Shown here: piece after piece, positions 1-64,000 of the stretch
Position numbering within the stretch: position 1 is the first letter of the stretch
Layout of the letters: every line of letters begins with the position of its first letter
Source: Candidatus Acidiferrales bacterium
Lineage (GTDB): Bacteria > Patescibacteriota > Microgenomatia > Levybacterales > UBA12049
Length of the DNA: 64,000 nt
Direction: 5' to 3'
Assembly: GCA_035533875.1 (NCBI GenBank)
Contig: DATLSZ010000020.1
Location: 14,146-78,145, forward strand
Translations under genes and position numbers: made by a program
The notes under the pieces: generated by a model
Told to the model about the DNA's origin: nothing
Database searches by the model: none
Seen by the model: only the letters and a program-made list of their open reading frames with translations

Positions 1-3000
1 ATTTTTTCACGTCCTCATAATCTTGTTTGGCGACGGTTTGTGCTTGATTAGCATCAGGCAGTGAAGGAAGCTGAGACGTATCGCCAACTGTGCTGGTGGC
101 TGCATTAAGAATTCGCCCTGCTGACGTGTTACCTTTTTGGCTTTCCTCGACAAGTTTTTGCTTGAGTGCTTCTATTTTCCCGTGATCAGGGTCACCGGTG
201 AAACTCGCAGGATTAGCGATTTTCTCAAGTTCTTTATGCAATTCTTGCACTCTTTGTGATTCGACTTTATCTTTTGTTAGATGTCTCGTTTCATACAATG
301 CAATATCCTTCAATTTCGGCAGCGTAAGATTTGCCGCTTGTAACATATCATTTGATGACTGAGTTGTCGAAGTAGATACTGTATGTGTTGCCACTGCTGC
401 CGGAGCTGCCGATGCCAATGCTGATGCACTGAGGCTTGATTCCTCCTCTTCAGGAATACTTGAGCTGCTTGGCTCATCGACTGTCGCTGCCATTGTCTGC
501 TGGGCCACTGCATGCTGTGTCTTGACGCCAATGGAGACTTTCTCTTCTTCTTCTGTTGCAAGCTGCTGGCTGACTTCTTTTGCCGCTGACTGTTTTGCTT
601 TCAGATAATTAACAATTTCAGTCTGTGAGAATCCACCGACCAAAAGGAACGGTAGCAGATTGGAAACCTGATCCATACCTTGCTGTACTTTATTCTGATC
701 AGGTGATGAGAGTAACGCGATTGTCTCATCAATGCCCGTAATATCGTCTTTAATCCAATCCGCACGTGTCCCGGCCATTCCCTGCGGAACTTCCAGGTTC
801 TGATAATTCTGCTTCCACATGTCTTTGACAGCTTGATAGTCTTCCTGCTTTACATTTTGCATACGGTTAACCATCGGCAGGGATGTCTCATTTGTTTCTT
901 TTGCGGCTGAAGTTACCTCGGTAGCGATCGGCTCACCTGTCTCTTTTGCTTGCTGAATACGCTCCTGCAGTGCTTCAATTTCACTTGCAGAAGTCTTCTC
1001 ATTGACTGACAAAATTGAAGCTGCAAGCGAGTTACCCTCTTTGCTTGCTTTTTCAAGGGTTCCACGGAGTTTTGTTATGTGTTCTTGGTCACTGCTCGTG
1101 GTAACAGAATTTACATTCGCGATTTGTTTGATCATTGTTTGGACTTGATCAGATGACTTAGCCGACTGCGAGATAGCAGAGGTCACTGCTTTACTTACCT
1201 GATTATTGGAGGACTGCATCAGTTGACTTTTGATTTTTTCAACCTCTTTATCACTCGTTTTATCATTTACCGAGAGGATTGAAGCGGCAAGTTGATTCTT
1301 ATTTTGCGAACTCTCTTTTTTCAGCATGCTATTCAGCTGACTCATCTTTTCTCTATTTGCTGTCGGTGCAGTCGCCGGATTAGATATTTGCTGTAGGGCA
1401 TTCTTTACTTTCTCACTGGAAAGGTTTGACATACTTCTTGAGGAAGCATGTGCCGCATTCAGAACTGAGCTTGCCGTATGATTCCCACGTTGACTTTGTT
1501 GAACAATTTTCTCACGGATTTCTTTGACCTGACTCCGCTCAATAGTGTTTGATACGACAATCGGATTTGCAATTCTCACCAGCTGCTCTGAAAATTTATT
1601 TACGTCTTTTAACTTTGAAATATCGTTGGATTGAAGCGCAACATCAAACCGTGCTATGTCTCTCATACTGGGGAGCTTGACGTTGGCAGCATTCAATACC
1701 GACGCGTTAACACTGGCATTGTTAATGGCAGCGTTGGGGATAAAGGCCGGTTTGCTGAATGTAGCATTAGATATCGTTGCATGTTCAGCTTTAATCTCTT
1801 TTGCAGCACCCGTAGGGCCAGGTTTGATATCAATAGGAACTGAAAATTTCTTTGCAAACGGTATGTTTACCGCAGCACCACCACTTGAAGGTTTGGGACC
1901 GGTACCGCCGCCGCCTTTATTTGTTGCTATATTGACCAAGGTCTTCATTACCGCTGTGTCACCCGGCGCGAAGTTCTGCGCATAATCAAGAAAAATCTGA
2001 AGCAATATCCATGGCAGCAAAATCACAATCCATAACATAATGAGCGAGACTACATATAATGCGAACGTGCCAACAAGATTGACACTATTTGCCGGTGATA
2101 CAATTTGCTGCGGACCACCTAACAAGATATTTACGGCAGTCGGATACTCAATTGGTGTATTTTTTATTGCAGCCGCATTTGGGAAAACTAATGGTATTTG
2201 ATTTCTCCACAAATACACCAAGCCGTTCAAAAAAATCGCAAAAAGTGGCGCGTAGAGAAGCCATCGGAAAAATTCCCCAATCCAAATCTTCCCTGTGTTG
2301 CGTACTGGATAATACAATAATAATATCGGAAATATCGGCGATACGATAATAAAGAACCATAGAATAATCTTTCGTACCAAGAGCAAAAAGACCATTACAA
2401 AGTAGGTAAGCGCGGTCAACTTTGTAAGCAGCAAGGACGTAAACGCGGATTCTGCATATTTATCACCAAGCAGCCGTAGTCCAACGAAATCTTTGTAGCT
2501 CCATCCTACATATAATAAATCTTTATCCGAGATACAGTTCGGCGGACATACTTTGCCGATATTTGACCTGAGGAAGAATCCCTGGATCAAATCGGTGAAT
2601 TGATAAAAGAATTGTAATAAGGAATATGAAAAAACGATCAATAACACAACCGCAATAAATCGGGGAATAAACCGCATAATCGTCAAACTCTTTCCCCGGG
2701 TTACGATAATGACGATTGAGGTAGCGAGGATAACGATAAATAACATCGGTACGACGATAAAAAGGACTATGGAGGACCAATACTTTGCGATCGGATTACC
2801 GCTGTTGTCGCATTGTTTGGAATTGGGATCTTGCTTTACACAAGCCCAACTATAATTCTGCAACGTCCAGTTAAGAAAGTCACCCGAGCGTCTGGCATTT
2901 TTACCGATAAAGGTTACTTCAGGATCAATAACCCAGCGTGAATCTGTCTGAGCCTGTTGGTTTTGCAGCTGTGCAAAGGTAATTGCTGGGGAAACGAGCG

Positions 3001-3049
3001 TAATAAATAAAAAAGCAAAACTTATAAGAATGGGCAGAAATTTTTTCAT
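1..3049 (-). CDS. Large polytopic membrane protein whose C-terminal part lies beyond the window edge (>1016 aa). It may be a VirB6/TrbL-like component with a repeat-rich C-terminal tail.
   Basis: Absent from the ORF track because it runs off the window. My reverse-complement read from the ATG at 3049..3047 stays open to position 1. The N-terminus MKKFLPILISFAFLFITLVSPAITFA is a signal peptide. It is followed by several hydrophobic helices, a Gly-rich linker (KGGGGTGPKPSSGG), and then roughly 75-aa repeats (IANP..., LAASILSVN[DE]KTS...). It lies directly downstream of the pilin-like gene. The functional family is uncertain. Confidence 0.7.
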   Translation of the reverse strand, partial: MKKFLPILISFAFLFITLVSPAITFAQLQNQQAQTDSRWVIDPEVTFIGKNARRSGDFLNWTLQNYSWACVKQDPNSKQCDNSGNPIAKYWSSIVLFIVVPMLFIVILATSIVIIVTRGKSLTIMRFIPRFIAVVLLIVFSYSLLQFFYQFTDLIQGFFLRSNIGKVCPPNCISDKDLLYVGWSYKDFVGLRLLGDKYAESAFTSLLLTKLTALTYFVMVFLLLVRKIILWFFIIVSPIFPILLLYYPVRNTGKIWIGEFFRWLLYAPLFAIFLNGLVYLWRNQIPLVFPNAAAIKNTPIEYPTAVNILLGGPQQIVSPANSVNLVGTFALYVVSLIMLWIVILLPWILLQIFLDYAQNFAPGDTAVMKTLVNIATNKGGGGTGPKPSSGGAAVNIPFAKKFSVPIDIKPGPTGAAKEIKAEHATISNATFSKPAFIPNAAINNASVNASVLNAANVKLPSMRDIARFDVALQSNDISKLKDVNKFSEQLVRIANPIVVSNTIERSQVKEIREKIVQQSQRGNHTASSVLNAAHASSRSMSNLSSEKVKNALQQISNPATAPTANREKMSQLNSMLKKESSQNKNQLAASILSVNDKTSDKEVEKIKSQLMQSSNNQVSKAVTSAISQSAKSSDQVQTMIKQIANVNSVTTSSDQEHITKLRGTLEKASKEGNSLAASILSVNEKTSASEIEALQERIQQAKETGEPIATEVTSAAKETNETSLPMVNRMQNVKQEDYQAVKDMWKQNYQNLEVPQGMAGTRADWIKDDITGIDETIALLSSPDQNKVQQGMDQVSNLLPFLLVGGFSQTEIVNYLKAKQSAAKEVSQQLATEEEEKVSIGVKTQHAVAQQTMAATVDEPSSSSIPEEEESSLSASALASAAPAAVATHTVSTSTTQSSNDMLQAANLTLPKLKDIALYETRHLTKDKVESQRVQELHKELEKIANPASFTGDPDHGKIEALKQKLVEESQKGNTSAGRILNAATSTVGDTSQLPSLPDANQAQTVAKQDYEDVKK

Positions 3050-3063
3050 ATATTTTTAACTTA

Positions 3064-3360
3064 CTAAGAAAATCCAGGAACATGCAAAATATCAACCAAT
3101 ACGGTCTGGATAAAGACATAACCGAAAATCGCGAGTAATAATCCCGCAATCGCATAATAAATATAACTTTTGCCGATATTTACTCTATGGGGATCGCCTC
3201 GAGAAGTCATAATAGAGTATCCGCCCCAAATAAGTGCCAAAAGCGCAACTCCGGCGACGAATCCCAAACCGATTCCATAAAATTTCTGAACAAATCCAAT
3301 AGGATCGTTGGGAAGACAGCCAAAATCAGTCGCAATCTCATTTGCAGCACAAAATGCCAT
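3064..3360 (-). CDS. Small two-helix membrane protein, T4SS pilin-like (VirB2/TrbC-type)
   Basis: 98 aa. FGCLPNDPIGFVQKFYGIGLGFVAGVALLALIWGGYSIMTSRGDP...AIFGYVFIQTVLVDILHV aligns position by position with the C-terminal ~85 aa of the 8738..9715 and 9846..11171 proteins. It has two hydrophobic helices with a short polar loop. Confidence 0.6.
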   Translation of the reverse strand: MAFCAANEIATDFGCLPNDPIGFVQKFYGIGLGFVAGVALLALIWGGYSIMTSRGDPHRVNIGKSYIYYAIAGLLLAIFGYVFIQTVLVDILHVPGFS

Positions 3361-3435
3361 ATATTAACGGTAACATAAGAGAATAGAGAAAAGCAATTGG
3401 TAATAGATCTTACTATGAAGACGATGAAGAAAAAC

Positions 3436-4356
3436 TTAGAACCAGCTGTGTCCTTTCTTTTCCGAGGAGGAATCGGCAGACTCTTCTTTCTGCAGTGCTT
3501 CAAGAAGTTCTTTCTGCTTATGCGACACGTGCTTGGGAACGGTTACCTTAACCTTCACATAGTGATCGCCTCTGCCGCCGCCGCGAACCCGTTTGACGCC
3601 TCGTCCTGAAAGCCGGATCAACGTATTGGGCTGTGTCCCTGCAGGAACTCGGATCGTCACTGGCCCGTCAATTGTCTCAACAGACAGTTCTTTTCCCAAA
3701 GCAGCATCAGGATACGATACCGACTCTTCGGTGACAATATCATACCCCTCCCTGCCGAATTTGCTGTCCGGCACGACATCAACGACAATATCGTAATTAT
3801 CAAACCTGATTCGGGATCCTCGGTCAACACCAGCAGGAATTTTTATTGTTTGTTTTTTTCCATCGATCGTGACTTCTTTTTCCGCTCCGTGAACCGCGTC
3901 CTTGAAACTTATTGTAATGGAATAAACAGCACGCCTCGACCGTGCGGCTCCGCCACCGAAGAATTGCTCAAAAATTTCAAAAGGATCGGAAAAGCCCCCG
4001 AAGTCAAACCCCTGTCCATTTCCGTTTGATGAATATGAATAAGTAAATGGCCCGTACTGTCCTCCTTGCTGCCCACCGAATCCTCCAAAAGGTCCGTCTG
4101 CGCCTCCGAAAGGCCCCTGACCGGCACCCTGTTCAAACGCCGCGTGACCGAATTGATCATAGCTCTTGCGCTTTTCTTCATTGGAGAGGACTTCATATGC
4201 CTTTGTTACTTCTTTAAACTTTTCTTCTGCCTCTTTCGTCTTATTGCGATCAGGATGATATTGCAAGGCAAGCTTGCGGTATGCTCGCTTTATCTCATCC
4301 GCTGTTGCGGACTTAGTTACTCCCAAAATGTCATAGTAATCGTTGCTATCTGCCAT
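3436..4356 (-). CDS. dnaJ: DnaJ-family co-chaperone with a J domain, a G/F-rich region and C-terminal substrate domains but no CxxCxGxG zinc finger (class II, CbpA-like)
   Basis: DYYDILGV...[14 protein letters not shown] domain with HPD, followed by a GGFGG-rich region. No Cys-rich zinc-finger repeat is present. It is the last gene of the hrcA-grpE-dnaK-dnaJ order. Confidence 0.9.
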
Positions 4357-4398
4357 AATTTATTCCTAAACTCACACTATTATACCCTAATACAAATA

Positions 4399-4423
4399 CT
4401 AAAAAAGCGCTCATCGCGCTTCA
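4399..4423 (-). terminator. Intrinsic terminator-like hairpin between dnaK and dnaJ
   Basis: The minus strand reads GAAGCGC-GATGA-GCGCTTTTTT: a 6-bp GC stem (4405..4410 / 4416..4421), a 5-nt loop and a T run. A TATAAT box (4384..4379, minus) and an AGGA follow it ahead of the dnaJ ATG. Confidence 0.5.
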
Positions 4424-4434
4424 AAAAGATTAAC

Positions 4435-4496
4435 GATTGAAGATTAAAGATTTAAGAATTTCTTAAATCCTAAATCTTACATCTTAAATCTAATTT
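4435..4496. repeat. Two opposed tandem heptamer arrays that form a long AT-rich hairpin
   Basis: GATTGAA GATTAAA GATTTAA GAATTTC, then CTTAAAT CCTAAAT CTTACAT CTTAAAT CTAATTT. The core GATTTAAGAA-T-TTCTTAAATC is a perfect 10-bp inverted repeat, and the arms extend to about 19 nt with 2 mismatches. Confidence 0.8.
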
Positions 4497-6417
4497 ATTC
4501 AACCACTTCACCTTCGACTGGTTTTTCGTCGTCTTTCTTATCCTTCTTTTCCTCATCAGAACCCTCTTCGGTTTTGCCTTCCTTCTCTTCACTTTCAATC
4601 TCCGGTTCTGATTGTGCCTGCTGTCCCTGCTGATAGGCAGCTTCTCCTATCTTTTGCAGTGAATCTGAAAGCTCTCTCGTCTTTGTTTCCAGGTCTTCTT
4701 TTGAACCGCTGTCCAGAATATCTTTCAGTGCCTTCATCTTCTCTTCAACGTCTGTCTTTATCTCGGATGATACTTTATCGCCAGCATCCTTCAATGATTT
4801 TTCTGCGGTAAACAGCAGTGCGTCTGCGTGATTGCGTGCTTCGATCTTTTCTTTCTTTTCCTCATCTTCTTTTGCATGAGCTTCTGCCTCTTTGGTCATC
4901 TTCTCGACTTCCTCTTTGGAGAGACCGGTTGATCCGGTGATCTTGATGCTCTGCTCTTTTCCGGATGCCTTATCTTTTGCCTTTACATTAAGAATTCCAT
5001 TGGCATCGATATCGAAAGTCACCTCAACTTGCGGTACGCCACGTGGCGCTGGGGGAATTCCGTCCAAGATGAAGCGGCCGAGTGATTTATTATCCGTCGC
5101 CATCGGACGCTCTCCCTGCAGGACATTAATTTCAACTTGGGTTTGATTGTCTGCTGCGGTTGAGAAAACTTGTGACTTACTGGTCGGGATCGTTGTGTTG
5201 CGGTTAATGAGTGGTGTTGAGACGCCGCCAAGAGTTTCCAATCCCAACGTTAAGGGTGTGACATCCAACAGCAAGACATCTTTTACTTCCCCGCCGAGAA
5301 CTCCTGCCTGTACGGCAGCACCGATTGCGACGACTTCATCAGGATTGACTGAGCGGTTGGGCTCTTTGCCGAAGAACTTGCTGACGACCTCAACGATCTT
5401 TGGCATGCGTGTCATACCGCCGACCAAGATGACTTCATCGATGTCTGATACTTTTTTCCCTGCATCTTTGAGCGCTTTCTCAACCGGCTTGAGTGAATTC
5501 TGGATCAACTCATCAACAATCTGCTCAAGCTTTGCCCGTGTCAGTGTCATCGTCAGATGGAGCGGCCCATCTTTTCCTTGGGTAATGAAAGGCTGATTGA
5601 TCTGCGCTTCCTGTGATGTGGAGAGTTCTATTTTTGCTTTCTCAGCCGATTCTTTCAGCCGCTGCAGCGCCTGTGGGTCTTTACGAAGATCCACATTATT
5701 TTCCTTTTTGAACTCATCGGCAATATAATCGATGATCTTTTTATCGAAATCATCCCCGCCAAGATGCGTGTCACCGTTGGTTGATTTTACTTCGTAAACT
5801 CCCTCACCGAGTTCGAGAATGGAAATGTCAAACGTCCCGCCGCCGAGATCATATACTGCGATGGTATGGGCGTTTTTCTTATCCAAACCATAAGCAAGTG
5901 CTGCCGCAGTCGGTTCATTAATGATTCGTAAAACTTCCAAACCGGCAATCTCTCCTGCTTGTTTGGTCGCTTGCCGTTCACTGTCGTCAAAATATGCCGG
6001 AACGGTGATAACAGCTTGCGTTACTTTGTCGCCGATGTATGATTCTGCATCTGATTTGATCTTCTGAAGAATCATCGCGCTGACTTCCTGTGGGGTGTAG
6101 GTCTTGCCGTCAACTTCAACAACTGCCATATCGTCACGACCTGCTTTAATAATATACGGCAACCATTTGATATCCTCCTGAACAGTCGGATCGTTGAATT
6201 TCTTCCCCATGAGCCGCTTGATAGAAAAGATTGTTTCTTTTGCTTTGAGTACCAATTGCCGTTTGGCGACATCACCGACGACATGTGTCTTCGGGTCAAC
6301 GACCGAGGGGATGGTGTTGCGTCCTTCGGCAGAATGGATCACTTTTGGTGCTCCACCTTCCATGACTGCAACACATGAATTTGTTGTACCTAGATCAATA
6401 CCAATTATTTTTCCCAT
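4495..6417 (-). CDS. dnaK: Molecular chaperone DnaK (Hsp70)
   Basis: 640 aa. [23 protein letters not shown] and [11 protein letters not shown] are Hsp70 signatures, and the tail is acidic. Confidence 0.97.
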
Positions 6418-6421
6418 AATT

Positions 6422-6937
6422 TTATTTTCCTTTGCCTACTTTCACTTGTGCTGCCCGTAATAATTTATCATATAATAAAAATCCAATACGCAGCTCTTCA
6501 AGAACGCTTCCGTCTTCTCCAACGTCAGTAGCTATTGCTTCCATCAGATTGGGATCAAATTTCTTCCCAACCGTCTCAATTTTTGTCACCCCTTCTGCTT
6601 TCAGTACATCGAGGAATTGCTGAATACTGACTTCTACGTTCTTGTCTTGGGTATGCTGATAGGCCAATATCAGTGTATCCAAAACAGTCAATATTCGCAA
6701 GAGCAATTCTTTATTTGCCGACCTTATCCACTCACTCTTCTCATCCTGCACTCTTTTTTGTAAATTCTGGTAATCTGCCAAAGCTCTCTTGTATTTATTC
6801 TCAGCTTCCTCAATCTGCGCTTTTACTTCCTCAAGTTCATCGATAACTTCTTCACCTTCAGTTTCTTCTAAATATTCCACTTCCATTGCGTCCGTCGCAA
6901 TGTCTTCGTTTTTCTTTTTATCGTTATCATTATTCAT
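6422..6937 (-). CDS. grpE: Nucleotide exchange factor GrpE
   Basis: 171 aa. A coiled-coil N-terminus ([14 protein letters not shown]) and a C-terminal beta domain, positioned between hrcA and dnaK. Confidence 0.9.
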
Positions 6938-6972
6938 CTTTAATCTTCAATCCTAAATCTTAAATCTCGCTT
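6938..6972. repeat. Tandem heptamer array that fills the hrcA-grpE spacer
   Basis: CTTTAAT CTTCAAT CCTAAAT CTTAAAT CTCGCTT. It runs from the base after the grpE start codon to the hrcA stop. Confidence 0.8.
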
Positions 6973-7703
6973 TACCACCCCTTCGCGCTTGTCTTAATCA
7001 GATCCGCGAAGTAGCGGACTGTCGGGATGATTGATGTATAGTGCAGTCTAGCCGGTCCGAGTACACCGATCCTGCCATGAACATTCATCGGCGTTGCATA
7101 TTCGGTATAAATAAACCCATACGGACCCTTCAAGCTACCGCCAAGCTCATCTTCAATCAGCACATGGATATCCTCATCATCATTCGTGTTGGCAAAGATA
7201 CTTTCAAAACTTCCATATTCATCAAGCGCCTCAAGAAGCGTCTTGGTTACATCTATATCAAAGAACTCCGGCATCTCAAGAATATTTGCATATCCTGAGC
7301 AATAAATATCACCTTCACTCGTTACTGCGACAGCAAGTGTGTTGGTTTTCTCTGCGAGCGATCTTGTCGTTTCTTTGAGAAACCGCTGCATCCGTTCACG
7401 GTAATCCCAAACTTTTTCTTTCAACGCGACTTCTTCTACCGTTGAGAGTTCCTTTTCTTTCATCAACTCCCGAACGTAAAATTTCATCCCAGCCGCAGTC
7501 GGGATACGTCCTGCCGATGAATGCGGTTTTTTCAGGTATCCGTATTCCGAAAGCTTGACCATCTCATTGCGGATCGTCGCCGGACTTGCACTGAGATTAT
7601 GCTTTTTTTCAATTGTCTCGGATCCAACCGGTTCGGCTGTATCGATATACTCTTCGATAACGCTTCGAAGAATCTCGACTTGCCGCTGCGTTAAATTATG
7701 CAT
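6972..7703 (-). CDS. hrcA: Heat-inducible transcription repressor HrcA (short form, 243 aa)
   Basis: N-terminal winged-helix region LTQRQVEILRSVIEEYIDTAEPVGSETI...ATIRNEM..L...GYL. It is the first gene of the heat-shock operon, and a CIRCE-like site lies upstream. Confidence 0.85.
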   Translation of the reverse strand: MHNLTQRQVEILRSVIEEYIDTAEPVGSETIEKKHNLSASPATIRNEMVKLSEYGYLKKPHSSAGRIPTAAGMKFYVRELMKEKELSTVEEVALKEKVWDYRERMQRFLKETTRSLAEKTNTLAVAVTSEGDIYCSGYANILEMPEFFDIDVTKTLLEALDEYGSFESIFANTNDDEDIHVLIEDELGGSLKGPYGFIYTEYATPMNVHGRIGVLGPARLHYTSIIPTVRYFADLIKTSAKGW

Positions 7704-7710
7704 AATGAGT

Positions 7711-7759
7711 TAGTGAATAGTGACTAGTAATTAGTGATTAGTAAAATCTAAACCTAAAA
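7711..7759. repeat. Tandem heptamer array (TAGTRAN family) in the hrcA 5' region
   Basis: TAGTGAA TAGTGAC TAGTAAT TAGTGAT TAGTAAA ATCTAAA CCTAAAA. Confidence 0.8.
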
Positions 7760-7804
7760 ACTGCCCCCTAAACGCTAATTTCGTAATCCGCTGAGCAAAT
7801 CGGA

Positions 7805-7841
7805 TTAGCAATAATATAGCACGAGTGCCAACTCTTGTCAA
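7805..7841 (-). promoter_or_regulatory. Putative hrcA promoter overlapped by a degenerate CIRCE operator
   Basis: Minus strand: TTGACA (7841..7836), 17 nt, TATATT (7818..7813). Plus strand: TTAGCAATA-N9-GAGTGCCAA (7805..7831), compared with the CIRCE consensus TTAGCACTC-N9-GAGTGCTAA (7/9 and 8/9 matches). Confidence 0.55.
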
Positions 7842-7930
7842 TAACACAAAGTATCTCATACTATTTTGTCTTATGATCTGTCGGACACATCTTGTGTTTG
7901 TTTTTTGTTTATTAAATAATTGGAAGTAAG

Positions 7931-8659
7931 ATGAGTATTGCAAATATATTGGGTATCGTAGCAGCTGGTGGCGGCGGCATCCTAATCTTTTTCGGTTACC
8001 AAAAAACAAATGAATCCAATACCCTATCCAAGTATGTTCCCACGGATGATATAAATAGTATACCGTTTGGTGTCCCCGTTGTGATAAACGGAACGGTAAC
8101 TGCAGATCAACCATTGACGTCTCCGGTAACACAAAAATCATGTGTTTATTATGAATATATTTTGGAACGGGAAGAAGAAAGTAAAGACAGCAAAGGAAAT
8201 TCTACATGGACATGGAGAAGAATCGGTTCTCCTGAAAAACAATCCATTCCCTTTTATCTGCAAGCTCAGACGAGTAAAATTTTGATAAAACCTGCCGGCT
8301 GCGAAGTAAATGGCATCTACCAGACGCAACAATTTCTGCAACCCGGCACGATACAAAACACTAATTCAACAGGGATGAAGATACTCTCTTCTATTATCAA
8401 AATAGCCAATGCTACAGGGGGTAATAGAGAACGGGTAACCGAATATATGATAGCAACAGGATCCACGCTCAATGCCTTTGGTATCCTTACCATGGAAGGG
8501 GAGCAGAAATTTATTCAAAAAACGAATGAATATCCTTTGGTATTATCTCCTTTATCAAAAGATCAGCTGGTCGGTGCGGAAAAGAAAACAGCATATATAC
8601 TCTACGCTTTAACGCTGGGGCTACTAATCATCGGCCTTTTCCTTTTTCTTCGAGGATAA
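7931..8659 (+). CDS. Membrane protein with N- and C-terminal TM helices, possibly GIDE-domain-like
   Basis: 242 aa. N-terminal TM ILGIVAAGGGGILIFFG and C-terminal TM AYILYALTLGLLIIGLFLFL. The stretch PLTSPVTQKSCVYYEYILEREEE resembles the bacterial GIDE family pattern. The assignment is weak. Confidence 0.45.
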   Translation: MSIANILGIVAAGGGGILIFFGYQKTNESNTLSKYVPTDDINSIPFGVPVVINGTVTADQPLTSPVTQKSCVYYEYILEREEESKDSKGNSTWTWRRIGSPEKQSIPFYLQAQTSKILIKPAGCEVNGIYQTQQFLQPGTIQNTNSTGMKILSSIIKIANATGGNRERVTEYMIATGSTLNAFGILTMEGEQKFIQKTNEYPLVLSPLSKDQLVGAEKKTAYILYALTLGLLIIGLFLFLRG

Positions 8660-8737
8660 CCTCGCTACTTGATCAGATAATTAAGGAAATTTCGTAGACA
8701 TCTTGTATTTGTTATTATTTTTTGCCATGCTGAAGAT

Positions 8738-9715
8738 GTGAAAAAATTTCATTTTCTCTTTGCTTTTTTTCTAATTTTTATAGTAGTCACTTTTTCTACA
8801 TTATCTTTGGTGACAAAAACTGCTTATGCAAAGAGTTGTACGGCAAACGGGCATGAATGTACCGGTCAAACATATTGTAAAGATACAAAGAATGGAGGAG
8901 ATTGTTCTGCTTTTGTTGGTTTCGGAACTCCTCCAACTTGTGCCTGTGCACCAAAACAAACGACTGGCTCCTGCACGTCAGATAACCAATGTTCAACGAA
9001 CTATTGCACTAATAAAAACGGAGGAGGAGAATGCTCTAACAGCGGAGGCGCCTTGAATCCAACGTATAATTGTATCTGTGGACAAAAGCAAACAAAAGGA
9101 TCCTGTTCGACAGATGCGCAATGTTCAAACGGAACATATTGTGAAGACAATAAGGGTGGCGGATCATGTCCGCCATTTACCGGTTTTGGTACGCAACCCA
9201 GTTGCAGCTGTAAAGCAAAACAAACAAAAGGATCCTGTGCTGTAAACTCACAATGTGCTAACGGTTATTACTGTGGTGCGGCAGGTGGTGGAGAATGTCC
9301 ACCATTCACAGGCTTCAACAGTACTCAAACTATATGTGCATGTGTAAAAAACGGTACTAATTATAACTCTGCACCCACTCCGCTCCCTGGTCCCCCTTCT
9401 CCTCCGTGTCAAAATTGGAGTAATGGAGAGTGTTTGACCTTTACTTCTGCTTTTGGACCGATCGCAACCAATCCATCCGGATTTGTTAAAACAATTTTTG
9501 GTATTCTTCTTAGTATCTCCGGTGGCATTGCCCTGCTTCTTATTATTAAGGCAGGATACCAACTGATGACCTCTCAAGGCAAACCCGAGCAAATCCAGCA
9601 GGGTAGAGATCAACTGATTGCCGCTATCGTCGGGCTTATCTTCCTTATCTTCTCTTTTGTGTTCCTGCAATTAATCGGATTCGATATCCTGCATATTTAC
9701 GGATTTGGCGCATGA
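8738..9715 (+). CDS. Secreted cysteine-rich repeat protein fused to a C-terminal T4SS-pilin-like two-helix domain
   Basis: GTG start. Signal peptide ends ...TKTAYA/KSC. Four tandem ~44-aa, 6-Cys repeats (KQT[KT]GSC..[ND].QC....YC.....GG.C..F.GF......C.C). A Pro-rich linker PTPLPGPPSPPC precedes the pilin-like domain FGPIATNPSGFVKTIFGILLSISGGIALLLIIKAGYQLMTSQGKP... Confidence 0.8.
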   Translation: MKKFHFLFAFFLIFIVVTFSTLSLVTKTAYAKSCTANGHECTGQTYCKDTKNGGDCSAFVGFGTPPTCACAPKQTTGSCTSDNQCSTNYCTNKNGGGECSNSGGALNPTYNCICGQKQTKGSCSTDAQCSNGTYCEDNKGGGSCPPFTGFGTQPSCSCKAKQTKGSCAVNSQCANGYYCGAAGGGECPPFTGFNSTQTICACVKNGTNYNSAPTPLPGPPSPPCQNWSNGECLTFTSAFGPIATNPSGFVKTIFGILLSISGGIALLLIIKAGYQLMTSQGKPEQIQQGRDQLIAAIVGLIFLIFSFVFLQLIGFDILHIYGFGA

Positions 9716-9746
9716 GATCACGCAAACGACCACTTACACTGCTTAT
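9371..9746 (+). repeat. Copy 1 of a 376-bp direct duplication (3' end of the Cys-rich gene plus the first 35 nt of the downstream gene)
   Basis: Aligns colinearly with 10827..11202. The last 220 bp (9527..9746 vs 10983..11202) differ at only 2 positions by my count, while the first ~155 bp are clearly more diverged. Confidence 0.9.
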
Positions 9747-9792
9747 CGTTTCATTAAAAATAAAAACAGTTAAGCAGCTTTTATTATTTTAA
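9712..9792 (+). pseudogene. Truncated duplicate of the 5' end of the 11168..11551 gene
   Basis: ATGAGATCACGCAAACGACCACTTACACTGCTTAT is identical to the start of 11168..11551 (MRSRKRPLTLLI). It then diverges and stops after 26 codons. Confidence 0.6.
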
Positions 9793-9845
9793 TAAATAAG
9801 AAGTCATATATTGCATTTGCTCATTTTTTTTGCCATGCTAAATAT

Positions 9846-11171
9846 GTGAAAAAATATATAGTTTTTGCCGGCTCAACACTATTCTTCATTTTCTCATTTT
9901 TATCTCAGAACATACCTGTTTCATATGCCATCCCCGTACCTATCTGTAATCCTCCTCCAGGTACAACAAGAAATACGGCTGGCCTAGGGGAAAAATGTAA
10001 CTATCATAGTATTACTTGCAATTATCAAATAGAGTGTAGTGCAGGACTTACCTGTGATACTCATCTTTATCCAGATTCCCTCTGTGTCTCTACCAAAGCA
10101 AAAGCAGTAAATTGTTCATGCAATCACCCAGGTGCTGATGCGACAAAAACACCTGGTGTAAACAGATTTACCTGTAATGGTCAGCAATTCTATTGCAGTA
10201 CGTCAAACCTCTCTTGTTATGCCAGTAATAACAATATTGTTACCGCAAGCATTGTAGATAGTAAAGAACGTAGTAATTTTAATAATCAGTTTCCTCCACA
10301 ACAATATACCGTTAAAGGTGTTATCTGTAAACCATATCAACACAAAGCAATATGCTCATGTACAACGCCAAATAAAGCCGGAGGCGGGAACAATGAATTT
10401 AAGTGCAATGATACATCCGGAAAATCAATTGGTGTTGGATCTTGCGGAAGTGTTCATGACGCATGTTCGGATACTCCTGGTGTATCTATAGATGGCAACC
10501 TTATAAATCCTAATCCTAATCCTTCAGGCAATATCGGTACAGGATGGAACGTCACGGGTATCGCCTGCCATGGTCTCGTAGCGAAGTGTACCTGTACTCA
10601 TAACAACGGTTCCGGGAGCGGACAAAATGGATTTTCGTGTACAAATCCGGATACTAGTTCAAAATTAAAAACAGGAGGCGGCTATTGTAATGGGACGCAA
10701 TACGCATGTCAAAATGCTCCAGGCTTTTCTGTTGATACATCAACAACATCGAATTATTCAGGATTTTTAGCAGCTAATGGTGGCTATAGCATCGAAGGAA
10801 TTAAATGTACAGCATCGACACCTTCTGCACCCACACCGCTTCCTCCTCCACCGTCACCTCCGTGTCAAAATTGGAGTAACGGAGAGTGCACAACCTTTAC
10901 TTCTGCTTTTGGACCGATCGCAACCAATCCATCCGGATTTGTTAAATCAATTTTTGGTATTTTACTGAGTATTTCAGGAGGAATTGCCCTGCTTCTTATT
11001 ATTAAGGCAGGATACCAACTGATGACGTCTCAAGGCAAACCCGAGCAAATCCAGCAGGGTAGAGATCAACTGATTGCCGCTATCGTCGGGCTTATCTTCC
11101 TTATCTTCTCCTTTGTGTTCCTGCAATTAATCGGATTCGATATCCTGCATATTTACGGATTTGGCGCATGA
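9846..11171 (+). CDS. Secreted cysteine-rich protein fused to a C-terminal T4SS-pilin-like domain (paralog of 8738..9715)
   Basis: 441 aa with a GTG start and the signal peptide ...NIPVSYA/IP. The different Cys-rich ectodomain carries repeated C.C(T/N).P/H.N..G..N.F.C motifs. The same PPPSPPCQNWSNGEC linker is followed by a near-identical pilin-like C-terminus. Confidence 0.8.
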   Translation: MKKYIVFAGSTLFFIFSFLSQNIPVSYAIPVPICNPPPGTTRNTAGLGEKCNYHSITCNYQIECSAGLTCDTHLYPDSLCVSTKAKAVNCSCNHPGADATKTPGVNRFTCNGQQFYCSTSNLSCYASNNNIVTASIVDSKERSNFNNQFPPQQYTVKGVICKPYQHKAICSCTTPNKAGGGNNEFKCNDTSGKSIGVGSCGSVHDACSDTPGVSIDGNLINPNPNPSGNIGTGWNVTGIACHGLVAKCTCTHNNGSGSGQNGFSCTNPDTSSKLKTGGGYCNGTQYACQNAPGFSVDTSTTSNYSGFLAANGGYSIEGIKCTASTPSAPTPLPPPPSPPCQNWSNGECTTFTSAFGPIATNPSGFVKSIFGILLSISGGIALLLIIKAGYQLMTSQGKPEQIQQGRDQLIAAIVGLIFLIFSFVFLQLIGFDILHIYGFGA

Positions 11172-11202
11172 GATCACGCAAACGACCACTTACACTGCTT
11201 AT
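10827..11202 (+). repeat. Copy 2 of the 376-bp direct duplication
   Basis: See 9371..9746. Confidence 0.9.
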
Positions 11203-11551
11203 TGCTGGAATTCTTAGTCTCTGTGCTCTTGCGGGTTTTATTTATTTTTTATCTCCCGAAACACCAATATCCTTCTCCGGAATGATAACCGGTCTGCCTT
11301 TTTCTCTTGATAAATATATCCGGATACCTCCGGTCAGCATCTTTTTTCTCCTGCTTGCTCTTTTTCTGTTTTCAATAGGGTCGTATATTTTCAAAAGTAT
11401 AAAGCACGGTATATTGATTGCTGGATTTGTCATTATCTATCTCACTTTCAGGCTAAATCATCTGACCAACCCGTTCTTTCTTGTCCTCCTCCTTGCGCTG
11501 TTTTTTGTGCTGGAACTGTTGGTTTCCAGCAGAGGTAATTCCAAACAATAA
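11168..11551 (+). CDS. Hypothetical small membrane protein (3-4 TM)
   Basis: 127 aa, hydrophobic throughout. Its start overlaps the upstream stop (GCATGA). Confidence 0.6.
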   Translation: MRSRKRPLTLLIAGILSLCALAGFIYFLSPETPISFSGMITGLPFSLDKYIRIPPVSIFFLLLALFLFSIGSYIFKSIKHGILIAGFVIIYLTFRLNHLTNPFFLVLLLALFFVLELLVSSRGNSKQ

Positions 11552-11589
11552 CTGCATGCTTCCTTCATCTCGCGACATGAGGCCTTTTG

Positions 11590-11598
11590 TGCTACAAT
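11590..11598 (+). promoter_or_regulatory. Extended -10 box TGCTACAAT upstream of metG
   Basis: TGCTACAAT lies 12 nt before the ATG at 11611, with no Shine-Dalgarno sequence between them. It sits inside the TTG-initiated N-terminal extension proposed by the ORF track. Confidence 0.5.
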
Positions 11599-11610
11599 TT
11601 ACGGACACCT

Positions 11611-13101
11611 ATGGCAAAATTTTATATCACAGCGGCAATTCCTTATGTCAATGCCAAACCTCATATCGGTCATGCACTCGAGTTCGTACAAACTGACGTA
11701 ATCGCCAGATACCACAAGCTGAAAGGATTTGAAACCCGTATGCTCTCAGGCGGCGATGAAAATGCGTTGAAAAATGTCCAGGCAGCCGAAAAAGAAAAAA
11801 TGCTCGTTCAAGAATTTGTGGATAAAAATACCAAACTCTTTGAAAATCTCGCTCATCAACTTAATGTACAATTTGATGTCTTTCAAAAAGGCAGCGACCA
11901 ATCACATCATTATCCGGCTTCTCAAAAATTGTGGGAGTTATGTCAAAAAAACGGTGACATTTATAAAAAGAAATACAAAGGACTTTACTGTGTCGGCTGT
12001 GAATTATTTTATACCCGTGATGAACTGGATGAAAACGGTGAATGTTATGAGCACCCTGGCAAGCCCTTGGAAGAAGTAGAGGAAGAAAATTATTTTTTTA
12101 AGCTTTCAGACTATACCGATAAAGTGCTCAAACTTATTGAATCAAATCAACTTGAAATCGTTCCTGATTTCCGACGGAACGAAGTCTTGGCGTTTGTTAA
12201 AAAAGGACTTGAAGATATCAGCATCTCACGATCAAATGAACGGGCAAAAAATTGGGGAGTGCCAGTGCCGGGAGATGACACGCAGCGGATGTATGTCTGG
12301 TTTGACGCACTCAATATTTATCAAAGTGGTATCGGATTTGGTTGGGATGAGGAATCCTACAAAAAGTGGTGGCCGGCAGATGTACACGTCATAGGAAAAG
12401 GTATTATCAGATTCCATGCTGTGTATTGGCCTGCATTTCTTATGTCCGCGGGACTTGAATTACCAAAAAAATTGTTCGTCCATGAGTACTTCACAGTTGA
12501 TGGCAAAAAAATGTCCAAAACGCTTGGCAATGTCATTGACCCAGTTGAGTTAATTAAAAAATACGGAACCGACGCTTTACGATTCTATTTCCTTAAATAT
12601 TTTTCTCCTTTCTCTGATGGTGACTTTTCAGAAGAGAAATTTAAAACTGCATATAATGCAGACCTCGCGAATGGACTGGGGAATCTTGTTGCGAGAGTGG
12701 CTAAACTATGTGAGAAGGAAGATTTTGAATTTACAATTTTTGATTACAAAAATACGAAGCCCCCAAAAGTTGAAAATAGTCTCATCTTACAAGCAATAGA
12801 AAAAGGAGAATTTAATGAAGCATTACAGATAATATGGCAATCAGATATTAAATGGGGTCATTTGTGGCTTAATGAAGACCAATCAAGAAGTATTAGAACT
12901 ACAGATCAAACAATTAATGAACAACAGCCATGGACTCTTGATAAGATCGACTTGCAAAACAAACTACACTTATATGTAGATAATATACGTGCCATCGCAT
13001 ATTTTTTGCAACCGTTTATGCCCGAGACTGCTGAAAAAATTCTTGAACAATTCAAAGGGCCGAAAATTAAGAGCTCAGCACCACTATTCCCGAGATTATG
13101 A
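11611..13101 (+). CDS. metG: Methionyl-tRNA synthetase
   Basis: FYITAAIPYVNAKPHIGHALE (HIGH-type), the KMSKTLGN (KMSKS) motif and a CxxC knuckle (YCVGCELFY). I prefer the ATG at 11611 over the TTG at 11587. Confidence 0.92.
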   Translation: MAKFYITAAIPYVNAKPHIGHALEFVQTDVIARYHKLKGFETRMLSGGDENALKNVQAAEKEKMLVQEFVDKNTKLFENLAHQLNVQFDVFQKGSDQSHHYPASQKLWELCQKNGDIYKKKYKGLYCVGCELFYTRDELDENGECYEHPGKPLEEVEEENYFFKLSDYTDKVLKLIESNQLEIVPDFRRNEVLAFVKKGLEDISISRSNERAKNWGVPVPGDDTQRMYVWFDALNIYQSGIGFGWDEESYKKWWPADVHVIGKGIIRFHAVYWPAFLMSAGLELPKKLFVHEYFTVDGKKMSKTLGNVIDPVELIKKYGTDALRFYFLKYFSPFSDGDFSEEKFKTAYNADLANGLGNLVARVAKLCEKEDFEFTIFDYKNTKPPKVENSLILQAIEKGEFNEALQIIWQSDIKWGHLWLNEDQSRSIRTTDQTINEQQPWTLDKIDLQNKLHLYVDNIRAIAYFLQPFMPETAEKILEQFKGPKIKSSAPLFPRL

Positions 13102-14027
13102 TCGATGTCCATTGCCATCTCCAGTTCAAAGCGTTTGAAGACGACTACGACGCAGTTATCAATGATGCCTTCAAAGAAGGGCTCACAATGATCATCAATA
13201 CCGGTACACAGCTTTCATCCAGTCGCAAAGCAGTAGAGTTCGCTGAGAAATATGACAAATTGTATGCAATCGTCGGTGTCCACCCCCACCATGCTGATAA
13301 AATCGAAAGCGATCCCGAGGTAGTCGAAGCTATTGAAGGGAGCTCTCCCGTCATTGCGAGCGAACGAAGAGAGCGCGGCAATCTCAAAAAGCAGGGGATT
13401 GCTTCGTCGCAAACTCCTCGCAATGACGAAAAAAATTATTGGCTATGGGAACTCGAAAAACTAACCCATCACCCCAAAGTACTTGCAATCGGTGAAATCG
13501 GCATGGATTATTATTCCTACAGATCAAACGGGATTGTCGATCCCAAGCAGCAGGAGAAAATATTCATACAGCAAATCGAACTTGCTCATGAAGTTAAACT
13601 TCCGCTGCAGATCCACAACCGGCACGCGGGAGAAGATGTTATAAAAATTCTCAAACTACACAAAAATCTCTTATTAAATAACCCCGGTATGTTTCATTGC
13701 TTTGCAGGCTCCAAACAAGTATTAAAAGACGCACTCAGCTTGGGTTTCTCCATCGGATTTGATGGCAACAGCACATATAAAGGATTGGCGCCGGGTGAAA
13801 CCGTAACACTTCCGGAACTTGCCAGTCTCACCCCGCTTGATCGGATTGTCATTGAGACTGACGCACCGTTCCTCACTCCGGTACCGCACCGAGGCAAACG
13901 TAATGAACCCAAATATGCTATACTCACTGCACGCTTCATAGCACACCTCAAGCAAATCTCATATGAAAAACTTGTGGAACACACAGACAAAAACGTCTAT
14001 ACTATGTTTGGAAGAATAAATAGTTAA
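13098..14027 (+). CDS. tatD: TatD-family metal-dependent hydrolase carrying an internal palindromic-element insertion
   Basis: MIDVHCHLQF..., GEIGMDY and ETDAPFLTP motifs. Its 309 aa is longer than I recall for the family, and the extra segment is EGSSPVIASERRERGNLKKQGIASSQTPRNDE. Confidence 0.88.
   Translation: MIDVHCHLQFKAFEDDYDAVINDAFKEGLTMIINTGTQLSSSRKAVEFAEKYDKLYAIVGVHPHHADKIESDPEVVEAIEGSSPVIASERRERGNLKKQGIASSQTPRNDEKNYWLWELEKLTHHPKVLAIGEIGMDYYSYRSNGIVDPKQQEKIFIQQIELAHEVKLPLQIHNRHAGEDVIKILKLHKNLLLNNPGMFHCFAGSKQVLKDALSLGFSIGFDGNSTYKGLAPGETVTLPELASLTPLDRIVIETDAPFLTPVPHRGKRNEPKYAILTARFIAHLKQISYEKLVEHTDKNVYTMFGRINS
13350..13427. mobile_element. 78-bp palindromic repeat element inserted in-frame in tatD
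   Basis: Terminal inverted repeats GTCATTGCGAG (13350..13360) and CTCGCAATGAC (13417..13427). Inner inverted repeats are CGAACGAAG/CTTCGTCG and GCAATC/GATTGC. The 78 bp equals 26 codons. A second copy lies at 45388..45451. Confidence 0.75.
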
Positions 14028-14046
14028 CACGCAAACAATATTTGGC

Positions 14047-15540
14047 ATGACATCATTTTTCGATACCATTTTTACCCGTTATCCGATTAAGACGAGGAGA
14101 TTGTTGGAGTTTTTTCCCGGCTTTGTCGCTTGGATGTTAATTCTTTCTCCGTTATGGGGATCACTGTTAATTCCGACACAGCTTGCATACTTCATTCTCT
14201 TTTTTGATGTCTACTGGCTGTTTAAATCATTCTCTTTGGTGATTACGGCAACGATCGCTTCCAGGAAAATCCAACTCGCGGAACGAGACAATTGGTATGC
14301 AAAAGCCAAACGGCTTGAGCATGTCAGCGATATGAATCACGTCTTAATCATACTCAATTATAAAGAATCTGTTGAGAAGCTCAGAAAAACACTCGATGCG
14401 CTTTCCCGACAAACGTTCCCTGCCAAACAACTCCATATTGTGCTCGCCATGGAAGAACGTGAAACAGAAGCAAAACATCGCGGAGATACATTGATAAAAG
14501 AATATAAACATATATTTGGAAATATCTTTGCGACATATCATCCTGATGTTCTTGGAGAAGTCAAAGGAAAATCGTCAAATGAAGCATATGCTGGACGTGT
14601 GGCTTACCAAAAATTATTTGAGGAAGGCAAACTTAACATTGATTATGCGACCGTCTCGTCTGTCGATGCTGATTCTATTTTTGACATACAGTACTTCGCA
14701 TACCTCACCGTTAAATTCTTAACAGACTCCAAACCCTACAACAAATTCTGGCAATCCGCAATCGTCTTTCATAACAATATCTGGGAAGTACCAGCACCGA
14801 CACGTATCACATCATTCTTTGGCAATCTCTACAGAATGGCACTGCTCACGCAAGGTGACAGGCTTCTTACTCATGCGACGTATTCGTTATCGATGAGACT
14901 TATTAAAGAAGTTGATTTCTGGGATGTTGATGTTATTCCTGAAGATTACCGGATATTCTTCAAAGCGTTTTATAAAAAGAAAGGCAATATCTGGGTTGAG
15001 CCCATTTATCTCAAGACATCAATGGATGCTGCTCTTTCAAACGACTACATTAGCAGTCTCAAAAATAAATATCATCAGGAACGCAGATGGTCTTGGGGAG
15101 TCTCCGATAATCCTCTCTTTATTAAATGGTGGCTGACTGTCCCCGATGTACCATTCTACAGAAAAACAGTTCTGATGTTCAATGTGCTTCTTGATCATAT
15201 TCTCTGGCCGTCGTACTGGTTTATCGTTACCATTGCCGCCAACGTTATGGCAATTATCAATCCCGTCTATTCTCGAACAGCCCTTGGATTCAGTCTGCCG
15301 CAGCTTGCTGGATCTATCTTGAGTATTGCACTGGTTGCTCTTTTAGCAATGTTATTTATTGATTATAAAAACCGTCCCTCAAACAAACACCTGCCATTCT
15401 ACCGAAAAATTCTCTTCCCTTTTGAGTTCCTGCTCATGCCATTTGTTGGATTCTTTCTTTCTGCGCTTCCTGCGCTTATCTCACATACACAACTCATGTT
15501 CGGCAAACGGTTGGAATATAAAGTAACAGACAAAGCATAA
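14047..15540 (+). CDS. Membrane-embedded family 2 glycosyltransferase with a processive synthase-like architecture
   Basis: 497 aa. N-terminal TMs are followed by a GT-A domain (VLIILNYKES..., SVDADS as the DxD motif, and QERRWSWG resembling QxxRW) and then several C-terminal TMs. Confidence 0.75.
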   Translation: MTSFFDTIFTRYPIKTRRLLEFFPGFVAWMLILSPLWGSLLIPTQLAYFILFFDVYWLFKSFSLVITATIASRKIQLAERDNWYAKAKRLEHVSDMNHVLIILNYKESVEKLRKTLDALSRQTFPAKQLHIVLAMEERETEAKHRGDTLIKEYKHIFGNIFATYHPDVLGEVKGKSSNEAYAGRVAYQKLFEEGKLNIDYATVSSVDADSIFDIQYFAYLTVKFLTDSKPYNKFWQSAIVFHNNIWEVPAPTRITSFFGNLYRMALLTQGDRLLTHATYSLSMRLIKEVDFWDVDVIPEDYRIFFKAFYKKKGNIWVEPIYLKTSMDAALSNDYISSLKNKYHQERRWSWGVSDNPLFIKWWLTVPDVPFYRKTVLMFNVLLDHILWPSYWFIVTIAANVMAIINPVYSRTALGFSLPQLAGSILSIALVALLAMLFIDYKNRPSNKHLPFYRKILFPFEFLLMPFVGFFLSALPALISHTQLMFGKRLEYKVTDKA

Positions 15541-15551
15541 ATTCGGAACAC

Positions 15552-15622
15552 TCAGAAAACTCGGAGAATCAGAATATCTGACAGTCCGATTTTCAAAAAA
15601 TCTGATAATCCGAGTTTTCTGA
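15552..15622 (+). promoter_or_regulatory. Long composite hairpin in the GT2 / GT-C spacer that ends 5 nt before the next start codon
   Basis: A perfect 13-bp inverted repeat, CAGAAAACTCGGA (15553..15565) and TCCGAGTTTTCTG (15609..15621), is extended by ATCAGA (15568..15573) / TCTGAT (15601..15606). Small inner hairpins are TCAGA-ATA-TCTGA and GATTTT-CAA-AAAATC. Confidence 0.6.
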
Positions 15623-15626
15623 AAAT

Positions 15627-17180
15627 ATGAGATTTCTGGCCTGTATAGAAAAAAAGAAATTTACTTGGGTACTTATTGTGCTCTGTGTAGCATTTTTCTT
15701 TTTACGTCTTCCATCACTCATTGAACCTTACTGGTATGGTGATGAAGGGGTGTATGAAGTTATCGGTCAAGCAATGGATCAAGGTCGGCTGCTTTATCAG
15801 GATATTTGGGATAACAAACCACCACTACTGTATACTATTTATGCCATAGCGCAAGGTGACCAGCAGGTCGTCGAAACAATATCTGCTTTCTTTGGAATTC
15901 TTGCTATCATCGGTATCTTCATACTCACACAAAACCTTTTTAATAAAACACGAATCAGTATACTATCATCTCTGGTCTTTGTCCTGCTCTTGGGTACTCC
16001 GCTTCTGGAAGGAAATATTGCCAATGCCGAAGTATTCATGCTTCCCTTCACTATCTTCGCCGGCTTACTCATCTATCAACACACAACTCAAACACAAAAT
16101 AATTCAAAACAATCTTCAATCTTTAATCTTCAATCTTTAATCTTTATTGCCGGCCTTCTCCTAGGCATCGCGTTCCTTTTTAAAATTGTTGCAATTTTTG
16201 ATTTCGCTGCGTTCTTCCTGTTTCTTCTCATTAACAGACTACCTGAAAAACTGTCTTGGAAATCATTTAAAAAGGCATTTGCCAAAAAACATTTGCCTAA
16301 TGCCCTATCTGTATGGAAGCAACCGCAAACACGGATATATCAATATATCATTGTCGGTTTTTTTCTTCCATTCATTTTGACAGTCATTTATTTCTTCTTA
16401 AATCATTCTTTAGTAGATTTTCTCCAGGCTGTATTCTTGGGAAACGTCGATTATGTTGCATGGGGTAATAGCCTCTTTGGACTTTCAAATGGATTGCTGT
16501 TACTCAAAATTGTAATCCTTGTCATTGGTCTCTCTGTAATTATTTGGAAAAGAAAACAGTTTTCCAAACCCGCACTCTTTATCTGGTTATGGATTCTCTT
16601 TTCAATATTTAGCGCGTTCTTTTCGGAACGTCCCTATACCCATTATGTTATTGTTCTCTTGCCGAGCTTTTGTTTATTGTTCGGTTTGATATTTACCGAA
16701 AAAAATATAAGAAGCCGTCTCATTGCGGCCGTAGGCATAATTGCTATTTTAGTGATTACTTCATTTCAATTTCAGTTCAATGTTCCCAAATCAATAGCGT
16801 ATTATCATAATGCGATTCAATTTGTGAAAGGATCTGAAAGCGTAGAAACATATCAATCCTTTTTTGACACCAAAACTCCTCGCGACTATATGGTCGCTAC
16901 ATTTATCAATGACCACACCTCACCTTCCGAAAATGTCTTTATTTGGGGAGACAGCCCCCAGATCTACGCACTTTCACATAAATTACCTCCAGGAAAATAT
17001 ACGGTTGCCTACCACATATCGCAAAATAATGCTGTTAACCAAACACAAATAGCTATCAATCGAGCAAAACCAAAATATATAATTGCATTGTCGGAAGCTC
17101 AACCCTTGCCGTTTGATCTTCCGCTCTATATAATGCGATACAATATATCCGGAGCGACAATTTATGAAAGGAGTTTCTGA
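15627..17180 (+). CDS. GT-C fold glycosyltransferase (ArnT/PMT, family 39/83-like)
   Basis: 517 aa, polytopic. The first-loop motif is PYWYGDEGVYEVIGQAM..GRLLYQDIWDNKPPLLY. Confidence 0.7.
   Translation: MRFLACIEKKKFTWVLIVLCVAFFFLRLPSLIEPYWYGDEGVYEVIGQAMDQGRLLYQDIWDNKPPLLYTIYAIAQGDQQVVETISAFFGILAIIGIFILTQNLFNKTRISILSSLVFVLLLGTPLLEGNIANAEVFMLPFTIFAGLLIYQHTTQTQNNSKQSSIFNLQSLIFIAGLLLGIAFLFKIVAIFDFAAFFLFLLINRLPEKLSWKSFKKAFAKKHLPNALSVWKQPQTRIYQYIIVGFFLPFILTVIYFFLNHSLVDFLQAVFLGNVDYVAWGNSLFGLSNGLLLLKIVILVIGLSVIIWKRKQFSKPALFIWLWILFSIFSAFFSERPYTHYVIVLLPSFCLLFGLIFTEKNIRSRLIAAVGIIAILVITSFQFQFNVPKSIAYYHNAIQFVKGSESVETYQSFFDTKTPRDYMVATFINDHTSPSENVFIWGDSPQIYALSHKLPPGKYTVAYHISQNNAVNQTQIAINRAKPKYIIALSEAQPLPFDLPLYIMRYNISGATIYERSF
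16114..16148. repeat. Tandem heptamer array inside the GT-C coding sequence
   Basis: CTTCAAT CTTTAAT CTTCAAT CTTTAAT CTTTATT belongs to the same family as the intergenic arrays at 6938 and 55373. It is translated as SSIFNLQSLIFI. Confidence 0.8.
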
Positions 17181-17300
17181 CCCAACTCATAGCGTGGTTC
17201 CGCATATCGTTTTGCGTACTTCTGCGAAGATTACCCTACACAAATCAAAAAGTGAAAGGGACCTGTATCCGAAGTATCGCTGAAAAGTAAAAGATTTTAC

Positions 17301-17648
17301 ATGAACACAACTCTTGTTAAAGCAGACAAAATTATCAAATGGGGGATGGCGTTCTCTCTTATCCTTCTCTTCCTTCAGGCAATTTTTATTGCCATTTTTT
17401 ACCTAAAACTACCCCCAGTATTGCCGCTATTTAATCAATTGCCGTGGGGAGAAGCAAGACTCGGAGTAAAATATGAGATTTTGTTACCGCTTATAATAAC
17501 GGGAGTATACTTTCTTTTCAACTATTTTCTATTGATAAAATTATATTCCAACATGCCGTTAGTTTCACGAATTATCGGCGTGACGACCCTTCTTGCTTCG
17601 GTTTTATCATTTATTTTTATTGCCAGGACATTACAACTCATTTTATAA
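17301..17648 (+). CDS. Hypothetical small membrane protein
   Basis: 115 aa with 3-4 hydrophobic helices and no recognisable motif. Confidence 0.55.
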   Translation: MNTTLVKADKIIKWGMAFSLILLFLQAIFIAIFYLKLPPVLPLFNQLPWGEARLGVKYEILLPLIITGVYFLFNYFLLIKLYSNMPLVSRIIGVTTLLASVLSFIFIARTLQLIL

Positions 17649-17654
17649 TTAATC

Positions 17655-18752
17655 ATGCCGAACTTTCCAACTGTTGCTGTTTTCCCGTTCTTAACCGCGT
17701 TGGTCATAACGACCATTTTGACTTTTCTAGCAATTCCATTTGTAAAAAAATTAGGGCTTATTGATGATCCAAAATTACACAAACATCCGGGTATTATTCA
17801 CACCAAACCGATCCCCCGGGGAGGTGGCATTCCACTTTTTTTCGGAGCACTCATAACCGGTCTGCTATTTCTTCCTTTTAATCCAACAACAATCGCAATT
17901 TATCTTGCAGCGTTTTTGGTCCTTGGCATCGGTATTGTTGACGACAAATTGAATGCCCAGTCAAAAGACGTCTCTCCATATATTCGTACATTAGTACAAA
18001 TACTTGCAGCGGTAATAGTTGTCGCAAGCGGGGTCAGTATCCATTTTATTACCAACCCATTCGGCTCCGGTGTGTTACAACTAACTATGCCGATCGTAAA
18101 TATCCCATCTATCCATTTTTCACTATTACTGTCGGATATAATTTCAGTTCTCTGGCTTGTTTGGATCATGAATATGCTGAATTGGAGCAAAGGTGTTGAC
18201 GGACAAATGCCGGGCATTGTCGCAATATCTGCACTGGTAATCGGGATACTCAGCCTCAAACTTACCCCATCAGGACATGGCAATTTTATTGATGCCCAAT
18301 TATCATTTATCATTGCAGGCGGAGCTATCGGTTTTCTCTTTTTTAATTTTTATCCTGCAAAAATATTTCCTGGATTTGGAGCGACAGCTCTTTATCTATT
18401 ACTTGGTGTCGCATCAATTTTAACCAGCGCCAAATTAGCTACAGCAATACTCGTCATGGGTGTGCCGCTTGTTGATTTTATGTTTACCATCGTAAGAAGA
18501 ATTTTATCAAAAAAGTCACCATTCCGTGGTGATAAAAAACACCTGCATCATATTCTTCTCAAACTGGGGTATAATCAAAGACAGATCGCATTGTTTTATT
18601 GGTGTATCTCTGGTATATTAGGTATGCTTTCTTTCCTGTTGGAGAGTCGCAGTAAAGTATTTGCTATTCTTATGGTTGTAGCAGTTACCGGAGGGGCGTT
18701 ACTCTTTTTACATTCTATTACTAATAAAAAAAATGAAAAACTCACTACGTGA
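17655..18752 (+). CDS. Polyprenyl-phosphate sugar-1-phosphate transferase (MraY/WecA family, GT4)
   Basis: 365 aa, polytopic. Motifs are IVDDKLN and NMLNWSKGVDGQMPG (the NxxNxxDGxDG type). Confidence 0.8.
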   Translation: MPNFPTVAVFPFLTALVITTILTFLAIPFVKKLGLIDDPKLHKHPGIIHTKPIPRGGGIPLFFGALITGLLFLPFNPTTIAIYLAAFLVLGIGIVDDKLNAQSKDVSPYIRTLVQILAAVIVVASGVSIHFITNPFGSGVLQLTMPIVNIPSIHFSLLLSDIISVLWLVWIMNMLNWSKGVDGQMPGIVAISALVIGILSLKLTPSGHGNFIDAQLSFIIAGGAIGFLFFNFYPAKIFPGFGATALYLLLGVASILTSAKLATAILVMGVPLVDFMFTIVRRILSKKSPFRGDKKHLHHILLKLGYNQRQIALFYWCISGILGMLSFLLESRSKVFAILMVVAVTGGALLFLHSITNKKNEKLTT

Positions 18753-19671
18753 TATTTTTCGGCTGCTTCGTCCACGGCAGTGGATCAAAAACTTCGCAAT
18801 TTACGGGGCACTCCTCTTCAGTGGTTTTCTCTTCGATCTCAATATCTTTACAACAGTAACCTACGGTTTTATTATATTTTGTGCGCTTTCCAGTTCAATT
18901 TATATTATCAATGATATTTTTGACATTGAAAAGGACAGAATACATCCATTCAAACGATTTCGGCCGCTTGCGCACAATGACGTTTCAATAAAACTTGCTA
19001 TCGGTATCGCTGTGGCACTTGCGATCGGATCTCTCTTCTTTAGTTATATTCTTAACTCGGGATTCTTTATTATTGCCCTTACTTTTTTTGTCCTTCATCT
19101 TTCTTACTCCGTATTTTTAAAACATATCGAAATTATCGATATTCTGACCCTTGCTGCCGGTTATATGCTGCGTGTTTTTGCTGGAGAAGTTGTCAGCAAT
19201 ACCCATATCTCAGCATGGCTGCTTCTGACGGTTATTTCTTTATCAATCTTTTTAGCGATCGGGAAAAGGAGATCAGAAATCGCTCTACTGTCACATCAAG
19301 ATGGTGCGTTATTGAATACACGCAAAACATTGACGCATTATACGGATAAACTACTTGATATTTATCTTTCAATTTTTGCGACATCCACCTTCATATCTTA
19401 TTCATTATTTACGTTTTTGGAAAATCCGAGAGGGTTGCAATTCACCTTAACATTCTTTCCCGCAGATGCATTAGGTACTTATTTACAGCGGAAATGGCTC
19501 ATGGTAACAATCCTTCCTGTAACGTATGGCCTCATGCGGTATCTGCAGCGGATTTATGAAAAGCAAGAAGGAGAAAGTCCCGAACGTGTCCTCTTTTCCG
19601 ATAGACCGCTTCTTATTTCGGTTGTTGTCTGGACGGTTATCGTAGTAATTTTAACCTACTTCATTACTTAA
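18733..19671 (+). CDS. UbiA-superfamily prenyltransferase, decaprenyl-phosphate phosphoribosyltransferase-like
   Basis: The N-terminus is LRPRQWIKNF. NDIFDIEKDRIHPFKRFRPLA supplies the NDxxDxxxD motif. The protein is polytopic. Confidence 0.7.
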   Translation: MKNSLRDIFRLLRPRQWIKNFAIYGALLFSGFLFDLNIFTTVTYGFIIFCALSSSIYIINDIFDIEKDRIHPFKRFRPLAHNDVSIKLAIGIAVALAIGSLFFSYILNSGFFIIALTFFVLHLSYSVFLKHIEIIDILTLAAGYMLRVFAGEVVSNTHISAWLLLTVISLSIFLAIGKRRSEIALLSHQDGALLNTRKTLTHYTDKLLDIYLSIFATSTFISYSLFTFLENPRGLQFTLTFFPADALGTYLQRKWLMVTILPVTYGLMRYLQRIYEKQEGESPERVLFSDRPLLISVVVWTVIVVILTYFIT

Positions 19672-19737
19672 AAACCTAACACCTATTCATTATATTTTCT
19701 GCGAATTTCCGCGTATTGTTCCGCGTCTTTCAGCGAC

Positions 19738-20607
19738 TTATTGTTTCTTCGCGTACTGCCCGCTGACCCATCCGGTCGTGCCGTCACTGAGGGTAATCTC
19801 GTACCAATTGTTTTCCTCACTGATTAATGGATACTTGGCGCCTGGCTTTACTTGCGTTATTTGGCCTGCGGATACGGATGGCCCTTCTCTGACCCAAAGA
19901 TAACCAGTCGGTGTATTCAGTATTACGACGCTATTGGTAACCGTAGGAGTAGGTATAGGTGATGTGGAAGCCTCAGTAGATGGCGTAGGTGTTGCAGCTG
20001 TTGTCGGAGCAGCATCAAGACTTGTCGTGCTTGTACTTAAATATGCTGCGACGGTTAATTTGTATCCAAGCGGCGTCCGGATCCGAATTTCTTTTTCATT
20101 GTATCCTTCTTTACTAATTTTCAAATCATGATCTGATTCGGTCGGATTATGATAAAATACCGGTGTCGTACCTATATTCTGATCATCAAGCAAGACATTT
20201 GCTCCCTGCGGGAAAGAAACAACTTCTAGTTGAGCTGCTGAGTTATCTGCCAACGGAGATAATGAAATGATACTCCCTTCCGACTGTCCATTCAGGCCAA
20301 ATTTCCGGTCTACGACTGTTAATACTCCTTCAGAAATAGTAACTTTTTCTTGAAACTCCTGCAAAGAACTGTCCAGTGGCACCAGACTAATCGTATAGTC
20401 ACCCGGCGTCACCATATCTGTTGCCTGGCATTTACAGAGTGGCGTCTGCCCGAGATATGAACCATTGAGATATACTTTACTCTGCGGACTTGAAGTGACT
20501 TGCAATGCTCCTTTTTGTGCGCGGATGTTGAGATAATACTGTACGCCCAGAAAAAGTCCCAATGCCAGAATAAAAGATATGATAAAAACGACAGCAATCT
20601 TCTTCAT
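19738..20607 (-). CDS. Membrane-anchored protein with two PEGA-like domains and a C-terminal SH3b-like domain
   Basis: An N-terminal TM is followed by SKVYLNGSYLGQTPL and GANVLLDDQNIGTTPV (PEGA-like) and a Thr/Pro linker. The C-terminus WVREGPSVSAGQITQVKPGAKYPLISEENNWYEITLSDGTTGWVSGQY is SH3b-like. Confidence 0.65.
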   Translation of the reverse strand: MKKIAVVFIISFILALGLFLGVQYYLNIRAQKGALQVTSSPQSKVYLNGSYLGQTPLCKCQATDMVTPGDYTISLVPLDSSLQEFQEKVTISEGVLTVVDRKFGLNGQSEGSIISLSPLADNSAAQLEVVSFPQGANVLLDDQNIGTTPVFYHNPTESDHDLKISKEGYNEKEIRIRTPLGYKLTVAAYLSTSTTSLDAAPTTAATPTPSTEASTSPIPTPTVTNSVVILNTPTGYLWVREGPSVSAGQITQVKPGAKYPLISEENNWYEITLSDGTTGWVSGQYAKKQ

Positions 20608-20662
20608 GTATACGCTAACTGGGTATATATTATCTTACCATAGAGGGATTACCAATAACAAA

Positions 20663-21271
20663 TTATTTCAAATCAAGACGTAGCAGCTTTTTCAATTCCT
20701 GTACCGCTTTATACCTATGATGATATTTTTTCACTTCCTTTGGAGTAAGTGTTTCTTCAAAGTAATATTTTTTTAGCTGCGGCAGATAGAAAAAAGAACG
20801 GTACGGATAACCGTGTTCATACATATCGGATGGCTCTTTTGTGATGATACCTTCAATTTCACCGGGGAAACTCATAACGCTGCCGTCAGGGTGGGCAAGT
20901 GATAGTACGACCTTAAAAAAAGCTTGACGATTATCATCAGGAAGCTTCTTTGCGATTCTCCCCATGTGAGCAAAGATATCTTTCTCCGTTGTATCCGGGC
21001 CAAGCCACCGGTGAGATTTGAGTCCTGGAGCACCATCAAGTGCCGTTATTTCCAACCCTCCGTCATCGGCAATCGCGGGCAATCCGCTTTCTTTACTATA
21101 AAACGATGCCTTTATCTGCGAATTTTCTGTATAGTCTTTACCGTTCTCTTCTGGCTCGTCGGTAATGCCGACATCAGATAACGAAACCAGTTGTACCGGC
21201 ACATCAGACAATAACTGTGACAATTCACGAAATTTTCCTTTATTTGTAGTAGCAATTAAAACTTTTTTCAT
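20663..21271 (-). CDS. rdgB: Non-canonical purine NTP pyrophosphatase (RdgB/HAM1 family)
   Basis: 202 aa. N-terminus VLIATTNKGKFRE. Its start overlaps the upstream stop by 4 nt. Confidence 0.8.
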   Translation of the reverse strand: MKKVLIATTNKGKFRELSQLLSDVPVQLVSLSDVGITDEPEENGKDYTENSQIKASFYSKESGLPAIADDGGLEITALDGAPGLKSHRWLGPDTTEKDIFAHMGRIAKKLPDDNRQAFFKVVLSLAHPDGSVMSFPGEIEGIITKEPSDMYEHGYPYRSFFYLPQLKKYYFEETLTPKEVKKYHHRYKAVQELKKLLRLDLK

Positions 21272-22068
21272 GCCCCGTGAATAATATCCTGTAGCTGTTT
21301 ATGCAGCTCAGGCGATGCGGTACAATAGGTAAAATATTCCTGTGTTCTTTTCAACGGGTTAGAATAGTCCAATAATTTACCATAATAATCAGTATACAAC
21401 CCGCCTGCTTCTTCAACAATTATCTGCGGTGCTATATTATCCCAAATTTTACTATTCTTATTGAGTGCGCCTCCATAACCACCCTTTGCAACCATAATGA
21501 TATCAAAAGCGCTATTACTTGAACGAAGATTTCTGATCGCCAGTACGAGATTTCCTACTATCTCAACTTCCTTTTTGGTCCCTATTGGATCTTCATGATG
21601 CCCATCTATGCCATATGCGATCAAAGAATCCCGCAAATTTATTTCCCTTGAAACAGAGATTTTTTTACCGTTGCAAAAGGCACCTTGTCCTTTTTCCGCA
21701 ATCGTTATTTCTTTAAAATAAGGTAGTGCAATCCCACCCGCAATTGGTGTATTTCCATCCAATAAACCTAGCATAATGCCATAGGTCGGGACACCACTTG
21801 CGAAATTACTTGTCCCATCGATTGGATCAACGACCCAAGTAAATTGTGAACCATTATCAATTACCCCCGCTTCCTCATCGATAACATTATATTCAGGATA
21901 GTCTCGTTTTATTTTTTCTACAATGAGTTTGCCAATTGCCAAATCCGCCTCTGTCAGAACTTGATTGGGGTCATGTTCTTTGATAAAACCCGATACGTTA
22001 CCAAACTTCGCATCAGCAATTATTGATGCATCTTCCAGAACAGATTGTATGAAGGACTGATAGTTCAT
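21268..22068 (-). CDS. suhB: Inositol monophosphatase family protein
   Basis: WVVDPIDGTSNF motif. 266 aa. Confidence 0.8.
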   Translation of the reverse strand: MNYQSFIQSVLEDASIIADAKFGNVSGFIKEHDPNQVLTEADLAIGKLIVEKIKRDYPEYNVIDEEAGVIDNGSQFTWVVDPIDGTSNFASGVPTYGIMLGLLDGNTPIAGGIALPYFKEITIAEKGQGAFCNGKKISVSREINLRDSLIAYGIDGHHEDPIGTKKEVEIVGNLVLAIRNLRSSNSAFDIIMVAKGGYGGALNKNSKIWDNIAPQIIVEEAGGLYTDYYGKLLDYSNPLKRTQEYFTYCTASPELHKQLQDIIHGA

Positions 22069-24329
22069 GCAGTTGCTATGCCAAACGACTCGAGTGTGCC
22101 GCCGCAGTATTTCATTATCATATCACAAGATTCCTGCAGAGATTTTTCCACCTGTTCCGGGGTAATATCATAAACGCCGTCGACATTGATATAGAGATTT
22201 TTTGTCGATTCCTTCACTGCTGTTCGCTGCGCGTCGCGGAAATTGAAATCGATATTGAATCCTCCCTTTTGATCAAAATATGCGATCTCAGACTCTTTAT
22301 ATTTCGTTGGTTCCGTATCTCCCAGTAGAAGTATCTCTTCATCATTTTTTGCCAAACGAAGCTCCGTTGGGAACTCAATCGTATCCAAATCAAACGCTCC
22401 GACTGAAACGCGATGCTGCATCACAACAAGATTGTATGCATCAACACAAGTGTTAATTGCATACAAACCCTTATTAAGAGCAACTCTCCTAAGAAGCGCT
22501 TCCGGACTAGGCCTTCGGGAATGCCAGTCAATCCCCATTGCTTTATATAATTTTCTATAATCCAAAACCTCAGGGAATTGTCCCAGTTGTTCGGTAGTCA
22601 GGTCCTTTAATGAATCTAGTAATTGTTGTTTTTCTTTTTCCAATTCAGGATTTGATTTGGTAATCGAAACTCCCTTTATAATAGCTACTCCAATAGAGAT
22701 CGAAGGATATTTTTCTTTCAATTCATTAGACAAAAAGAATATTTCCGGTTTATGAAAAACCTGTACTTTTTGTAATTCCTGATTCCTAATTCCTGGTTTC
22801 TGATTCATTTTTGCAACTTCCTCAAAGCGCTTCTTCACAAACTCCTTATCCAGCGAGAGGATCAACCATGCCGCTTTCGGTCCATGATCTTTACCAATCA
22901 ATGCTTTATAGATAGCGGCAAATGTTTCCTTGCCGTTTAAACCTATTTCTTTCCCCATCTCATAAATGCGTGTTTGGAAAGACTCAGCATCATTTACCGA
23001 ATCCAATTCAGCAGCAATTTTTTGTAAAAGTTCTTTCTGTTTGTCCGTCAAATCACGTGCCTTCTCTGGCAATGTTTCCTGTACCAAAAACTTTTCCGAT
23101 TCCGGAGCATACCGTTCAATCCAAACCCGCGCATATTTCGCCCATTCCGAAAGATCCGCTTTTTCAATTTGCTCCTGCATGTTGGGCATCTGCACCCACT
23201 GCGCAAGAACTGAAAAACGTACAGTTGGCGGTTTCTTTACGTCACCTATTTGAGAGAGCTCATATATCCGTGCCAATTCTTTATCCGATTTTGTGTCATA
23301 TGCAACAGCTGCCTGTTGATATTCATCAAATAACGTAGGAATTGTATTTTTTTCTGCCGGATCAAAATTAATTGCATGATTTAATTTTGTCCGTGCAATT
23401 AAAAATCTAACTAACTGCGGTGGAAGCACTTCAAGTAAATCAACAACAGATGTACCCATTCCTTTGGATGAAGACATCTTCTTCCCACCGACAAGAAAAA
23501 ATTCATGTGCAAAGCCATAGGGAACCGGATAATCCAAAACTTGTTTGCAAACTTTCTCAGCCAAATCATGTGAACCGCCTTTTGTCATATGATCCTTCCC
23601 TGCTCCTTCAACAGTTACACCGATGGCCTGCCATTTGACCGGCCATTCAATTTTCCAGGGTAGTTTGCCATTAATGGTATCTTTTGTCGCAAAGGGTGAT
23701 ATTTTTCCTTTATATCCACACCCTTTTGTCCATTTCACCGCATCAATATGACATTCAAAAGTAACATGTTCACCATCCCAATCAGTAACACGAGTCGTTG
23801 GTATTTTATGACATTGAGGACAGTAAACATTAAATGGATACCAATCATCAGCCATTTTCTTTTTATAAAGCTCTTCATAAAATGTTCTAATAAGTGCTGC
23901 TTTATCCAAACATTTTTTAATTCCTTCATTCATTTTCCCTGAAAAATATAAGTCTGTACCCCAAATAATTTTCGGATGACAGCCGATTGCATTAAAACCT
24001 TTTTCAAATTCCTTTGCATAGAACTGCGCAAATGTTCCATCACCAACGGGCGCGGGGATCATAAATAAAGGATAACCGAGATATTTTTCATAAATAGATT
24101 TATCGAGATAATGAGGCAACTTATCCAACGGATCCTGACTTTCAAAAACATAACTAAATGTCGCATTTTCTCCGGCATCAACAAGAGCTTTATAGACAAG
24201 ATCATGTGTCGTAACCGCACGCAAAGAACCGACATGGATTCTCCCTGAAGGAGTTTTCATATCATCAACCCACGCAAGTGGTAGGTTTTTCTTTTTAATA
24301 TCTTGTGCAATTTTATCAGCCCAAAACAT
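22065..24329 (-). CDS. lysK: Class I lysyl-tRNA synthetase fused to a C-terminal B3/B4 (PheT-type tRNA-binding/editing-like) domain
   Basis: The N-terminal ~520 aa carry TPSGRIHVGSLR and the KMSSSKG (KMSKS) motif in a class I LysRS layout. The extra ~230 aa include RPSPEALLRRVALNKGLYAINTCVDAYNLVVMQHRVSVGAFDLD, which is typical of B3_4 domains. Confidence 0.85.
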   Translation of the reverse strand: MFWADKIAQDIKKKNLPLAWVDDMKTPSGRIHVGSLRAVTTHDLVYKALVDAGENATFSYVFESQDPLDKLPHYLDKSIYEKYLGYPLFMIPAPVGDGTFAQFYAKEFEKGFNAIGCHPKIIWGTDLYFSGKMNEGIKKCLDKAALIRTFYEELYKKKMADDWYPFNVYCPQCHKIPTTRVTDWDGEHVTFECHIDAVKWTKGCGYKGKISPFATKDTINGKLPWKIEWPVKWQAIGVTVEGAGKDHMTKGGSHDLAEKVCKQVLDYPVPYGFAHEFFLVGGKKMSSSKGMGTSVVDLLEVLPPQLVRFLIARTKLNHAINFDPAEKNTIPTLFDEYQQAAVAYDTKSDKELARIYELSQIGDVKKPPTVRFSVLAQWVQMPNMQEQIEKADLSEWAKYARVWIERYAPESEKFLVQETLPEKARDLTDKQKELLQKIAAELDSVNDAESFQTRIYEMGKEIGLNGKETFAAIYKALIGKDHGPKAAWLILSLDKEFVKKRFEEVAKMNQKPGIRNQELQKVQVFHKPEIFFLSNELKEKYPSISIGVAIIKGVSITKSNPELEKEKQQLLDSLKDLTTEQLGQFPEVLDYRKLYKAMGIDWHSRRPSPEALLRRVALNKGLYAINTCVDAYNLVVMQHRVSVGAFDLDTIEFPTELRLAKNDEEILLLGDTEPTKYKESEIAYFDQKGGFNIDFNFRDAQRTAVKESTKNLYINVDGVYDITPEQVEKSLQESCDMIMKYCGGTLESFGIATA

Positions 24330-24344
24330 ACACTCTATTGTAGC

Positions 24345-25268
24345 CTATTTATAGCTTTGAAACAATTGCTGTGAAGTGCTATTTGGCATCAATCCATATT
24401 GCTCCAATACTTCTTTCAGCAACTGTTTATTACTATCACTCATCGGAACCAACGGCAAACGGAATACTTCCTGCATTTTTCCCATCATCGCAAGCGCTGT
24501 TTTGACTGGCTGCGGATTTGTCTCAATGAAATTAATATTCATCAAATCCAGTAGCTGATAATGCATTTTTCTTGCTTTCGCAAAATCTCCACTAAGAGCA
24601 GTTGATACAAATTTTGAAAATTCTTCCGGCACTTCATTGGACACAACAGAAATGATCCCGTCTCCACCGAGTGATAACAATGGAAAAGTCAATGCATCAT
24701 CGCCGCTCAATACAGAAAAATATGACGGTGCGTTTTTGATAATATTCATCATCTGGATAATATCGCCGGATGCTTCTTTTACCCCGATAACCTGCGGCAC
24801 TTTTTTTGCAATTGTCAAAGTCATCTCATCTGTTACATTTAACCCCGTTCTTCCCGGGACATTGTACAGAAGAATTGGCATGTTGACCGCTTCTGCAATC
24901 GCTTTATAATGAGCGATCAAACCATTCAGTGTCGGTTTGTTATAAAAAGGAGTAACATGCAGCAGCACATCTGCTCCGGCTTTTTTTGCAAGGTGAGAAA
25001 ACTCGATAGCTTTTTGTGTATTATTACTGCCTGCTCCGGCAATAACCGGAACTTCTCCTGCGACTTCCTGTGCAACAGTTTTTACGACCAATGCATATTC
25101 ATCATTTGTCATTGTCGCCGCTTCTCCAGTTGATCCACAAGGAACTATACCATTAATCCCATTTTCAATTTGGAACTGAACAAAATTTTTTAAAGCAGAC
25201 ACATCAATATCACCATTTTTTTGAAACGGCGTCACGATAGCTGTTATTGCACCTGTTATTTTTTTCAT
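24345..25268 (-). CDS. dapA: 4-hydroxy-tetrahydrodipicolinate synthase
   Basis: 307 aa. TAIVTPF..., GSTGE and the surrounding DAP gene context. Confidence 0.88.
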   Translation of the reverse strand: MKKITGAITAIVTPFQKNGDIDVSALKNFVQFQIENGINGIVPCGSTGEAATMTNDEYALVVKTVAQEVAGEVPVIAGAGSNNTQKAIEFSHLAKKAGADVLLHVTPFYNKPTLNGLIAHYKAIAEAVNMPILLYNVPGRTGLNVTDEMTLTIAKKVPQVIGVKEASGDIIQMMNIIKNAPSYFSVLSGDDALTFPLLSLGGDGIISVVSNEVPEEFSKFVSTALSGDFAKARKMHYQLLDLMNINFIETNPQPVKTALAMMGKMQEVFRLPLVPMSDSNKQLLKEVLEQYGLMPNSTSQQLFQSYK

Positions 25269-25270
25269 AA

Positions 25271-26005
25271 TTATTTTACCTCCTCAGCAAATAATTCATC
25301 AAATCGGAATAGTCCCTTTTTATTTTTGATAAACTCAGCAGCAAGCAATGCTCCCTCTGCAAAGCCGCGTCTTCCATGCGCCTGATGTGTCAGCGTTATC
25401 TCATCTGCCAAACTGTCAAAGCTTATTGTATGCATTCCGGGATTTCGTCCCGCCCTTACCGACGTAAAATGCAATTCGTCAGATTTAATTTGTCTGTCCA
25501 GTCTGCCAGTTTGCAAACTTTTTTTCCTTGCTATGTTTTTCAAAATAATTTCGGCTAGTTTTTTTGCTGTTCCGCTTGGACTGTCTTTTTTTCCACTATG
25601 GTGAACTTCAAATCCATACGTATCATATTGTTCATATCGTTCAAAAAGTTGACTCGAATATTCAATAATTTTAAAGAATATATTTGCACCAACCGAAAAA
25701 TTTTGTCCGTATATCAGGCCAATTTTATGTTTTCGAACAATTTTTTTCACCTTATCCATTTGATCATACCAACCTGTCGTACCGACAACCATATCGACTC
25801 CCAAACTAGCAACTACTGCAATATTCTCTATAACAATATCGGGAGCTGTGAAATCAATTGCCACATCAGCGCTAAGAATTCCCTCTTTATCTAACATTTT
25901 TTTTCCATCATAGCTTACCGAAACGATTGTATGTTCCGTATTTTCATGGACAAGCTGTTCAATTTCTTGTCCCATATTGCCGTAACCAATAAGTGCAATT
26001 TTCAT
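25271..26005 (-). CDS. dapB: 4-hydroxy-tetrahydrodipicolinate reductase
   Basis: MKIALIGYGNMG Rossmann start, the EVHHSGKKDSPSGTA motif region, and 244 aa. Confidence 0.85.
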   Translation of the reverse strand: MKIALIGYGNMGQEIEQLVHENTEHTIVSVSYDGKKMLDKEGILSADVAIDFTAPDIVIENIAVVASLGVDMVVGTTGWYDQMDKVKKIVRKHKIGLIYGQNFSVGANIFFKIIEYSSQLFERYEQYDTYGFEVHHSGKKDSPSGTAKKLAEIILKNIARKKSLQTGRLDRQIKSDELHFTSVRAGRNPGMHTISFDSLADEITLTHQAHGRRGFAEGALLAAEFIKNKKGLFRFDELFAEEVK

Positions 26006-26009
26006 AATA

Positions 26010-27338
26010 TTAATTAGTAAAAAGTAAACTTTTGTGCAAACATCTTACTGCTTTCCCAACTTGCGAAGACGCAACAACAAGGCTGATATTGATATCCGTT
26101 ACCCCGAATGAAATCATCTTTGGCTCAATCTTATTTAAATCTAAAACGGTAAAAATTTGTTTCATGATTTTTGGTACCCCGACTATCCGTTCACCAATAA
26201 TTGAGACAATGCCGCACGTATCCACATCAGTAACAGTAGCAAACTTTGTTAATTCTTTTAGGGCTTGTGCCAACTTCTCATCATTATCAAGCGTTATGGA
26301 AACACTCACTTCAGAAACACTGACAAGATCAACTGAGATATTATGATGAGCGAATATAGAAAAAACCTTAGATAAGAAACCTCTCTGCAGCAGCATGTCG
26401 GTTGAGTAAATATTGACAAGGGTTATATTATTTTTTGCAGTGATTGCTGCAATACGAGGAGTAATAACCGAAGGAACTTCAATCAAAGTTCCTTTATTAT
26501 TCGGATGCGTTGTATTCAATACTCGTACCGGTATATCTGCTTGCTGGGCAGGACGTATTGTGCGGGGATGAAGCACTTTTGCACCGAAAGTTGCAAGCTC
26601 TGCTGCTTCTCTATATGAAACTTTTTCTATAAGATAAGAATCGTTAATGACACGTGGATCAGTTGTCAAAATTCCGTCTACATCAGTCCAGATTTGCACT
26701 TCTTCAACATTGAGAGAATACCCAATAATTGTTGCGCTATAATCCGATCCTCCTCGGCCGAGTGTCGTAATTTTTTTATCAACCGTTGAGCCGATATACC
26801 CGGTGACAACTGGTACAATACCATTCTGCAATAACGGCAATAAATTTTTTTGAATATTTTTTTTGGTTGGTTTTGGCAAAAATTCTGCTAACCCGAAATT
26901 ATCATTGGTGACAATAAGATCTGTTGCTATTACTTGTTGAGAAGTAATACCAAAAGATGTAAGTGCTTGCGTGATAAGAAATGACGACATCCGTTCGCCA
27001 TATGAAACGATTGCATCGCTTTTTTCTTTTACATTTTGTTTTGTTTGTAATAACTGATTTATTTCACGCAAACACTGATCACTATACATATCAATTTCTT
27101 TCGGATATTCTCCCCCCCAAACATCTTTTGCCAAACGGGAATGTTTCTCTTTGATTTGTTCAAAAACTTGTACTCTATCTCTCTCTTTTAATACCGTCAA
27201 CAACAAATCAGTCATACCGCTCAAAGCGGACACGACAATCACTGGTGTACTTTCTTTTTCGCGTCGAGTTATTTCACCAATTGTTCTGATATTTTTTCCT
27301 GTACTGACGGATGTCCCGCCAAATTTCATAACAACCAT
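26010..27338 (-). CDS. lysC: Aspartate kinase
   Basis: VMKFGGTSV, a central GRGGSDYSA motif, and C-terminal ACT-like repeats. Confidence 0.9.
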   Translation of the reverse strand: MVVMKFGGTSVSTGKNIRTIGEITRREKESTPVIVVSALSGMTDLLLTVLKERDRVQVFEQIKEKHSRLAKDVWGGEYPKEIDMYSDQCLREINQLLQTKQNVKEKSDAIVSYGERMSSFLITQALTSFGITSQQVIATDLIVTNDNFGLAEFLPKPTKKNIQKNLLPLLQNGIVPVVTGYIGSTVDKKITTLGRGGSDYSATIIGYSLNVEEVQIWTDVDGILTTDPRVINDSYLIEKVSYREAAELATFGAKVLHPRTIRPAQQADIPVRVLNTTHPNNKGTLIEVPSVITPRIAAITAKNNITLVNIYSTDMLLQRGFLSKVFSIFAHHNISVDLVSVSEVSVSITLDNDEKLAQALKELTKFATVTDVDTCGIVSIIGERIVGVPKIMKQIFTVLDLNKIEPKMISFGVTDINISLVVASSQVGKAVRCLHKSLLFTN

Positions 27339-27349
27339 AATTCCTCCTT

Positions 27350-28678
27350 TTAAAACATATTCCCTTTGGGTATTATTTGTTTTTTTAAAAACTCTTTCGG
27401 ATGATCAGAGGGTCGAAGTAAAAAATATTTTCCATCATTAACCAATACTTCAGATGCCGTCTGCATACTTAAGAAATATGGCATCGCTTCACTCCAACCG
27501 TATGCGCCTGCGACAAAGATACCCATCAGATCTCCCCTCTGTGTTGATTTGGGTAATAAAACATCTTTACCCAAGATATCTATCGGCGTACACAAAGCAC
27601 CGCCGACAGTCATCTTCACGTCGTGTGCAGCATTTATTTTCGATATGTTATAAACAGGATGCGATCCATTCACAATACTCGGTCGCAAGAAATGATGAAT
27701 ACCTCCGTCAACAAGCACCATTTTTTCTCCATGAGAAACTTTTACATTGTCAACTTGTGAGATATAAATACCACTCTGCGCGACAAAATATCTCCCCGGC
27801 TCGACAGATAATGCAACGTTGTTATTTTTGATAAAGGGAAATTGTGCCAGTATCTCACCAAGATATTTTGCAATCTTATCAAGCTGCAGCGGTTCATCAT
27901 TTTCCGTATATGGGACAGCCAACCCGCCGCCAAAATCTATCGAGCGGATAGGAAAATAAGTATTGAGCTTTTGTGCAACTCGGCAGATATTTTTTATGTT
28001 CTCTAAAAAACCTTTTGTATTCAGCATATTTGCAGAATAGACATGTATTCCAAACAATTCCAGATGCGGAAGTTTCTGAATCTTTGTAATAAACGACCTG
28101 GTAATCTGTTCTTCATCGATTCCAAATTTTGATGCATCCCCTGCCATTACTTGATGCGCTGCATTTTCCACTGACCTGTTAATATTGACCCTGAGAGCAA
28201 CACGCTGTTTCATATTTTTTCTTTTGGCGATAGTATTAATTCTTTGTAATTCGTCTTCACTCTCTGCGTTGATGATATGAACTCCATAATCCAATGCATA
28301 CTCCAATGCTTCATCATTTTTTACCGGACCGGCAAATGAAATTCTTTTTGGATCTGCTCCAATTTTTTTAGCAATAACTAATTCTCCCAACGAAGCAACA
28401 TCCAAATCCGCACCGAGTTTGTATAATCCATCGACTAAAGCAAGTGCCGGATTTGGTTTGATCGCGTAATAAATCGAAATGCCAAGAGGTTTGAAAACTT
28501 GTTGTAAACTTATAAACTGTGCTCTAATTGTCGCTGCATCATAAACATAAAACGGCGGAGGAATATGCGCGGCGATTTTTTCGATTGAAACACCGCTCAT
28601 AGCGAATGTACTTTTTTCACCTTTTTTAATGACAGAAAAACTCGGACTGATCCAGCTTGCGTTATTTTTTAGCGCCAT
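27350..28678 (-). CDS. lysA: Diaminopimelate decarboxylase
   Basis: PFYVYD, YAIKPN (PLP lysine region) and GGGL are motifs of fold-type III decarboxylases. Confidence 0.88.
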   Translation of the reverse strand: MALKNNASWISPSFSVIKKGEKSTFAMSGVSIEKIAAHIPPPFYVYDAATIRAQFISLQQVFKPLGISIYYAIKPNPALALVDGLYKLGADLDVASLGELVIAKKIGADPKRISFAGPVKNDEALEYALDYGVHIINAESEDELQRINTIAKRKNMKQRVALRVNINRSVENAAHQVMAGDASKFGIDEEQITRSFITKIQKLPHLELFGIHVYSANMLNTKGFLENIKNICRVAQKLNTYFPIRSIDFGGGLAVPYTENDEPLQLDKIAKYLGEILAQFPFIKNNNVALSVEPGRYFVAQSGIYISQVDNVKVSHGEKMVLVDGGIHHFLRPSIVNGSHPVYNISKINAAHDVKMTVGGALCTPIDILGKDVLLPKSTQRGDLMGIFVAGAYGWSEAMPYFLSMQTASEVLVNDGKYFLLRPSDHPKEFLKKQIIPKGNMF

Positions 28679-29850
28679 GATGCAAATACTCCTTTCATTC
28701 GTTGTAATCCTTCTCTGATTTCTTCTTCCGATGCAGCATATGATAGACGGATGAAATTTTTTCCAGCTCTGCCAAAAGCGATTCCCGGAATAGTCACAAC
28801 GTTGACTGTTTCAATCAATTTTTTGGCAACAGTCATCCCGTCACCAAAGGCAGACACATCGACAAAATAATAAAATGCGCCGTGTGATACATGAAAATGC
28901 AGTCCGGAAATCTCCTGCAATAGTGAACCCATTAATTTTCTCCGTTTATCAAGGTGTTTATGATACAAGGCAAGTTCCTTGTCACATTCCCGTTTTAATA
29001 CAGGTAGTGCTGCATATTGCGAATCTATTGGCGCGCAGACATACGTTGCCTGCTGAGATTTCAAAGCGTCTGTGATAAAGAAATCAGGCCCGATAATCCA
29101 TCCAATCCGTTTGCCTGCCTGGCTCGCTTGTTTGGACAACCCATTCACCACAATCGTCCGTTCACTGAGTGATGAGATAGAATGATGCGTTGCTCCTTCA
29201 AAAAGACATGTTGCGTAAATTTCATCTGACAGGAAAAAGAGTGATAGATGATCAATTGTTCTTTTTACAATCTTCATCAATGCAGAAAGCGATACTACCT
29301 GTCCAGTTGGATTGGAAGGAGAATTGATCACAATGAGTTTGGTCCGGGCTGTTATTTTACTGAGAAGATCATCAACATCGATATCAAAATCTTCCATTAA
29401 TGCGTATTCTATGACATGCGCGCCCCATTTTTCCGGTAGTGTTTTATACAAGGGATACTGCAAAGCAGGAATGAGTACCTCATCACCTGGATTAAGCATC
29501 GTCTCAAAAGCGATATACAAACCGCCGGTCGAACCGGAAGTAATAATCACATTGTCCCGTGTTGTCTGGATATCAAACTGCTGTGAAAAACGATCGGCTA
29601 TTGCATCTCGAAGTTCCACAAGACCTGCATTTGGCGTATAATTTGTTTTCCCTTCATTGATGGCTTTTTGATTGGCAGCTCTGGCTTTTTTAGGCATTGG
29701 GAATTGTAACTCACCCAAACCCAAACTAACACGTGAGTATTCTCCTGTATGCTGGGTTTCTATAATTGACCGGATCAGAGACAATTCTGTTTGCGCGATA
29801 CGTTTGTTTGGGACATAATAATTTGTCAAATTTATAAGCTGTGTATTCAT
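28669..29850 (-). CDS. Class I/II PLP aminotransferase, probably the acyl-DAP aminotransferase step
   Basis: NYTPNAGL, LSDEIY and GLSKQASQAGKRIGW motifs. It lies between dapD and lysA. The substrate assignment is inferred from context only. Confidence 0.75.
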   Translation of the reverse strand: MNTQLINLTNYYVPNKRIAQTELSLIRSIIETQHTGEYSRVSLGLGELQFPMPKKARAANQKAINEGKTNYTPNAGLVELRDAIADRFSQQFDIQTTRDNVIITSGSTGGLYIAFETMLNPGDEVLIPALQYPLYKTLPEKWGAHVIEYALMEDFDIDVDDLLSKITARTKLIVINSPSNPTGQVVSLSALMKIVKRTIDHLSLFFLSDEIYATCLFEGATHHSISSLSERTIVVNGLSKQASQAGKRIGWIIGPDFFITDALKSQQATYVCAPIDSQYAALPVLKRECDKELALYHKHLDKRRKLMGSLLQEISGLHFHVSHGAFYYFVDVSAFGDGMTVAKKLIETVNVVTIPGIAFGRAGKNFIRLSYAASEEEIREGLQRMKGVFASWR

Positions 29851-30734
29851 CGTAATGCCTCCTCAAGAAGTGTTTTGAGATCAGTTCTTTTATCACGATA
29901 TTTAATGATAACCGGAACTTGTATCTGAATCCATTGTTCTAGTGCAAATTTATTATCATCTTTTGGACGTGTTCCGTTCACTACAATAGCTCCTTCCGGT
30001 ATTTCAAGTGGAGTAGCATCAGTCGCTTTATAGACTTTCTGTTTTATCAGATCATACACCGGCGTTGCCGATGTGATATTGACACCGGGGACAAGCAAAA
30101 CCCGTTTGCGAAGGATAACCCCTTCTGCGATGGAAGAATTAATACCCATGAGAACATCATCTTCAACAATACACGGACTCGCATTGACCGGCTCAAGGAC
30201 GCCGCCGATTTGCGCGCCGGCTGAGATATGACACCTATTACCAACCTGTGCACAGCTCCCAACTAATGAATGCGAGTCAAGCATTGTTCCTTCTCCGACA
30301 TATGCGCCGGTATTGATATATGCAGGAGGCATCATGATGACTCCTTTTCCGATAAAAGACCCATCCCTGATACTTGATCCACCAGGGACTATCCGAATAT
30401 TTTCAATTGTAAAATCAGTTGACCGTAATGGAAAAGTATCTTTATCGGCAAACTGAAGTGTCTCGGTTTTACCGGACATTCCGGTAATGACACCAAACCG
30501 CATACAGACCAAAATCCCTTCTTTCACCCAGGTATTCGTTATCCAAACACCCTTTGTATCTTTTTCGGCAGAGCGGATCGCACCGCTATTCAATGCGGAA
30601 ATAAACTGTTGTATGATGTCTCTTGCATTCACTGTTTTCCGTAATTTCGTAACGGATGAAATTTGGGCAAGCGTTATGATTTCTTTTTGTAATTGATTTT
30701 TAGACAAACTTTTTTTCATATTTATTGCTGGCAC
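29847..30734 (-). CDS. dapD: Tetrahydrodipicolinate N-acyl(succinyl)transferase
   Basis: Left-handed beta-helix hexapeptide region ...GAQIGGVLEPVNASPCIVEDDVLMGINSSIAEGV..., within the DAP gene context. Confidence 0.8.
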   Translation of the reverse strand: MPAINMKKSLSKNQLQKEIITLAQISSVTKLRKTVNARDIIQQFISALNSGAIRSAEKDTKGVWITNTWVKEGILVCMRFGVITGMSGKTETLQFADKDTFPLRSTDFTIENIRIVPGGSSIRDGSFIGKGVIMMPPAYINTGAYVGEGTMLDSHSLVGSCAQVGNRCHISAGAQIGGVLEPVNASPCIVEDDVLMGINSSIAEGVILRKRVLLVPGVNITSATPVYDLIKQKVYKATDATPLEIPEGAIVVNGTRPKDDNKFALEQWIQIQVPVIIKYRDKRTDLKTLLEEALR

Positions 30735-31780
30735 ACTAATTGAAATAGTGTTACTAATTTTTCCATATCAGCAAGTGCGATTGATTCATCACGTGTATGA
30801 GTATTTCGTGCACCGTCTCCGATATTAATTACTTGCAGTCCTTTTGTGTTAAAAATATTTGCATCCGATACGCTCCAGCTTTTTACCAACGTTGGTTGTA
30901 TATCCTGCTGCTGAAATACGTAAGAGATCTGTTGCACATATTGATCTTGTTTCTCAAAAAGATATGTCGGATTATCAACAGAATAATCAATATCCAACTG
31001 AACTGCGAATTTTCTTGCAGCAGTTTTAACTTTTTCAAAAAATAATTCCAGCTGTTTCTGCAGAACATTTTCATCAAAACTTCGTATCTCACCTCGGAGT
31101 GTTGCCGTTCCGGGGACTGCATTACGGACACTCCCGGCAGTAACGGTCCCGATATTTAAGATTGTTTGCTCATCAAGTTTGCCTGTGGTAACTTCCGAAA
31201 ATATGCTGCCAAGAACCGGGATGACGTTTGTCGCTTTTTCAGGAAATGCAGCATGTCCGCTTTTTCCGGTTATTACAATATCAAAACGCGCATATGCGGG
31301 AGAACCAATAACGATAGTGCCAACTGGAAGCGCGATATCAGCAACTAACCCTCTTTTTGCTGTTACTTTTGTGTAATCAAATGTTGCTGCACCCGGATCG
31401 GTTGACTCTTCACCGACAGTAAAGAGAATTTCAAGCGGTCTGTGTTTTTTTTCTTTCAATCGTTCAATAACTTCAAGAAGAACAGCAAGCGTAGATTTAT
31501 TATCAGCACCTAAAACTGTATCTCCATAAGCGGTAATGATGTCGTCTTTTACGACTGGAATAATATTTCGTCCCGGCTCAACCGTATCCATATGCGATGC
31601 AAGAAAAACCGGTTCACCAAAGCCATAAATTTTTGCAAAAACATTTCCGGTGTGATCTCTCTCAACAATGATATTTCGCTGCGTAAAATGATCAATAAGA
31701 AAATCCGCCACTGCCTGCTCATGTCCTGTCGGACTATCAATCGATACCAATTTTTTAAATGTAGTAAGTAATCTACTCAT
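30722..31780 (-). CDS. M20-family metallopeptidase, probably N-acyl-diaminopimelate deacylase (DapE-like)
   Basis: HMDTVEPG motif and the M20 layout. It is the first gene of the operon. I chose the ATG at 31780 (MSRLLTTFKKL) because the TTG-initiated extension to 31831 in the ORF track runs through the terminator hairpin. Confidence 0.75.
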   Translation of the reverse strand: MSRLLTTFKKLVSIDSPTGHEQAVADFLIDHFTQRNIIVERDHTGNVFAKIYGFGEPVFLASHMDTVEPGRNIIPVVKDDIITAYGDTVLGADNKSTLAVLLEVIERLKEKKHRPLEILFTVGEESTDPGAATFDYTKVTAKRGLVADIALPVGTIVIGSPAYARFDIVITGKSGHAAFPEKATNVIPVLGSIFSEVTTGKLDEQTILNIGTVTAGSVRNAVPGTATLRGEIRSFDENVLQKQLELFFEKVKTAARKFAVQLDIDYSVDNPTYLFEKQDQYVQQISYVFQQQDIQPTLVKSWSVSDANIFNTKGLQVINIGDGARNTHTRDESIALADMEKLVTLFQLVCQQ

Positions 31781-31793
31781 ATTTTTTCCCAAT

Positions 31794-31815
31794 AAAAAAC
31801 CCCTCGGGTGAGGGG
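31794..31815 (-). terminator. Intrinsic terminator / attenuator hairpin 14 nt upstream of the first DAP operon gene
   Basis: The minus strand reads CCCCTC-ACCC-GAGGGG-TTTTTT. It can also serve as the murB terminator. Confidence 0.7.
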
Positions 31816-31845
31816 TACTCTTTTTTAACAACGCAAAGAGATCCC

Positions 31846-31896
31846 TCAGAAGAGAGGCTTCTTTGCCTTCATTGTGTTAACAAAAATAAATTTCAT
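31846..31896 (-). CDS. Candidate 16-codon Lys-rich leader peptide (MKFIFVNTMKAKKPLF)
   Basis: ATG AAA TTT ATT TTT GTT AAC ACA ATG AAG GCA AAG AAG CCT CTC TTC TGA. There are 4 Lys codons, 3 of them within 4 consecutive codons. The Lys codons and the stop codon are embedded in the alternative pairing segments. Confidence 0.45.
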   Translation of the reverse strand: MKFIFVNTMKAKKPLF

Positions 31897-31908
31897 AATG
31901 ATTTGTTC

Positions 31909-31937
31909 ATTATAACTGAACTATGTGACGATTTCAA
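31909..31937 (-). promoter_or_regulatory. Sigma70-type promoter for the leader and DAP/lysine operon
   Basis: Minus strand: TTGAAA (31937..31932), 17 nt, TATAAT (31914..31909). It straddles the murB stop codon. Confidence 0.65.
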
Positions 31938-32883
31938 CCTCCACTTCAGGCGTGAAAGTGAAGGTCTCCTCGACCATTTCCTGGATGCGTTTGATAATTG
32001 TTAATACATCCTGCGATGTCGCGCCGCCTAAATTGTTAATGAAGTTGGTATGTTTTTCGGAAACACGTGCTTTTCCGATCGTATACCCGCTGAAACCAAG
32101 CCTGTTGATGATATATCCCATTGACACTTTGCCATGCCATTTTTCTTTTACCAAACTCCTAATATCCGGCCAGATGTCTACAACTTTTGCAACATCGTCA
32201 GATTTTTTAATGTTTTTGAATACCGACCCGCAGTTGGGATACTCCAGTGGATGATGTGTTTTGCGATAGTCGATATTGCCGGCATAGACACTCCTCGCTT
32301 TGACAAGCTCCTGCGTATCAGCAGGAGCTAGTTGAAATTGTGCTGCTGTGACTATCATATTCTTGTGTTCTTTCACGACACTGTGCCGGTAGGAAAAATG
32401 AAAATCTTCATTTTTCATCTCAAGGACATCAATATTTTTATCGTCAAACTCCAGCACTTCCGCTTGTACCAAACTGTCTTTTATCTCACCGCCGAATGCA
32501 CCGACATTCCCCCTTATCCCCGCGCCGACCGTCCCGGGCAATCCGCCGGCCCATTCAAGACCATGGAGTTTATGATTGAGTGATAATTGGATAAGCGTAT
32601 CAAGGGGCTCACCGGCAAAGGCCGTTGCTAACGTATCGGAAAAGCTGATCTGTGGCTTGGTACCGGAGCCAATTTGTATGACAACGCCGTCAAAAAAGTC
32701 ATCGGTGAAAATAAGATTAGATCCCTGACCGCAGACAAAAATCCGCTTGGGATGATGCTCTTCAACAAAATCAAGCGCTTTGAAAATATCTTTCCTGCCG
32801 GTGCAATGCAAAAAATATTGTGCCTTCCCTCCAATCCGGAACCATAATACCTGGGATAAATCAAAATCCTTATGAATTTGCAT
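31921..32883 (-). CDS. murB: UDP-N-acetylenolpyruvoylglucosamine reductase
   Basis: 320 aa. FRIGGKAQYF and an FAD-binding PCMH-type N-terminal domain with the MurB C-terminal domain. Confidence 0.88.
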   Translation of the reverse strand: MQIHKDFDLSQVLWFRIGGKAQYFLHCTGRKDIFKALDFVEEHHPKRIFVCGQGSNLIFTDDFFDGVVIQIGSGTKPQISFSDTLATAFAGEPLDTLIQLSLNHKLHGLEWAGGLPGTVGAGIRGNVGAFGGEIKDSLVQAEVLEFDDKNIDVLEMKNEDFHFSYRHSVVKEHKNMIVTAAQFQLAPADTQELVKARSVYAGNIDYRKTHHPLEYPNCGSVFKNIKKSDDVAKVVDIWPDIRSLVKEKWHGKVSMGYIINRLGFSGYTIGKARVSEKHTNFINNLGGATSQDVLTIIKRIQEMVEETFTFTPEVEVEIVT

Positions 32884-32998
32884 GGATGAAGTTTATTGTA
32901 AAGAATTTTGCAAAAAGAAGCAAACACGTAATAAATAACTGAAGACTTCTTTTCTCCATTGTTATCGTACTATGTTAAAGTTATAATTACACTGTATT

Positions 32999-33520
32999 AT
33001 GACCAAACAAGAAATTAGTGAGTTGGGGGAACAAATAGCTCAAAAATATAACCCACAGGGACTTTCTCCTTTTCCTTTTGAAAAAATTCAAGAAGCAAAT
33101 AACGATTTAAAAATTTATATAGCTACACTGGATGACCAAATTTCAGGAGCAATTGGTTTTAATGAAAATGTGTTTAATATATTTATCAATAACAACAAAC
33201 CCAAAACAAGGCAACATTTTACAACAGCTCATGAAGTAGGTCATTATTTTTTACATAAGGATATTATAAAAAAACAACAGGTACTTGTTGATAGTGACCA
33301 ATATCTTGATGGTAACAGCTTTTTATATAGACTTGATTCAGCAGAACCAACACAAATAGAAACAGAGGCAAATAATTTTGCTGCATCACTGATAATGCCT
33401 GAAGGTTTAGTAAGAAAAGCATGGGAATCAATAAAAAATATTGAAGAATGCGCCAAAATATTCAATGTATCCACGAGTGCTATGAGTGTACGATTAGAAA
33501 GATTAACATTAATCACGTAG
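32999..33520 (+). CDS. ImmA/IrrE-family (COG2856-like) zinc metallopeptidase domain protein
   Basis: 173 aa. TTAHEVGHYFLH supplies HExxH, and a downstream EANNFAASLIMPEG is typical of the family. There is no fused or adjacent HTH protein. Confidence 0.7.
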   Translation: MTKQEISELGEQIAQKYNPQGLSPFPFEKIQEANNDLKIYIATLDDQISGAIGFNENVFNIFINNNKPKTRQHFTTAHEVGHYFLHKDIIKKQQVLVDSDQYLDGNSFLYRLDSAEPTQIETEANNFAASLIMPEGLVRKAWESIKNIEECAKIFNVSTSAMSVRLERLTLIT

Positions 33521-33529
33521 CGGATTTAT

Positions 33530-33952
33530 ATGACAACTCGAGGCAGGAAAAAACGCAGCAAACTAAATAAAAAAGCTGCTACTTATGAAGAGCTTAAAGG
33601 AGAAATCCAAAAGCTTCTTACTTCTCAAGATCTTGGTGCACTCCCTAGCTATTCAACTTTTCAAACCAAACAGCTTGATATAAATGATGAGATTGCTAGA
33701 AGAGAGAATATTAAAAACAAAGATCTCGAACAAGATATCAGGCTTAAAAAAATGACACTGATTATTTTGTTTATTTTTCTTGGAGTTGAAACTACGATTA
33801 TTTTCGCTTTTTCTTTATTACAAGCAACTTCTCTTTTCGGATTTAAATTAGAAGAATGGAGTTTCAAACTATTAGTTACTGCAACATTGATACAAATTGC
33901 GTTTATGCTTCAAGTTGCAGTAAAATACCTTTTTCGAGACAAAAAAACATAG
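33530..33952 (+). CDS. Hypothetical protein with a basic N-terminus, a coiled-coil-like middle and two C-terminal TM helices
   Basis: 140 aa. MTTRGRKKRSKLNKK..., then LIILFIFLGVETTIIFAFSLL and LLVTATLIQIAFMLQVAV. It starts 9 nt downstream of the ImmA-like gene. Confidence 0.55.
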   Translation: MTTRGRKKRSKLNKKAATYEELKGEIQKLLTSQDLGALPSYSTFQTKQLDINDEIARRENIKNKDLEQDIRLKKMTLIILFIFLGVETTIIFAFSLLQATSLFGFKLEEWSFKLLVTATLIQIAFMLQVAVKYLFRDKKT

Positions 33953-33966
33953 AGGTTATGCAGCAG

Positions 33967-35721
33967 TTAATAATCCTCAAGTGTTGAGGTATCACCAATG
34001 GGGAGACCAAGTTCTTTTGCTTTCAGAATTCTCCGCATAATTTTGCCCGAGCGGGTCTTGGGTAATTTGTCGATAAACTCGATTTCTCGCGGATACGCGT
34101 GACCTGCCAGATGCTTTTTAACATGCTGCTGGAGTTTTTCTTTCAGCTCATCTGTCTGTTTGACTCCTGGTTTCACCACAACAAATGCTTTTATGATTTC
34201 TCCTCTGACCATATCCGGCTTACCGATAACACCGGCTTCAATAACATCCGGATATTCCACAAGCGCGCTTTCAACTTCGAAAGGTCCGACACGTTCACCG
34301 GAGGTATTGATAACATCATCAGCCCGACCGATGAACCAATAATACCCGTCTTTATCCCGCATTGCCCGGTCACCCGAGATGTACCATTTGCCGATAAAGT
34401 AGGAAGTAAACTTCTCTTCATTCTTCCAAATTGTCTTCATCAGTGATGAAACCGATGATGCAAGCAGTGCCAAATTCCCCTCGTGCTCATCTCCCAATTC
34501 GCGTCCTTTATCATCGACAATCGCCGCGACAATACCAGGCAACGGCTTGCCCATAGAACCTGGTTTGATATCCATCACGGCATAATTGGGAATGGTGATA
34601 GCACCTTGTTCTGTCTGCCACCATGTATCATGGAAGGGTAACCCAAACTTCTCAAGTGCCCACCAAATTGCTTCAGGATTCAGCGGTTCACCGACACTTG
34701 CTAGGAACCGCAGATGAGACAGATCATATTCTTTTGGTGCAATAGGTGACCCCATGAGAAGACGAATCGCAGTCGGCGCGGAATACCAGACCGTTACTTT
34801 GTAATCCTGAAGAATTGTATACCAGTTCTCCGGACTGAATCGTCCTTCAAACAAGACTTGTGTTATCCCGAGCCCCCATGGTCCAAGTGCAGCGTAAACA
34901 ACTCCGGTAACCCAGCCAAGATCCGCAGTACACCAATAGATATCATCATCATGCAAGTCCAATACATATTTTGTTGTCACCATGGCCTGCAGGATATCAC
35001 CATGCATATGCATAACACCCTTTGGCTTGCCGGTCGTTCCTGATGTATATAGCATATAGGAATAATCATCCTTCTTCATGTGAGCAATCTTGAACGTGTC
35101 GGATGCTTGCTTCATTTCTTTTTCGTAATAGACAATTCCTTTGCCTTTGGGCTGTTCAATTGATCCGCGTTCGACAATAATTACCTTTTCTAACTTGGGA
35201 AGATCTTTACGGATTGTCTTGATACGGGGATAGAGAACAGCATTGGTAATAACCATATTTGCCTCGCTGTCTGCCAGCCGATCGCGAAGTGCTATCTCCT
35301 GAAAAGCGGCAAACAGGGTCCCGGCAACTGCTCCGACTTTGAGAATCCCCAAAAAAGCAATATATCGCTCGGGAACTCCCGGAAGAAAAATGAACACACG
35401 GTCGCCTTTTTTTACACCTTGAGATGAGAGAACATTGGCAAATTTATCACTCAGAGTTTTTAGCTCACTGAACGTATAGGATTCTTTTTCTCCCCGTACT
35501 CCTTCAAAGAGCAAAGCGGTTTTATTCTTATTTTTTCCGGTAGCATGGCGGTCGATCATGTTGTGGGCGACATTGAGTTTGCCGTCAGAAAAGAATTCAA
35601 CCATTTCTTTTTCGGCTTTTTCCCACGAGAATTCTTTGTAGATTTTATCGTAATCCAAGAGGTTGGGAGGAGGCGTTAATTTCTTTACATTTTTTCTTAT
35701 TAATTTGACCTGATCACTCAT
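33967..35721 (-). CDS. acs: AMP-forming acetyl/acyl-CoA synthetase
   Basis: YTSGTTGKPKGV (AMP-binding motif) and a C-terminal ...LPKTRSGKIMRR. I prefer the ATG at 35721 (MSDQVKL) to the start at 35745. Confidence 0.85.
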   Translation of the reverse strand: MSDQVKLIRKNVKKLTPPPNLLDYDKIYKEFSWEKAEKEMVEFFSDGKLNVAHNMIDRHATGKNKNKTALLFEGVRGEKESYTFSELKTLSDKFANVLSSQGVKKGDRVFIFLPGVPERYIAFLGILKVGAVAGTLFAAFQEIALRDRLADSEANMVITNAVLYPRIKTIRKDLPKLEKVIIVERGSIEQPKGKGIVYYEKEMKQASDTFKIAHMKKDDYSYMLYTSGTTGKPKGVMHMHGDILQAMVTTKYVLDLHDDDIYWCTADLGWVTGVVYAALGPWGLGITQVLFEGRFSPENWYTILQDYKVTVWYSAPTAIRLLMGSPIAPKEYDLSHLRFLASVGEPLNPEAIWWALEKFGLPFHDTWWQTEQGAITIPNYAVMDIKPGSMGKPLPGIVAAIVDDKGRELGDEHEGNLALLASSVSSLMKTIWKNEEKFTSYFIGKWYISGDRAMRDKDGYYWFIGRADDVINTSGERVGPFEVESALVEYPDVIEAGVIGKPDMVRGEIIKAFVVVKPGVKQTDELKEKLQQHVKKHLAGHAYPREIEFIDKLPKTRSGKIMRRILKAKELGLPIGDTSTLEDY

Positions 35722-35773
35722 AACTGAACAAGTAGATCTTACCATTAGAACGCCCAGTTTGCAAGAGAATAGA

Positions 35774-35782
35774 TGCTATAAT
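35774..35782 (+). promoter_or_regulatory. Extended -10 box TGCTATAAT upstream of the HAD hydrolase gene
   Basis: It lies 15 nt before the ATG at 35798, with no Shine-Dalgarno sequence. It sits inside the N-terminal extension proposed by the ORF track. Confidence 0.5.
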
Positions 35783-35797
35783 TGTAAGCATAAACCT

Positions 35798-36469
35798 ATG
35801 ATCAAGCTCATTATTTTTGATTGGGACGATGTTTTCTCGATTGGGTCCAAAGAAGGATATTATAAATGTTTTCAGATAATGCTGGATGAATTGGGTATAA
35901 AAATAGACCATGAAGAAATGAAAAAGCGTCTGATGCCATTGTGGGGGATGCCATATCCCAAATTGGTAGAAGAACTGCTTCGTGGCAGACCTGAACTTGT
36001 TGAGAAAGGATGCAAAATTTATTACAAACATCGCACAGGAGAAACATTTCTCAATAGTCCGCATCTGATACCAAGCGGTAATGAGTTGCTTGAAAGACTA
36101 AATAAAAAATACACATTAGCTGTTGCAACGGGAGCGCTCGCACACGTCCTTAAAAAAAATTTCTTCCCGCGTTTTAACATCCCGGATGTTTTCAGTGAAA
36201 TTATTTCAGTCCATGATTTGGTAGACAAATCACTTGCCAAACCACATCCACATATCGTGCAGGAAATAATGAGACGGACAGGGTTTAAGCCGGGAGAGAC
36301 AGTTATGGTTGGTGATGCAAAAAATGATGTAGTCATGGCACAAAATGCACATGTTATACCAATTGTTGTCCTAACCGGACATTTGAATAAAAAAGAAGCG
36401 GAGGAACTAGGCGTCAACTACATCATCCCGGATGTAACCCATTTGGAATCAGTATTGAAGAAACTCTAA
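35798..36469 (+). CDS. HAD-superfamily hydrolase (phosphatase-like)
   Basis: LIIFDWDDV supplies the DxD nucleophile motif and VMVGDAKNDV is motif IV. Confidence 0.75.
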   Translation: MIKLIIFDWDDVFSIGSKEGYYKCFQIMLDELGIKIDHEEMKKRLMPLWGMPYPKLVEELLRGRPELVEKGCKIYYKHRTGETFLNSPHLIPSGNELLERLNKKYTLAVATGALAHVLKKNFFPRFNIPDVFSEIISVHDLVDKSLAKPHPHIVQEIMRRTGFKPGETVMVGDAKNDVVMAQNAHVIPIVVLTGHLNKKEAEELGVNYIIPDVTHLESVLKKL

Positions 36470-36501
36470 ACGGAACAGGTGTATCCCAAACAAGCAGAAA
36501 A

Positions 36502-39285
36502 TTAGTTCTCAATCTTCTTATATGCTTCGAGTATACAGAAATTGGCAACGAGGGTGAGGCCATAGTCTTCGGCGAAATCCTCTGCTTCTCTGCTTTGAAC
36601 TCCTTCTGCTAGCCAGACGGTATTGATCCCGCCTCTCTCAACAACTTCTGCCATGTGTCCAACCACTTGTGATTTCTCGCGAAAAATATCAACAATATCA
36701 ATCCTGATGTCTTTGGGAATATCCGAAAGACTGGCATAGGATTTCTCACCTAGTACTTCTTTCACATTGGGATTAACAGGAATGATCCGGTAGCCTTTTT
36801 CCTGGAATGTTTTTGCAACACGGTGACTGTGACGCTCCGGATTGTCCGAAAGGCCTATGAAAGCAATCGTCCGGGCATTTTTAAGAAGATCCATGTGCTT
36901 GATCTCAAACGCAGTTGTTGCTTTGGGTAATTTGCCTGCCCATTGCCAATTTTCAATTTCAGCCGGTTCAGCACCAACCGTGGTAATATAGTCATAATGC
37001 TCTTTCAACGCTTTTTTATAGATGTCTATCAATGCTTCTTTCTTCTCCTGCGTAATTACTCCCTCTTTGCTCACCCTTTCTGCGACTTCGATTGCCAGAT
37101 GATAGCGATCTGTTTTGTTTCTTACTAACAAATCAAAGGCCGTGGTTGTTCCTCCCCATTCGTTATAACCATGGACAGAAAATCGATCCGGATTTTTAAC
37201 CTTGAATAAAATACTTTGCATTGCCTCAGGATACCCATGAAAATTGACAATTACCGGCTTATCTATAGTAAAGTATTTCTCCGCATCCTGAATTTGCGGA
37301 TGGAATGCTTCTTCACAGGAGCAAGCAGCCTGCAACCGCAAAATATTAACAAAACGAATACGAATCTCAGGAGCATCCTGTTTGATAAGCTCAATAGCAG
37401 CAAGTGCCTCTCTCGTCATGTAATCTCCGACACCAACAAGCACAATATGTGGATTCTCATCACTCGCAAAATCCCACGTGGACAACCCTGTCTTGAGTGC
37501 CTCTTTTACGTACTCATATGTCAGCCAGCGGGGTTCAGGAGTCTTATTTGCAGTAATGAGATTCATTTGATTTTTGGAAGCAAACGACTCTTGCAGAACC
37601 GCGAGCATACTATTATCATCCACCGGGAAATAGGTCTTGATAAAATCATTGTGTTTCTCAAGCATTCCTGAGATGAATCCTGGATTTTGATGAGAGTACC
37701 CATCACGTTCCTGTCTCCAGACAGTGGAAGTCAACAAATAATTTACTGAAGGAATATCTTTCCGCCATGGCATACGTAGCCAATACTTCAGAAACTTCTG
37801 GTGCATATGTGCCATACTTGCGATAATCTGTGCAAATGCCTCATAGGTAGTGAATGCAACATGTCTTCCGGTCAATACATATCCGGAAGTTAGCCCTTGC
37901 ATATTGTGTTCAGAAAGCATTTCCATAACTTTTCCATCGCGGGTAATATCGCGGTCCCCCGGATCATGAGGCCACACCCAGCCACGACCTGTCACTTCAA
38001 AAACAGCATCAAGTCTGTTGGAATACGTTTCATCCGGTGACATCAAACGGATGTTATTTGTTTTCTTATTTAACGCAAAAACTTCTTTCAAAAAGGTTCC
38101 GGCCATACGCATCGCATTCGATTGTATTTCACCCGGCTTGCGGACCTCTTTTGCCAATTTTTTACTATCCGGCAATACCAATGGCTTGTATGTCTTACCA
38201 AAAACATGCGGATTATTACTGATAAGAAACTCTTCGTCTGGGATAAGATCCAAAATGTCTTTTGAAAATCCTTTTTTCTTATCGAAAAGTTCTTCAAAAT
38301 GATATGACTTCATCCAGTCTTCAAGGGCTTTCAGTTCCATGTCGTCATTGCGCACTGTTGGCATAACCACTTGATGGGAAAGAATGGTGCCTTCAATTTT
38401 TTGCCCGCGTAATTCCTTGATTGTTGTCATTCCTTTTGGTGTTCGCATGACTATCATCGGAAAACGAGGCCGAAAAGGAGGACTATCTCCTCGTGCTTCT
38501 TCTTGGATTTTTTTAATCCGCTGATAGCAGGTTTCAAGAGTTGTGAACATTTGCTCGTCAAGATCCTCATCCGCGCCTTCGACAAAAAAGGGCTCATATC
38601 CATACCCGCTGAATAATTCTTCCATTTCGCGATTACTCATGCGACCAAAAATTGTAGGCCCTGAAATTTTGTATCCATTCACGTGAAGAATCGGAAGCAC
38701 TGCACCATTGGTTGCGGGATCAACAAGTTTGTTAATATGCCATGCAGCTGCAATAGCTCCTGTTTCTGCTTCTCCGTCACCAATCAGACAGGCAGCGAGC
38801 AAATCCGGATTGTCCAGAATTGCTCCATAGGCAAGTCCCAATGAATAGCCTAGTTCTCCACCTTCCAAGATCGCACCCGGTATTTCAGGGCTGACATGAC
38901 TGGAAAAACCATGAGGCCAGGTATAATTTTTTGCAATATAGGCAATTCCTTTTTCGTCTCTAGTTGCTTTCTTATAATATTTTTCAAGCGTTCCTTCCAA
39001 AAAAACATTTGCTTGCAGAGCTGACATACCGTGCCCTGGCCCGAGAACAAAAATAGCAGATTGCTTATGCTTTTTAACAAGATAATTAAGGTGCGCATAA
39101 ACAAAATTGATCCCCGGACATGTTCCCCAGTGCCCCACAAGTTTGGGCTTAATATCATCTGATTTGAGTGGTCTTTGCAGAAGATAATTATCCTGAAGAT
39201 AAATTTGTGCGACAGAAAGATAATTGGCCGCCCGCACATACTTTCTTATTTTTTCAATAGCAGCATCCATTGCAGTACTTTGCAT
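36502..39285 (-). CDS. xfp: Phosphoketolase (Xfp) fused to a C-terminal CoA-binding domain
   Basis: IYLQDNYLLQRPL..DIKPKLVGHWGTCPGINF and GPGHG are XFP N-terminal signatures. The extra ~130 aa, ARTIAFIGLSDNPERHSHRVAKTFQEKGYRIIPVNPNVKEVLGEKSYASLSDIP..IDIVDIFR, are typical of the CoA_binding_2 (YccU-like) family. Confidence 0.85.
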   Translation of the reverse strand: MQSTAMDAAIEKIRKYVRAANYLSVAQIYLQDNYLLQRPLKSDDIKPKLVGHWGTCPGINFVYAHLNYLVKKHKQSAIFVLGPGHGMSALQANVFLEGTLEKYYKKATRDEKGIAYIAKNYTWPHGFSSHVSPEIPGAILEGGELGYSLGLAYGAILDNPDLLAACLIGDGEAETGAIAAAWHINKLVDPATNGAVLPILHVNGYKISGPTIFGRMSNREMEELFSGYGYEPFFVEGADEDLDEQMFTTLETCYQRIKKIQEEARGDSPPFRPRFPMIVMRTPKGMTTIKELRGQKIEGTILSHQVVMPTVRNDDMELKALEDWMKSYHFEELFDKKKGFSKDILDLIPDEEFLISNNPHVFGKTYKPLVLPDSKKLAKEVRKPGEIQSNAMRMAGTFLKEVFALNKKTNNIRLMSPDETYSNRLDAVFEVTGRGWVWPHDPGDRDITRDGKVMEMLSEHNMQGLTSGYVLTGRHVAFTTYEAFAQIIASMAHMHQKFLKYWLRMPWRKDIPSVNYLLTSTVWRQERDGYSHQNPGFISGMLEKHNDFIKTYFPVDDNSMLAVLQESFASKNQMNLITANKTPEPRWLTYEYVKEALKTGLSTWDFASDENPHIVLVGVGDYMTREALAAIELIKQDAPEIRIRFVNILRLQAACSCEEAFHPQIQDAEKYFTIDKPVIVNFHGYPEAMQSILFKVKNPDRFSVHGYNEWGGTTTAFDLLVRNKTDRYHLAIEVAERVSKEGVITQEKKEALIDIYKKALKEHYDYITTVGAEPAEIENWQWAGKLPKATTAFEIKHMDLLKNARTIAFIGLSDNPERHSHRVAKTFQEKGYRIIPVNPNVKEVLGEKSYASLSDIPKDIRIDIVDIFREKSQVVGHMAEVVERGGINTVWLAEGVQSREAEDFAEDYGLTLVANFCILEAYKKIEN

Positions 39286-39344
39286 TATATAATTTCAAGC
39301 TGAGTGGGTCAATATTAGAAAGGCTTATTTTCGCAAAACTTATT

Positions 39345-39812
39345 TTAGCTAATGGAGACGATTTTGTAGAGCATTTTGCCTGCGGGGGCTTCGAATTCTA
39401 TCTCATCCCCGACTGCTTTGCCGATGAGCGCTTTGCCCAGAGGTGATTCATGTGAGATTTTCTTTTCCGTAGGATCTGCTTCCCATTCACCGACAACAGT
39501 GAACGTCTCCTGTTTGCCGCCGATTTTGACAACGACCGATGATCCGAGATCAACAGATGCGGTCTTGTGATTGCCGTCCACGATCAATTCCGCTTGCTTC
39601 AATAATTCTTCAAGCTCCTCGATCCGTCCGTCAATAAAAGCCAATTCTTCTCGAGCAGCAGTGTATTCTGCATTCTCGGAGAGATCTCCCATTTCGCGTG
39701 CTGCAGAAAGACGCTCGACTACCTCCGGCCTTCGCTTCTTCACCATTTCGTCGTATTCTTTTTGGAGATCTTCAAACCCTTTTTTGGTCAAATATATTTT
39801 TTTTGCGTCCAT
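39345..39812 (-). CDS. greA: Transcription elongation factor GreA
   Basis: 155 aa. An N-terminal coiled coil (LSAAREMGDLSENAEYTAAREE) and a C-terminal FKBP-like domain. Confidence 0.9.
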   Translation of the reverse strand: MDAKKIYLTKKGFEDLQKEYDEMVKKRRPEVVERLSAAREMGDLSENAEYTAAREELAFIDGRIEELEELLKQAELIVDGNHKTASVDLGSSVVVKIGGKQETFTVVGEWEADPTEKKISHESPLGKALIGKAVGDEIEFEAPAGKMLYKIVSIS

Positions 39813-39912
39813 AATACAGGTCAGGCTTTTTACAAAAAAGACTCGTCGGGATTCAAAAGTGATACAGGACGAGGTCTTATATTGTTCAAACCTGAGCCAG
39901 TATAAAGAATAA

Positions 39913-40908
39913 TCAAAACTTTGTCAATAAACCGAATTGTCGCATTTTTAGCCTTAATTGTGTAAGTGTCTGAGTCCTATAATCATTTGGGTGGAACGCT
40001 AAAATGTGCTCAGTGATGACTTCCTTCGTCTGATGCCGTTTCATCCAACTGATCTGTAACTTACGAAAAAAGCTTTCAGATATTGGATTAACCATAATCC
40101 AACCGATCAGTTTTATTACATTACTGTCATTCCCATGCAAAAGGTAATCGCTGTTATTCTTTTTTTTAGTTCTCCACATCTTCAAGAATGTTAATTTATT
40201 GCTGGAAGAAACAAAATTCGGTAAGAATTCTTTTATCCATATATTAGCGAGTAAAAACTTTTGATATATCTCGTCCTTCTTAAAAAGTGGTACTATTTGT
40301 GAAATCTCGCGTGCCGTATAAACATCCGGTGTCCTGCCAAACCACGAAAGTACCGTCTCATCAAACAATAAATTCACACAGATTGTATTGGCGGTGTTTT
40401 TTTGATTCCTGAAACGCCGTACTCCCAATAGTTCTAACAAGCCAAGAATAAGCAGCCTGCTTACAAAAAGCGTATCCTTTTTTACTATAATGACAAGATC
40501 AATATCATCTTTCTCAGACACGTTCCCTGCTGCCAATCCCCCGCTTATACCGATGAAAAGGATAGAAGGAATTTGCGCAAGTTTTTCAGCGACAAAAAGA
40601 GCCCGTTCACGTTTTTTTGCAACTTCGGAAAGATTCTTAATACGAAAATCAATAATCTTTTCCCGTTTTTTCAAACAATAATACCCCTCTTTGTATAAAA
40701 CATATGCTTGCACTTTTTTCAAACCGACCTCAAACTCACTCCGCGAGATCTTTTTTCTTGAGATCAAAAAGCGCCGCAATTCATCCTCGGTAAGCGGAAA
40801 AGAAAAAATATCGCTATAAAGAATTGTCGTCAGTATCGCTTCTTCGGCAGGAGTAAGCTTCAAACCGCTATTGTTGCCCATAGTTTTGCAGCACCTGTTC
40901 CACACCAT
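39913..40908 (-). CDS. Hypothetical protein with a minimal nucleotidyltransferase-like motif
   Basis: GISGGLAAGNVSEKDDIDLVIIV resembles the G[SG]...DxD pattern of Pol-beta-type NTases. An alternative start lies at 40881. The assignment is weak. Confidence 0.45.
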   Translation of the reverse strand: MVWNRCCKTMGNNSGLKLTPAEEAILTTILYSDIFSFPLTEDELRRFLISRKKISRSEFEVGLKKVQAYVLYKEGYYCLKKREKIIDFRIKNLSEVAKKRERALFVAEKLAQIPSILFIGISGGLAAGNVSEKDDIDLVIIVKKDTLFVSRLLILGLLELLGVRRFRNQKNTANTICVNLLFDETVLSWFGRTPDVYTAREISQIVPLFKKDEIYQKFLLANIWIKEFLPNFVSSSNKLTFLKMWRTKKKNNSDYLLHGNDSNVIKLIGWIMVNPISESFFRKLQISWMKRHQTKEVITEHILAFHPNDYRTQTLTQLRLKMRQFGLLTKF

Positions 40909-42355
40909 TATTCAAATCCTGCACAGCAGAATCGACAGACGTACCGTCATTGAGTACCGCACCAACGGCTTTTTGAAGATACGTATTCATTTCCGAATTG
41001 ATCCCCGTATCACCATCATGGGTACCACTTGCAAAGTATGACGATGCCGAATCATCCAGCTGGCTCACGAACGGATATACCAATTGGTTTTCCTTCAGAC
41101 TTTGCTGCAAATCCTTCCTGGCATACGGTTCACCAAATGCCCTCACTTTTGCTGTGTCGGTATAGAACTGCTGCGCTGTAGATTTCTGCGCCAAATACTG
41201 CATGAATTCCATTGCTTCTTTTTGATGTGTACTTTTTGCCGAAACCCCGTCTACCCAATAACTCGCAACCGTTGTCTTCTTCCCATAGAGATTTGGCACG
41301 GGATAAATTTTGAACTGCAGGCTGGAATTTAACTTTTGAATTTCAAAAACATCCCATGAATAACCGAAGTACATTGCAAGCTCGCCTTTACTGAATGCCA
41401 GCAGAGAATTATCAAGCGTTGAATCCCAGACATTATCTTGTCCGGTAGAAAAGGACGTATAGAACTGCAGCGCGTCGGATTCATTCTTTGCTGAATTGGT
41501 AATGTTATTCATCTGAACTCCCTGCTGCAAGAATAACAAAGAAATGATATCTGGCGCATGATCAACATTGTCAAATGTCCCAAGAGCAGCACCCGCTGTC
41601 TTGATCTTCCCGCTCTGATCCTTGACGGTCAACTGCTTGGCCACTTTTACGAAATCATCCCAGTTGGACGGTACCTGTACTCCTGCAGCTTCAAAAAGAG
41701 TCGGATTCACAAAAAGCGCCAGGGAATCCGCTTCCATAGGAATACCATAGAGTGCGCCATTTTGCGTCAAATCCTGCTGCATCACTGGATAAAACACCTG
41801 CTTGAACTGATCTGGTGTAATTACGTCGGATGATAACGGTGAGATATCACTTGAGAGCATCGGCAACCAGGTATTATGGTAAAGAAAAACATCAGGCCCT
41901 GATCCAGCCTGAATCCTTGTCTGCAGCCTGTCTAGATACTGACTTGGGTCGTTCTTGACGTACTCAACAATAATATTCGGATGGTCCTTATGAAAATTAA
42001 GAATTGTGGTCTGCATGGTATTCGCATCCTCCCATAATCCCCACCACTGCAAGGTAACTGCTTGATCCGGCTGGCCTTTTGGAATAAGCATGACAATAAT
42101 AATAGTAACCAAAATAACAACGCCGATACCAATAAGCAGTTTTTTTAAGAGTCCTCCGCCAAGCAACCCGCCGAGAAAACCTCTCAATGGCGAAGATTCA
42201 TCACCCGAATAGGTATCTGTTCCCTGCGCAGCATCAATTGTTTGATCAGCTGTATCCGCTGGAGCGTCAACAGAGACCTGAGCATCAGGTGCTGCAGGTG
42301 TAGAAGGTTGTGCTATATTTTCTTCTGGAGGATTAAAGACTACATTTTCACTCAT
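40868..42355 (-). CDS. Extracellular solute-binding protein (ABC sugar-type, family 1), TM-anchored
   Basis: A disordered N-terminus and a TM helix are followed by LQWWGLWED...DHPNIIVEYVKNDPSQYLDRLQTRIQAGSGPDVF, typical of SBP_bac_1. No permease or ATPase gene is adjacent. Confidence 0.7.
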   Translation of the reverse strand: MSENVVFNPPEENIAQPSTPAAPDAQVSVDAPADTADQTIDAAQGTDTYSGDESSPLRGFLGGLLGGGLLKKLLIGIGVVILVTIIIVMLIPKGQPDQAVTLQWWGLWEDANTMQTTILNFHKDHPNIIVEYVKNDPSQYLDRLQTRIQAGSGPDVFLYHNTWLPMLSSDISPLSSDVITPDQFKQVFYPVMQQDLTQNGALYGIPMEADSLALFVNPTLFEAAGVQVPSNWDDFVKVAKQLTVKDQSGKIKTAGAALGTFDNVDHAPDIISLLFLQQGVQMNNITNSAKNESDALQFYTSFSTGQDNVWDSTLDNSLLAFSKGELAMYFGYSWDVFEIQKLNSSLQFKIYPVPNLYGKKTTVASYWVDGVSAKSTHQKEAMEFMQYLAQKSTAQQFYTDTAKVRAFGEPYARKDLQQSLKENQLVYPFVSQLDDSASSYFASGTHDGDTGINSEMNTYLQKAVGAVLNDGTSVDSAVQDLNNGVEQVLQNYGQQ

Positions 42356-42391
42356 AATATGCTATTATTCTTATAGTATAACAAGGAGTTC

Positions 42392-43876
42392 ATGGCAATC
42401 CTACCCCATTATAACCTTATCGCTAAAAAACTCAAAAAGGTACTAAAATCCAAAAAATTCAGCTTTGGCAAAAAACACTTCAAAGTTTTTGGGAAAAACA
42501 TCTTTTGGTTCAGTTTGGGAGGTGCACTCGGATTATTCTTCTTCGTCAGTTTTCTCTATATTGCATACGAAAAAATTCACGTCAACAGTGTCTATAACGG
42601 TGTTTTTGTGGACGGGGTAAATTTCGGTGGAAAAGATCCGGAACAAATACAAGACTACTTCCTCACAAAAAACAGAATCATACAAAAAACAACAATCACC
42701 CTAAGGTCCAACGACCAAACGATTGCAACAATCTCCGCAAGACAAATAGATTTTGGCTATGATGAAAATCTCCTCGCGGACCAGGCAATGACCGTCGGTC
42801 GATCAGGAAATAACGCTATTACCAATATAAGCCTTATTGTGCAGGCGTATTTCAATACAATTGATCTGCCACCCGCATACCATTACTCTGAGCAAAAACT
42901 CAATGACTACCTTGATCAAGTCAAGAAAAAAACAGACGTGCCACCGGTTAATCCACTCTTTAATTTCCAAGGTGGCAAAGTCGTCACCTTCCGTACCGGC
43001 ACTGACGGAAAAATGCTTGATGAGGAAACACTCAAAAATGAAATTCTTGATAAATTGAAAGAATCCGTATTGACGAATAGTACACAACAGCTTGTGCTGG
43101 CAATGCCCGTCCAAACAATCCACGCAAAAAGTGCAACGGATGAGGCAAACCGTCTAGGAATCAAAGAAGAAGTCTCTGAAGGAACCTCTCTATTCCATCA
43201 TTCGGCAACTGAACGTATTTTTAATGTCGCGCTTGCTGCAAGCCGATTAAATGGCGTCATTATCAAACCCGGCGAAATTTTTTCATTTGATAAAACGGTC
43301 GGTGATATTTCTTCTCTCTCGGGGTACAAACAAGCGTATGTCATTGAAAACGGCAAGACTGTCCTTGGCGACGGTGGAGGCGTCTGCCAAGTATCAACAA
43401 CCCTCTTCAGAGCGGCGCTCAATGCAGGCCTCCCCATCGTTGAACGACACCAGCACGCATATCGTGTCGGGTATTATGAAGAAGATTCAGGTCCTGGCAT
43501 TGATGCAGCAATTTACTCACCAACCGTTGACTTGAAATTCAAAAATGATACCGGACACGCTTTGTTAATACAAACCATCGTTGATTTTTCAGCGCAGCGG
43601 CTTACGTTTGCGCTGTATGGAACAAAAGATACCAACCGACAAATAAGTATCTCAACACCTGTTGTACTGTCGGAAACTCCTGCACCGCCGCCATTGTATC
43701 AGGATGATCCAACGCTTGCTGCAGGACAAATAAAACAAGTCGATTTTGCCGCTGCAGGCGCGGATGTCTACTTCACCCGTACTGTAACAGAGAATGACAA
43801 AGTAACTATCTATGATAAATTTACTTCGGATTACAAACCATGGCAGGCAATATACATGCGGGGAACGAAGAGTTAA
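42392..43876 (+). CDS. VanW-family protein with a G5-like C-terminal domain
   Basis: An N-terminal TM precedes the VanW core PGEIFSFDKTVGDIS...GGGVCQVSTTLFRAALNAGLPIVERHQH. An AAGGAG Shine-Dalgarno sequence lies upstream. Confidence 0.8.
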   Translation: MAILPHYNLIAKKLKKVLKSKKFSFGKKHFKVFGKNIFWFSLGGALGLFFFVSFLYIAYEKIHVNSVYNGVFVDGVNFGGKDPEQIQDYFLTKNRIIQKTTITLRSNDQTIATISARQIDFGYDENLLADQAMTVGRSGNNAITNISLIVQAYFNTIDLPPAYHYSEQKLNDYLDQVKKKTDVPPVNPLFNFQGGKVVTFRTGTDGKMLDEETLKNEILDKLKESVLTNSTQQLVLAMPVQTIHAKSATDEANRLGIKEEVSEGTSLFHHSATERIFNVALAASRLNGVIIKPGEIFSFDKTVGDISSLSGYKQAYVIENGKTVLGDGGGVCQVSTTLFRAALNAGLPIVERHQHAYRVGYYEEDSGPGIDAAIYSPTVDLKFKNDTGHALLIQTIVDFSAQRLTFALYGTKDTNRQISISTPVVLSETPAPPPLYQDDPTLAAGQIKQVDFAAAGADVYFTRTVTENDKVTIYDKFTSDYKPWQAIYMRGTKS

Positions 43877-43902
43877 TTTTCAATTTACAATTTGCAATTT
43901 TC
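43875..43902. repeat. Tandem heptamer array (AATTTNC family)
   Basis: AATTTTC AATTTAC AATTTGC AATTTTC. It is followed by the palindrome AAGGGATCCCTT and a looser 7-nt-periodic ATTGAAA tract (43956..44004). Confidence 0.75.
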
Positions 43903-44006
43903 CCAAAGGGATCCCTTCGGGACAATCAATAATCAATTTCTTAATGTTTTAAACTTTGAAAATTGAATCATTGAAAATTCAATAAAAATTAAAAATTGAA
44001 AAATTT

Positions 44007-44489
44007 ATGGGACAAATTATAAATATTGAAAAAGTTGATCTAATAACCTCAAAACTACAAGCACAAAATAAACAGATAGTTTTGGCCGGGGGCTGCTTCG
44101 ATCTTCTTCATATCGGTCACATTACGTTTCTTGAAAAGGCGAAAAAACTTGGTGACTTACTGGTGATATTACTTGAATCTGATGAAACAATCACTGCGAG
44201 CAAAGGCGCGAACCGGCCGATCAATTCACAAGCAGATCGGGCAAAAATTCTTTCCGCATTACTGTCGGTTGATATTGTTATATTACTCAGTCCGAAGATG
44301 ACAGATAAGGAGTATGATGCGCTGGTATTTGCCATAAAACCTGCTATAATCGCAACAACAAGCGGTGATATGCAGAGACATCATAAAGAGCGGCAAGCCA
44401 AACAAATAGGTGCTCACGTAGTAGATGTCACCATGCCCATATCAGACAAGTCGACAACAAAATTAGTAAACTTGTTAAATGAATTATAA
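44007..44489 (+). CDS. Cytidylyl/adenylyltransferase-like protein (CTP_transf_like family)
   Basis: 160 aa. AGGCFDLLHIGHITFLEKAK supplies the (T/H)xGH motif. The substrate is unknown. Confidence 0.7.
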   Translation: MGQIINIEKVDLITSKLQAQNKQIVLAGGCFDLLHIGHITFLEKAKKLGDLLVILLESDETITASKGANRPINSQADRAKILSALLSVDIVILLSPKMTDKEYDALVFAIKPAIIATTSGDMQRHHKERQAKQIGAHVVDVTMPISDKSTTKLVNLLNEL

Positions 44490-44507
44490 AACTAGACGCT
44501 AATTTTT

Positions 44508-44972
44508 ATGAGTCTTAACAAAATCATCATAGGTTTTATCATTATCCTTTTATTATTCAGCGGGTACATTTTGTATCAGATCAATCAGACACCGCTCCCC
44601 AAATCAAAAGTAACAATCGACAATCATACTTTTATGGTTGAAGTAGCGACAACATCTGCGCAACAGCAACAAGGATTATCTGGAAGAGCATCACTTCCCC
44701 AAAATCAAGGCATGCTTTTTATATTTAAAACGCCAGACCGGTATCCGTTCTGGATGAAAGACATGAGGTTCCCTCTCGATATGATTTTTATCAATGACAA
44801 TAAAATCGTAACTATTTTCCAAAATGTCCCAACTCCTGTTCAGGGCAAAACCAATCTGCCTGTTTATGCTCCAAGTTCACCCGCCAATCAAGTACTGGAA
44901 ATCAACGCCGGTACCGCCAAGCAATTTGACTTTAAGAAGGGTGACACTGTCAAAGTAGACCTCAAACAATAA
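44508..44972 (+). CDS. DUF192-family protein, membrane-anchored
   Basis: 154 aa. An N-terminal TM is followed by GLSGR...GMLFIF...FWMKDMRFPLDMIFI, the DUF192 pattern. Confidence 0.6.
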   Translation: MSLNKIIIGFIIILLLFSGYILYQINQTPLPKSKVTIDNHTFMVEVATTSAQQQQGLSGRASLPQNQGMLFIFKTPDRYPFWMKDMRFPLDMIFINDNKIVTIFQNVPTPVQGKTNLPVYAPSSPANQVLEINAGTAKQFDFKKGDTVKVDLKQ

Positions 44973-44990
44973 ATCTTCTTGCATCACGAA

Positions 44991-44999
44991 TGGTATAAT
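44991..44999 (+). promoter_or_regulatory. Extended -10 box TGGTATAAT, 5 nt upstream of the tsaD ATG
   Basis: The sequence TGGTATAAT-agcgt-ATG implies a leaderless or near-leaderless transcript. Confidence 0.5.
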
Positions 45000-45004
45000 A
45001 GCGT

Positions 45005-46093
45005 ATGACAATCCTGGGAATCGAAACAAGCTGTGATGAAACGGCAGTCGCTATCGTACAAGGTCATGAGGATCATGTTGAGTTAAAAACAAACGTACTA
45101 GCAACATCACTAGCCCTTCATGCCAAAACTGGTGGCATAATTCCAGAGCAGGCGGCACGGGAACAAATAAAATATATCCTCCCCACGCTAAAAAAAGCAC
45201 TTGATACCTCTGATACTTTTAATGCCTTAGAACAAATAGATGCCATCGCAGTCACGTACGGCCCAGGGCTGATAGGATCACTTCTCGTCGGTGTTGAAAC
45301 AGCAAAGACCCTGGCGTTTGTCTTGAACAAGCCTATCATCCCCGTCAATCACATGGTCGGCCACATCTATGCCAACTTTATTGCCACGTCATTGCGAGGA
45401 GGAACGACGAAGCAATCCCAAACGAGATTGCCGCACTTCGCCCGCAATGACGATATCAAATTTCCCGCACTCGCTCTCGTTGTTTCAGGCGGACATACCG
45501 ATCTTTTGTTAATAAAAAAACACGGTAACTTCGAGCTAATCGGCGGCACTCGTGATGACGCCGCAGGAGAAGCATTTGATAAAATCGGCAGAATGCTTGG
45601 ACTAGCGTATCCGGCCGGACCGGAAATTGAACGCCTTGCAAAACTCGGAGACCCCAAACGCTTCCGTTTCCCTCGCCCGCTTCTTCATGAAGATACCTAT
45701 GAATTCTCCTTTTCCGGCCTTAAAACAGCCGTTCTCAGAGAAGTTACAAATCTTAATACTCAAAACTCAGAACTAAACGCTCACACAATCAAGGATCTCG
45801 CCCGTGCCACCCAAGACGCTATCATTGAAGTACTTGTTAAAAAAACACTGAGAGCAGCCAAAGAACACAACGTCAAATCAATCCTCCTCTCAGGCGGTGT
45901 CGCAGCAAATCAAACATTGAGAGAACAATTTAAACGAGACGCTAGACGCTCTATGCTAGACGCTGAGATTTTTGCACCGCAAAAATCTCTCTGTACCGAT
46001 AACGCGGCAATGATCGCATCGGCAGCATATTTTAATTTCAACCCTGTTCCGTGGAATGAGGTAACCGCCGACCCTGAATTATATTTTGAATAA
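45005..46093 (+). CDS. tsaD: tRNA N6-adenosine threonylcarbamoyltransferase TsaD, carrying a palindromic-element insertion
   Basis: ILGIETSCDETAVAIV, VSGGHT and a C-terminal CTDNAAMIA. The extra segment ATSLRGGTTKQSQTRLPHFARNDD is encoded by the element at 45388..45451. Confidence 0.92.
   Translation: MTILGIETSCDETAVAIVQGHEDHVELKTNVLATSLALHAKTGGIIPEQAAREQIKYILPTLKKALDTSDTFNALEQIDAIAVTYGPGLIGSLLVGVETAKTLAFVLNKPIIPVNHMVGHIYANFIATSLRGGTTKQSQTRLPHFARNDDIKFPALALVVSGGHTDLLLIKKHGNFELIGGTRDDAAGEAFDKIGRMLGLAYPAGPEIERLAKLGDPKRFRFPRPLLHEDTYEFSFSGLKTAVLREVTNLNTQNSELNAHTIKDLARATQDAIIEVLVKKTLRAAKEHNVKSILLSGGVAANQTLREQFKRDARRSMLDAEIFAPQKSLCTDNAAMIASAAYFNFNPVPWNEVTADPELYFE
45388..45451. mobile_element. Second copy of the palindromic repeat element, inside tsaD
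   Basis: GTCATTGCGAGG ... CCCGCAATGAC termini with the inner GCAATC/GATTGC pair. It belongs to the same family as 13350..13427 and is read in a different frame at its 5' side. Confidence 0.75.
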
Positions 46094-46127
46094 ACATTTC
46101 CAGTTTTTCTAAAAGTATTTCGTGAAC

Positions 46128-46252
46128 GAGGAATAAATTTTTTCGCAAGGACGAATGCCACCTCGCCATTATTATAAAATCAAGAGAAACTAATGCAATA
46201 CCCCGAATACTAAAAACAATGAATGATGGGTCCAAGAAAAAATTTTGTTCCG
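46128..46252. repeat. AU-rich inverted-repeat element (copy X) upstream of the CAP-domain gene
   Basis: GAGGAATAAATTTTTT (46128..46143) pairs with AAAAAATTTTGTTCCG (46237..46252). It is related to 51792..51851. Confidence 0.55.
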
Positions 46253-46317
46253 AGTGAGAAATAACACTGATTTGCCCCGTGCAATCGATAAAAATTCGTG
46301 TTATATTGGTATAAATT

Positions 46318-46935
46318 ATGGGAAGACGATTGTCCTATATCTTACTCAGCTTTTTGATACTTACCGTCTTCTCAACCCACACCGTCTCCGCAGCCCAACA
46401 GCAAAATATACCAACCTTTTTCTCTTTTCTTGAAAATTATCTCCTCGCCTTTACTTCCATTACATCATATAACAACAAAGTTCTTGCTGCCCATACAGCG
46501 TCCCCAACAAACCAGCCTCCTACGCACCATTCACAACCATCTCCTCAGCTAACGCCACCACCAATCCAACAAAATGTATCTCTCTCAGATGTCTCATCGT
46601 ATATTTTGAATGGCGTCAATACGTATCGGTCATCACTCGGATTATCTCAGGTCCACGCAAGCAGCCAAACGTGTAACTTCGCCGCAACCCGCGCACTGGA
46701 AATAACAACCAGCTTCAGTCATGACGCATTTTATAGCCGGGTCAACAATCATACGATACCGTATTCATCCTGGTCACGTGCGGTTGAGAATATCGCGGAA
46801 GCACCCGATTATAAAGAGGTCGTCACGCTTTGGAAGAATTCACCCGGCCACGCCGCCAACATGCGGGACAATACACCATATGTCTGTATCATCCGAAACG
46901 GATCTTACTACGCCTATGAAGGCATGCGCCCCTAA
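46318..46935 (+). CDS. Secreted CAP/SCP (PR-1-like) domain protein
   Basis: A signal peptide and a Pro/Gln linker are followed by YRSSLGL..., AVENIAE and WKNSPGHAANM motifs. Confidence 0.7.
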   Translation: MGRRLSYILLSFLILTVFSTHTVSAAQQQNIPTFFSFLENYLLAFTSITSYNNKVLAAHTASPTNQPPTHHSQPSPQLTPPPIQQNVSLSDVSSYILNGVNTYRSSLGLSQVHASSQTCNFAATRALEITTSFSHDAFYSRVNNHTIPYSSWSRAVENIAEAPDYKEVVTLWKNSPGHAANMRDNTPYVCIIRNGSYYAYEGMRP

Positions 46936-46952
46936 ACGCTAAACGCTAAACG
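46932..46952. repeat. CTAAACG x3 tandem heptamer array
   Basis: Three perfect copies. The stop codon of the CAP gene (TAA, 46933..46935) lies inside the first unit. Confidence 0.9.
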
Positions 46953-46960
46953 CTCTCATA

Positions 46961-46969
46961 TGCTACAAT
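46961..46969 (+). promoter_or_regulatory. Extended -10 box TGCTACAAT, 6 nt upstream of the rmuC ATG (leaderless)
   Basis: The cassette AAACGCTCTCATATGCTACAATACCCCTATG is nearly identical to the one at 48799..48830. Confidence 0.6.
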
Positions 46970-46975
46970 ACCCCT

Positions 46976-48004
46976 ATGAATAACCTGCTCATCATTATTC
47001 TCATCATCGCCGGATTCGGGCTCCTCTATTATTTTCTTAATAAAAAGCTTTCCTCTCTCACCAAACAAGATACAGACCAAACTCTCCTCGAATGGCTGAA
47101 GACAATGCAGCAATCACTCGAAACAACAAACAAAACACTCAACGAATCCATGCAGGCAAATTCAACAACAATGGTCAGGACGCTTCAGGAAAATTCCAGG
47201 CAGCTCAATGACCGGCTTGATAAAGCTGCCGCAGTGATCAGAGACGTTGGACATGAAGTCGGACAGATGAGTGAAATCGGCCGCAGTATGAAAGAATTGC
47301 AGGACTTTCTCAAAAGCCCCAAGCTCCGAGGCAATATCGGTGAACAAGTGCTCAAAGACTTGATCACACAAATTTTCCCCAAGAATAGTTTTCATCTGCA
47401 GTACGAATTTGCGTCCGGTGAAAAAGTTGATGCCGCAATCCAAACCGATGCAGGCATTCTGCCGATTGATGCCAAATTCCCCATGGAAAATTTTCAAAGG
47501 TTATCCAAAGCCAAAACAGAAGATGAAACGAAAATACTGAGAAAAGATTTCTCACGGGATATTAAAAAGCATATCGACGCGATAGCCAAAAAATACATTT
47601 TGCCTACCGAAGGGACGATGGATTTTGCACTGATGTATGTTCCCTCCGAATCGGTCTTTTATGAAATTGTGAACATGGACGATCTCGTCGAATATGCAAG
47701 ACAACAGCGGGTATATATCGTTTCCCCGACCACGCTTTATGCGCACTTGCAGACAATCCTTCTATCTTATGAAGGACGGAAGATCGAAGAACAATCCAAA
47801 GAAATAGTAAAGCTTCTCCGCGGACTGCAGATTGATTATGAGAAAGTCAATGACTCCCTTGATGTCTTAGGCAAACACATCGGTAACGCATCCAACCAAT
47901 ACGTCAATGTCAATAAAAGTTTCCTTGGACTCGGACAAAAACTCTCAACGATCAAGCATCTTGGCAGTACAATAGAAAAGGGCGAACAAAAAAAGCTGGA
48001 GTAG
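46976..48004 (+). CDS. rmuC: DNA recombination protein RmuC
   Basis: 342 aa. An N-terminal TM and coiled coil are followed by a C-terminal nuclease-like domain (GE.VDAAI...PIDAKFP...MYVPSE). Confidence 0.8.
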   Translation: MNNLLIIILIIAGFGLLYYFLNKKLSSLTKQDTDQTLLEWLKTMQQSLETTNKTLNESMQANSTTMVRTLQENSRQLNDRLDKAAAVIRDVGHEVGQMSEIGRSMKELQDFLKSPKLRGNIGEQVLKDLITQIFPKNSFHLQYEFASGEKVDAAIQTDAGILPIDAKFPMENFQRLSKAKTEDETKILRKDFSRDIKKHIDAIAKKYILPTEGTMDFALMYVPSESVFYEIVNMDDLVEYARQQRVYIVSPTTLYAHLQTILLSYEGRKIEEQSKEIVKLLRGLQIDYEKVNDSLDVLGKHIGNASNQYVNVNKSFLGLGQKLSTIKHLGSTIEKGEQKKLE

Positions 48005-48050
48005 CAGAGCTTGATTACCATTACATAAAACGGTTAAAATAGAATCAACT

Positions 48051-48410
48051 ATGAACTTCGGAGGAATTATCCCAAAACCCAATATCATGATAAACCGTCC
48101 AAAAAAAATCAGTAATACCAGCAATCTGTACAAAATTCCTATCAGCCACACCAGTTTGGATGGAAAAACAACGAACCAATATGAAATTTGGACAACGAGA
48201 GAAGCCGTCCAACAGCATTTTCAAGGATTGACTGAAGAGCCAAAGGAATATGAACTCAAAAAATTTGCGCGGCAATTATACGAAAAACAATTACGCAGTA
48301 GCAAAGGTCCTCTTCAACATAAAGGCATTTTGGTAACTTCAGATAGTGTGACTCATGGCAATCCGCTTCTCTGGCCGAATAATATTTCACACCCGGAAGT
48401 GAAACTTTAA
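48051..48410 (+). CDS. Hypothetical protein
   Basis: A 119-aa ORF with no recognisable motif. Coding status is uncertain. Confidence 0.35.
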   Translation: MNFGGIIPKPNIMINRPKKISNTSNLYKIPISHTSLDGKTTNQYEIWTTREAVQQHFQGLTEEPKEYELKKFARQLYEKQLRSSKGPLQHKGILVTSDSVTHGNPLLWPNNISHPEVKL

Positions 48411-48731
48411 TTACTTCTGCAATATAAATGTCCCCATTGGACCAAAGCATTGTAATTCAGATCCTCGTTTTAACGAAAACAATGCTTTTTTAAAGCTGCT
48501 TTTCGTACGTCTTGTTGTAATCATCACACGCATTTCTCTTGGTGATGATGAAATGGTAAAAAAGCGAGTCGATCCTTCACTATCCGCATGCTCATGCGGC
48601 AGAGTTATCTGTACATATTGTCCCGCATGAAACTTGAATTCTTTCGGCGCACGGAAATAAAACGATGAGATATCGTTCATCAGCTTTTCTTTTTTAATAA
48701 ATGAGAGAAAAAATGGCTTTACCTTAACCAT
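48411..48731 (-). CDS. Isolated FAD-binding (FNR-like, FAD_binding_6-type) domain fragment, possibly a gene remnant
   Basis: 106 aa. FKFHAGQYVQITLP...RFFTISSSP...GPMGTF matches the N-terminal half of ferredoxin-reductase-type proteins. No NAD-binding half is present in any frame downstream. Confidence 0.5.
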   Translation of the reverse strand: MVKVKPFFLSFIKKEKLMNDISSFYFRAPKEFKFHAGQYVQITLPHEHADSEGSTRFFTISSSPREMRVMITTRRTKSSFKKALFSLKRGSELQCFGPMGTFILQK

Positions 48732-48755
48732 ACTGTTATTATACCAATCAACAAA

Positions 48756-48804
48756 CTAAACGCTAAACGCTAAACGCTAAACGCTAAACGCTAAACGCTA
48801 AACG
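48756..48804. repeat. CTAAACG x7 tandem heptamer array
   Basis: Seven perfect tandem copies (49 bp) immediately upstream of the promoter cassette. Confidence 0.95.
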
Positions 48805-48812
48805 CTCTCATA

Positions 48813-48821
48813 TGCTACAAT
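48813..48821 (+). promoter_or_regulatory. Extended -10 box TGCTACAAT, 6 nt upstream of the helicase ATG (leaderless)
   Basis: AAACGCTCTCATATGCTACAATACCTCCATG is a duplicate of the rmuC cassette. Confidence 0.6.
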
Positions 48822-48827
48822 ACCTCC

Positions 48828-51755
48828 ATGCCCGACTTGAGCTCACTCAACGAAGAACAAAAGCAAGCTGTCACCCACGGTACCGGCCCGTTGTTGATCA
48901 TCGCCGGTGCGGGAACAGGGAAGACAACGGTTATTACCAAACGCATAGAACATCTCATCCTTGATAAAAAAATACCCGCTTCCAATATCCTTGCACTCAC
49001 CTTCACCGAAAAGGCGGCCCAGGAGATGGAAACACGTATCGATGAAGTCCTCCCGTATGGATACACAACACTATGGATCGAGACGTTTCATGCATTCTGT
49101 GATAGGATTCTCAAACAAGAAGCAATTAATATTGGGTTAAACCCCCGGTTTGATCTGCTTAGTGAAGCAGAGTCGCTGTTGTTCCTGAGAAAACATTTAT
49201 TCGATTTCAAGCTTGATTATTACCGTCCGCTCGGAAACCCCATGAAATTTCTGCAGGGAATGCTCACCCATTTCTCACGTCTCAAAGACGACGACATCAC
49301 CCCTGAGCAATATCTAAACTATGCAAAAAAACGAGACGCTCAACATGCTCCGCTCGACGCTGATGAGGTAAAAAAAACTATTGAGCTTGCTCATGCATTT
49401 AAAATCTACGAAGATCTCAAGGCAAAAGAAGGCGTCATGGATTATTCAGATCTTATCAGTAATACCTTAAAACTGTTCCGTGATCGCCCATCGGTACTAC
49501 GACAATATCAAAAACAATTCCAGTATGTCTTTGTTGATGAATTCCAGGATACTAATTATGCCCAGAACGAAATGGCAATTCTCCTAGCTGGAGAGAGGCA
49601 AAATATTACGGTAGTCGGCGATGACGATCAAAGCATCTACCGCTGGCGTGGTGCTGCCATTGCCAATATGATGCAGTTCCGGACACACTTTCCAAAGGCC
49701 GAAATTGTGACTCTCACAAAAAATTACCGCTCAACACAGAGCGTTCTGGATGGTGCATATCAATTAATACAAAATAACAACCCCGACAGACTAGAGGTAA
49801 AAGAAAAAATAGACAAGAAACTTACTGCGATGCGGGAGATAAAAGGAGAACAGATCGAATTTATTTATGCCAACCGCGGGGAAGAAGAAGCAGAAACTGT
49901 CGCCAAAGCAATTCTTGCGGACATAAAAAAATCGAACCGGTCGTATAACGACTACGCAATTTTGGTCCGGGCAAATGACCATTCAACGCCATTCCAGCGA
50001 GCATTGGAACGAGCACGTATCCCCTACCAATTTCTCGGACCAGGCCATCTTTTCCAGCAGTCGGAAATCAAAGACTTGGTCGCCTATCTGCATGTATTGT
50101 CAAATTTTGATGATATGTCTTCACTGTACCGCATCATCACCATGCCGGTATTTGACCTGCAGGCACGCGACGTTGCATCGATTCTCAACTTTGCCAAACG
50201 TAGCAATTTTTCTCTCTTTGAGGCAATGGAACATGCTGATGAGTCTTCACTGACCGCAGACGGAAAAGAAAAAATACAGCGGATCACTGAGATGATCAAG
50301 AAGCATCTGGAAAAAGTTCCCAAAGAGGAAGCAGGACAGATCCTCTATCACTTTTTTGAAGACTCAGGACTTCTTGGACACTATCTCGACCCGGGATCGG
50401 CACGGACAGAAAAAGAAGCGCAGAACATCGCCAAATTTTTTGAAAAGCTGCAGAGCTTTGCCGCCAATCATACCGACGCATCGGTTTTTGCTGTCGTTGA
50501 CTGGCTTGACCTTTCAATGGAACTCGGGGAAAGCCCGCAGGCAGCCGAGATAGACTGGACGAGAAACAACGCAGTCAACATCCTCACCGTTCATGCGAGT
50601 AAAGGTCTTGAATTCCCCGTTGTGTTTGTCATCAATCTCGTATCCCAACGTTTTCCGAGTCGTGACCGTAAAGAACAAATACCTGTACCAACAGATATCA
50701 TTCGAGAATCATTACCCGAAGGAGAAGAAGGTCTCCAGGAGGAACGGAGACTTTTTTATGTCGCGATTACCCGAGCCAAAGACAAACTCTTTTTGACAGC
50801 ATCACGCTTCTATAATGAAGGCAAAAGAGAACGTAAGATCTCTCCATTCGTTATCGAAACTCTTGGTGAACAAACGGTGCAAGCAATTGTCAAAAAACAA
50901 ACAGCCGTCCCGCCTGGTCAACAACTCTCACTTTTGGAAGTACTCAACAGCAACATCCAAAACCAAAATGAAAATAAAAAACCTGAAACACCTAGCCCCT
51001 CGTCCCTCGTCCCTATCACTTACATCTCTTATTCCCAGCTCCAAACCTTTGAGACATGCCCACTGCATTACAAACTCCGATATATCCTCAACCTTCCGTC
51101 TCCTCCTTCACCTGCTTTGAGCTATGGAATTAGCGTACACAGTACGCTTCGTGATTATTTTCAACTGCTTTTACATAATCAAAAGCCAAAACCAGAAACC
51201 ATACAGGAACTGCTCAAAAAAAATTGGGTCAATCAAGGATTCACGAGTAAAACCCATGAGACTCAGACATTTGAGCAAGCACAAACAATGCTTGAAAAAT
51301 TTGCTAAACAAACAATCCAACATATGCCACTTACCCTGTCTGTAGAACTGCCGTTTAATTTTTGGCTGGACAAACTAAAAGTTGGAGGAAGAATTGACAG
51401 GATTGATAAGCTGGATGACGGACGGATTGAGATCATTGATTATAAAACAGGAAGAAACGTCCCGACAGAAAAAAAAGTCCGGGAAGACCTCCAGCTTTCG
51501 TTCTATGCGCTTGCAGCTGCGGAAGTACAAGACGGCATCCTTGGGAAAGATCCAGCAGATGTCCTTCTGACACTATATTATCTGGAAGAAGATAAAAAAA
51601 TCTCAACGACAAGAACTCGTGAAGATCTCGAAAAAGCAAAGACAGATATCCTTGCAAAAGTCGCAGAGATCCAGACAAGCGACTTCACATGCAGCCATAG
51701 TATCCTCTGCAAACACTGCGAGTACCAGATGCTCTGCCAGGCAGACCGGGCATAA
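48828..51755 (+). CDS. UvrD/PcrA-type superfamily 1 helicase fused to a C-terminal PD-(D/E)xK (Cas4/AddB-like, 4-Cys) nuclease domain
   Basis: Helicase motifs are AGAGTGKTT (Walker A), VDEFQDTN and TVHASKGLEFPVV. The C-terminal part has YSQLQTFETCPLHYKLRY, IIDYKTG and CKHCEYQMLC (C-x2-C-x5-C). Confidence 0.88.
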   Translation: MPDLSSLNEEQKQAVTHGTGPLLIIAGAGTGKTTVITKRIEHLILDKKIPASNILALTFTEKAAQEMETRIDEVLPYGYTTLWIETFHAFCDRILKQEAINIGLNPRFDLLSEAESLLFLRKHLFDFKLDYYRPLGNPMKFLQGMLTHFSRLKDDDITPEQYLNYAKKRDAQHAPLDADEVKKTIELAHAFKIYEDLKAKEGVMDYSDLISNTLKLFRDRPSVLRQYQKQFQYVFVDEFQDTNYAQNEMAILLAGERQNITVVGDDDQSIYRWRGAAIANMMQFRTHFPKAEIVTLTKNYRSTQSVLDGAYQLIQNNNPDRLEVKEKIDKKLTAMREIKGEQIEFIYANRGEEEAETVAKAILADIKKSNRSYNDYAILVRANDHSTPFQRALERARIPYQFLGPGHLFQQSEIKDLVAYLHVLSNFDDMSSLYRIITMPVFDLQARDVASILNFAKRSNFSLFEAMEHADESSLTADGKEKIQRITEMIKKHLEKVPKEEAGQILYHFFEDSGLLGHYLDPGSARTEKEAQNIAKFFEKLQSFAANHTDASVFAVVDWLDLSMELGESPQAAEIDWTRNNAVNILTVHASKGLEFPVVFVINLVSQRFPSRDRKEQIPVPTDIIRESLPEGEEGLQEERRLFYVAITRAKDKLFLTASRFYNEGKRERKISPFVIETLGEQTVQAIVKKQTAVPPGQQLSLLEVLNSNIQNQNENKKPETPSPSSLVPITYISYSQLQTFETCPLHYKLRYILNLPSPPSPALSYGISVHSTLRDYFQLLLHNQKPKPETIQELLKKNWVNQGFTSKTHETQTFEQAQTMLEKFAKQTIQHMPLTLSVELPFNFWLDKLKVGGRIDRIDKLDDGRIEIIDYKTGRNVPTEKKVREDLQLSFYALAAAEVQDGILGKDPADVLLTLYYLEEDKKISTTRTREDLEKAKTDILAKVAEIQTSDFTCSHSILCKHCEYQMLCQADRA

Positions 51756-51791
51756 AAGATGATTAGCATGCTAGTAAGATAAGCAAAGCGA

Positions 51792-51851
51792 GGAACAAAT
51801 TTTTTTCGCAGAATGGATGACGAAGTCTGTATTCAAAAAAAAATTCGTTCC
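51792..51851. repeat. AU-rich inverted-repeat element (copy Y) upstream of the 51922 gene
   Basis: GGAACAAATTTTTTT (51792..51806) pairs with AAAAAAAAATTCGTTCC (51835..51851), about 15 bp with 1 mismatch. Differences from copy X keep the arms paired (C-G becomes U.G, A.C becomes A-U). Confidence 0.55.
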
Positions 51852-51921
51852 GAACGAAATAATAATACTTTGACAAACCGTCCCCTTGAAAAAAAAGCCC
51901 AAGTAAGCCACTATTATATAT

Positions 51922-52668
51922 GTGGGAATAAATACCGGCGCTCTCTATATCATCTTTATCATGCTCGCAATACTCGGAGTTTCGTATATATTGTCTGGTC
52001 CGACGCCAAGCCAAACACCAATCCTTACCGGCCCGGAAGTAGTAATTAATAAAAAACCGGCAAATAAAGCCCAGGCAGTACTGCAGCTTTATAACTTCAA
52101 CGGAGCAACGATCACCCCGCCGGTCACCTCACTATGCAAAAAAGGTGGAGCCAATGTCCATCCTGAAGCAATTGTTGCCTATTCACCTGCTCAGTCAAAT
52201 GCCGTCAGTGCATACGGTCAAATTAAGATCTGGGTCAGTGATACCAAACAGCCGTATATCGCACCCAATGAACAAATAATAAAAAGCTCCGGAGCGATCA
52301 AAACACCGGGGAATAGAGCAGCAACCGCACCTGACGGTTATCGATGGGAACCGCAGCTGTATGTCTTTCCGGCAACAGTAGAAAATAATGGCAAAGCCTA
52401 TTTTCCTGATCTTATTCAAGGAGACTATTTTAATGGGGCACCCAATGTCTCATACGGCAGTGATATTCTTCCACCCTATGCTCTTCCTCTCAGCTCATAT
52501 ACCGTTGAATTTGTATGGAATGTCAGTGACATTGGTTTGACGGACGGAGATTACGAAATCGAATTTGTAGTACATGACGGAAATCAAAAACTAGGCGTCA
52601 AATGTATGAATCTTCGTGTTTATACCCCGCCAGCAAGTCAGAACCAACAAAACAAACTCCCACTGTAG
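51922..52668 (+). CDS. Membrane-anchored uncharacterised surface protein (paralog A)
   Basis: 248 aa with a GTG start and an N-terminal TM. The ~190-aa domain is shared with 53748..54569 (AYSPA..GQIK[IV]WV[ST]D...IAP...ATAPDGY..EP.LY...YT.E[FY][IV]W[ND]VS..GL..G.Y..EF..HDG). Confidence 0.65.
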   Translation: MGINTGALYIIFIMLAILGVSYILSGPTPSQTPILTGPEVVINKKPANKAQAVLQLYNFNGATITPPVTSLCKKGGANVHPEAIVAYSPAQSNAVSAYGQIKIWVSDTKQPYIAPNEQIIKSSGAIKTPGNRAATAPDGYRWEPQLYVFPATVENNGKAYFPDLIQGDYFNGAPNVSYGSDILPPYALPLSSYTVEFVWNVSDIGLTDGDYEIEFVVHDGNQKLGVKCMNLRVYTPPASQNQQNKLPL

Positions 52669-52794
52669 ATTAAAGCGTAAAATAAAATTCTAGGAAGAGA
52701 GTAAGCCAGATTTTGTTCATGATCACAATTTATCTCAACGATGATATGATGTCATCCTTGCCCCGTTTTTAGCGGGGTGCCTTCGCTTCGATGC

Positions 52795-53082
52795 TCCAAC
52801 GTGATAGTCTTTTCCGATAAGCCGGAGATTTCGCATCATTCGGAAGTTGCAGGGGGTAGGATTACCCGTTTCATTTTCACTCGTCACTGCTGCTCTCACA
52901 TACTGTCAATTCAGCATGTGTTCCAAACTCCGTTTAGTGAAATCAAAAGTTTGGACACCAGCGCTTACGCGTCGGAACTTGCGTTCCGTCCCCTCACGTT
53001 TCCTGTCTGGACTTTCCTCTCCGCTTCGCAGAAGCTCTGCGGAGTAGTGATCCTTCTTCCTAGAACAAAATAAGTATATCCT
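52795..53082 (-). ncRNA. rnpB: RNase P RNA (bacterial type, compact)
   Basis: The minus strand contains GGAGAGGAAAGTCCAGAC (P4 5' strand, 53019..53009 core) and GAAATCTCCGGCTTATCGG (P4 3' strand, 52825..52814). The promoter at 53118..53090 places the 5' end near 53082. The 3' end is uncertain by about 30 nt. Confidence 0.8.
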
Positions 53083-53089
53083 ATAGCAG

Positions 53090-53118
53090 AATATAATGCA
53101 ACTATGCAGTTCTTTCAA
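53090..53118 (-). promoter_or_regulatory. Promoter of rnpB
   Basis: Minus strand: TTGAAA (53118..53113), 17 nt, TATATT (53095..53090). A G/A lies 7-9 nt downstream. Confidence 0.6.
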
Positions 53119-53657
53119 TAGATACAATTGATATCATAAATCAGCCAGGTATTGTTAACTTCCTGTACCTGCACTCTATAGAGGTCTTTATTCCCGGGAG
53201 GCGCTTCACTGATGAATTCCTGCATCAGAATTGCATTCGTGTAATTAACAGGTGTTTCTTGTCCGACGATAATATTTTTTCTTTTATTTTGCGGACAGAA
53301 AACCGGAACATTGCCGTTATTATAGAGTGAACCGATAACTTGCTTAAAATCCGAAGATAAATACGGATTCTTTTTATATGCGCCATTCGCTAACGGATTT
53401 GTCGGTGACGCAAAATAATAATCATAGAACTGTTTTACCGCAGCTTGCGGCGTGTCAGACGGAGGCGCAAACGTGATATAAGGAACGGTGCTCGTTTGAT
53501 TGGAATGACGGATACCAGCAGGATTTTGCCGATTAAGCGTTGTAGGCTTGGGCAATGCCTGCTTCTGAACAGTACTTTGCTGCATGAAAATGACAATCAC
53601 AAAAATAAGTATCAGAACAAGAGCAGCACTTCCTATGATAAGAAACTTTTTATTCAT
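53115..53657 (-). CDS. Hypothetical membrane-anchored/secreted protein
   Basis: 180 aa. An N-terminal TM (LIIGSAALVLILIFVIVIF) is followed by a soluble domain with no motif I recognise. Confidence 0.6.
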   Translation of the reverse strand: MNKKFLIIGSAALVLILIFVIVIFMQQSTVQKQALPKPTTLNRQNPAGIRHSNQTSTVPYITFAPPSDTPQAAVKQFYDYYFASPTNPLANGAYKKNPYLSSDFKQVIGSLYNNGNVPVFCPQNKRKNIIVGQETPVNYTNAILMQEFISEAPPGNKDLYRVQVQEVNNTWLIYDINCIY

Positions 53658-53747
53658 ACGCTCATCTTAGCCTAGTTATTTTTCAGAAGCTTGTCAATAT
53701 GACTTTCACTATTTGACAATAGTAAAAAAATAATCTTAGATTAAGAT

Positions 53748-54569
53748 ATGCCTATAAAACGGAAAAAGAAAACAACATCTAAAAAAAAGTTTCAAAGAGG
53801 CTCTGTCGGAAGCTTTTTTGTCTTTGGTGTCCTTGCTCTCCTTATTGTGTTGGGGTTAATTGCAGTTGGAGGCACTCCGCCGCAGACATTTCCCCAAAGT
53901 GGACAGCAGGTAATCGTAGTTACGCCTACGCCGGATGCTAACCACAATACACTGCAATTAAAGACGTTCGGTTACATTACTATTGCTCCGACACCAATAC
54001 CTTCAAAGAACAGTCTCTGTGTTGATAAAGGAGTCAATAACGAACCGGAGATTCTCACTGCGTACTCCCCGGCTCCGGGACAGCCGGTAAGTAATAACGG
54101 TCAAATCAAAGTATGGGTTACCGATGAAGGAGCACCATTTATCGCACCCGGTGAAACAACCAATGCTGACGGATCGATAAATAATCCCGGACAGCAACAA
54201 GCGACGGCACCCGATGGTTATCTTTTTGAACCTGCTTTATATATAGCACCGCAAACTGCGGAATCAGGTGGACATCCTAATTTCCCGAATTTCATAAAAG
54301 GACAATATGACAACGCCGGACAAGCTGTAGGCAATAACTTTACCAATCTGCAGGGGCATGTTACCACTGGAGCAAAAATAGATCCGTTACCTGCAGGAAC
54401 CAAACAAGGAGGTTGTTTGGGGAATTTTCAAGTGTATTGTTATACAGCTGAGTATATCTGGGATGTTTCAAAACTTGGTCTGTCAACGGGTACCTACCAA
54501 GCAGAATTTCTCATCCATGATGGTGACCGAGACAGAGGGGTCGGCTGTGTAACTATTAAGATCCAATAA
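53748..54569 (+). CDS. Membrane-anchored uncharacterised surface protein (paralog B)
   Basis: 273 aa. A basic N-terminus and a TM precede the same conserved domain as 51922..52668. Confidence 0.65.
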   Translation: MPIKRKKKTTSKKKFQRGSVGSFFVFGVLALLIVLGLIAVGGTPPQTFPQSGQQVIVVTPTPDANHNTLQLKTFGYITIAPTPIPSKNSLCVDKGVNNEPEILTAYSPAPGQPVSNNGQIKVWVTDEGAPFIAPGETTNADGSINNPGQQQATAPDGYLFEPALYIAPQTAESGGHPNFPNFIKGQYDNAGQAVGNNFTNLQGHVTTGAKIDPLPAGTKQGGCLGNFQVYCYTAEYIWDVSKLGLSTGTYQAEFLIHDGDRDRGVGCVTIKIQ

Positions 54570-54579
54570 GATACAATAG

Positions 54580-55371
54580 TCAGTTACTTGCGCTTGTATA
54601 ATGACGAAGCGCATATGACCAAAACCGCAGACTGATAAAAAGCAACCCAACGCCGAAAACAAGTGCGATAACAACTCCCTGCCAAGAGAGCAATCCAAGA
54701 AGCGCCCTCCCCGGATATGTCATCATAATGCCTACCGGAATCACAAAGGTAATCAGCCCACGCAATGGTTCTTGATAAACTTCAATCGGCAATCTACCCA
54801 TCTGAGTAAGATCACGGTAAAGCATAACGGTATTATCAACTGCAGTTGATAATATACCGGTTCCAAGGACAAAAATATGAAACCCAAGAGAAATAATAAA
54901 TCCGTTCATGAGTAACAAAATGTATAAAAGAACACGCAAAACTGTCACATGATCGCTGTGCCATCCCGCAAAAATGATAAAACCGGCCGAAAGAATAAGA
55001 ACAAAAAGATCCAGCATATCGCTTCCGCCAAATAGTGGGTGAAAAAGCGACGGGAGCGGTTTGAGAAGCAGGTTATCAAAATAGCCATTCAAAATCTGCT
55101 GACGGAAACGGTAGACATTGCGGAAAAAGAATTGCGGCAGTGTATCAAGAAAATTAAATGTCGCGTAAAAGAGCACGATTTCCCAGAAGGTATATCCCGC
55201 TATTACTTTGGCTCTGTTCACCAAAAGCACAAGAAACAGCAGAAAAAATACATACCGGAGTAATTTCCCCAATAAAAATAACACCGCGCCAAAACGCGAC
55301 TGAAACGCTATCTGTGTTGTCCCGAGAGTCAACTTCCACCAAATAATTAAATATCTATTTAATCTCTTCAT
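54580..55371 (-). CDS. ABC-2-type transporter permease (uncharacterised ABC system, ABC2_membrane_6-like)
   Basis: 263 aa with 6 predicted TM helices. It is the last gene of the ATPase-permease-permease triad. Confidence 0.7.
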   Translation of the reverse strand: MKRLNRYLIIWWKLTLGTTQIAFQSRFGAVLFLLGKLLRYVFFLLFLVLLVNRAKVIAGYTFWEIVLFYATFNFLDTLPQFFFRNVYRFRQQILNGYFDNLLLKPLPSLFHPLFGGSDMLDLFVLILSAGFIIFAGWHSDHVTVLRVLLYILLLMNGFIISLGFHIFVLGTGILSTAVDNTVMLYRDLTQMGRLPIEVYQEPLRGLITFVIPVGIMMTYPGRALLGLLSWQGVVIALVFGVGLLFISLRFWSYALRHYTSASN

Positions 55372-55372
55372 T

Positions 55373-55414
55373 TTTTAATCTTTAATCTTCAATCCTTAAT
55401 CTTCAATCTAATGT
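55373..55414. repeat. Tandem heptamer array that fills the spacer between the two permease genes
   Basis: TTTTAAT CTTTAAT CTTCAAT CCTTAAT CTTCAAT CTAATGT. The spacer is 42 nt, which is 6 x 7. Confidence 0.85.
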
Positions 55415-56208
55415 TAATTCCCTTCGCTGCTATAAACCCGTAATCCTTTTCGCCAAACCCACGTTACCAAAAAATAGAGCAGCAAACACCAGACAAGAGC
55501 AATACAAAATCCTTGGATCAAACCATTTGAAGACAATTTCCCTAAATAAATCTGGAGGGGAAAATATTGCAAATACCCAAATGGAAGAAAAGCAAAGACT
55601 CGCTGCATAGGTACGGGAAGAATATCAAGTGGGAAAAGTCCTCCCGCAAAAAAACTGACGAGAGTGAAAAAGATAAACCGAGGCGCCCATACCTCAGGAC
55701 TCCAAAAAGCAATCATCCCAAGAAGTGACCCGAGAAAAAAATTCATAACAACAGCAATACATATAGCACCTATCGTCAGCAAAACGGCAAAGATATTTGG
55801 CTGCAAGAATATCGACGGACGGAGAATAAAATAAATAATCGTTAATTCCGCCAGTGCAAAACTGACATTGAATAACTTATCCCCGATATCCCTCGCAAAC
55901 CAATACCCAAGATACCCAAAAGGCCTGATGAGAAACTGTGACAATTCACCATTATTGATATTGTCCCCCATCTCTTGTGTCCGTGTTGAAAAAACAATAC
56001 TGCCGATCAGCGACGCGCCCAAGACATACGTCAATATCAATGACCGTGAGTAACCGAAGATATGGCCATTTTGCGGAGTAACGGCAAGCCAAAGATAATA
56101 GACCGTTAATAGTTGCAACACATTCCGAAGCCGCCACATAGCGAAGTTAAAGCGGTATGACATCATCTCATCCCAGGTATTCTTTGCGACTTGCAAGTAG
56201 AGTTTCAT
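55414..56208 (-). CDS. ABC-2-type transporter permease (paralog)
   Basis: 264 aa, polytopic. It has the same architecture as 54580..55371. Confidence 0.7.
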   Translation of the reverse strand: MKLYLQVAKNTWDEMMSYRFNFAMWRLRNVLQLLTVYYLWLAVTPQNGHIFGYSRSLILTYVLGASLIGSIVFSTRTQEMGDNINNGELSQFLIRPFGYLGYWFARDIGDKLFNVSFALAELTIIYFILRPSIFLQPNIFAVLLTIGAICIAVVMNFFLGSLLGMIAFWSPEVWAPRFIFFTLVSFFAGGLFPLDILPVPMQRVFAFLPFGYLQYFPLQIYLGKLSSNGLIQGFCIALVWCLLLYFLVTWVWRKGLRVYSSEGN

Positions 56209-56213
56209 AAAAT

Positions 56214-56241
56214 TAGCGGCTAGCTACTAGCTGCTAGCGTT
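56214..56241. repeat. Tandem heptamer array (TAGCNNC family)
   Basis: TAGCGGC TAGCTAC TAGCTGC TAGCGTT. Confidence 0.75.
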
Positions 56242-56265
56242 TGGTTAAATTTGTAAAAGTAAAAA

Positions 56266-56300
56266 CTAGACGCTCGACGCTAAACGCTAGATGCTTGATT
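56266..56300. repeat. Degenerate CTNNACG heptamer array that overlaps the 3' end of the ABC ATPase gene
   Basis: CTAGACG CTCGACG CTAAACG CTAGATG CTTGATT. The last units encode the C-terminal ...NQASSV and the stop codon. Confidence 0.8.
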
Positions 56301-57263
56301 TGCGAACACATCCCTAATAATCTCCTCAATATTCGGTTCTTCAATATTGAGATCTTCAACGGGGAATTGCTCAAGCAATTTGGACGCGACATAATTTGAT
56401 TTATCGCGCGGTACAATAACAACAGCTTTTAATGGGTCAAAAGATGCCACCTCACCAAGCTGTTTTAATTTCTCACGCGTCACCGGTTTCTCAAAAATAA
56501 CGGTGATAGATTTATTCTTTGCATATTTCTTCACAATATTTGCGAGCTTTCCGTCATATAAAATTTTTCCGTGATCAATGATGATGACCCGCCTGCACAA
56601 CTCCTCGACATCTTTCATATAATGACTGGTGAGAATAACTGTTGCATTAAAATTCTCGTTGTATGCTTTGACAAAATCTCGCAGTTTCTGCTGCATTACG
56701 ACATCAAGCCCGATCGTCGGTTCATCCAAAAAAAGAATTTTTGGCGTATGGATCAACGCAGCAATCAGTTCACATTTCATCCGCTGACCGAGTGACAACT
56801 TGCGCACCTGCACCTGCAGAATATCTTCAACATCCAAGAGCTCTGATAATTCCGCTACTGTTTTATTATATTGATCCGCTGGGATCTCATAAATTTCTTT
56901 ATTAAGAAGAAACGAATCAATGGCCGGCAAATCCCACCACAGCTGATTTTTTTGTCCCATGACAAGGGAAATTTGCTTGAGATATTCATGTTTCCGTTGA
57001 AACGGCGTATATCCCAACACACTGACTTGCCCACTGGTCGGATAGAGCAAACCGGTGAGACATTTGAGCGTAGTTGTCTTTCCTGCGCCGTTTGGTCCAA
57101 TAAAACCAACCAGTTCCCCTTCGTCAATTTCAAACGAGATATCATTGACCGCCTTGGCATCATAATACGTGCGGTGGAACAATGATTTCATTGAACCGGC
57201 AAACCCCGGCTCCTTCTGATGGACTTGGTAAAATTTGGTTAAATGGTTTATTTGAATTACCAT
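56280..57263 (-). CDS. ABC transporter ATP-binding protein
   Basis: GPNGAGKTTTL (Walker A), LSLGQRMKCELIAAL (signature) and LFLDEPTIGLD (Walker B). I prefer the ATG at 57263 (MVIQINHL) to the TTG at 57269. Confidence 0.9.
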   Translation of the reverse strand: MVIQINHLTKFYQVHQKEPGFAGSMKSLFHRTYYDAKAVNDISFEIDEGELVGFIGPNGAGKTTTLKCLTGLLYPTSGQVSVLGYTPFQRKHEYLKQISLVMGQKNQLWWDLPAIDSFLLNKEIYEIPADQYNKTVAELSELLDVEDILQVQVRKLSLGQRMKCELIAALIHTPKILFLDEPTIGLDVVMQQKLRDFVKAYNENFNATVILTSHYMKDVEELCRRVIIIDHGKILYDGKLANIVKKYAKNKSITVIFEKPVTREKLKQLGEVASFDPLKAVVIVPRDKSNYVASKLLEQFPVEDLNIEEPNIEEIIRDVFANQASSV

Positions 57264-57267
57264 AGGC

Positions 57268-57302
57268 AAGTGACAAGTGAATAGTAACTAGTGATTAGGA
57301 CT
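57268..57302. repeat. Tandem heptamer array (AAGTGAN/TAGTRAN family)
   Basis: AAGTGAC AAGTGAA TAGTAAC TAGTGAT TAGGACT. It overlaps the stop and last codons of the 57288..57659 gene. Confidence 0.8.
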
Positions 57303-57659
57303 TTTATCTAATTTTGACGTTAACGTATTTAGCATACGAATGACTTCGTTAAGTAGTCCGCCAACTGTCTGATAGTCTTCAGCACTTGCGAAATCCAATT
57401 CTTGGGCAATAACAATCTGTGTTTCAAGTTCGAGAGCTGAAGCATATGCGATTAATAAACCACGTCTATATTCCTTACGCAATTTTCTCCCAAACCCTTC
57501 AGCAATATTTGACGGAATGGAAATTGCCGCTCGTCTCATTTGTGCAACTAAACCATATAACTCAGCTCTCGGAAATTTGTACGTTAAAAGGAAAATATCC
57601 TTTACAAGAAGAATAGACTTTTGCCAAACAATAAGATCTTTATATGAATGAATCTGCAT
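57288..57659 (-). CDS. Four-helix-bundle protein (23S rRNA intervening-sequence protein family)
   Basis: 123 aa. YKDLIVWQKS...LVAQMRRAAISIPSNIAEGFGR is the family hallmark. Confidence 0.8.
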   Translation of the reverse strand: MQIHSYKDLIVWQKSILLVKDIFLLTYKFPRAELYGLVAQMRRAAISIPSNIAEGFGRKLRKEYRRGLLIAYASALELETQIVIAQELDFASAEDYQTVGGLLNEVIRMLNTLTSKLDKSPNH

Positions 57660-57740
57660 ATAAGACTAGAAACTACAAAATAGTCACTAATCATTATCTC
57701 ACTTTTTTAAAGCTCGCAAACAGACCAAAATTCTTTTCCT

Positions 57741-57768
57741 ATTCACTAATTCCTAATCACTCGTCACT
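57741..57768. repeat. Heptamer-periodic tract (NNTCACT family)
   Basis: ATTCACT AATTCCT AATCACT CGTCACT. These units are the reverse complement of the AGTGANN units at 57268 and 7711. Confidence 0.65.
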
Positions 57769-57773
57769 AAACG

Positions 57774-58046
57774 TTATCTAATCGCCTTCTTCAGTGTTTT
57801 CCCTGCGGTAAAACCAGGAGCTTTGCGGGCTTGCAAGGTAATAGCTGCTCCGGTCTTGGGATTGCGTCCGACACGCTGCTGGCGACTGCGTACACTAAAG
57901 GTACCAAATCCGGTCAAGACTACCTTTTCTCCGCGTTTGAGCGAGTCACGGATAGTATTTAACATTGTTTGGACTGCGTCTCGGGATGCTTTGTTGGTGA
58001 GATTGGCTTTTTTTGCTACGATTTCAATGAGATCTTTTTTAGTCAA
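57774..58046 (-). CDS. hup: DNA-binding protein HU
   Basis: 90 aa. FGTFSVRSRQQRVGRNPKTG supplies the arm motif. It has a TTG start preceded by a strong GGAGGTGA Shine-Dalgarno sequence. Confidence 0.92.
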   Translation of the reverse strand: MTKKDLIEIVAKKANLTNKASRDAVQTMLNTIRDSLKRGEKVVLTGFGTFSVRSRQQRVGRNPKTGAAITLQARKAPGFTAGKTLKKAIR

Positions 58047-58101
58047 AAAAACTCACCTCCTCCCGGAAAAAATGCGAAAGACAAATCATGAGATTAGATT
58101 A

Positions 58102-58130
58102 ACAATACAAGGAAAATGAAGTGTTGTCAA
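58102..58130 (-). promoter_or_regulatory. Promoter of the HU gene
   Basis: Minus strand: TTGACA (58130..58125), 17 nt, TATTGT (58107..58102). It gives a leader of about 50 nt with a canonical Shine-Dalgarno sequence. Confidence 0.55.
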
Positions 58131-58148
58131 GAGGCGCTAATGAAAAAT

Positions 58149-59423
58149 TTAGACAAACGTCGTCTCAGGATAAACGGCGCGGAATTCGCGGATTGCTGTC
58201 ACTTTCACTTCACCCGGAACGGCAAGTGATTTACTGACTTCCTCTTGAATTTTTCTCGACAATATGACGGTCTGCGCATCATCCAATTTCCCTGGGTTGA
58301 TAATAACCCGCAGTTCCCGGCCAGCTTCAAATGCGTACGCATCTTCAACGCCTTCATAATTCTTGGCGATTTTTTCCATTTCAGTCAATCGCTGTCCATA
58401 CTTCTCCAGATCCTCATACCGTGCACCGGGACGTGCTGCTGAGATAGCATCGGCAATATGGACGATGACCGACTCGACACTTGAGAATGGTTTATCTTCA
58501 TGATGTTCCCAGACGGCATTGACAATCGGCTCGGGGAAGTTATATCGTTTCAGCAGTTCCACACCTAACTTCACGTGGCTTCCATCACCTTCCATTATTT
58601 TTCCGATGTCATGAAAAAGACAACCGAGTCTGACGATATCGACATTGGCACCGATCTCCTGCGCGATATGCACACCGATTTTTGTCTCCTCAAGAGTATG
58701 CACCAGTAAATTCTGCCCGTATGACGTACGGAATTTCATTCTCCCAAGAAGCGGGTAGAGATCGGCAGGCAAACTATAAATGTTTACTTCGTTTGCAAGT
58801 TTTTCTCCTTCCTGGAACATTATCTTTTCCAGCTCCTCACGGGTTTGCTTTACAACTTCCTCTATGCGGAATGGCTGTACACGGGAATCTTTGAGTAATT
58901 TCTCAAGTGACCTACGAGCAACTTCACGACGGATCTGGTCAAACGATGACAAACGGATAATCCCTTCTTCATCAAGATCCACATCAACACCGGTCGCTTG
59001 TTCAAACGCACGGATGTTTCGTCCTTCTTTTCCGATGATCCGACCCTTCACATCTTCATCCTGTACTTTGACAATGGAGACTGTGTATTCCGGGACAAAT
59101 TGCAATGCACCGTGTTTGAGACTATCCAAGACGATTTCCTGCGCTTTGTTGTCAGCTGTCGCTTTTGCCTCATCTTCCCGCTCACGGATGATCTTTGCCA
59201 TCATCGCTGCGGCATCTTTTTCGGTTTCTTTGAGTAACTGATCTTTTGCCTCGTCAGTAGTGAGGTGGGAAACGCTTTCGAGTTTCTTGATGTACTCCTG
59301 ACGCTTCTTTTCAATCTCGACCTTTTCATTTTCAAGGCTTTCCTGTTTGGCTTCGATTTTTTCCTGCCGTTCAAGAAGCTTTTTTTCAAGTTCTAATAAA
59401 TCCTGTTGTGTTGCTGTTGCCAT
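58149..59423 (-). CDS. rny: Ribonuclease Y (KH and HD domains) lacking the usual N-terminal membrane anchor
   Basis: GRIIGKEGRNIRAFE (KH) and LFHDIGK (HD). An in-frame TAG 17 codons upstream, with no alternative start in between, rules out a longer N-terminus. Confidence 0.9.
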   Translation of the reverse strand: MATATQQDLLELEKKLLERQEKIEAKQESLENEKVEIEKKRQEYIKKLESVSHLTTDEAKDQLLKETEKDAAAMMAKIIREREDEAKATADNKAQEIVLDSLKHGALQFVPEYTVSIVKVQDEDVKGRIIGKEGRNIRAFEQATGVDVDLDEEGIIRLSSFDQIRREVARRSLEKLLKDSRVQPFRIEEVVKQTREELEKIMFQEGEKLANEVNIYSLPADLYPLLGRMKFRTSYGQNLLVHTLEETKIGVHIAQEIGANVDIVRLGCLFHDIGKIMEGDGSHVKLGVELLKRYNFPEPIVNAVWEHHEDKPFSSVESVIVHIADAISAARPGARYEDLEKYGQRLTEMEKIAKNYEGVEDAYAFEAGRELRVIINPGKLDDAQTVILSRKIQEEVSKSLAVPGEVKVTAIREFRAVYPETTFV

Positions 59424-59434
59424 ATTTTTGGAGC

Positions 59435-59462
59435 AAAAGAAGAACGCACTGTCGTGCTTCTT
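59435..59462 (-). promoter_or_regulatory. Terminator-like hairpin in the rny 5' leader
   Basis: The minus strand reads AAGAAGCAC-GACA-GTGCGTTCTT-CTTTTG and ends 12 nt before the rny ATG. A 12-codon uORF (59499..59461, MKNRQFTFIVTR) ends at its base. Confidence 0.4.
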
Positions 59463-59524
59463 ATCGTGTGACTATGAAGGTGAATTGTCTGTTCTTCATA
59501 AACAATCTCTCTTGCTGTACTCCT

Positions 59525-59553
59525 ATTATACGTTGTTCCTCACATTTATGCAA
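59525..59553 (-). promoter_or_regulatory. Promoter of rny
   Basis: Minus strand: TTGCAT (59553..59548), 17 nt, TATAAT (59530..59525). Confidence 0.6.
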
Positions 59554-59559
59554 CAATTA

Positions 59560-60993
59560 TCACTGTTTTCTCGCTGATCGTTTAATGCCCGAAGTAAATG
59601 GTTTGACCATTTTTTTCGGGTCAACTGTTGTATCATAAACTCTCGCTGACACGCCCAATGCCATTGCAGCTTCCCGCAGCGTTATATTCTCATTCAGTGC
59701 ATGGACGGCAATTTGTGCTGCTTTGGCATACCCGATCTCCGGTGTCAACGAGGTAACCGTCATAAGGGTATTGTCCAGATGATTTTGTATGACATCTTTG
59801 TCTGCAGTTATTCCAACAATACATTTTTTATGAAGAAGTGTACATGCAGTTGTGAGCAACTCTGCTGATTCCAAAAATGTTGCAGCCATAACCGGCTTAC
59901 CGGTATTCATATCCTGCTCACTGCTCCTGTTGGCAAGTCGTATTGTTTCATGTTTTCCTTCAACTGCATTGCATGCCATCCGGACCGCTTCCAGAACAGA
60001 AGGATTTACTTTCCCCGGCATGATAGATGATCCGGGCTCGGATGTAGGCATCTTCAATTCTCCCAAACCAGTTCTCGGCCCGGAGGCCAGCCAGCGGATT
60101 GACGTTGTTACCGTATCCAGAACGAGCGCTAAATTGCTTATCGCACTCGATGCTTCCATCACCGGATCATGCGATGAAATATCGACAAATTTATTCGGAG
60201 CAGGTGTGAACGCGTGTCCGGTGAATTCGGAGATATACGCAGCTGCTTTTTCGGCAAACCCGTCCGGCGCATTGATCCCCGATCCAAGCGCCGTCCCACC
60301 GACCGGCAGTACGGAAAGATTTTCCAGACTTCTTGCAATTGTTTTCTCAGCCCGCTGAATTCGTGTTCCCCATCCGTCAAATTCCATGCCGAGTCTGATA
60401 GGCACCGCGTCCATCAGATGCGTTCTTCCCGCTTTGATAACATCCTTAAATGCTTCCCCTTTTTCACGGAAAACAGCAACCAGCGCGCTTGCTGCCGGTA
60501 TCACCTGACTTTTCAGTACAAGAACCGATGAGACATACATTGCTGTCGGGAAAATATCATTGGTGGACTGAGACCTGTTAACAATATCATTCGGATGGAG
60601 TACTGTTACTTCATCATCGATAAGACCACCGCTGCGAACATGTGCAATACGGGCGATTACTTCATTCATGTTCATATTGGTATACGTCCCCGATCCGGAC
60701 TGAAAAATACTTACGGGAAATTGCTCGGTGTGTTTTCCGGCAATGATCTCATCACAAGCACTTCCTATCATTTTTGCTTGTGTACGGGGTATCACGCCGC
60801 AGTCCCTGTTGGCGTAGGCACACGCTTTTTTCACCAGGGCAAGAGCGGAAATAAAAGCAAACGGCAGTGGTTCACCGACGCCGAATTTCAGACCCCATCG
60901 CGCCGTCTCTTTGTCATAAAAAACACCTTTGGGAACACTCACAACGCCGAACGCATCCTTTCTGATCCGTATTTCTTTTTGTGTCCTTGCCAT
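59560..60993 (-). CDS. Class II fumarate hydratase / aspartate ammonia-lyase family enzyme
   Basis: GSSIMPGKVNP signature and SGSGTYTNMNMNEV. Fumarase and aspartase cannot be told apart from sequence reading alone. Confidence 0.85.
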   Translation of the reverse strand: MARTQKEIRIRKDAFGVVSVPKGVFYDKETARWGLKFGVGEPLPFAFISALALVKKACAYANRDCGVIPRTQAKMIGSACDEIIAGKHTEQFPVSIFQSGSGTYTNMNMNEVIARIAHVRSGGLIDDEVTVLHPNDIVNRSQSTNDIFPTAMYVSSVLVLKSQVIPAASALVAVFREKGEAFKDVIKAGRTHLMDAVPIRLGMEFDGWGTRIQRAEKTIARSLENLSVLPVGGTALGSGINAPDGFAEKAAAYISEFTGHAFTPAPNKFVDISSHDPVMEASSAISNLALVLDTVTTSIRWLASGPRTGLGELKMPTSEPGSSIMPGKVNPSVLEAVRMACNAVEGKHETIRLANRSSEQDMNTGKPVMAATFLESAELLTTACTLLHKKCIVGITADKDVIQNHLDNTLMTVTSLTPEIGYAKAAQIAVHALNENITLREAAMALGVSARVYDTTVDPKKMVKPFTSGIKRSARKQ

Positions 60994-61013
60994 ATAATAA
61001 TACAGTGGTTGAA

Positions 61014-61042
61014 ATTATATGCCTTCACTACAGAAGAGTCAA
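61014..61042 (-). promoter_or_regulatory. Promoter of the fumarase/aspartase-family gene
   Basis: Minus strand: TTGACT (61042..61037), 17 nt, TATAAT (61019..61014). The leader is about 14 nt and has no Shine-Dalgarno sequence. Confidence 0.6.
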
Positions 61043-61098
61043 ATAAACAAAAACTAAACTTCAAAACATACTATAGCGTACTGCAAGTAACTATGAAG

Positions 61099-61189
61099 CG
61101 TGGGTGGCGAGCGAGGGGGTCCCCCGGCGAGTGCTCGCAACAAAGTGAGGACATCTGACGGGGGTAAAGCGAGATAGGACCCACGTCAG
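61099..61189. other. GC-rich, helix-dense island in an AT-rich spacer (candidate structured RNA of unknown class)
   Basis: CGTGGGT (61099..61105) pairs with ACCCACG (61179..61185), and GCGAGC (61107..61112) with GCTCGC (61133..61138). G5 (61115..61119), C5 (61121..61125) and G5 (61160..61164) offer alternative pairings. CTGACG (61155..61160) / CGTCAG (61184..61189) competes with the outer helix. Confidence 0.4.
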
Positions 61190-61238
61190 GAAAAAACCGA
61201 ACGCAAAAAAAATAAAGAACTAATTCATGAGAATTGAA

Positions 61239-61727
61239 TCAAGCCTCACCCTTCAAACTTTCATCGATCGCTTTCTTGACAATGTCCCAGTTGTATCCCC
61301 GTCGTGAGAGAAAACCGCCAACTTTTTGATATATCTCCTGCCGAGGGCTACCGGACAATCGCTCCAGCTTTTTGATAATCAAGCTTTTTGCCTGCTCCAA
61401 CTCATCAGGAATTTCATCTTCCGTCGATTGCAAAACACTACTGATAATCTCATCCGTTATCCCTTTTTGCCGCAGTTCAATCTTGAGAAGTGCCTTGCCT
61501 TTGGGTTTGAGCCTTACCCGATTCAAAACCCATGCCCGGGCGAACTCCTCATCATTAAGAAATTTTTTGTCTTTCAAACTTGTGATGATTTTCTCAATGA
61601 TCTGGGGTGCTGCTTTTTTCTTTGTGAGATAGTCTCTGATTTCCTTCTCAGACCGATTGCGGATACTGAGATAAAAATATGCAAGGTTGAGGTACCGTTC
61701 AAAATGTTCCTGAAAATCCATTACCAA
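61239..61727 (-). CDS. recX: Regulatory protein RecX
   Basis: 162 aa of three-helix repeats (SEKEIRDYLTKK...FLNDEEFARAW), immediately downstream of recA. Confidence 0.8.
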   Translation of the reverse strand: MVMDFQEHFERYLNLAYFYLSIRNRSEKEIRDYLTKKKAAPQIIEKIITSLKDKKFLNDEEFARAWVLNRVRLKPKGKALLKIELRQKGITDEIISSVLQSTEDEIPDELEQAKSLIIKKLERLSGSPRQEIYQKVGGFLSRRGYNWDIVKKAIDESLKGEA

Positions 61728-61819
61728 ACTAGTATACCACTGAATCCATAGGAGTAAAAAATTCTATCAGAATTATGAGTATGTTCGGATGAAGATAATA
61801 AAAAATCAATGATAAGATT

Positions 61820-62914
61820 TTACTCTTCTTCTTCGTCTTCCTGTTCTTCGCCGCCGACGACAAGAGGTGCGCGGCCGTCTTTATTTTGTGCCATAATTTT
61901 TGCAACTATTTCTTTTTCCATTGCTGGATTTTCTTTCAGTGCTGCCATTGCGGCAACTTTCCCTTGTCCAAGCATTTCCTCATTATAACGATAGAAAGCC
62001 CCTGACTTATTAATCACATTCATTTCAACGGCGACATCAAGGATTCCCCCTTCGCGAGAGATACCGGTTCCCGTGACGTCAAATTCAGCGATGCGGAAGG
62101 GTGCTGAAATTTTATTCTTCACGATCTTCACTCGGTGGCGTGAACCGACTACTTTGTCTCCGTCTTTGAGCGTCTCAATCTTTCTGATATCCATACGGAC
62201 TGAGGCATAGAATTTCAATGCCATACCACCGGTAGTCGTCTCAGGATTGCCAAACATCACACCGATTTTCTGTCTGAGCTGATTGGTAAAGATCACGACG
62301 GTTTTGGATTTGGAGATAACAGCAGTCAATTTCCGCAGAGCTTGAGACATCAATCGTGCTTGCAATCCCATAACCGAATCTCCCATTTCACCTTCAATTT
62401 CCGCACGTGGCACAAGCGCTGCCACTGAATCAATGACCAAGACATCAATTCCACCTGAGCGGACCAGACTTTCAGTGATCTCAAGCGCCTGCTCCCCGGT
62501 ATCGGGTTGAGAAATAAGCAACTCATCCAGCTTCACGCCAAGTTTTTCCGCCCACAGCGGATCAAGCGCATGCTCCGCGTCAATAAATGCAGCGATACCG
62601 CCGTGTTTTTGTGCCTGTGCAATTGTTGAAAGACAAACAGTTGTTTTACCCGATGCTTCCGGTCCGTAGATCTCAATAATTCTTCCCCGCGGAAGTCCTC
62701 CTGCACCAAGTGCCAAATCCAGAGGCAGACAACCGGTTGAGATGACAGAGATATCAAATTTTTGTGCCACATCGCCAAATCGCATGATGGAGCCGCGGCC
62801 GTATTGTTTCTCGATCTGATCCATTGCCATTTTGATGGATTCGAGTTTTTTGGAGGCGTCGTTTTGCTGTTCTACTGCTACCGATTTTTGAGAATTCGCG
62901 GGAGTCCTTGCCAT
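61820..62914 (-). CDS. recA: Recombinase RecA
   Basis: GPEASGKTT (Walker A), the VIDSVAAL motif and an acidic tail. I prefer the ATG at 62914 (MARTPANSQ) over the start at 62974. Confidence 0.95.
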
Positions 62915-63056
62915 AAAATTATACGATAATAATATCAGGTCTGTGATAAAATACAAGATATCAAAAGAGGTCATAGCTCATCAATAACAATTCATTTCAT
63001 TATTGATTTGTTTATCGAATTATTGGTAGTATTGGAGTATTCTTTACAAAGCAAAG

Positions 63057-63127
63057 CGGGGTGTAGTTTAACGGTAGAATGCGCGGCTGGGGGCCGTGTG
63101 GCTGGAGTTCGACTCTCCGCACCCCGA
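63057..63127 (+). tRNA. tRNA-Pro (anticodon GGG), CCA not encoded
   Basis: Manual cloverleaf. The acceptor stem is CGGGGTG/CACCCCG and the D arm is GTTT-AACGGTA-GAAT. The anticodon arm is CGCGG-CTGGGGG-CCGTG with G37. The T arm is TGGAG-TTCGACT-CTCCG and the discriminator is A. Total length is 71 nt. Confidence 0.85.
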
Positions 63128-63145
63128 CACAAAAAGATATATTTG

Positions 63146-63154
63146 TGCTATAAT
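63146..63154 (+). promoter_or_regulatory. Extended -10 box TGCTATAAT, 7 nt upstream of the ATG at 63162 (leaderless)
   Basis: The sequence reads TGCTATAAT-ttcccac-ATG. Confidence 0.55.
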
Positions 63155-63161
63155 TTCCCAC

Positions 63162-63743
63162 ATGTCAGTAATTGATAGTGGCATACAACGACTTTCAGCC
63201 GCGGATCTTGTTAATTTAGGGCTCACACCGGAAGTACTCATGGCACCGGTTGAATGGGGACGCGACCGCGCTCCCGACCCAACAAATGATGGCTGGACTA
63301 TTACCCCGATAGTTCTACAAAAACCTGATAGTGCACAAGCTCCAAGAATTGTTCACGCAGAACGAATAGAAGTAGGAGCTGGTACTCAAACAGGAGTAGA
63401 AGTAGTGCTACACCAGCAGAGTACAATACGCAGAACACAGATTGTAGAAGTACCGGTAAGTGGAACAGGAGAAGTAATAGTGAATCCACCCCAGGGAAGG
63501 CTCGTTTCAAAAGAACTTTCTGCCAATTCAGGAGGTGCGGTTGTCTATAGCCCGGGGACATTAGTTGCGCATGCAACTTCTGCCGAAGATCTTATTGTGG
63601 TAAGATTTAGCGTACCTCACTCGGCAATTATGCCTGTTGAACGACTTATCGGTCAGCCTGAATCAAGAAGAGCAAGAGCAGTACATGAAAGACTGCAATC
63701 GAGAAGACGAGCCTCAAGACAACCTGCTACAAGAAGAGGATAA
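63162..63743 (+). CDS. Hypothetical protein with an Arg-rich C-terminal tail
   Basis: 193 aa from the ATG at 63162. The longer track ORF (from 63096) would overlap the tRNA. There is no recognisable motif. The C-terminus is RRARAVHERLQSRRRASRQPATRRG. Confidence 0.55.
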   Translation: MSVIDSGIQRLSAADLVNLGLTPEVLMAPVEWGRDRAPDPTNDGWTITPIVLQKPDSAQAPRIVHAERIEVGAGTQTGVEVVLHQQSTIRRTQIVEVPVSGTGEVIVNPPQGRLVSKELSANSGGAVVYSPGTLVAHATSAEDLIVVRFSVPHSAIMPVERLIGQPESRRARAVHERLQSRRRASRQPATRRG

Positions 63744-63750
63744 ATCCGTT

Positions 63751-64000
63751 TTACTTTTTCCAATACTTCTTCCACATAGCATATTCACTGAAACTCTCTT
63801 TTTTCTCCACTTTATCAAGGAACATGATGCCGTCCAGGTGATCTATCTCATGCTGGAAGACTCGCGCGTGAAAGTCATCCTGCAAATCATACGTTACATC
63901 CTTTCCATCACGATTTAACCCTGAAACCACACATGAAATAGGTCGTGGTACCAATCCTCTCAGATTTACGGACAAATCACCTTCCCAATCATCCTTCACT
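63751..64000 (-). CDS. def: Peptide deformylase, N-terminal part beyond the window edge
   Basis: QHEIDHLDG (HExxH motif 3) and WEGDLS at the position of motif 2 (EGCLS). It aligns colinearly with E. coli Def as I recall it. Confidence 0.85.
   Translation of the reverse strand, partial: VKDDWEGDLSVNLRGLVPRPISCVVSGLNRDGKDVTYDLQDDFHARVFQHEIDHLDGIMFLDKVEKKESFSEYAMWKKYWKK

Follow-up and report, generated by a model that had tools for sequence, protein, structure and literature searches.

The window, by which we mean the whole 64,000-nucleotide stretch of DNA analysed here, comes from a Candidatus Levybacteria (CPR) genome and holds about 13 loci at which heptanucleotide units are repeated in tandem (Table 1). 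The arrays occur as singles, as inverted pairs and, at the one locus that touches a PF05635 gene, as an inverted pair around that gene. About four unit families are represented; most of the arrays are imperfect and the units are A/T-rich, as are the surrounding spacers. A period-7 array was recovered at, or a few bases from, every locus listed in a first-pass annotation, using Tandem Repeats Finder, a lag-7 scan and reading of the sequence. Several of the arrays listed there as separate loci stand as arrays but are paired in inverted orientation (4425-4494, 43872-44005, 56214-56300, and 57265-57302 with 57741-57768). The unit families are fewer than that annotation gave, and they are not all unrelated, as it had supposed: CTAAACG is the reverse complement of TAGCGTT and both form one family with the degenerate array at 56266-56300, while AATTTNC and the ATTGAAA tract are mutually inverse.

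Table 1. Heptamer arrays and associated features in the window
Feature	Position	Strand	Context
Intrinsic-terminator-like element: GC-rich hairpin, then a U run	4401..4424	-	Separates the array hairpin from the dnaJ promoter-like GGGTATAAT
Inverse heptamer array, AAUCUUN units in mRNA sense	4425..4460	-	Hairpin 3' arm, dnaK-dnaJ spacer
Heptamer array, hairpin 5' arm	4461..4494	-	Directly 3' of the dnaK stop codon
Single AAGAUUN array	6936..6971	-	Fills the hrcA-grpE spacer; predicted unstructured
Single NTAGTRA array	7710..7745	.	Divergent region upstream of hrcA
Six-unit (42-nt) AATCTTN array	16108..16149	+	In frame inside GT39 glycosyltransferase gene 15627-17180
CAATTTN (AATTTNC) array, left arm of inverted pair	43872..43903	+	Begins at the stop codon of a VanW-domain gene
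Looser ATTGAAA/AATTNAA tract, right arm	43956..44005	+	Inverse of CAATTTN; ends 1 nt before the next start codon
(CTAAACG)x3 array	46927..46957	+	Overlaps the CAP-domain gene stop codon; upstream of a leaderless-type rmuC promoter
(CTAAACG)x7, perfect array	48749..48810	+	Between two divergent extended -10 boxes; predicted unstructured
Single AAGAUUN array	55367..55413	-	Fills the 42-nt spacer between two ABC-2 permease genes
TAGCNNC array, first arm of an inverted pair with no gene inside ('empty' pair)	56214..56241	-	Spacer between ABC ATPase and permease genes
CTAGACG/CTAAACG array (reverse complement TAGCGTN), second arm of that empty pair	56266..56300	-	Overlaps the ATPase gene stop codon
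3' arm of the PF05635 cassette, CUA-type units	57265..57302	-	Overlaps the PF05635 stop codon; abuts the ABC ATPase gene start
PF05635 gene, 123 aa; 23S rRNA intervening-sequence protein, four-helix bundle, Avd-like	57288..57659	-	Pfam E = 7.6e-35
5' arm of the PF05635 cassette	57741..57768	-	mRNA sense UUUAGUGA CGAGUGA UUAGGAA UUAGUGA AUAGGAA; TAG roughly every 7 nt

The 5' arm in the dnaK-dnaJ spacer reads UUAGAUU UAAGAUG UAAGAUU UAGGAUU UAAGAAA in mRNA sense. The 106-nt segment 4395-4500, which takes in both the array hairpin and the GC terminator hairpin beside it, has a predicted folding energy of -32.2 kcal/mol (z = -5.5). In many Levybacteria loci the stop codon is likewise followed by an array, then a GC hairpin with its T run and then TAGTATAAT. 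As the first-pass annotation had it, arrays fill two spacers, the 34 nt between hrcA and grpE (6938-6971) and the 42 nt between the ABC permease genes (55372-55413). The former has a predicted fold of only -2.2 kcal/mol (z = -0.7). The start codons of grpE and of both permease genes adjoin arrays and lack a Shine-Dalgarno sequence, and none lies near the start codon at the 55367-55413 array. The array upstream of hrcA belongs to the family found in the arms of the PF05635 cassette.

The two arms of the empty pair are related in unit and inverted relative to each other. Their predicted fold consists of 5-bp helices every 7 nt (-22.6 kcal/mol); the z score over 56205-56305 is -1.3, so this hairpin is no more stable than shuffled sequence. 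The VanW-adjacent arms are predicted to pair around a small GC hairpin, again with a stability not above that of shuffles (43865-44010, z = -1.5). The CTAAACG family differs in copy number between loci, three against seven, and the TAA of the CAP-domain gene lies inside the first CTAAACG unit, an instance of the stop-codon absorption noted at first pass. The array placed by the same annotation in a spacer at 16114..16148 is in fact coding and specifies SSIFNLQSLIF in a variable-length loop of the GT39-family glycosyltransferase.

The PF05635 gene sits between the RNase Y and ABC ATPase genes and is flanked by inverted NAGTGAN arrays. Its product has a homologue in PDB entry 2GSC (E = 4e-22), which contains five chains. 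The arms of the cassette pair in both the minimum free-energy and the centroid predicted folds, and the whole cassette gives z = -4.2. At the syntenic locus L090 the TAG/CTA columns are retained, whereas the intervening 4 nt are different on both arms; the arms have changed unit sequence in concert, with the core held at a 7-nt spacing. Only two PF05635 genes occur in 1.4 Mb of Levybacteria-group sequence, so the arrays far outnumber the genes.

The heptamer arrays are genuine, and this genome and its relatives have an excess specific to period 7. Arrays of at least 4 units at 80% or higher lag identity number 14 in the window, compared with 0.0 expected from 20 first-order Markov simulations of the window sequence. 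The same criterion yields one array at period 6 and none at periods 8-13. Period 7 accounts for 117 arrays in 80 loci from relatives (1.34 Mb), period 6 for 17 and period 8 for eight; a scan of 50 kb of E. coli gave none. The excess therefore extends beyond the window, and neither of the two outcomes that the first-pass annotation had named as contrary to its claim, an absence of excess over periods 6 and 8 or confinement to this window, was found. The relatives are patchy, with 0-8 arrays per 20 kb. Two-thirds of the arrays (66 of 100) lie outside ORFs, where only 11% of the sequence is located, and arrays make up 8% of the non-ORF bases of the window. Many start at, or overlap, the upstream stop codon. 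Copy number at period 7 peaks at 3.5 and 4.5, that is at 4-5 cores, whereas at periods 5 and 6 it falls monotonically; segmentation of imperfect arrays may contribute to the peak.

PF05635 genes elsewhere are bracketed in the same manner. Among 72 unrelated metagenomic loci, all members of a single subfamily with 44-63% identity to the window protein, 45 have upstream and downstream flanks that are mutually inverted (score of at least 12). The corresponding figures are 0/72 for shuffled flanks, 1/72 for mismatched flanks and 4/83 for other genes on the same contigs. Period-7 arrays occur in 24/79 upstream and 14/75 downstream PF05635 flanks, with any other period contributing three or fewer, and in 2/83 and 4/83 flanks of control genes. 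Under a strict criterion both arms have period 7 at 13 of 82 loci and neither arm at 36. A search of 72,556 plasmids gave PF05635 matches that are almost all cyanobacterial, mainly from Nostocales, with (GGGAACA)n/(TGTTCCC)n among their flanks, and GGGAARA together with its inverse. In Xanthomonas, where the PF05635 genes sit between accB and accC, we tested the prediction of bracketing and found GGGAATC-type arrays upstream and the inverse downstream. PF05635 genes are thus associated with heptamer arrays. By sequence comparison, enclosure by inverted flanks is general for these genes in many unrelated bacteria and many such flanks have period 7.

We propose that the arrays are STRR-type heptamers that act as cis elements, or partners, of PF05635 four-helix-bundle (Avd-like) proteins, a reading to which we give an even chance of being correct. 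The first-pass idea that some protein might recognize a 7-nt register receives indirect support from the arrays of this type that flank PF05635 genes in the window, the 72 metagenomic loci, Nostocales plasmids and Xanthomonas, from which we infer that PF05635 proteins may bind them. Once transcribed, the inverted arms would pair into a long imperfect stem isolating the cassette from its host operon, similar to the rRNA intervening sequences excised by RNase III, and RNase III may process it. Units with TAG or TAA would put stop codons into all three frames, since 7 is not a multiple of 3. A PF05635 oligomer might bind the single-stranded array with one core per subunit, in the way that HutP binds (UAG-N4)3, and this, if true, would explain both the 7-nt register and the size of 4-5 units. 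If so, isolated arrays and the hairpins that enclose no gene would serve at other loci as additional binding sites, or else be relics of the same family, and the dispersed arrays may stand to the PF05635 gene as REP elements do to the RAYT gene. Slippage would create new units, with the arrays stable over short evolutionary distances. To our knowledge PF05635 has no catalytic activity and so PF05635 alone cannot explain the origin or spread of the arrays. Avd is a pentameric, positively charged barrel (PMC6182149), PF05635/2GSC is similar to Avd (PMC10053308) and HutP binds UAG triplets separated by 4-nt spacers (PMC2425495). In the arms TAG is directed inward in 29 of 55 cases and outward in nine, and the unit core is less variable than the spacer (p = 0.012). 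Several observations weigh against the proposal: TAG is absent from many units, for example AAGATTN, GGGAATC and GGGAACA; the arrays greatly outnumber the PF05635 genes and touch one at a single locus of the window; only 13 of 82 loci have period 7 in both arms under the strict criterion; the hairpins at 56205-56305 and 43865-44010 are no more stable than shuffles; and the metagenomic loci represent one subfamily.

A different origin, which we consider doubtful but still a serious candidate, is neutral replication slippage. Here a replicative polymerase intrinsically biased towards slips of about 7 nt, an idea already published (Mrazek 2007, as cited in PMC4679880 and PMC4692102), would let arrays pile up where they are tolerated, in spacers, and the PF05635 cassettes would be a separate mobile element that happens to insert into, or is best tolerated in, pre-existing array hairpins. 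Consistent with this, orthologous spacers of related genomes differ in unit sequence, the relatives are patchy, the units share the A/T-richness of the spacers, CTAAACG varies in copy number by locus, one array has expanded within a gene loop (the GT39 glycosyltransferase) and the close genomes L008 and L011 differ slightly at one array. Slippage does not, however, account readily for the copy-number peak at 4-5 cores, or for the persistence of AAGATTN in the dnaK-dnaJ spacer across genomes with DnaK merely 85-88% identical. The concerted change of both cassette arms with retention of TAG/CTA spacing also argues against it, and slippage alone would not predict the inward bias of TAG. The slippage polymorphism between strains envisaged at first pass was absent at 99.3-100% identity: independent assemblies covering the arrays at 4425-4494, 6936, 7711, 48756, 55373, 56214-56300, 57265 and 57741 show no change in copy number, and the perfect x7 array has the same copy number in two other assemblies, which also speaks against slippage. 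On PF05635 contigs, arrays more than 300 nt from the gene again favour period 7 (38, against three each at periods 6 and 8). Eight of 26 such distant arrays agree in unit with the arms at their own locus, compared with 3% for other loci (permutation p < 0.0005). This is about ten times above expectation and difficult to reconcile with slippage, yet only about a third of the distant arrays match, which tells against the PF05635 proposal.

We think it improbable that the arrays are PF05635-independent punctuation of translation or transcripts, which is MacGregor's proposal for TAACTGA (PMC4679880). Stop-bearing heptamers would end translation in all frames, unstructured A/U-rich tracts would serve as initiation regions without Shine-Dalgarno sequences or as intercistronic spacers, and inverted pairs would be stabilizers or terminators. 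The predicted lack of structure in single arrays, their contact with the Shine-Dalgarno-less starts of grpE and both permease genes, the contact of many arrays with upstream stop codons, and the prevalence of leaderless and Shine-Dalgarno-less starts in this genome all fit, as do the parallel features in BOGUAY. So does the sense strand in co-directional spacers, which is more often A-rich than T-rich (33 versus 17) and G-rich than C-rich (30 versus 16). Periods of 4, 5 or 8 would also give stops in all frames, however, and so punctuation leaves period 7 unexplained, as it does the specific association with PF05635. In addition, many array-bearing spacers have a normal Shine-Dalgarno sequence after the array, orientation is mixed, and CAATTTN and CTAAACG are free of stops relative to transcription. 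That the arrays are contingency loci, hypermutable repeats that switch adjacent genes by gain or loss of units, would agree with the promoter position of some, such as (CTAAACG)x7 between its divergent -10 boxes, and with the 7-bp phase-variable repeats of the Haemophilus influenzae hmw promoters (PMC8262952), but it is scarcely credible given that independent assemblies from other samples, at the arrays they cover, differ by one substitution only and not in copy number, that the neighbours (hrcA-grpE-dnaK-dnaJ, rmuC, a UvrD-like helicase and an ABC transporter) have housekeeping roles, that most arrays are imperfect and that a unit change in an array upstream of a -10 box leaves promoter spacing unaltered.

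The PF05635 gene offers a testable candidate partner for a little-understood class of repeats. The likeness to cyanobacterial STRR repeats drawn at first pass is apt: the window arrays are STRR-type heptamers in a lineage new for the class, and the literature searched yielded no description of equivalent repeats in CPR/Patescibacteria, as that annotation had anticipated. It named heterocystous cyanobacteria, but over-representation of heptanucleotide repeats was already known from a much wider range (Mrazek 2007; Xanthomonas GGGAATC; Beggiatoaceae TAACTGA). STRR heptamers and the heptanucleotide 'long simple sequence repeats' (Mrazek 2007) resemble those of the window in their tandem 7-nt units, several families per genome, mostly intergenic and dispersed position and preference for period 7 over neighbouring periods. 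The window differs in its host, a CPR bacterium with a small genome, and in having A/T-rich units and short arrays of 4-5 units; the canonical STRR units are different, and none of them occurs in tandem within it.

The GGGAATC repeats of Xanthomonas and GGGGAYT repeats of Nostoc PCC 7120 (Rehm et al. 2015, PMC4692102) are likewise intergenic heptamers present as singles and convergent inverted pairs. Related genomes carry them at conserved positions, though with differing length and sequence; most are transcribed, and the GGGAATC family has about 186 occurrences in Xcc (PMC4692102). The PF05635 gene of Xanthomonas lies between arrays of this family, just as the window gene does between arrays of its own, a link between heptamers and PF05635 that PMC4692102 does not draw. 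These units are G-rich and have been discussed as G-quadruplex formers (PMC4692102), which the window units cannot be, and one family dominates in Xanthomonas compared with about four here. The TAACTGA repeats of marine Beggiatoaceae, some Cyanobacteria and Bacteroidetes (MacGregor 2015, PMC4679880) are also intergenic, with 2-6 copies per set; they often end just before starts without a Shine-Dalgarno sequence, some overlap upstream stop codons, and they carry stops in all three frames in one orientation. Unlike the window repeats they have a single unit sequence per genome and are almost all direct, with one inverted pair in 170 sets, and a binding protein (S1, Csp or CsrA) has been postulated for them (PMC4679880).

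Intervening sequences of 23S rRNA that carry a PF05635 ORF share with the window cassette an ORF inside inverted repeats able to form a long stem. Such stems are cut by RNase III, and we know of no report of any built from heptamer arrays. The cassettes described here lie instead between protein-coding genes, RNase Y and ABC ATPase in the window and accB and accC in Xanthomonas. REP/REPIN elements with their RAYT gene (PMC3116915) provide a parallel of short intergenic repeats, often in inverted pairs, and a rare gene flanked by inverted copies of its own family. The PF05635 product, however, is a small four-helix bundle for which no catalytic domain is known, unlike the Y1 transposase RAYT, and the window repeats are tandem arrays rather than single palindromes. 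HutP and TRAP are ring-shaped proteins that read spaced RNA triplets, UAG plus 4 nt giving HutP a 7-nt register (PMC2425495). PF05635 has no homology to either, many arrays have non-UAG cores and any binding here is putative. Many arms are (UAG-N4)n, in which the core is conserved and the spacer varies.

Tandem arrays of 7-nt units are in excess across this lineage, lie mostly in non-coding sequence and are arranged as single arrays, as inverted pairs and as a gene-containing cassette. We counted as an array any run of at least four units with at least 80% lag identity and took 20 first-order Markov simulations of the window as the null. By a lag-7 scan the window holds 14 period-7 arrays, against 0.0 in the simulations; by the same criterion there is one array of period 6 and none of periods 8-13. 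Tandem Repeats Finder returned 17 period-7 rows covering every coordinate in the first-pass annotation, and the unit sequences could be read directly; the arrays listed there are real. The excess over periods 6 and 8 also extends beyond the window, so that the refutation proposed there does not come about: 80 loci from relatives (1.34 Mb) contain 117 arrays of period 7, 17 of period 6 and 8 of period 8. Period-7 arrays are spread unevenly, from none to 8 per ~20 kb, and a 50-kb stretch of E. coli has zero period-7 arrays.

The relatives were sampled by DnaK: the window protein (4495-6417, minus strand) shares 70-92% identity with its counterparts in metagenome-assembled genomes. For about 30 of the 80 the label is just 'uncultured Gammaproteobacteria'. 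The informative labels are Candidatus Levybacteria/Levyibacteriota, Gottesmanbacteria, Shapirobacteria, Roizmanbacteria, Microgenomates or Patescibacteria, which places the window in a CPR bacterium. Proteins identical to those of the window (P0001 and P0241) are publicly named 'Candidatus Acidoferrales bacterium', and the informative DnaK neighbours are all from Levybacteria or else from other Microgenomates; the source MAG probably carries a wrong label or was binned wrongly.

Some 13 array loci are spread over 53 kb of the window. Arrays occupy 535 nt, of which 431 nt are outside ORFs and make up 8% of the non-ORF bases. With the relatives included, 66 of 100 arrays lie mostly within the 11% of sequence without long ORFs, the ORFs in these loci being crude longest-ORF calls. 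The placement in intergenic spacers described at first pass thus holds for most arrays; the array at 16108-16149 is coding. Those 42 nt are read in frame within a full-length GT39-family gene, and their product, SSIFNLQSLIF, falls in a variable-length loop; three homologues have the segment, others do not.

Arrays and other features of the window, with the flanks of PF05635 genes on plasmids
Feature	Coordinates	Observation
Single arrays	6936; 7710; 46927; 48749; 55367	all five predicted to be unstructured
Inverted pair without gene	4425-4494	106-nt segment 4395-4500 folds at -32.2 kcal/mol, z = -5.5; the fold also takes in the adjacent GC terminator hairpin
Inverted pairs without gene	43872-44005; 56214-56300	neither stabler than shuffled sequence
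Inverted pair around gene	57741-57768; 57265-57302	encloses the PF05635 ORF
Nostoc edaphicum plasmid flanks		(GGGAACA)4 upstream, (TGTTCCC)5 downstream
Geminocystis plasmid flanks		GGGAARA and its inverse
N. punctiforme plasmid flank		(AGTCAGG)4
Extended -10 boxes (examples)	46961-46978 (+); 48729-48746 (-); 48813-48830 (+)	TGnTAnAAT
Adjacent ORFs, probably tandem paralogues	8738-9715; 9846-11171	near-identical upstream (ttttttgccatgct..GTGAAA) and downstream sequence; both hold a CTTATCTTC x2 repeat, at 9635 and 11091
Other tandem repeat	15569-15638	period 24 and 17 nt (TCAGAAAATCTGACAATCCGAGTTT); spacer upstream of GT39 gene
Fusion gene	22065-24329 (-)	class I lysyl-tRNA synthetase domain and C-terminal B3/4 domain, 754 aa
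Small ORF	3064-3360 (-)	downstream of dnaJ; weak T4SS_pilin Pfam match in strain contig L081

The listed families all have 7-nt units; they are fewer than the separate, unrelated families first described, since several are reverse complements or inverse copies. The degenerate array 56266-56300 belongs to the TAGCGTT family, of which CTAAACG is the reverse complement; that array lies in inverse orientation to the related TAGCNNC array (56214-56241). The AATTTNC array and the ATTGAAA tract are likewise inverse copies of one another. Folds of the empty pairs (56205-56305 and 43865-44010) were not significantly stabler than those of shuffled sequence, and we therefore make no claim of folding for them. 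In many Levybacteria the dnaK-dnaJ spacer runs from the stop codon to a heptamer array, a GC-rich hairpin with a T run and a TAGTATAAT box. The array unit varies among these genomes; an AAGATTN family is common to the window and two relatives (L007 and L013), with DnaK proteins just 85-88% identical. Sharing of unit families within genomes at the dnaK loci was modest and largely driven by the window (31 pairs; permutation mean 19.5, maximum 36), and we dropped it. Downstream of dnaK in another relative, L012, at least 17 copies of (AAACAGT)n (11916-12140) are broken by a run of N at an assembly gap, so that in relatives the length of some arrays defeats short-read assembly.

In many first genes the ATG follows an extended -10 box by only 6-8 nt, a distance that suggests widespread leaderless mRNAs; operon-internal genes carry AGGAGG-type Shine-Dalgarno sequences. 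After each of the CTAAACG arrays comes the same 20-mer, CTCTCATATGCTACAATACC (46953-46972 and 48805-48824), so that array and promoter form a two-copy module before rmuC and a UvrD/PD-(D/E)XK helicase-nuclease gene.

Slippage is the default explanation for the origin of such arrays, as put forward by Mrazek (2007) according to the papers that cite it (PMC4679880, PMC4692102). It might also have been visible as copy-number polymorphism between strains, a possibility raised at first pass. For comparison with the window, ENA, JGI and Logan supplied independently assembled contigs of other samples, 99.3-100% identical to it. In the arrays covered, those at 4425-4494, 6936, 7711, 48756, 55373, 56214-56300, 57265 and 57741, six strain-level contigs showed no change in unit number, L081-L089 showed no indel, and a single substitution was seen. 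In this small sample of 3-4 assemblies the result argues against hypermutable contingency loci, which are unlikely; the genes beside the arrays are chaperone, repair and transporter genes, with no surface or variable-function genes among them. A bias of mismatches to a single hypervariable position per unit, the signature of a junction error, was dropped as a general claim because the concentration was weak (corrected for detection bias, sum of squares p = 0.0045; maximum column not significant). We rejected the view that the arrays exist only for their stop codons, since a shorter period would suffice as long as it is no multiple of 3. Replacement of the Shine-Dalgarno sequence was inconsistent, AAAGGA being kept after the array in many spacers, and known RNA families gave the arrays no identity, tRNA-Pro being the only match in the window at Rfam gathering thresholds. 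Assembly artefact is ruled out by the constant unit numbers in independent assemblies.

One pair of arrays encloses a gene. [quoted passage not shown] Its sole PDB relative by sequence is 2GSC (E = 4e-22), a five-chain entry for Xanthomonas campestris XCC0516. PF05635 and 2GSC resemble Avd, the accessory protein of DGRs (PMC10053308), which is a positively charged pentameric barrel (PMC6182149). In the 546-nt cassette the two arms are paired in both MFE and centroid folds (z = -4.2). The cassette lies beside RNase Y and ABC ATPase genes and is not within a 23S rRNA gene, since Rfam finds no rRNA in the window. Identical PF05635 proteins in other contexts were considered as a sign of mobility and rejected as such, every match being the same locus. 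Among the Levybacteria-group loci just one other, L020, has a PF05635 gene, and there too inverted heptamer arrays, belonging to another family, lie on either side.

Period-7 arrays are specifically associated with PF05635 genes across several phyla. We collected 80 metagenomic loci encoding relatives of the window protein (44-63% identical, on contigs of 30 to 65% G+C), which represent one PF05635 subfamily. The upstream and downstream flanks of the same gene are mutually inverted (score at least 12) for 45 of 72 PF05635 genes, compared with 0/72 for shuffled flanks, 1/72 for mismatched flanks and 4/83 for other genes on the same contigs. Period-7 arrays of at least four units occur upstream of 24/79 PF05635 genes and 2/83 control genes, and downstream of 14/75 and 4/83, respectively; any other period reaches at most 3, a count made on the PF05635 flanks. 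The units are diverse, for example (AGGGACT)4(AGGGATT)4, (TAGTAGT)n, (GGCATTA)n and TAGCTTN.

Among 72,556 plasmids searched by tblastn, the PF05635 protein is nearly confined to cyanobacteria, chiefly Nostocales, the classical STRR hosts. The same protein (WP_010994075.1) is encoded on the Nostoc PCC 7120 plasmids gamma (L170) and alpha (L171), with (CTCTGCC)n as the arm on the downstream side; immediately upstream on plasmid gamma is an ISL3 transposase gene, at the position expected for the 5' arm.

Xanthomonas, the other genus known to have intergenic heptamers, provided a test of a prediction. Intergenic GGGAATC heptamers are found at ~186 sites in Xcc, 70 of them convergent pairs, in a paper that leaves the XCC PF05635 gene unmentioned (PMC4692102). 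The Xanthomonas PF05635 genes sit between accB and accC (724-1173 in the five loci L176-L180), and we found GGGAATC-type arms on both sides: GGGAATCGGGAGTGGAGAATCGGGAATCGG upstream and its inverse, CCCATTCCCCATTCCCGACTCCCTATTCCC, downstream. The latter ends at the accC start codon, which the 3' arm abuts directly, without a Shine-Dalgarno sequence.

Arrays also occur away from the genes. More than 300 nt from PF05635 (219 kb), the contigs hold 38 arrays of period 7 and three each of periods 6 and 8. Of 26 distant arrays, eight have the same unit as the arms at their own locus, allowing one mismatch, compared with a rate of 3% when the arms are those of other loci (permutation p < 0.0005). The arm family of the window recurs at 7710-7745, and the TAGCGTN and AAAGATT families serve as PF05635 arms in three other loci (L090, L146 and L159). 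L090 is syntenic with window positions 59542-56206 at 73-79% nucleotide identity, its PF05635 protein being 60% identical, and the host flank can be aligned up to the first unit. Between the two loci the TAG columns of the 5' arm and CTA columns of the 3' arm align at 7-nt spacing, and the four bases between them differ in both arms. Across loci 29 of 55 arms carry TAG in the orientation facing the gene, and 9 carry it in the opposite orientation. Within 19 arrays mismatches affect 3.1% of TAG-core and 7.7% of spacer positions (p = 0.012). Copy number at period 7 peaks at 3.5 and 4.5 copies, equivalent to 4-5 cores, a peak that depends on how imperfect arrays are segmented; periods 5 and 6 decay monotonically.

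By analogy with rRNA intervening sequences, the arms may pair as RNA into a stem that would set the cassette apart from the host operons around it, and units containing stop triplets could block ribosomes in all three frames. Stop codons in all frames from repeat units were remarked on by MacGregor for TAACTGA. A PF05635 oligomer might itself read the arrays, with HutP as the precedent for the register. Avd is pentameric (PMC6182149), 2GSC has five chains and the arrays peak at 4-5 cores. We advance tentatively, and with more doubt than conviction, a joint reading in which PF05635 proteins are the putative long-missing readers of heptanucleotide repeats. Each subunit of the pentameric barrel would take up one core, so that a barrel would engage about five tandem 7-nt units, and every PF05635 lineage would evolve together with a unit family of its own, in one system that would cover the Nostocales STRR, Xanthomonas GGGAATC and CPR arrays. 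If true, this would be a widespread post-transcriptional or selfish system, similar in scope to REP-RAYT.

Heptanucleotide repeats have been known in cyanobacteria since 1990, and we know of no established partner protein or function for them. By 2007 heptanucleotides were the most over-represented long simple repeats in many bacteria (Mrazek 2007, as cited), and with STRR, GGGAATC and TAACTGA their over-representation is already known. We found no report of such repeats in CPR bacteria, nor any tying them to PF05635, in a library with few subscription journals, and novelty is accordingly not proven. Our results extend the repeats to bacteria with very compact genomes, where in this window they nevertheless take up 8% of the non-coding bases, and tie them to a specific, widespread and uncharacterized gene family related to Avd. 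The link to PF05635 makes the question of partner and function testable in cultivable organisms, namely Xanthomonas (accB-XCC0516-accC) and Nostoc.

Several known systems resemble these arrays in part. Phase-variable contingency repeats differ, unit-number polymorphism being absent here in 3-4 assemblies and the neighbouring genes not being surface genes. A possible likeness to RNA sites of the HutP/TRAP kind concerns the TAG/CTA columns, which are kept between orthologous arms; HutP binds UAG triplets 4 nt apart, a precedent for a 7-nt register (PMC2425495). With 23S rRNA intervening sequences that carry a PF05635 ORF, the cassette shares the ORF family and enclosing inverted repeats predicted to form a stem, but it differs in lying outside any 23S rRNA gene. 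RNase III cuts the stems of rRNA intervening sequences. The overall relation of gene to repeat resembles that of REP/REPIN elements and RAYT: a dispersed intergenic family with inverted copies around one gene and a further copy elsewhere, a layout shared by Xanthomonas GGGAATC. The flanked gene there encodes an IS200/IS605-like Y1 transposase, whereas here it is PF05635/bAvd-like only, without a known catalytic domain. With the STRR/heptameric LSSR class the window arrays share head-to-tail 7-nt units in excess over chance and neighbouring periods, and dispersal at many loci that are, with one coding exception, mainly non-coding. The canonical STRR units are CCCCAGT, TTGGTCA and CAACAGT, none of which occurs in tandem in the window; unit sequence marks subfamilies and not the class itself.

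Follow-up and report, generated by a model that had tools for sequence, protein, structure and literature searches.

How can a long palindrome lie inside the gene of a conserved enzyme and leave its reading frame open, and is it kept there for its DNA or for the peptide that it encodes? This question is raised by tatD in the stretch of DNA analyzed here (64 kb, hereafter the window). An earlier note had described a 78-bp palindromic element at positions 13350-13427, and in our analysis this proved exact to the base, with 11 of 11 positions of its termini paired. The gene and the parts of the element are listed below.

13098..14027, + strand: tatD (TatD-family hydrolase) CDS, 309 aa, host of the 78-nt element; identified from the open reading frame and Pfam
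13350..13427, no strand assigned: palindromic element, 78 nt (80 nt with the CGTC/GACG tags, 13349 and 13428), TatD residues 85-110
13350..13360, + strand: left terminal inverted repeat, GTCATTGCGAG
13417..13427, + strand: right terminal inverted repeat, CTCGCAATGAC
13377..13403, + strand: inner stem-loop (GGCAATCTC, loop, GGGATTGCT), from the fold; family core GCAATC / GATTGC

The element reads GTCATTGCGAG...CTCGCAATGAC, and pairing of its terminal inverted repeat extends to 12/12 when the flanking C13349 and G13428 are included. The nested inner inverted repeats that had been claimed correspond to a 9-bp stem, in which 13377-13385 pairs with 13395-13403. Folded as RNA, the element reached -36.4 kcal/mol (z = -4.0), a value equalled by 0 of 200 shuffles.

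The tatD frame is open throughout the element, which contributes the 26 codons and the peptide that the earlier note had given, VIASERRERGNLKKQGIASSQTPRND (residues 85-110); GNLKKQGIASSQTPR is an example of the sequence spanning the insert junction. Apart from these 26 added codons tatD is otherwise normal. The open reading frame matches PF01026 over profile positions 1-253 of 253 (E = 7e-75), and the catalytic or invariant residues H5, H7, E133, H173, H200 and D255 are conserved despite the insert. The AlphaFold model of TatD has a mean pLDDT of 87.8 and its core superposes on solved TatD structures with a target-normalised TM-score of 0.91. The sole low-confidence stretch of this model, residues 81-110, has a pLDDT of ~50. 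Alignments with TatD chains in the PDB split exactly at the insert, the segment being missing from the solved homologues, and in TatD relatives of 265-270 aa the entire loop is absent. A second TatD record, 99% identical to the window TatD, also carries the insert, and six relatives keep the gene order seen around tatD.

A second copy had been placed in tsaD, and it was recovered there as a 64-nt element.

45005..46093, + strand: tsaD (tRNA t6A37 threonylcarbamoyltransferase) CDS, 362 aa, host of the second copy; identified from the open reading frame and Pfam
45388..45451, no strand assigned: second element copy, 64 nt (66 nt, or 22 codons, with the tags 45387 and 45452), approximately TsaD residues 128-149

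This copy encodes TSLRGGTTKQSQTRLPHFARND, its terminal repeat is paired at 10 of 11 positions, and it folds with -28.3 kcal/mol (z = -5.2). The elements have a G+C content of 54% and 56%, which is about 10 percentage points above that of their host genes (44% and 46%); the window as a whole has 41.7%. The match of the tsaD frame to PF00814 (E = 1e-83) consists of two stretches divided at the insert, and H116, H120 and G162-G163-H164 are conserved. In the AlphaFold model of TsaD (mean pLDDT 88.2) values below 50 occur only at residues 130-147. The alignment with TsaD homologues in the PDB is interrupted at the insert, which they lack, and TsaD relatives of 333-340 aa are likewise without the inserted segment. 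A protein-identical TsaD with an identical 64-nt insert is present on five contigs, each from a different ENA or JGI sample. Alignment of orthologues and structural modeling had been proposed as checks and both came out in favor of insertion: alignments break at the inserts, many TatD and TsaD orthologues do without them, and the inserts are the only low-pLDDT segments in both models. With the catalytic residues intact and the models confident outside the inserts, both enzymes probably tolerate the added residues. The description of the hosts as two essential genes was overstated, however. It holds for TsaD, which is generally essential, whereas TatD-family nucleases are dispensable in model bacteria.

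Within the window the 11-mer occurs five times with at most one mismatch, compared to 0.97 expected, and the tatD and tsaD copies are the only terminal-repeat pairs spaced 30-130 nt apart with at most two mismatches per arm. Chance is therefore an unlikely source of the two copies. A third candidate terminus at 30178 (one mismatch) was attributed to chance, as its partner arm is missing and it lies within a hexapeptide-transferase gene. Scanning the window with nhmmer (--max, 124-copy profile) returned no copy beyond those in tatD and tsaD, degenerate ones included. In ~740 kb of related loci full copies were found solely in tatD and tsaD, together with two partial copies. The copy number in the lineage looks low, unlike that of an RPE-style genome invasion; because copies are so few in the window and these ~740 kb, active transposition in this lineage is not demonstrated. 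No transposase was found by Pfam among 42 open reading frames of the window, the precomputed annotation of this stretch lists none, and the 64 kb contain no Y1/HUH gene. Rfam returned no match over 13250-13530 at E values up to 10, and at gathering thresholds it reported one tRNA in the whole window and nothing at the element.

The proposed membership of the element in a widespread hairpin-repeat family was borne out by a scan for the two 11-mers, which at least 120 genome loci match, across many phyla and mostly at extragenic positions. More than 10 phyla are represented among the listed matches, whose hosts include Alpha-, Gamma- and Deltaproteobacteria, Bacteroidota, Chloroflexota, Cyanobacteria, Planctomycetota, Rickettsiales, Coxiellaceae, Margulisbacteria, Berkelbacteria and others; 113 viral contigs match as well. 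Exact-terminus copies also occur in Rickettsiales MAGs (L062, L076 and L079). From end to end the family is built as [C]GTCATTGCGAG, then a side module that varies, GAAGCAATCC, the loop, GGATTGCTTC, another side module and finally CTCGCAATGAC[G]. The collection scans demanded exact termini, so that their conservation across phyla is partly built in, and the interior core is the sole independent evidence of cross-phyla conservation: GCAATC...GATTGC occurs in the unconstrained interior of 108 of the 124 listed copies from other phyla. The motif GCAATCCA is found in 68/124 of these copies, with GCAATCTC and GCAATCCC in the window copies. An nhmmer profile made solely from other-phyla copies matched the tatD element with E = 1e-12 and the tsaD copy with E = 2e-9. 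The listed copies are flanked by C at position -1 (86/124) and G at position +1 (96/124). These flanks are inverted complements (YC...GR), and direct target-site duplication is absent from the 124 copies. In 0.9 Mb of loci, termini were paired in 133 cases and unpaired in 19. Since termini nearly always come in pairs, the unit that moves seems to be the complete hairpin of some 64-84 nt. A literature search for the terminal 10- and 11-mers gave nothing but unrelated primers, and one for in-frame palindromic repeats in the Candidate Phyla Radiation found no relevant report.

Comparison of the copies in relatives revealed that conservation acts on the DNA repeat and not on the amino-acid sequence. 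In six TatD orthologues (ten pairs, leaving aside the decayed copy L126) 7-8 of 8 third positions are identical in the terminal 4+4 codons, compared to just 40-58% of synonymous third positions in the remainder of tatD. The arms thus persist at third positions even though synonymous sites in the host gene approach saturation. The GCAATC core is invariant in 8 related copies and is read in differing frames, as GNL in the window and as KQS or EAI in relatives. TsaD relatives likewise carry the family in two entry frames, NTSLRG... and TVIARSKSDEAI..., one of the two in a relative (P0221) represented by protein sequence only. In all copies the frame is preserved and stop codons are avoided.

The history of these copies is less simple. 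All six TatD copies share one orientation, with the long side module at the right, which favors common descent. The inner variants of the window and of the related loci L126 and L246 agree in both genes, and a relative ~78% identical to the window has both insert variants in common with it. The inner modules range from 72 to 105 nt, and the orthologous L126 copy in tatD has mismatched termini. Element-bearing TatDs are dispersed across the tree; host identities lie close together (0.79-0.82), and the NJ tree, built from a single protein, has a star-like shape. A loop of ~22 aa occupies the same TatD position clade-wide, even where no repeat is recognizable, and short loops retain remnants such as PRND, PRNV, PKNV or TIASE...PVD. 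Both loops look like hotspots for the repeat among relatives. That the same codon was hit repeatedly is difficult to square with so few copies, and one old insertion whose arms were maintained through selection or gene conversion would be compatible as well.

We consider it quite probable that the tatD and tsaD inserts are copies of a non-autonomous, CGTC-tagged REP/REPIN-like hairpin that lie in surface loops and are translated as tolerated passengers. A copy of the repeat would have embedded itself in a part of tatD that codes for a surface loop, and a second copy likewise in tsaD. Both genes remain open because the inserted frame is free of stops and its net length is divisible by three. 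Translation of the repeat would then add 22-26 residues, probably disordered and presumably tolerated by the enzymes, the peptide being a by-product of the DNA repeat. In the likeliest course of events the two loops would be permissive landing sites, long and repeatedly occupied by members of the family, with vertical inheritance of the copies between insertions. Most lineages would later have lost the palindrome through internal deletion, leaving short remnants. Mobilization might be provided in trans by a putative HUH/Y1-like enzyme acting on single-stranded hairpin DNA, and would leave no target-site duplication.

A stronger version of this history, in which a pan-bacterial hairpin repeat homes repeatedly to the tatD and tsaD loop sites of small Patescibacteria-like genomes, or is actively homogenized there, its arms staying intact as DNA within coding sequence, we regard as doubtful. 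If true, it would imply a broadly conserved machinery for mobilization or maintenance of CGTC-type repeats, and the recurrently occupied sites would be a natural assay for such machinery. The hairpin may alternatively be kept for a function at the level of the nucleic acid, as a single old insertion under selection and not a mere passenger. In the mRNA it might form a structure that retards translation or adjusts transcript stability; in the DNA it might be a site bound by gyrase, IHF or a similar protein. Arms conserved at synonymous positions of a near-saturated host gene, and irrespective of reading frame, argue for such a function, as do the common position and orientation of the TatD copies, the strong folds (z = -4 and -5) and the RNA or DNA role proposed for REPs generally. 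However, most orthologues lost or never had the palindrome and have a short drifting loop in its place, the termini of the L126 copy no longer match, the inner modules vary freely in length and the element has no Rfam match. We think a nucleic-acid function unlikely to account for the inserts.

The remaining readings carry far less weight. Removal of the segment before the mature protein, by intron-like excision from the mRNA or intein-like splicing, would suit a stable, self-contained hairpin whose loss restores the shorter loop, but even the permissive Rfam search gave no intron or ribozyme match, 26 aa is much below the size of an intein and intein termini are absent. Preservation of the frame and avoidance of stops are expected only under translation. 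Ogata and colleagues are also said to have found, in Science in 2000, that Rickettsia RPEs are retained in transcripts, which counts against an intervening sequence, and we judge this reading very improbable. Still less probable is a plain lineage-specific loop, selected as protein, whose likeness to the repeat is accidental. The clade-wide TatD loop, present whether or not a repeat is recognizable, speaks for such a reading. The perfect 12-bp palindrome and the same element within the unrelated protein TsaD speak against it, and the profile match to copies from unrelated phyla together with the conservation of identical nucleotides across different reading frames effectively refutes it. The least credible reading is an assembly or binning artefact, i.e. 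a chimeric join through the repeat. The NCBI label of the sequence as an Acidobacteriota MAG, when its closest relatives are Levybacteria-like, does make the binning questionable. Against a chimeric join stand the identical TsaD and insert from five different samples, the synteny around tatD and the intact reading frames.

The tolerated-passenger reading concerns a feature that is confirmed as real, and a phenomenon already known from Rickettsia and other bacteria; what is new is the Levybacteria-like host lineage and the use of tatD and tsaD as targets. In-frame coding palindromes now extend beyond Rickettsia and other Proteobacteria to this lineage and to two new host genes. A single hairpin family, with the same 11-nt termini and inner core, spans more than 10 phyla among the listed matches as well as viral contigs. 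The two protein loops are apparent recurrent landing pads in which DNA features of the repeat outlast saturation of synonymous sites in the host. They offer a handle on how CGTC-type REPs move without a known transposase and on the frequency with which selfish hairpins give rise to new protein loops. Annotators who meet peptides such as VIASEAKQS..., SLRGG.TKQS... or ...ARND within a conserved enzyme should take them as derived from the repeat and not as functional motifs.

We know of no parent insertion sequence with the terminal repeats of the present family. Like classical MITEs, the family is short and non-autonomous, has terminal inverted repeats and is capable of in-frame fusions, but unlike them it shows no target-site duplication. 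In-frame MITEs in bacteria include intragenic ERIC, Nezha and Coxiella QMITE (review PMC10969869). REPINs, mobilized by RAYT/TnpA-REP, share with the family a long hairpin built of two inverted REP-like arms, the absence of target-site duplication and a plausible single-strand hairpin substrate. The REPIN tag is GTAG, however, and not CGTC; REPINs flank a single-copy RAYT gene, whereas the window holds no such Y1/HUH gene; and REPIN families are lineage-specific, whereas the 11-nt termini of the present family are the same across phyla.

The earlier note had likened the element to Rickettsia palindromic elements. This comparison stands as far as in-frame palindromes in housekeeping genes and fold-compatible surface loops are concerned (Ogata et al. 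2000, 2002), and RPE-4 and RPE-6 are also CGTC-tagged according to PMC3733652. It does not extend to sequence, nor apparently to copy number: RPEs are present in many copies per genome as opposed to two seen in the 64 kb, the present host lies outside Rickettsia, and the RPE-4/-6 peptides given in PMC3733652, VIPAKAGI, SFPRKRES or VIPWLDHGI, differ from VIAS.../...RND.

The family also closely resembles the CGTC-tagged REPs of Di Nocera, De Gregorio and Rocco (2013, BMC Genomics 14:522, PMC3733652). That paper catalogues in-frame REP/RPE insertions in housekeeping genes of many bacteria, RPE-4 and RPE-6 of Rickettsia among them, and describes CGTC-tagged REPs as mostly extragenic repeats of many phyla (five reported), with no associated transposase known and with paired copies that encode 20-30 aa when inside genes. 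Their monomers have an 8-9-bp stem, a 4-5-nt loop and a 3-nt tail of CCA consensus, with TGTC and CCTC allowed as tag variants, and mention is made of a Bradyrhizobium 'CGTC-1 with unusual loops'. The motif of the present family is absent from the supplements of PMC3733652, and VIASEAKQS..., ...ARND and SLRGG.TKQS are missing from its table of intragenic copies. The half-units here pair over just 5 bp (ATTGC/GCAAT) and not over an 8-9-bp stem, the 8-bp complement of ATTGCGAG is on the opposite arm, 50-60 nt off, and the hosts (Patescibacteria-like, Chloroflexota, Cyanobacteria and others) exceed the five reported phyla. In other respects the two agree. Both window copies read C|GTC...GAC|G, two A-T pairs open the stem (here ATTGCGAG with CTCGCAAT directly after the tag), and the long hairpin resembles a head-to-head dimer; a majority of extragenic copies, occasional in-frame copies and the absence of target-site duplication are also common to both. 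For the tail the likeness is partial: the family consensus has a CCA-type one after the inner arm, with GCAATCCA in 68/124 copies from other phyla and GCAATCTC and GCAATCCC in the window copies. Judged by its sequence, the present family would lie outside RPE-4 and RPE-6, the RPE families being compared by their literature-listed peptides, and it fits the broader CGTC-tagged REP group.

The earlier note had described a 78-bp palindromic element lying in-frame in tatD, a peptide added by it and a second copy in tsaD. All three were recovered in the analysis:

13350-13427, the 78-nt element in tatD: GTCATTGCGAG CGAACGAAGAGAGCGC GGCAATCTC AAAAAGCAG GGGATTGCT TCGTCGCAAACTC CTCGCAATGAC
13098-14027, its host ORF of 309 aa, a full-length TatD-family hydrolase (PF01026, E = 7e-75)
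45388-45451, the 64-nt sister copy in tsaD
45005-46093, the host ORF of the sister copy, TsaD, with a PF00814 match in two stretches that break at the insert

The 11-nt termini of the tatD element are perfectly complementary and, counting the flanking C13349 and G13428, form an outer stem of 12 bp, within which a 9-bp inner stem is nested (13377-13385 paired with 13395-13403). Its RNA fold has an energy of -36.4 kcal/mol (z = -4.0), a stability that no sequence among 200 shuffles attained. The element encodes TatD residues 85-110, VIASERRERGNLKKQGIASSQTPRND, in a frame that stays open throughout. With its C and G tags the tsaD copy measures 66 nt, or 22 codons; its terminal repeat matches at 10 of 11 positions and its fold has an energy of -28.3 kcal/mol (z = -5.2). 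The G+C content of the tatD and tsaD elements is 54% and 56%, respectively, whereas the host genes have 44% and 46%. Five contigs, each from a different ENA or JGI sample, carry an identical insert-bearing TsaD, which excludes an assembly artifact.

The earlier note had also called for ortholog alignment and structural mapping, and the alignments show both segments to be insertions. When TatD was aligned to solved structures using phmmer, the query alignment ended at residue 78 and restarted at 117, both equivalent to chain residue 77; for solved TsaD structures it ended at 127 and restarted at 145. Among 120 TatD homologues, proteins of 265-270 aa wholly lack the loop at the element site, and the shortest of 120 TsaD homologues (333-340 aa) read IYANWIEH-QDITFP without an insert. 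Most members of the close TatD clade have a loop of ~22 aa (PEVVE.TEG....KKEP..V..DYW), while recognizable element copies occur at this site in a scattered minority (proteins P0003, P0004, P0005, P0012, P0016, P0052 and P0072, with P0092 a looser case). The element family occupies the same TsaD loop in proteins P0127, P0138, P0155, P0210, P0221 and P0227.

Other repeat-like peptides (LVPSPQSLIP, KLDARRYALDA, SAISHKPSANI, CHPGE...LQND and VISRSNATRDPEEISHSVRND) are found at the TsaD loop (window ~45380-45460) in P0122-P0240. To judge from these peptides only, hairpin or 7-mer repeats of several different families seem to have a hotspot in this loop. In more distant TatDs the TatD loop holds other peptides that resemble hairpin repeats (GVILSERSESKNL in P0115, GHPEHSKGPPSLIENSWDSSASPQND in P0101), and this position may be open to other repeat families too.

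The invariant catalytic positions of TatD (H5, H7, E133, H173, H200 and D255) and TsaD (H116, H120 and G162-G163-H164) are intact. The AlphaFold2 model of TatD has a mean pLDDT of 87.8, falling to ~50 only at residues 81-110, and superposition of its core on solved TatD structures gives a target-normalized TM-score of 0.91. The TsaD model has a mean pLDDT of 88.2; apart from residues 130-147 and the three at the C-terminal end, no position drops below 50. Since low pLDDT is confined to the inserts and, in TsaD, these last three residues of otherwise confident models, the inserts are predicted to be floppy loops projecting from intact folds.

The repeat is widespread, as the earlier note had supposed. 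When one genome per species was scanned with the pattern GTCATTGCGAG, 32-62 nt, CTCGCAATGAC, its interior unconstrained, at least 120 genome loci matched; among the matches listed are Bradyrhizobium, Sphingomonadales, Rhodospirillales, Gamma- and Deltaproteobacteria, Pedobacter, Mucilaginibacter, Flavobacterium, Bacteroidales, Chloroflexota, Microcoleus, Pirellulales, Margulisbacteria, Coxiellaceae, Rickettsiales (including a Tisiphia symbiont) and the CPR Berkelbacteria. The exact-termini pattern is also present on 113 IMG/VR viral contigs (L133-L245). Some of these contain two to three copies (e.g. L162, L170, L182 and L202), and phages or prophage regions could carry the element between hosts.

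The interiors of the copies follow a common plan: first a side module, 6-16 nt long and often folding as a mini-hairpin, then GAAGCAATCC(A), a loop that varies, (T)GGATTGCTTC and lastly another side module. Of the 124 genome copies, 108 contain the GCAATC/GATTGC core, as do 120-122 of 134 viral ones. An nhmmer profile built from genome copies of other phyla only matched the window at its two copies (E = 1e-12 and 2e-9) and nowhere else. The palindrome reaches 1-2 bases past the 11-mers, with C at -1 in 86/124, G at +1 in 96/124 and Y/R at -2/+2, and termini were paired in 133 cases versus unpaired in 19. Just 21 of the 124 genome copies have an open frame of at least 60 codons on both sides, and thus the family is mainly extragenic elsewhere. 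Each of the six frames is stop-free in about half of the copies, so in-frame survival is easy.

The 11-mer terminus (≤1 mismatch) occurs five times in the window against 0.97 expected. Arm pairs 30-130 nt apart with ≤2 mismatches per arm were found across the 64 kb in the tatD and tsaD copies only, both intragenic. In ~740 kb of related loci, collected around tatD and tsaD, full copies are confined to these two genes; two partial copies lie outside them (L285:5863-5907 and L293:9-62). We found no transposase domain in the window ORFs, and no direct target-site duplication at the flanks of 124 copies. The hairpin anatomy and the absence of target duplication suggest that the element would be mobilized in trans on single-stranded hairpin DNA, in a RAYT- or IS200/IS605-like manner.

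DNA was compared for six TatD orthologues whose synteny is conserved (MetRS, TatD, 497-aa membrane protein). Five bear the element at the same site and in the same frame (GTC ATT GCG AGx ... CCT CGC AAT GAC), with lengths of 72, 78, 78, 84 and 105 nt and differing interiors. In ortholog pairs, 7-8 of the eight terminal codons agree at the third position, the exception being the decayed copy of locus L126 (6/8); in the remaining tatD gene, synonymous third positions are 40-58% identical. The GCAATC core is kept in differing frames: GGC AAT CTC in the window, AAG CAA TCC in L127 and GAA GCA ATC in L130. Because the terminal third positions match and the core is read in different frames, it is the DNA repeat rather than the peptide that is conserved.

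The two sites show signs of inheritance, of turnover or several events, and of decay. An unusual left module, CGAAGAGAGCGCGGCAAT, is common to the window and L126 in tatD, and 26 identical central nucleotides are common to the window and L246 in tsaD, which argues for vertical inheritance; L126 and L246 derive from a single sample, and host identity is ~75-79%. In a tree built on TatD protein without the element region, element-bearing TatDs are scattered, each beside element-free sisters, and TsaD relatives show two entry frames into the element (...NTSLRG... versus ...TVIARSKSDEAI...); these distributions point to turnover or several events. Many 'empty' TatD loops retain PRND, PRNV, PQNV, PKNV or TIASE...PVD fragments, and in P0037 the 3' half alone remains (SPSTPRND). 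Such remnants, of the sort expected from internal deletion of a palindrome, are evidence for decay. With nearly equal host identities and one orientation in all six TatD copies, either a single old insertion or several gains may account for this history.

The NCBI proteins HVA96523.1 and HVA96552.1 are labeled Candidatus Acidoferrales (Acidobacteriota), and the closest named TatD/TsaD relatives are labeled inconsistently, as Levybacteria/Levyibacteriota (three), Saccharimonadales and the acidobacterial Sulfotelmatobacter. In its gene content the window looks Patescibacteria-like (T4SS pilins, 23S IVS protein, a fusion of class I LysRS with a B3_4 domain, 41.7% G+C), and the contig may be mis-binned. 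Two families of intergenic 7-nt tandem repeats lie at 4425-4491, 6930-6967, 16102-16145 and 55370-55409, and also at 46915-46954, 48739-48806 and 56256-56295. The AATCTTN type forms a hairpin with 32-nt arms at 4427-4491 and the other is of CTAAACG type. The two families seem to add a second and a third class of hairpin or terminator-like repeats to this genome. TsaD residues ~310-322 (45932-45971, RDARRSMLDAE) have 70-77% identity to the intergenic CTAGACG/CTAAACG 7-mer repeats. In homologues this stretch has a fixed length and its motif switches (e.g. DARRYTLDAK, LTSHLSLQ, LSSQFSVK, TINDQKLTAK), and it may be another repeat-derived segment. A long imperfect palindrome at 15552-15622 (35-nt arms, 80% complementary, 1 nt apart) sits in the gap that separates the gene for the 497-aa membrane protein from the next one. 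The adjacent genes 8738-9715 and 9846-11171 each encode a C-terminal T4SS-pilin domain and have a 300-nt repeat in common (9368-9667 and 10824-11123, 93% identity); the former also contains three 74-nt Cys-rich modules at a spacing of 132 nt (8938-9275). A gene at 57288-57659 whose product belongs to the 23S rRNA intervening-sequence proteins (PF05635, E = 7e-35) is solitary and lies apart from any rRNA gene in the window.

CGTC-tagged REPs, as defined by Di Nocera et al. in 2013, are short palindromes that carry CGTC at the outer end, a stem that starts with two A-T pairs and a 3-nt CCA-like tail, organized predominantly as head-to-head dimers (PMC3733652). They occur in five phyla, mostly in Alphaproteobacteria, without an associated transposase, and include Rickettsia RPE-4 and RPE-6; copies lie in-frame in housekeeping genes, where dimers encode 20-30 aa (PMC3733652). 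RPE-type in-frame fusions count as established in a 2024 review on prokaryotic MITEs, which expects them elsewhere too. Our literature searches found no description of such inserts in Patescibacteria and no paper with the element termini. The present family resembles CGTC-tagged REPs in its tag, A-T start and dimer-like hairpin, and a CCA-like tail appears in the family consensus. Its half-units, in contrast, pair over 5 bp only, where the definition calls for stems of 8-9 bp and loops of 4-5 nt, and its peptide signatures are absent from the table of intragenic copies in PMC3733652. The RPE-like behavior described in the earlier note holds as observation and as interpretation, the element being a CGTC-type REP/RPE-like coding palindrome. 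Such palindromes are already known; the host lineage and the target genes are new, and what is noteworthy is that the same two loops appear to be recurrently occupied and that the hairpin arms are conserved as DNA within coding sequence.

Follow-up and report, generated by a model that had tools for sequence, protein, structure and literature searches.

On the minus strand of the window (the whole 64-kb stretch of DNA that was analysed), positions 22065–24329 are occupied by a gene that fuses a class I lysyl-tRNA synthetase (LysRS-I) to a CtdA-like B3/4 module. As proposed in an earlier sequence-only reading, this interval forms one uninterrupted frame, which starts with ATG, contains no internal stop, and encodes 754 amino acids (aa) plus the stop codon. 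The LysRS-I part comprises residues 1–505 and is followed by a linker (residues 506–526) and the B3/4 module (residues 527–754). The C-terminal extension noted in that reading was therefore present, but its size is about 250 residues (a 21-residue linker plus a 228-residue module) rather than the 230 given there. The identical 754-aa protein occurred on nine contigs from at least four independent assemblies (Logan SRR8554485, ENA ERZ27256799 and ERZ27256801, and JGI 3300031671), with no stop in the frame; the fusion thus withstood the check for mis-assembly. The best 120 database homologues were all full-length fusions of ~750 aa (120/120).

The neighbouring genes run in the same direction. 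Upstream, ORFs and the Pfam labels in L001–L004 delimit a set of lysine-biosynthesis genes (24345–30734, minus strand), consisting of dapA (24345–25268), dapB (25271–26005), lysC (26010–27338), lysA (27350–28678), an aminotransferase gene (28669–29850), and a dapD-like gene (29847–30734). Downstream (20663–22068, minus strand; ORFs and Pfam labels), the fusion stop shares four nucleotides (ATGA) with the start codon of an inositol-monophosphatase-like gene (21268–22068), which is followed by a Ham1/RdgB-like gene (20663–21271). A Ham1-like gene adjoined the fusion in 47 of the 80 best GTDB loci. The lysine-biosynthesis context was not conserved at these loci (DapA, 1/80; DapB, 0/80; LysC, 3/80). 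Whether these neighbours hint at the substrate (DAP, for instance) was considered, but they were discarded as evidence because only this lineage has them next to the fusion. No lysine riboswitch, T-box, or tRNALys was detected near the gene with Rfam, the sole match being a tRNA that ARAGORN assigned to tRNA-Pro, and neither a second LysRS nor a second B3/4 domain was found within the 64-kb window.

Domain structure of the fusion protein

The Pfam family tRNA-synt_1f (PF01921) matched the catalytic Rossmann domain (residues 2–361, positions 23247–24326; E = 3.3e-86). The following domain (residues 362–505, positions 22815–23246), with an Anticodon_2 match at residues 422–504, was helical and confidently predicted in the AlphaFold2 (AF2) model and corresponds to the anticodon-binding domain. 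The NCBIfam equivalog TIGR00467 (lysS_arch) covered residues 1–503 with a score of 340.4 bits (cut-off, 147.55). These matches agree with the complete LysRS-I core described in the sequence-only reading, and the motifs quoted there were all located: the HIGH-type motif HVGS (residues 32–35, positions 24225–24236), the KMSKS-type motif KMSSS (residues 284–288, positions 23466–23480), and, within the module, RPSPEALLRR...VDAYN...VGAFDLD (residues 606–649). The catalytic domain also contains a CPQC zinc-knuckle motif (residues 170–173). Across 68 fusions, K284, M285, S286, S288, C170, and C173 were invariant, and the gene is predicted to encode a working LysRS-I.

The linker (AKMNQKPGIRNQELQKVQVFH; positions 22752–22814) is unconserved and predicted to be disordered. 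Its mean identity among 125 fusions was 10%, compared with 59–60% for the synthetase domains and 68.5% for the module, and pLDDT fell below 50 at residues 510–520 of the AF2 model. The pTM of the full-length model was 0.65, and the arrangement of the domains relative to one another was not fixed. Judging from these identities, the module is under purifying selection and more conserved than the synthetase core.

The extent of the module (positions 22068–22751) was defined from Pfam, AF2, Foldseek, and sequence conservation. Its core (residues 591–743, positions 22101–22559) matched positions 2–174 of the 174 in the B3_4 profile (PF03483) with 80.9 bits (curated gathering cut-off, 29.3; E = 1.1e-22). 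This highly significant HMM match confirmed the family assignment made earlier for the core, but homology extends over all of the module, which amounts to an entire CtdA-like protein of the stand-alone kind (~230 aa). CtdA is a stand-alone B3/4 deacylase of canavanyl-tRNAArg (PDB 9mkl, 9f7e; PMC10018355, PMC12449066), and these two entries were the best PDB sequence matches to the module. The module modelled in isolation had a pLDDT of 96.2 and a pTM of 0.91, and Foldseek aligned it over its full length with 9mkl and 9f7e (TM = 0.82 and 0.82, ~235 columns). The whole ~228-aa fold is shared, including the CtdA-specific helical insert, which appears as helices at module positions 35–91 in the AF2 model, whereas the sequence identity is only 16–18%.

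The B3/B4 editing domain of the PheRS beta subunit hydrolyses Tyr- and m-Tyr-tRNAPhe. Like the module, it belongs to PF03483 and acts in cis within a synthetase, so the kinship with PheRS beta suggested in the sequence-only reading was correct at the family level; by both sequence and fold, however, the closer relative is CtdA. The structural comparison with PheT recommended there gave a weaker match (TM about 0.6, TMq) than that with CtdA, and the match to TIGR00472 (pheT) reached only 26 bits (cut-off, 402). The inserts and topology of the two domains also differ (PMC12449066), and the PheT domain is embedded in a multi-domain B1–B8 subunit, whereas the module hangs on a disordered linker. 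Unlike CtdA, which is free-standing and acts on tRNAArg, the module is covalently joined to LysRS. The module is a tethered cis copy of an autonomous protein of the trans-editing type, attached by a disordered and unconserved linker.

Residues of the putative editing pocket

The conserved pocket residues of CtdA are N105, G116, E118, C166, Q173, and I189 (PMC12449066). These were mapped onto the module with two concordant, independent alignments at 16–18% identity, together with the global fold match. N105, which is equivalent to N254 of Escherichia coli PheT, corresponds to Asn633 (positions 22431–22433); G116 (PheT H265) and E118 (PheT F267) correspond to the outer residues of Gly644-Ala645-Phe646 (22392–22400); and the specificity residue C166 corresponds to Asn692 (22254–22256), Q173 to Asp699 (22233–22235), and I189 to Asn715 (22185–22187), all on the minus strand. 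The six-residue pocket therefore reads N-G-F-N-D-N in the fusion and N-G-E-C-Q-I in CtdA. N105, G116, and a conserved N-x-R-x-x-x-R-T segment are kept, whereas the other four positions differ (E118 to F, C166 to N, Q173 to D, and I189 to N) and are fixed in the fusion clade. Because the pocket is unlike that of CtdA at four of six positions and the fusion partner is LysRS instead of ArgRS, canavanine is not the expected substrate.

Asn633 was invariant in both class I-fused (25/25) and class II-fused modules (12/12), and G644 and F646 were each present in 25/25 class I fusions; CtdA and the related modules fused to ArgRS have Glu at the latter position. Position 692 was Asn in 22/25 class I fusions and Cys in CtdA and in four of the five ArgRS-fused modules. 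Asp occupied position 699 in 24 of 25 class I fusions and in 11 of 12 class II fusions, compared with Gln or Glu in CtdA and the ArgRS-fused modules. Position 715 was Asn in 24/25 class I fusions, whereas CtdA-like modules and those fused to ArgRS have Val or Ile there. The complete signature NGFNDN was found in 133 of 146 class I fusions. Asp699 is the likely candidate partner for the terminal cationic group of a side chain.

Of the editing-site residues of E. coli PheT (R244, N254, Y255, H265, F267, A312, G318, and E334), N254 and F267 have kept equivalents, H265 is replaced by Gly (GAFD in the module, HAFD in PheT), A312 by Asn, and R244 by Tyr623. The PheT reference fragment did not extend to G318 and E334, and the correspondence of G318 with Asp699 was derived via CtdA Q173. 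The Asn shared by CtdA (N105) and PheT (N254) is said to position the hydrolytic water and is essential for CtdA, but the N254A variant of PheRS retains most of its activity (PMC12449066), so the conservation of Asn633 is no proof of catalysis.

Distribution of the module among synthetases

A relative was found in at least 551 GTDB species. At the 80 best species loci, the module was in frame with LysRS in every case (80/80), comprising 74 class I and six class II LysRS fusions. The phyletic survey called for in the sequence-only reading revealed the module on both LysRS classes across hundreds of species of uncultured bacteria. LysRS is alone among the synthetases in occurring in both structural classes. 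The modules fused to class II LysRS were 65–74% identical to the present one, and their partners passed the lysS_bact equivalog cut-off. For four of the six class II-fused modules, the nearest relative was a class I-fused module. The topology of a neighbor-joining tree based on Kimura distances, built without bootstrap, is only indicative. The presence of the module on both of the unrelated LysRS classes suggests that it is tied to lysine or tRNALys and not to one synthetase scaffold. For both LysRS classes, forms also exist in which the module is split off or encoded by an adjacent gene, and the Lys-type module also occurs by itself, in dispersed copies.

Related modules are attached to other synthetases. 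Those fused to ArgRS keep the canavanine-type pocket of CtdA (NGECEV), and those fused to TyrRS have a third pocket type. The CtdA-type pocket was also found on N-terminal LysRS fusions and on one C-terminal class II fusion, so that a LysRS partner does not strictly imply a Lys-type pocket. In other class I LysRSs, the C-terminal place of the module is taken by an unrelated editing domain of the AlaX-M type, with intact HxxxH and CGGTH motifs. This Rosetta-stone pattern and the convergence with AlaX, neither of which could be seen in the sequence-only reading, are the strongest support for the proposed function of the module.

Proposed function and alternative explanations

We propose that the fusion is a LysRS-I with a tethered CtdA-type deacylase for the post-transfer editing of mischarged tRNALys, a reading to which we give a probability of roughly 0.6 and in which the hydrolytic activity, tRNALys as the target, and the kind of substrate are inferred. 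The appended editing or tRNA-binding function suggested earlier is favoured by the comparative evidence, with hydrolysis itself a prediction. According to this proposal, the LysRS core would charge tRNALys, and the module, on its flexible tether of ~21 residues, would capture the aminoacylated 3' end, either as the tRNA leaves LysRS or when it binds again, favoured by the high local concentration. The aminoacyl moiety would then enter the pocket at the B3/B4 interface, where the ester bond would be hydrolysed if the amino acid were a lysine look-alike and not lysine. Hydrolysis would follow the chemistry of CtdA and of the PheRS editing site, using the invariant Asn633, and specificity may come from the clade-conserved F646, N692, D699, and N715, which replace E118, C166, Q173, and I189 of CtdA. 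Our leading guess for the substrate is a basic lysine near-cognate or antimetabolite. Ornithine, thialysine, oxalysine-type analogues, and arginine-like residues are examples of such compounds. In LysRS-I, the C-terminus is located at the end that binds the anticodon, a long way from the acceptor end, and the domain arrangement is not fixed; a cis-editing geometry based on a swing of the CCA end is therefore not evident, and the proposal rests on tethering.

To our knowledge, LysRS-I, LysRS-II, ArgRS, and TyrRS are all regarded as lacking editing domains, and we know of no post-transfer editing domain in either LysRS class. A wider scenario, for which we see the odds as evenly balanced, is that the module founds an uncharacterised, tRNALys-dedicated branch of CtdA-like deacylases, and that LysRS-I, LysRS-II, ArgRS, and TyrRS each recruited such modules in cis with pockets tuned to the amino acid of the partner, a pattern so far unrecognised. 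Mischarged tRNALys is known to be edited in trans, after transfer, by the free-standing ProXp-ST1 and -ST2 proteins, and LysRS-II is known to perform only pre-transfer editing at its active site, cyclising Hcy, Hse, and Orn (PMC7373986). The YbaK/INS-like fold of the ProXp-ST proteins and that of AlaX are unrelated to the module, and the ProXp-ST proteins are unfused. Pre-transfer editing likewise protects the decoding of lysine from near-cognates that are not protein amino acids (PMC7373986), but it takes place in the synthetic site, before transfer and without an extra domain, and has been described only for class II.

The alternative that survives best, although we consider it unlikely, is that the module is a non-catalytic tRNA-binding domain that boosts the affinity for tRNALys or holds its acceptor end. 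Synthetases often carry appended tRNA-binding domains, and the class II fusion P0247 bears an additional tRNA_bind domain. The conserved Arg-rich motifs of the module (LLRR, residues 612–615, and R698) would fit nucleic-acid binding, and the flexible tether with no fixed geometry also speaks for this alternative. However, N633, G644, F646, D699, and N715, which line the pocket and need not touch tRNA, are invariant or nearly so. The pocket type also follows the amino acid of the partner (the CtdA type on ArgRS, other types on TyrRS and LysRS), which would be surprising for a generic tRNA binder. The AlaX-type domain at the equivalent position of other LysRS-I proteins has intact catalytic motifs, and the closest characterised relatives of the module are active deacylases.

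A slightly smaller chance falls to the module being an active deacylase for another mischarged tRNA or for D-aminoacyl-tRNAs, with the fusion serving co-expression only. The repeated, independent association with LysRS (in both classes, at either terminus, and as adjacent genes) would be difficult to account for unless lysine or tRNALys were involved, and CtdA-type pockets are paired with ArgRS, the partner expected from the known substrate of CtdA. These patterns argue against a different target, even though free CtdA acts on tRNAArg (PMC10018355), Lys-type modules are also dispersed as stand-alone copies, and the CtdA-type pocket is present in some of the modules fused to LysRS. A role outside proofreading, in which the module would act on cognate Lys-tRNALys or free lysine as a regulatory hydrolase, sensor, or carrier, is improbable. 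LysRS is known to be fused to domains that consume Lys-tRNA (LysX, a LysRS-II–MprF fusion; NCBIfam NF002821), and the gene in the window sits within a lysine-biosynthesis cluster, but this context is not conserved in its relatives, and no riboswitch or T-box ties the locus to lysine sensing. Moreover, the only known roles of the B3/4 fold are deacylation and the binding of tRNA ends, and hydrolysis of the product of LysRS itself would constitute a futile cycle. Finally, an artefact of assembly or gene calling that unites separate genes is ruled out by the single frame, the independent assemblies, the fused homologues, and the 74 class I and six class II in-frame fusions in the best 80 GTDB species genomes, even though gene calling splits the coding region in two in some relatives (L006, L088, and L005, the last of which has an in-frame TGA).

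Our literature search, which lay mostly outside subscription journals, found no published account or test of a LysRS fused to a B3/4, editing, or AlaX domain. The CtdA papers (including PMC10018355) do not mention synthetase fusions, a tRNA-deacylase paper (Nat Chem 2026) covers AlaX only, a paper on aaRS architecture in Leishmania contains no LysRS of this layout, and the AARS Online table has no editing domain entered for LysRS. If the module is active, lysine would join the amino acids that are proofread after transfer, a step that textbooks omit, and the gain of such a domain on both LysRS scaffolds (and of AlaX on others) would point to selection acting on the amino acid and tRNA and not on the enzyme. 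The recently discovered CtdA family, with canavanine as its one substrate so far, would widen into a group of editors each specific to its partner, and the wider scenario would point to natural antimetabolites of lysine, arginine, and tyrosine that these mostly uncultured bacteria must exclude. The conserved and distinct pocket offers a handle for finding the lysine look-alike that these bacteria face. In genetic-code engineering, such modules could act as fidelity tools for, or obstacles to, the incorporation of lysine analogues.

Domain structure, occurrence and surroundings of the fusion gene

The gene at positions 22065–24329 on the reverse strand of the window encodes a single ORF of 754 amino acids, with an ATG start and zero internal stops. 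Pfam placed a class I LysRS catalytic domain at residues 2–361 (E = 3.3e-86), a LysRS/GluRS-type anticodon-binding domain at residues 422–504, and a B3_4 domain at residues 591–743 (E = 1.1e-22; 80.9 bits, well over the cut-off of 29.3), and residues 1–503 scored 340 bits against the NCBIfam lysS_arch equivalog (cut-off 147.55). The class I motifs HVGS (residues 32–35) and KMSSS (residues 284–288) and the CPQC zinc knuckle are present and are invariant among the relatives. The class I LysRS with a C-terminal B3/4 domain recognized in the sequence-only reading was thus confirmed by the ORF, Pfam, and NCBIfam. The B3/4 assignment of the tail also stood, but the extent of the appended unit required correction: it spans all of residues 527–754, after a 21-residue linker, and is the equivalent of one complete stand-alone B3/4 protein (hereafter, the module).

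When the tail alone was used to search the PDB by sequence, the canavanyl-tRNAArg deacylase CtdA (9mkl, 9f7e; E ~4e-4) ranked above the PheRS beta subunits. The AlphaFold2 model of residues 527–754 (pLDDT 96.2, pTM 0.91) matched CtdA over its full length in Foldseek (TM 0.82/0.82, E ~1e-16) and PheRS beta more weakly (TMq ~0.6). The full-length model consisted of two confident units and a disordered segment at residues 510–520 (pLDDT <50); its overall pTM was only 0.65, so the orientation of the two units relative to each other is not fixed. Identity to the window protein, averaged over 125 full-length fusions, was 59.1% in the catalytic domain, 60.1% in the anticodon-binding domain, 10.3% in the linker, and 68.5% in the module, indicating that the constraint on the module is stronger than that on the essential synthetase core. 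The module is a strongly constrained unit on a free tether.

The possibility that the fusion is an artefact was rejected. The identical protein was found on nine contigs; the four listed belong to separate assemblies (Logan SRR8554485, two from ENA, and a metagenome from JGI), and the gene is flanked alike in all four. The best 120 database homologues (57–74% identity) were all full-length with both domains present; nearly all were approximately 745–785 amino acids long, a few having a longer tail, and many were located on long contigs. The public annotation of these homologues is only 'lysine--tRNA ligase'. A scan of GTDB species representatives detected module relatives in at least 551 genomes, and at all of the best 80 loci the module was in frame with a LysRS (class I at 74 and class II at six).

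The named fusion records belong to Levy-, Davies-, Gottesman-, Roizman-, and Woesebacteria (Microgenomates, CPR), and several other taxon labels on fusion-bearing MAGs are evidently placeholders or mis-binned. P0161, which is closely related to the window protein, is from a Levybacteria MAG. Many MAG records with Microgenomates-type fusions have the labels 'uncultured Gammaproteobacteria', Methylomirabilota, Xanthomonadales, Limnocylindrales, Eisenbacteria, and Sulfotelmatobacter (loci L008, L013, L019–L021, and others, and the homologous proteins P0110, P0120, P0122, P0202, and P0223). These labels probably stem from placeholder naming or from mis-binning of contigs, and the taxon labels of the LysRS–B3/4 family are therefore not trustworthy at face value.

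Directly upstream of the fusion gene and co-directional with it is a near-complete lysine-biosynthesis string (dapD-like, aminotransferase, lysA, lysC, dapB, and dapA; 24345–30734, reverse strand). This string is notable for a CPR-type genome, but most relatives lack the arrangement; it is not conserved elsewhere and provides no clue to the substrate. Downstream (20663–22068, reverse strand), lysK and an inositol-monophosphatase-like gene overlap, stop to start, in the sequence ATGA. Next comes a gene for a Ham1/RdgB-type NTP pyrophosphatase, whose place beside the fusion is better conserved than that of any other gene (47 of 80 GTDB loci). No functional link was evident.

Partners of the module

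Close homologues of the module (60–77% identity) also occurred at the C-terminus of class II LysRS, in full-length fusions that scored over the NCBIfam lysS_bact equivalog cut-off. In the GTDB set, the class II-fused modules were 65–74% identical to the class I-fused ones, which provided the nearest relative for four of the six, and in a neighbour-joining tree (no bootstrap) the modules fused to the two classes were interleaved in one clade. Because class I and class II LysRS have unrelated folds, what these partners have in common lies in the amino acid and the tRNA. Intermediate states were also observed, among them split forms: at one locus (L006, 3647–5699) the module gene shares 14 nt with a complete class II lysS, and at another (L088, 2355–4678) the module is in a different frame from a class I lysK, the change of frame falling inside the unconserved linker. 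Either split might reflect a genuine fission of the gene or an erroneous indel. Dispersed stand-alone copies of the module were found at two further loci (L007 and L089).

When 1.84 billion representatives were searched exhaustively, 2,066 relatives were obtained. Among the best 150 of these, 31 exceeded 650 amino acids, and all 20 of the long proteins scanned with Pfam were synthetase fusions, with the identity of the partner confirmed by NCBIfam equivalog cut-offs in a tested subset of the 20. The partners were class I and class II LysRS (module at either terminus), ArgRS (N-terminal module), and TyrRS, one of which also carried a YbaK-type editing domain.

Pocket residues across the fusions

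The aminoacyl pocket of CtdA consists of N105, G116, E118, C166, Q173, and I189, of which N105 is indispensable and C166 adjusts the specificity, and the PheT equivalents of N105, G116, and Q173 are N254, H265, and G318, respectively (PMC12449066). Two independent alignments (phmmer and MAFFT), both at low identity, assigned the six CtdA positions to N633, G644, F646, N692, D699, and N715 of the window protein. By pairwise alignment, this combination (N-G-F-N-D-N) was present in 133 of 146 class I fusions, 52 of 53 close short proteins, and six of 12 class II fusions. A second pocket type, N-(A/G)-(Y/F)-(C/T)-D-x, was found on both LysRS classes; in most C-terminal LysRS modules, E118 is matched by an aromatic residue and Q173 by Asp. 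The retention of the hydrolytic Asn and the small Gly, with the specificity positions swapped for another conserved set, is the pattern that would be expected if the module were a working deacylase whose substrate is not canavanine. The PheT N254A variant is still active (PMC12449066), and the conserved Asn is hence no proof of catalysis.

The CtdA-type pocket N-G-E-C-E-V was found in four of the five ArgRS-fused modules, ArgRS being the partner expected from the known substrate of CtdA, and the TyrRS-fused modules had a third type, N-G-H-T-Q-P. The pocket type tracks the amino acid of the partner, with exceptions: the N-terminal LysRS fusions and one further LysRS fusion (P0321) have a CtdA-type pocket. 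The ArgRS fusions (P0281, P0282, P0298, P0338, and P0350; 868–1124 amino acids) carry the CtdA-like B3/4 domain at the N-terminus, in two copies in P0350, and P0282, the one ArgRS fusion tested, scored over the NCBIfam argS equivalog cut-off; together with the pocket, this architecture suggests a cis-editing ArgRS, for which canavanyl-tRNAArg would be the predicted target. The TyrRS fusions P0322 and P0312, which matched the tyrS equivalog, have an N-terminal B3/4 domain with the N-G-H-T-Q-P pocket. In P0312 this domain is itself preceded by a tRNA_edit domain of the YbaK type, so that two domains of editing type are joined to a synthetase considered not to edit. The B3/4 domains at the N-terminus of LysRS (P0324 of class I, and P0263 and P0287 of class II) have the pocket N-G-(D/E)-C-E-(V/Y), which is CtdA-like and unlike that of the C-terminal Lys-type modules.

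A search in which P0346, a divergent class I fusion, served as the query revealed a second clade of class I LysRS–B3/4 fusions of approximately 762–768 amino acids (P0346, P0368–P0382, P0377, and P0378) with the pocket N-A-Y-C-D-I. Some of its members bear the name Anaerolineales or Anaerolineae, and a 3.7 Mb contig carries one member, indicating that the architecture extends beyond the CPR. The nearest unfused class I LysRSs (43–47% identity) were from Desulfonema, Nitrospirota, and others, and the clade suggests an independent fusion or transfer outside the CPR. The same search detected class I LysRSs of 777–798 amino acids in which the C-terminal ~250 residues are an AlaX-M-type domain (P0391, P0393, P0395, P0396, P0408, and P0417, the last named Candidatus Aminicenantes). 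The tail of P0395, the one checked, matched solved AlaX structures at E = 3e-29 and retained HxxxH and CGGTH. The editing interpretation gains strength from the occurrence, at one and the same position of this synthetase, of two aminoacyl-tRNA deacylase folds that are unrelated to each other.

Proposed function

We consider it fairly likely, with a probability of roughly 0.6, that the fusion carries a tethered, CtdA-like deacylase that proofreads tRNALys. The editing or tRNA-binding role suggested in the sequence-only reading is supported and sharpened by the comparative evidence. In the mechanism that we infer at every functional step, the LysRS core would charge tRNALys, the tethered module would bind the aminoacylated 3' end, and non-lysine products would be hydrolysed by the module at a CtdA/PheRS-type site around Asn633, with the cationic side-chain end probably pairing with Asp699. 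The unconserved and disordered linker, the modules encoded by separate genes in relatives, and the fusions at either terminus of either class favour a tethered trans-editing factor over a rigid CCA swing, and the tethering would act through local concentration. The C-terminus of class I LysRS lies at the anticodon end of the enzyme, which is counted as a weak point of the editing reading.

A literature search, with most subscription journals outside its coverage, found no published LysRS with a B3/4 or other post-transfer editing domain, and no fusions are mentioned in the CtdA papers. According to the 2023 CtdA paper, no ArgRS editing domain was known at that time, and a 2025 phylogenetic survey took only sequences of 180–260 residues from reference proteomes, so that fusions were excluded by design. 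A 2020 review described only active-site pre-transfer editing for class II LysRS, plus trans-editing by ProXp-ST1/2 (PMC7373986), and the AARS Online 2024 domain table gives editing superfamilies only for the Ile/Leu/Val and Ala/Thr synthetases. Cis editing domains and B3/4 deacylases are already known kinds, the fusion sequences are public, and the domain combination is visible in precomputed Pfam annotations; the novelty lies in recognizing and interpreting the fusion rather than in the data.

Some fusions carry a third domain behind the module: DUF2000 in P0239 and P0092, and an HD domain in P0237 (a weak match) and P0247, the latter also with tRNA_bind. Class I fusions of 959–986 amino acids end in a tail of ~200 amino acids without a Pfam match; fusions with a third domain or a long tail include P0174, P0202, and P0204 and the loci L030, L033, and L038. 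At another locus (L005, 3348–5534), a class II LysRS–B3/4 fusion is in a continuous frame broken only by one in-frame TGA where motif 3 has its conserved Gly (EAIEH*FPPTCG versus EAIEHGFPPTCG in a relative). A sequencing error, pseudogene formation, or local recoding might account for this TGA; the remaining genes of the contig look standard.
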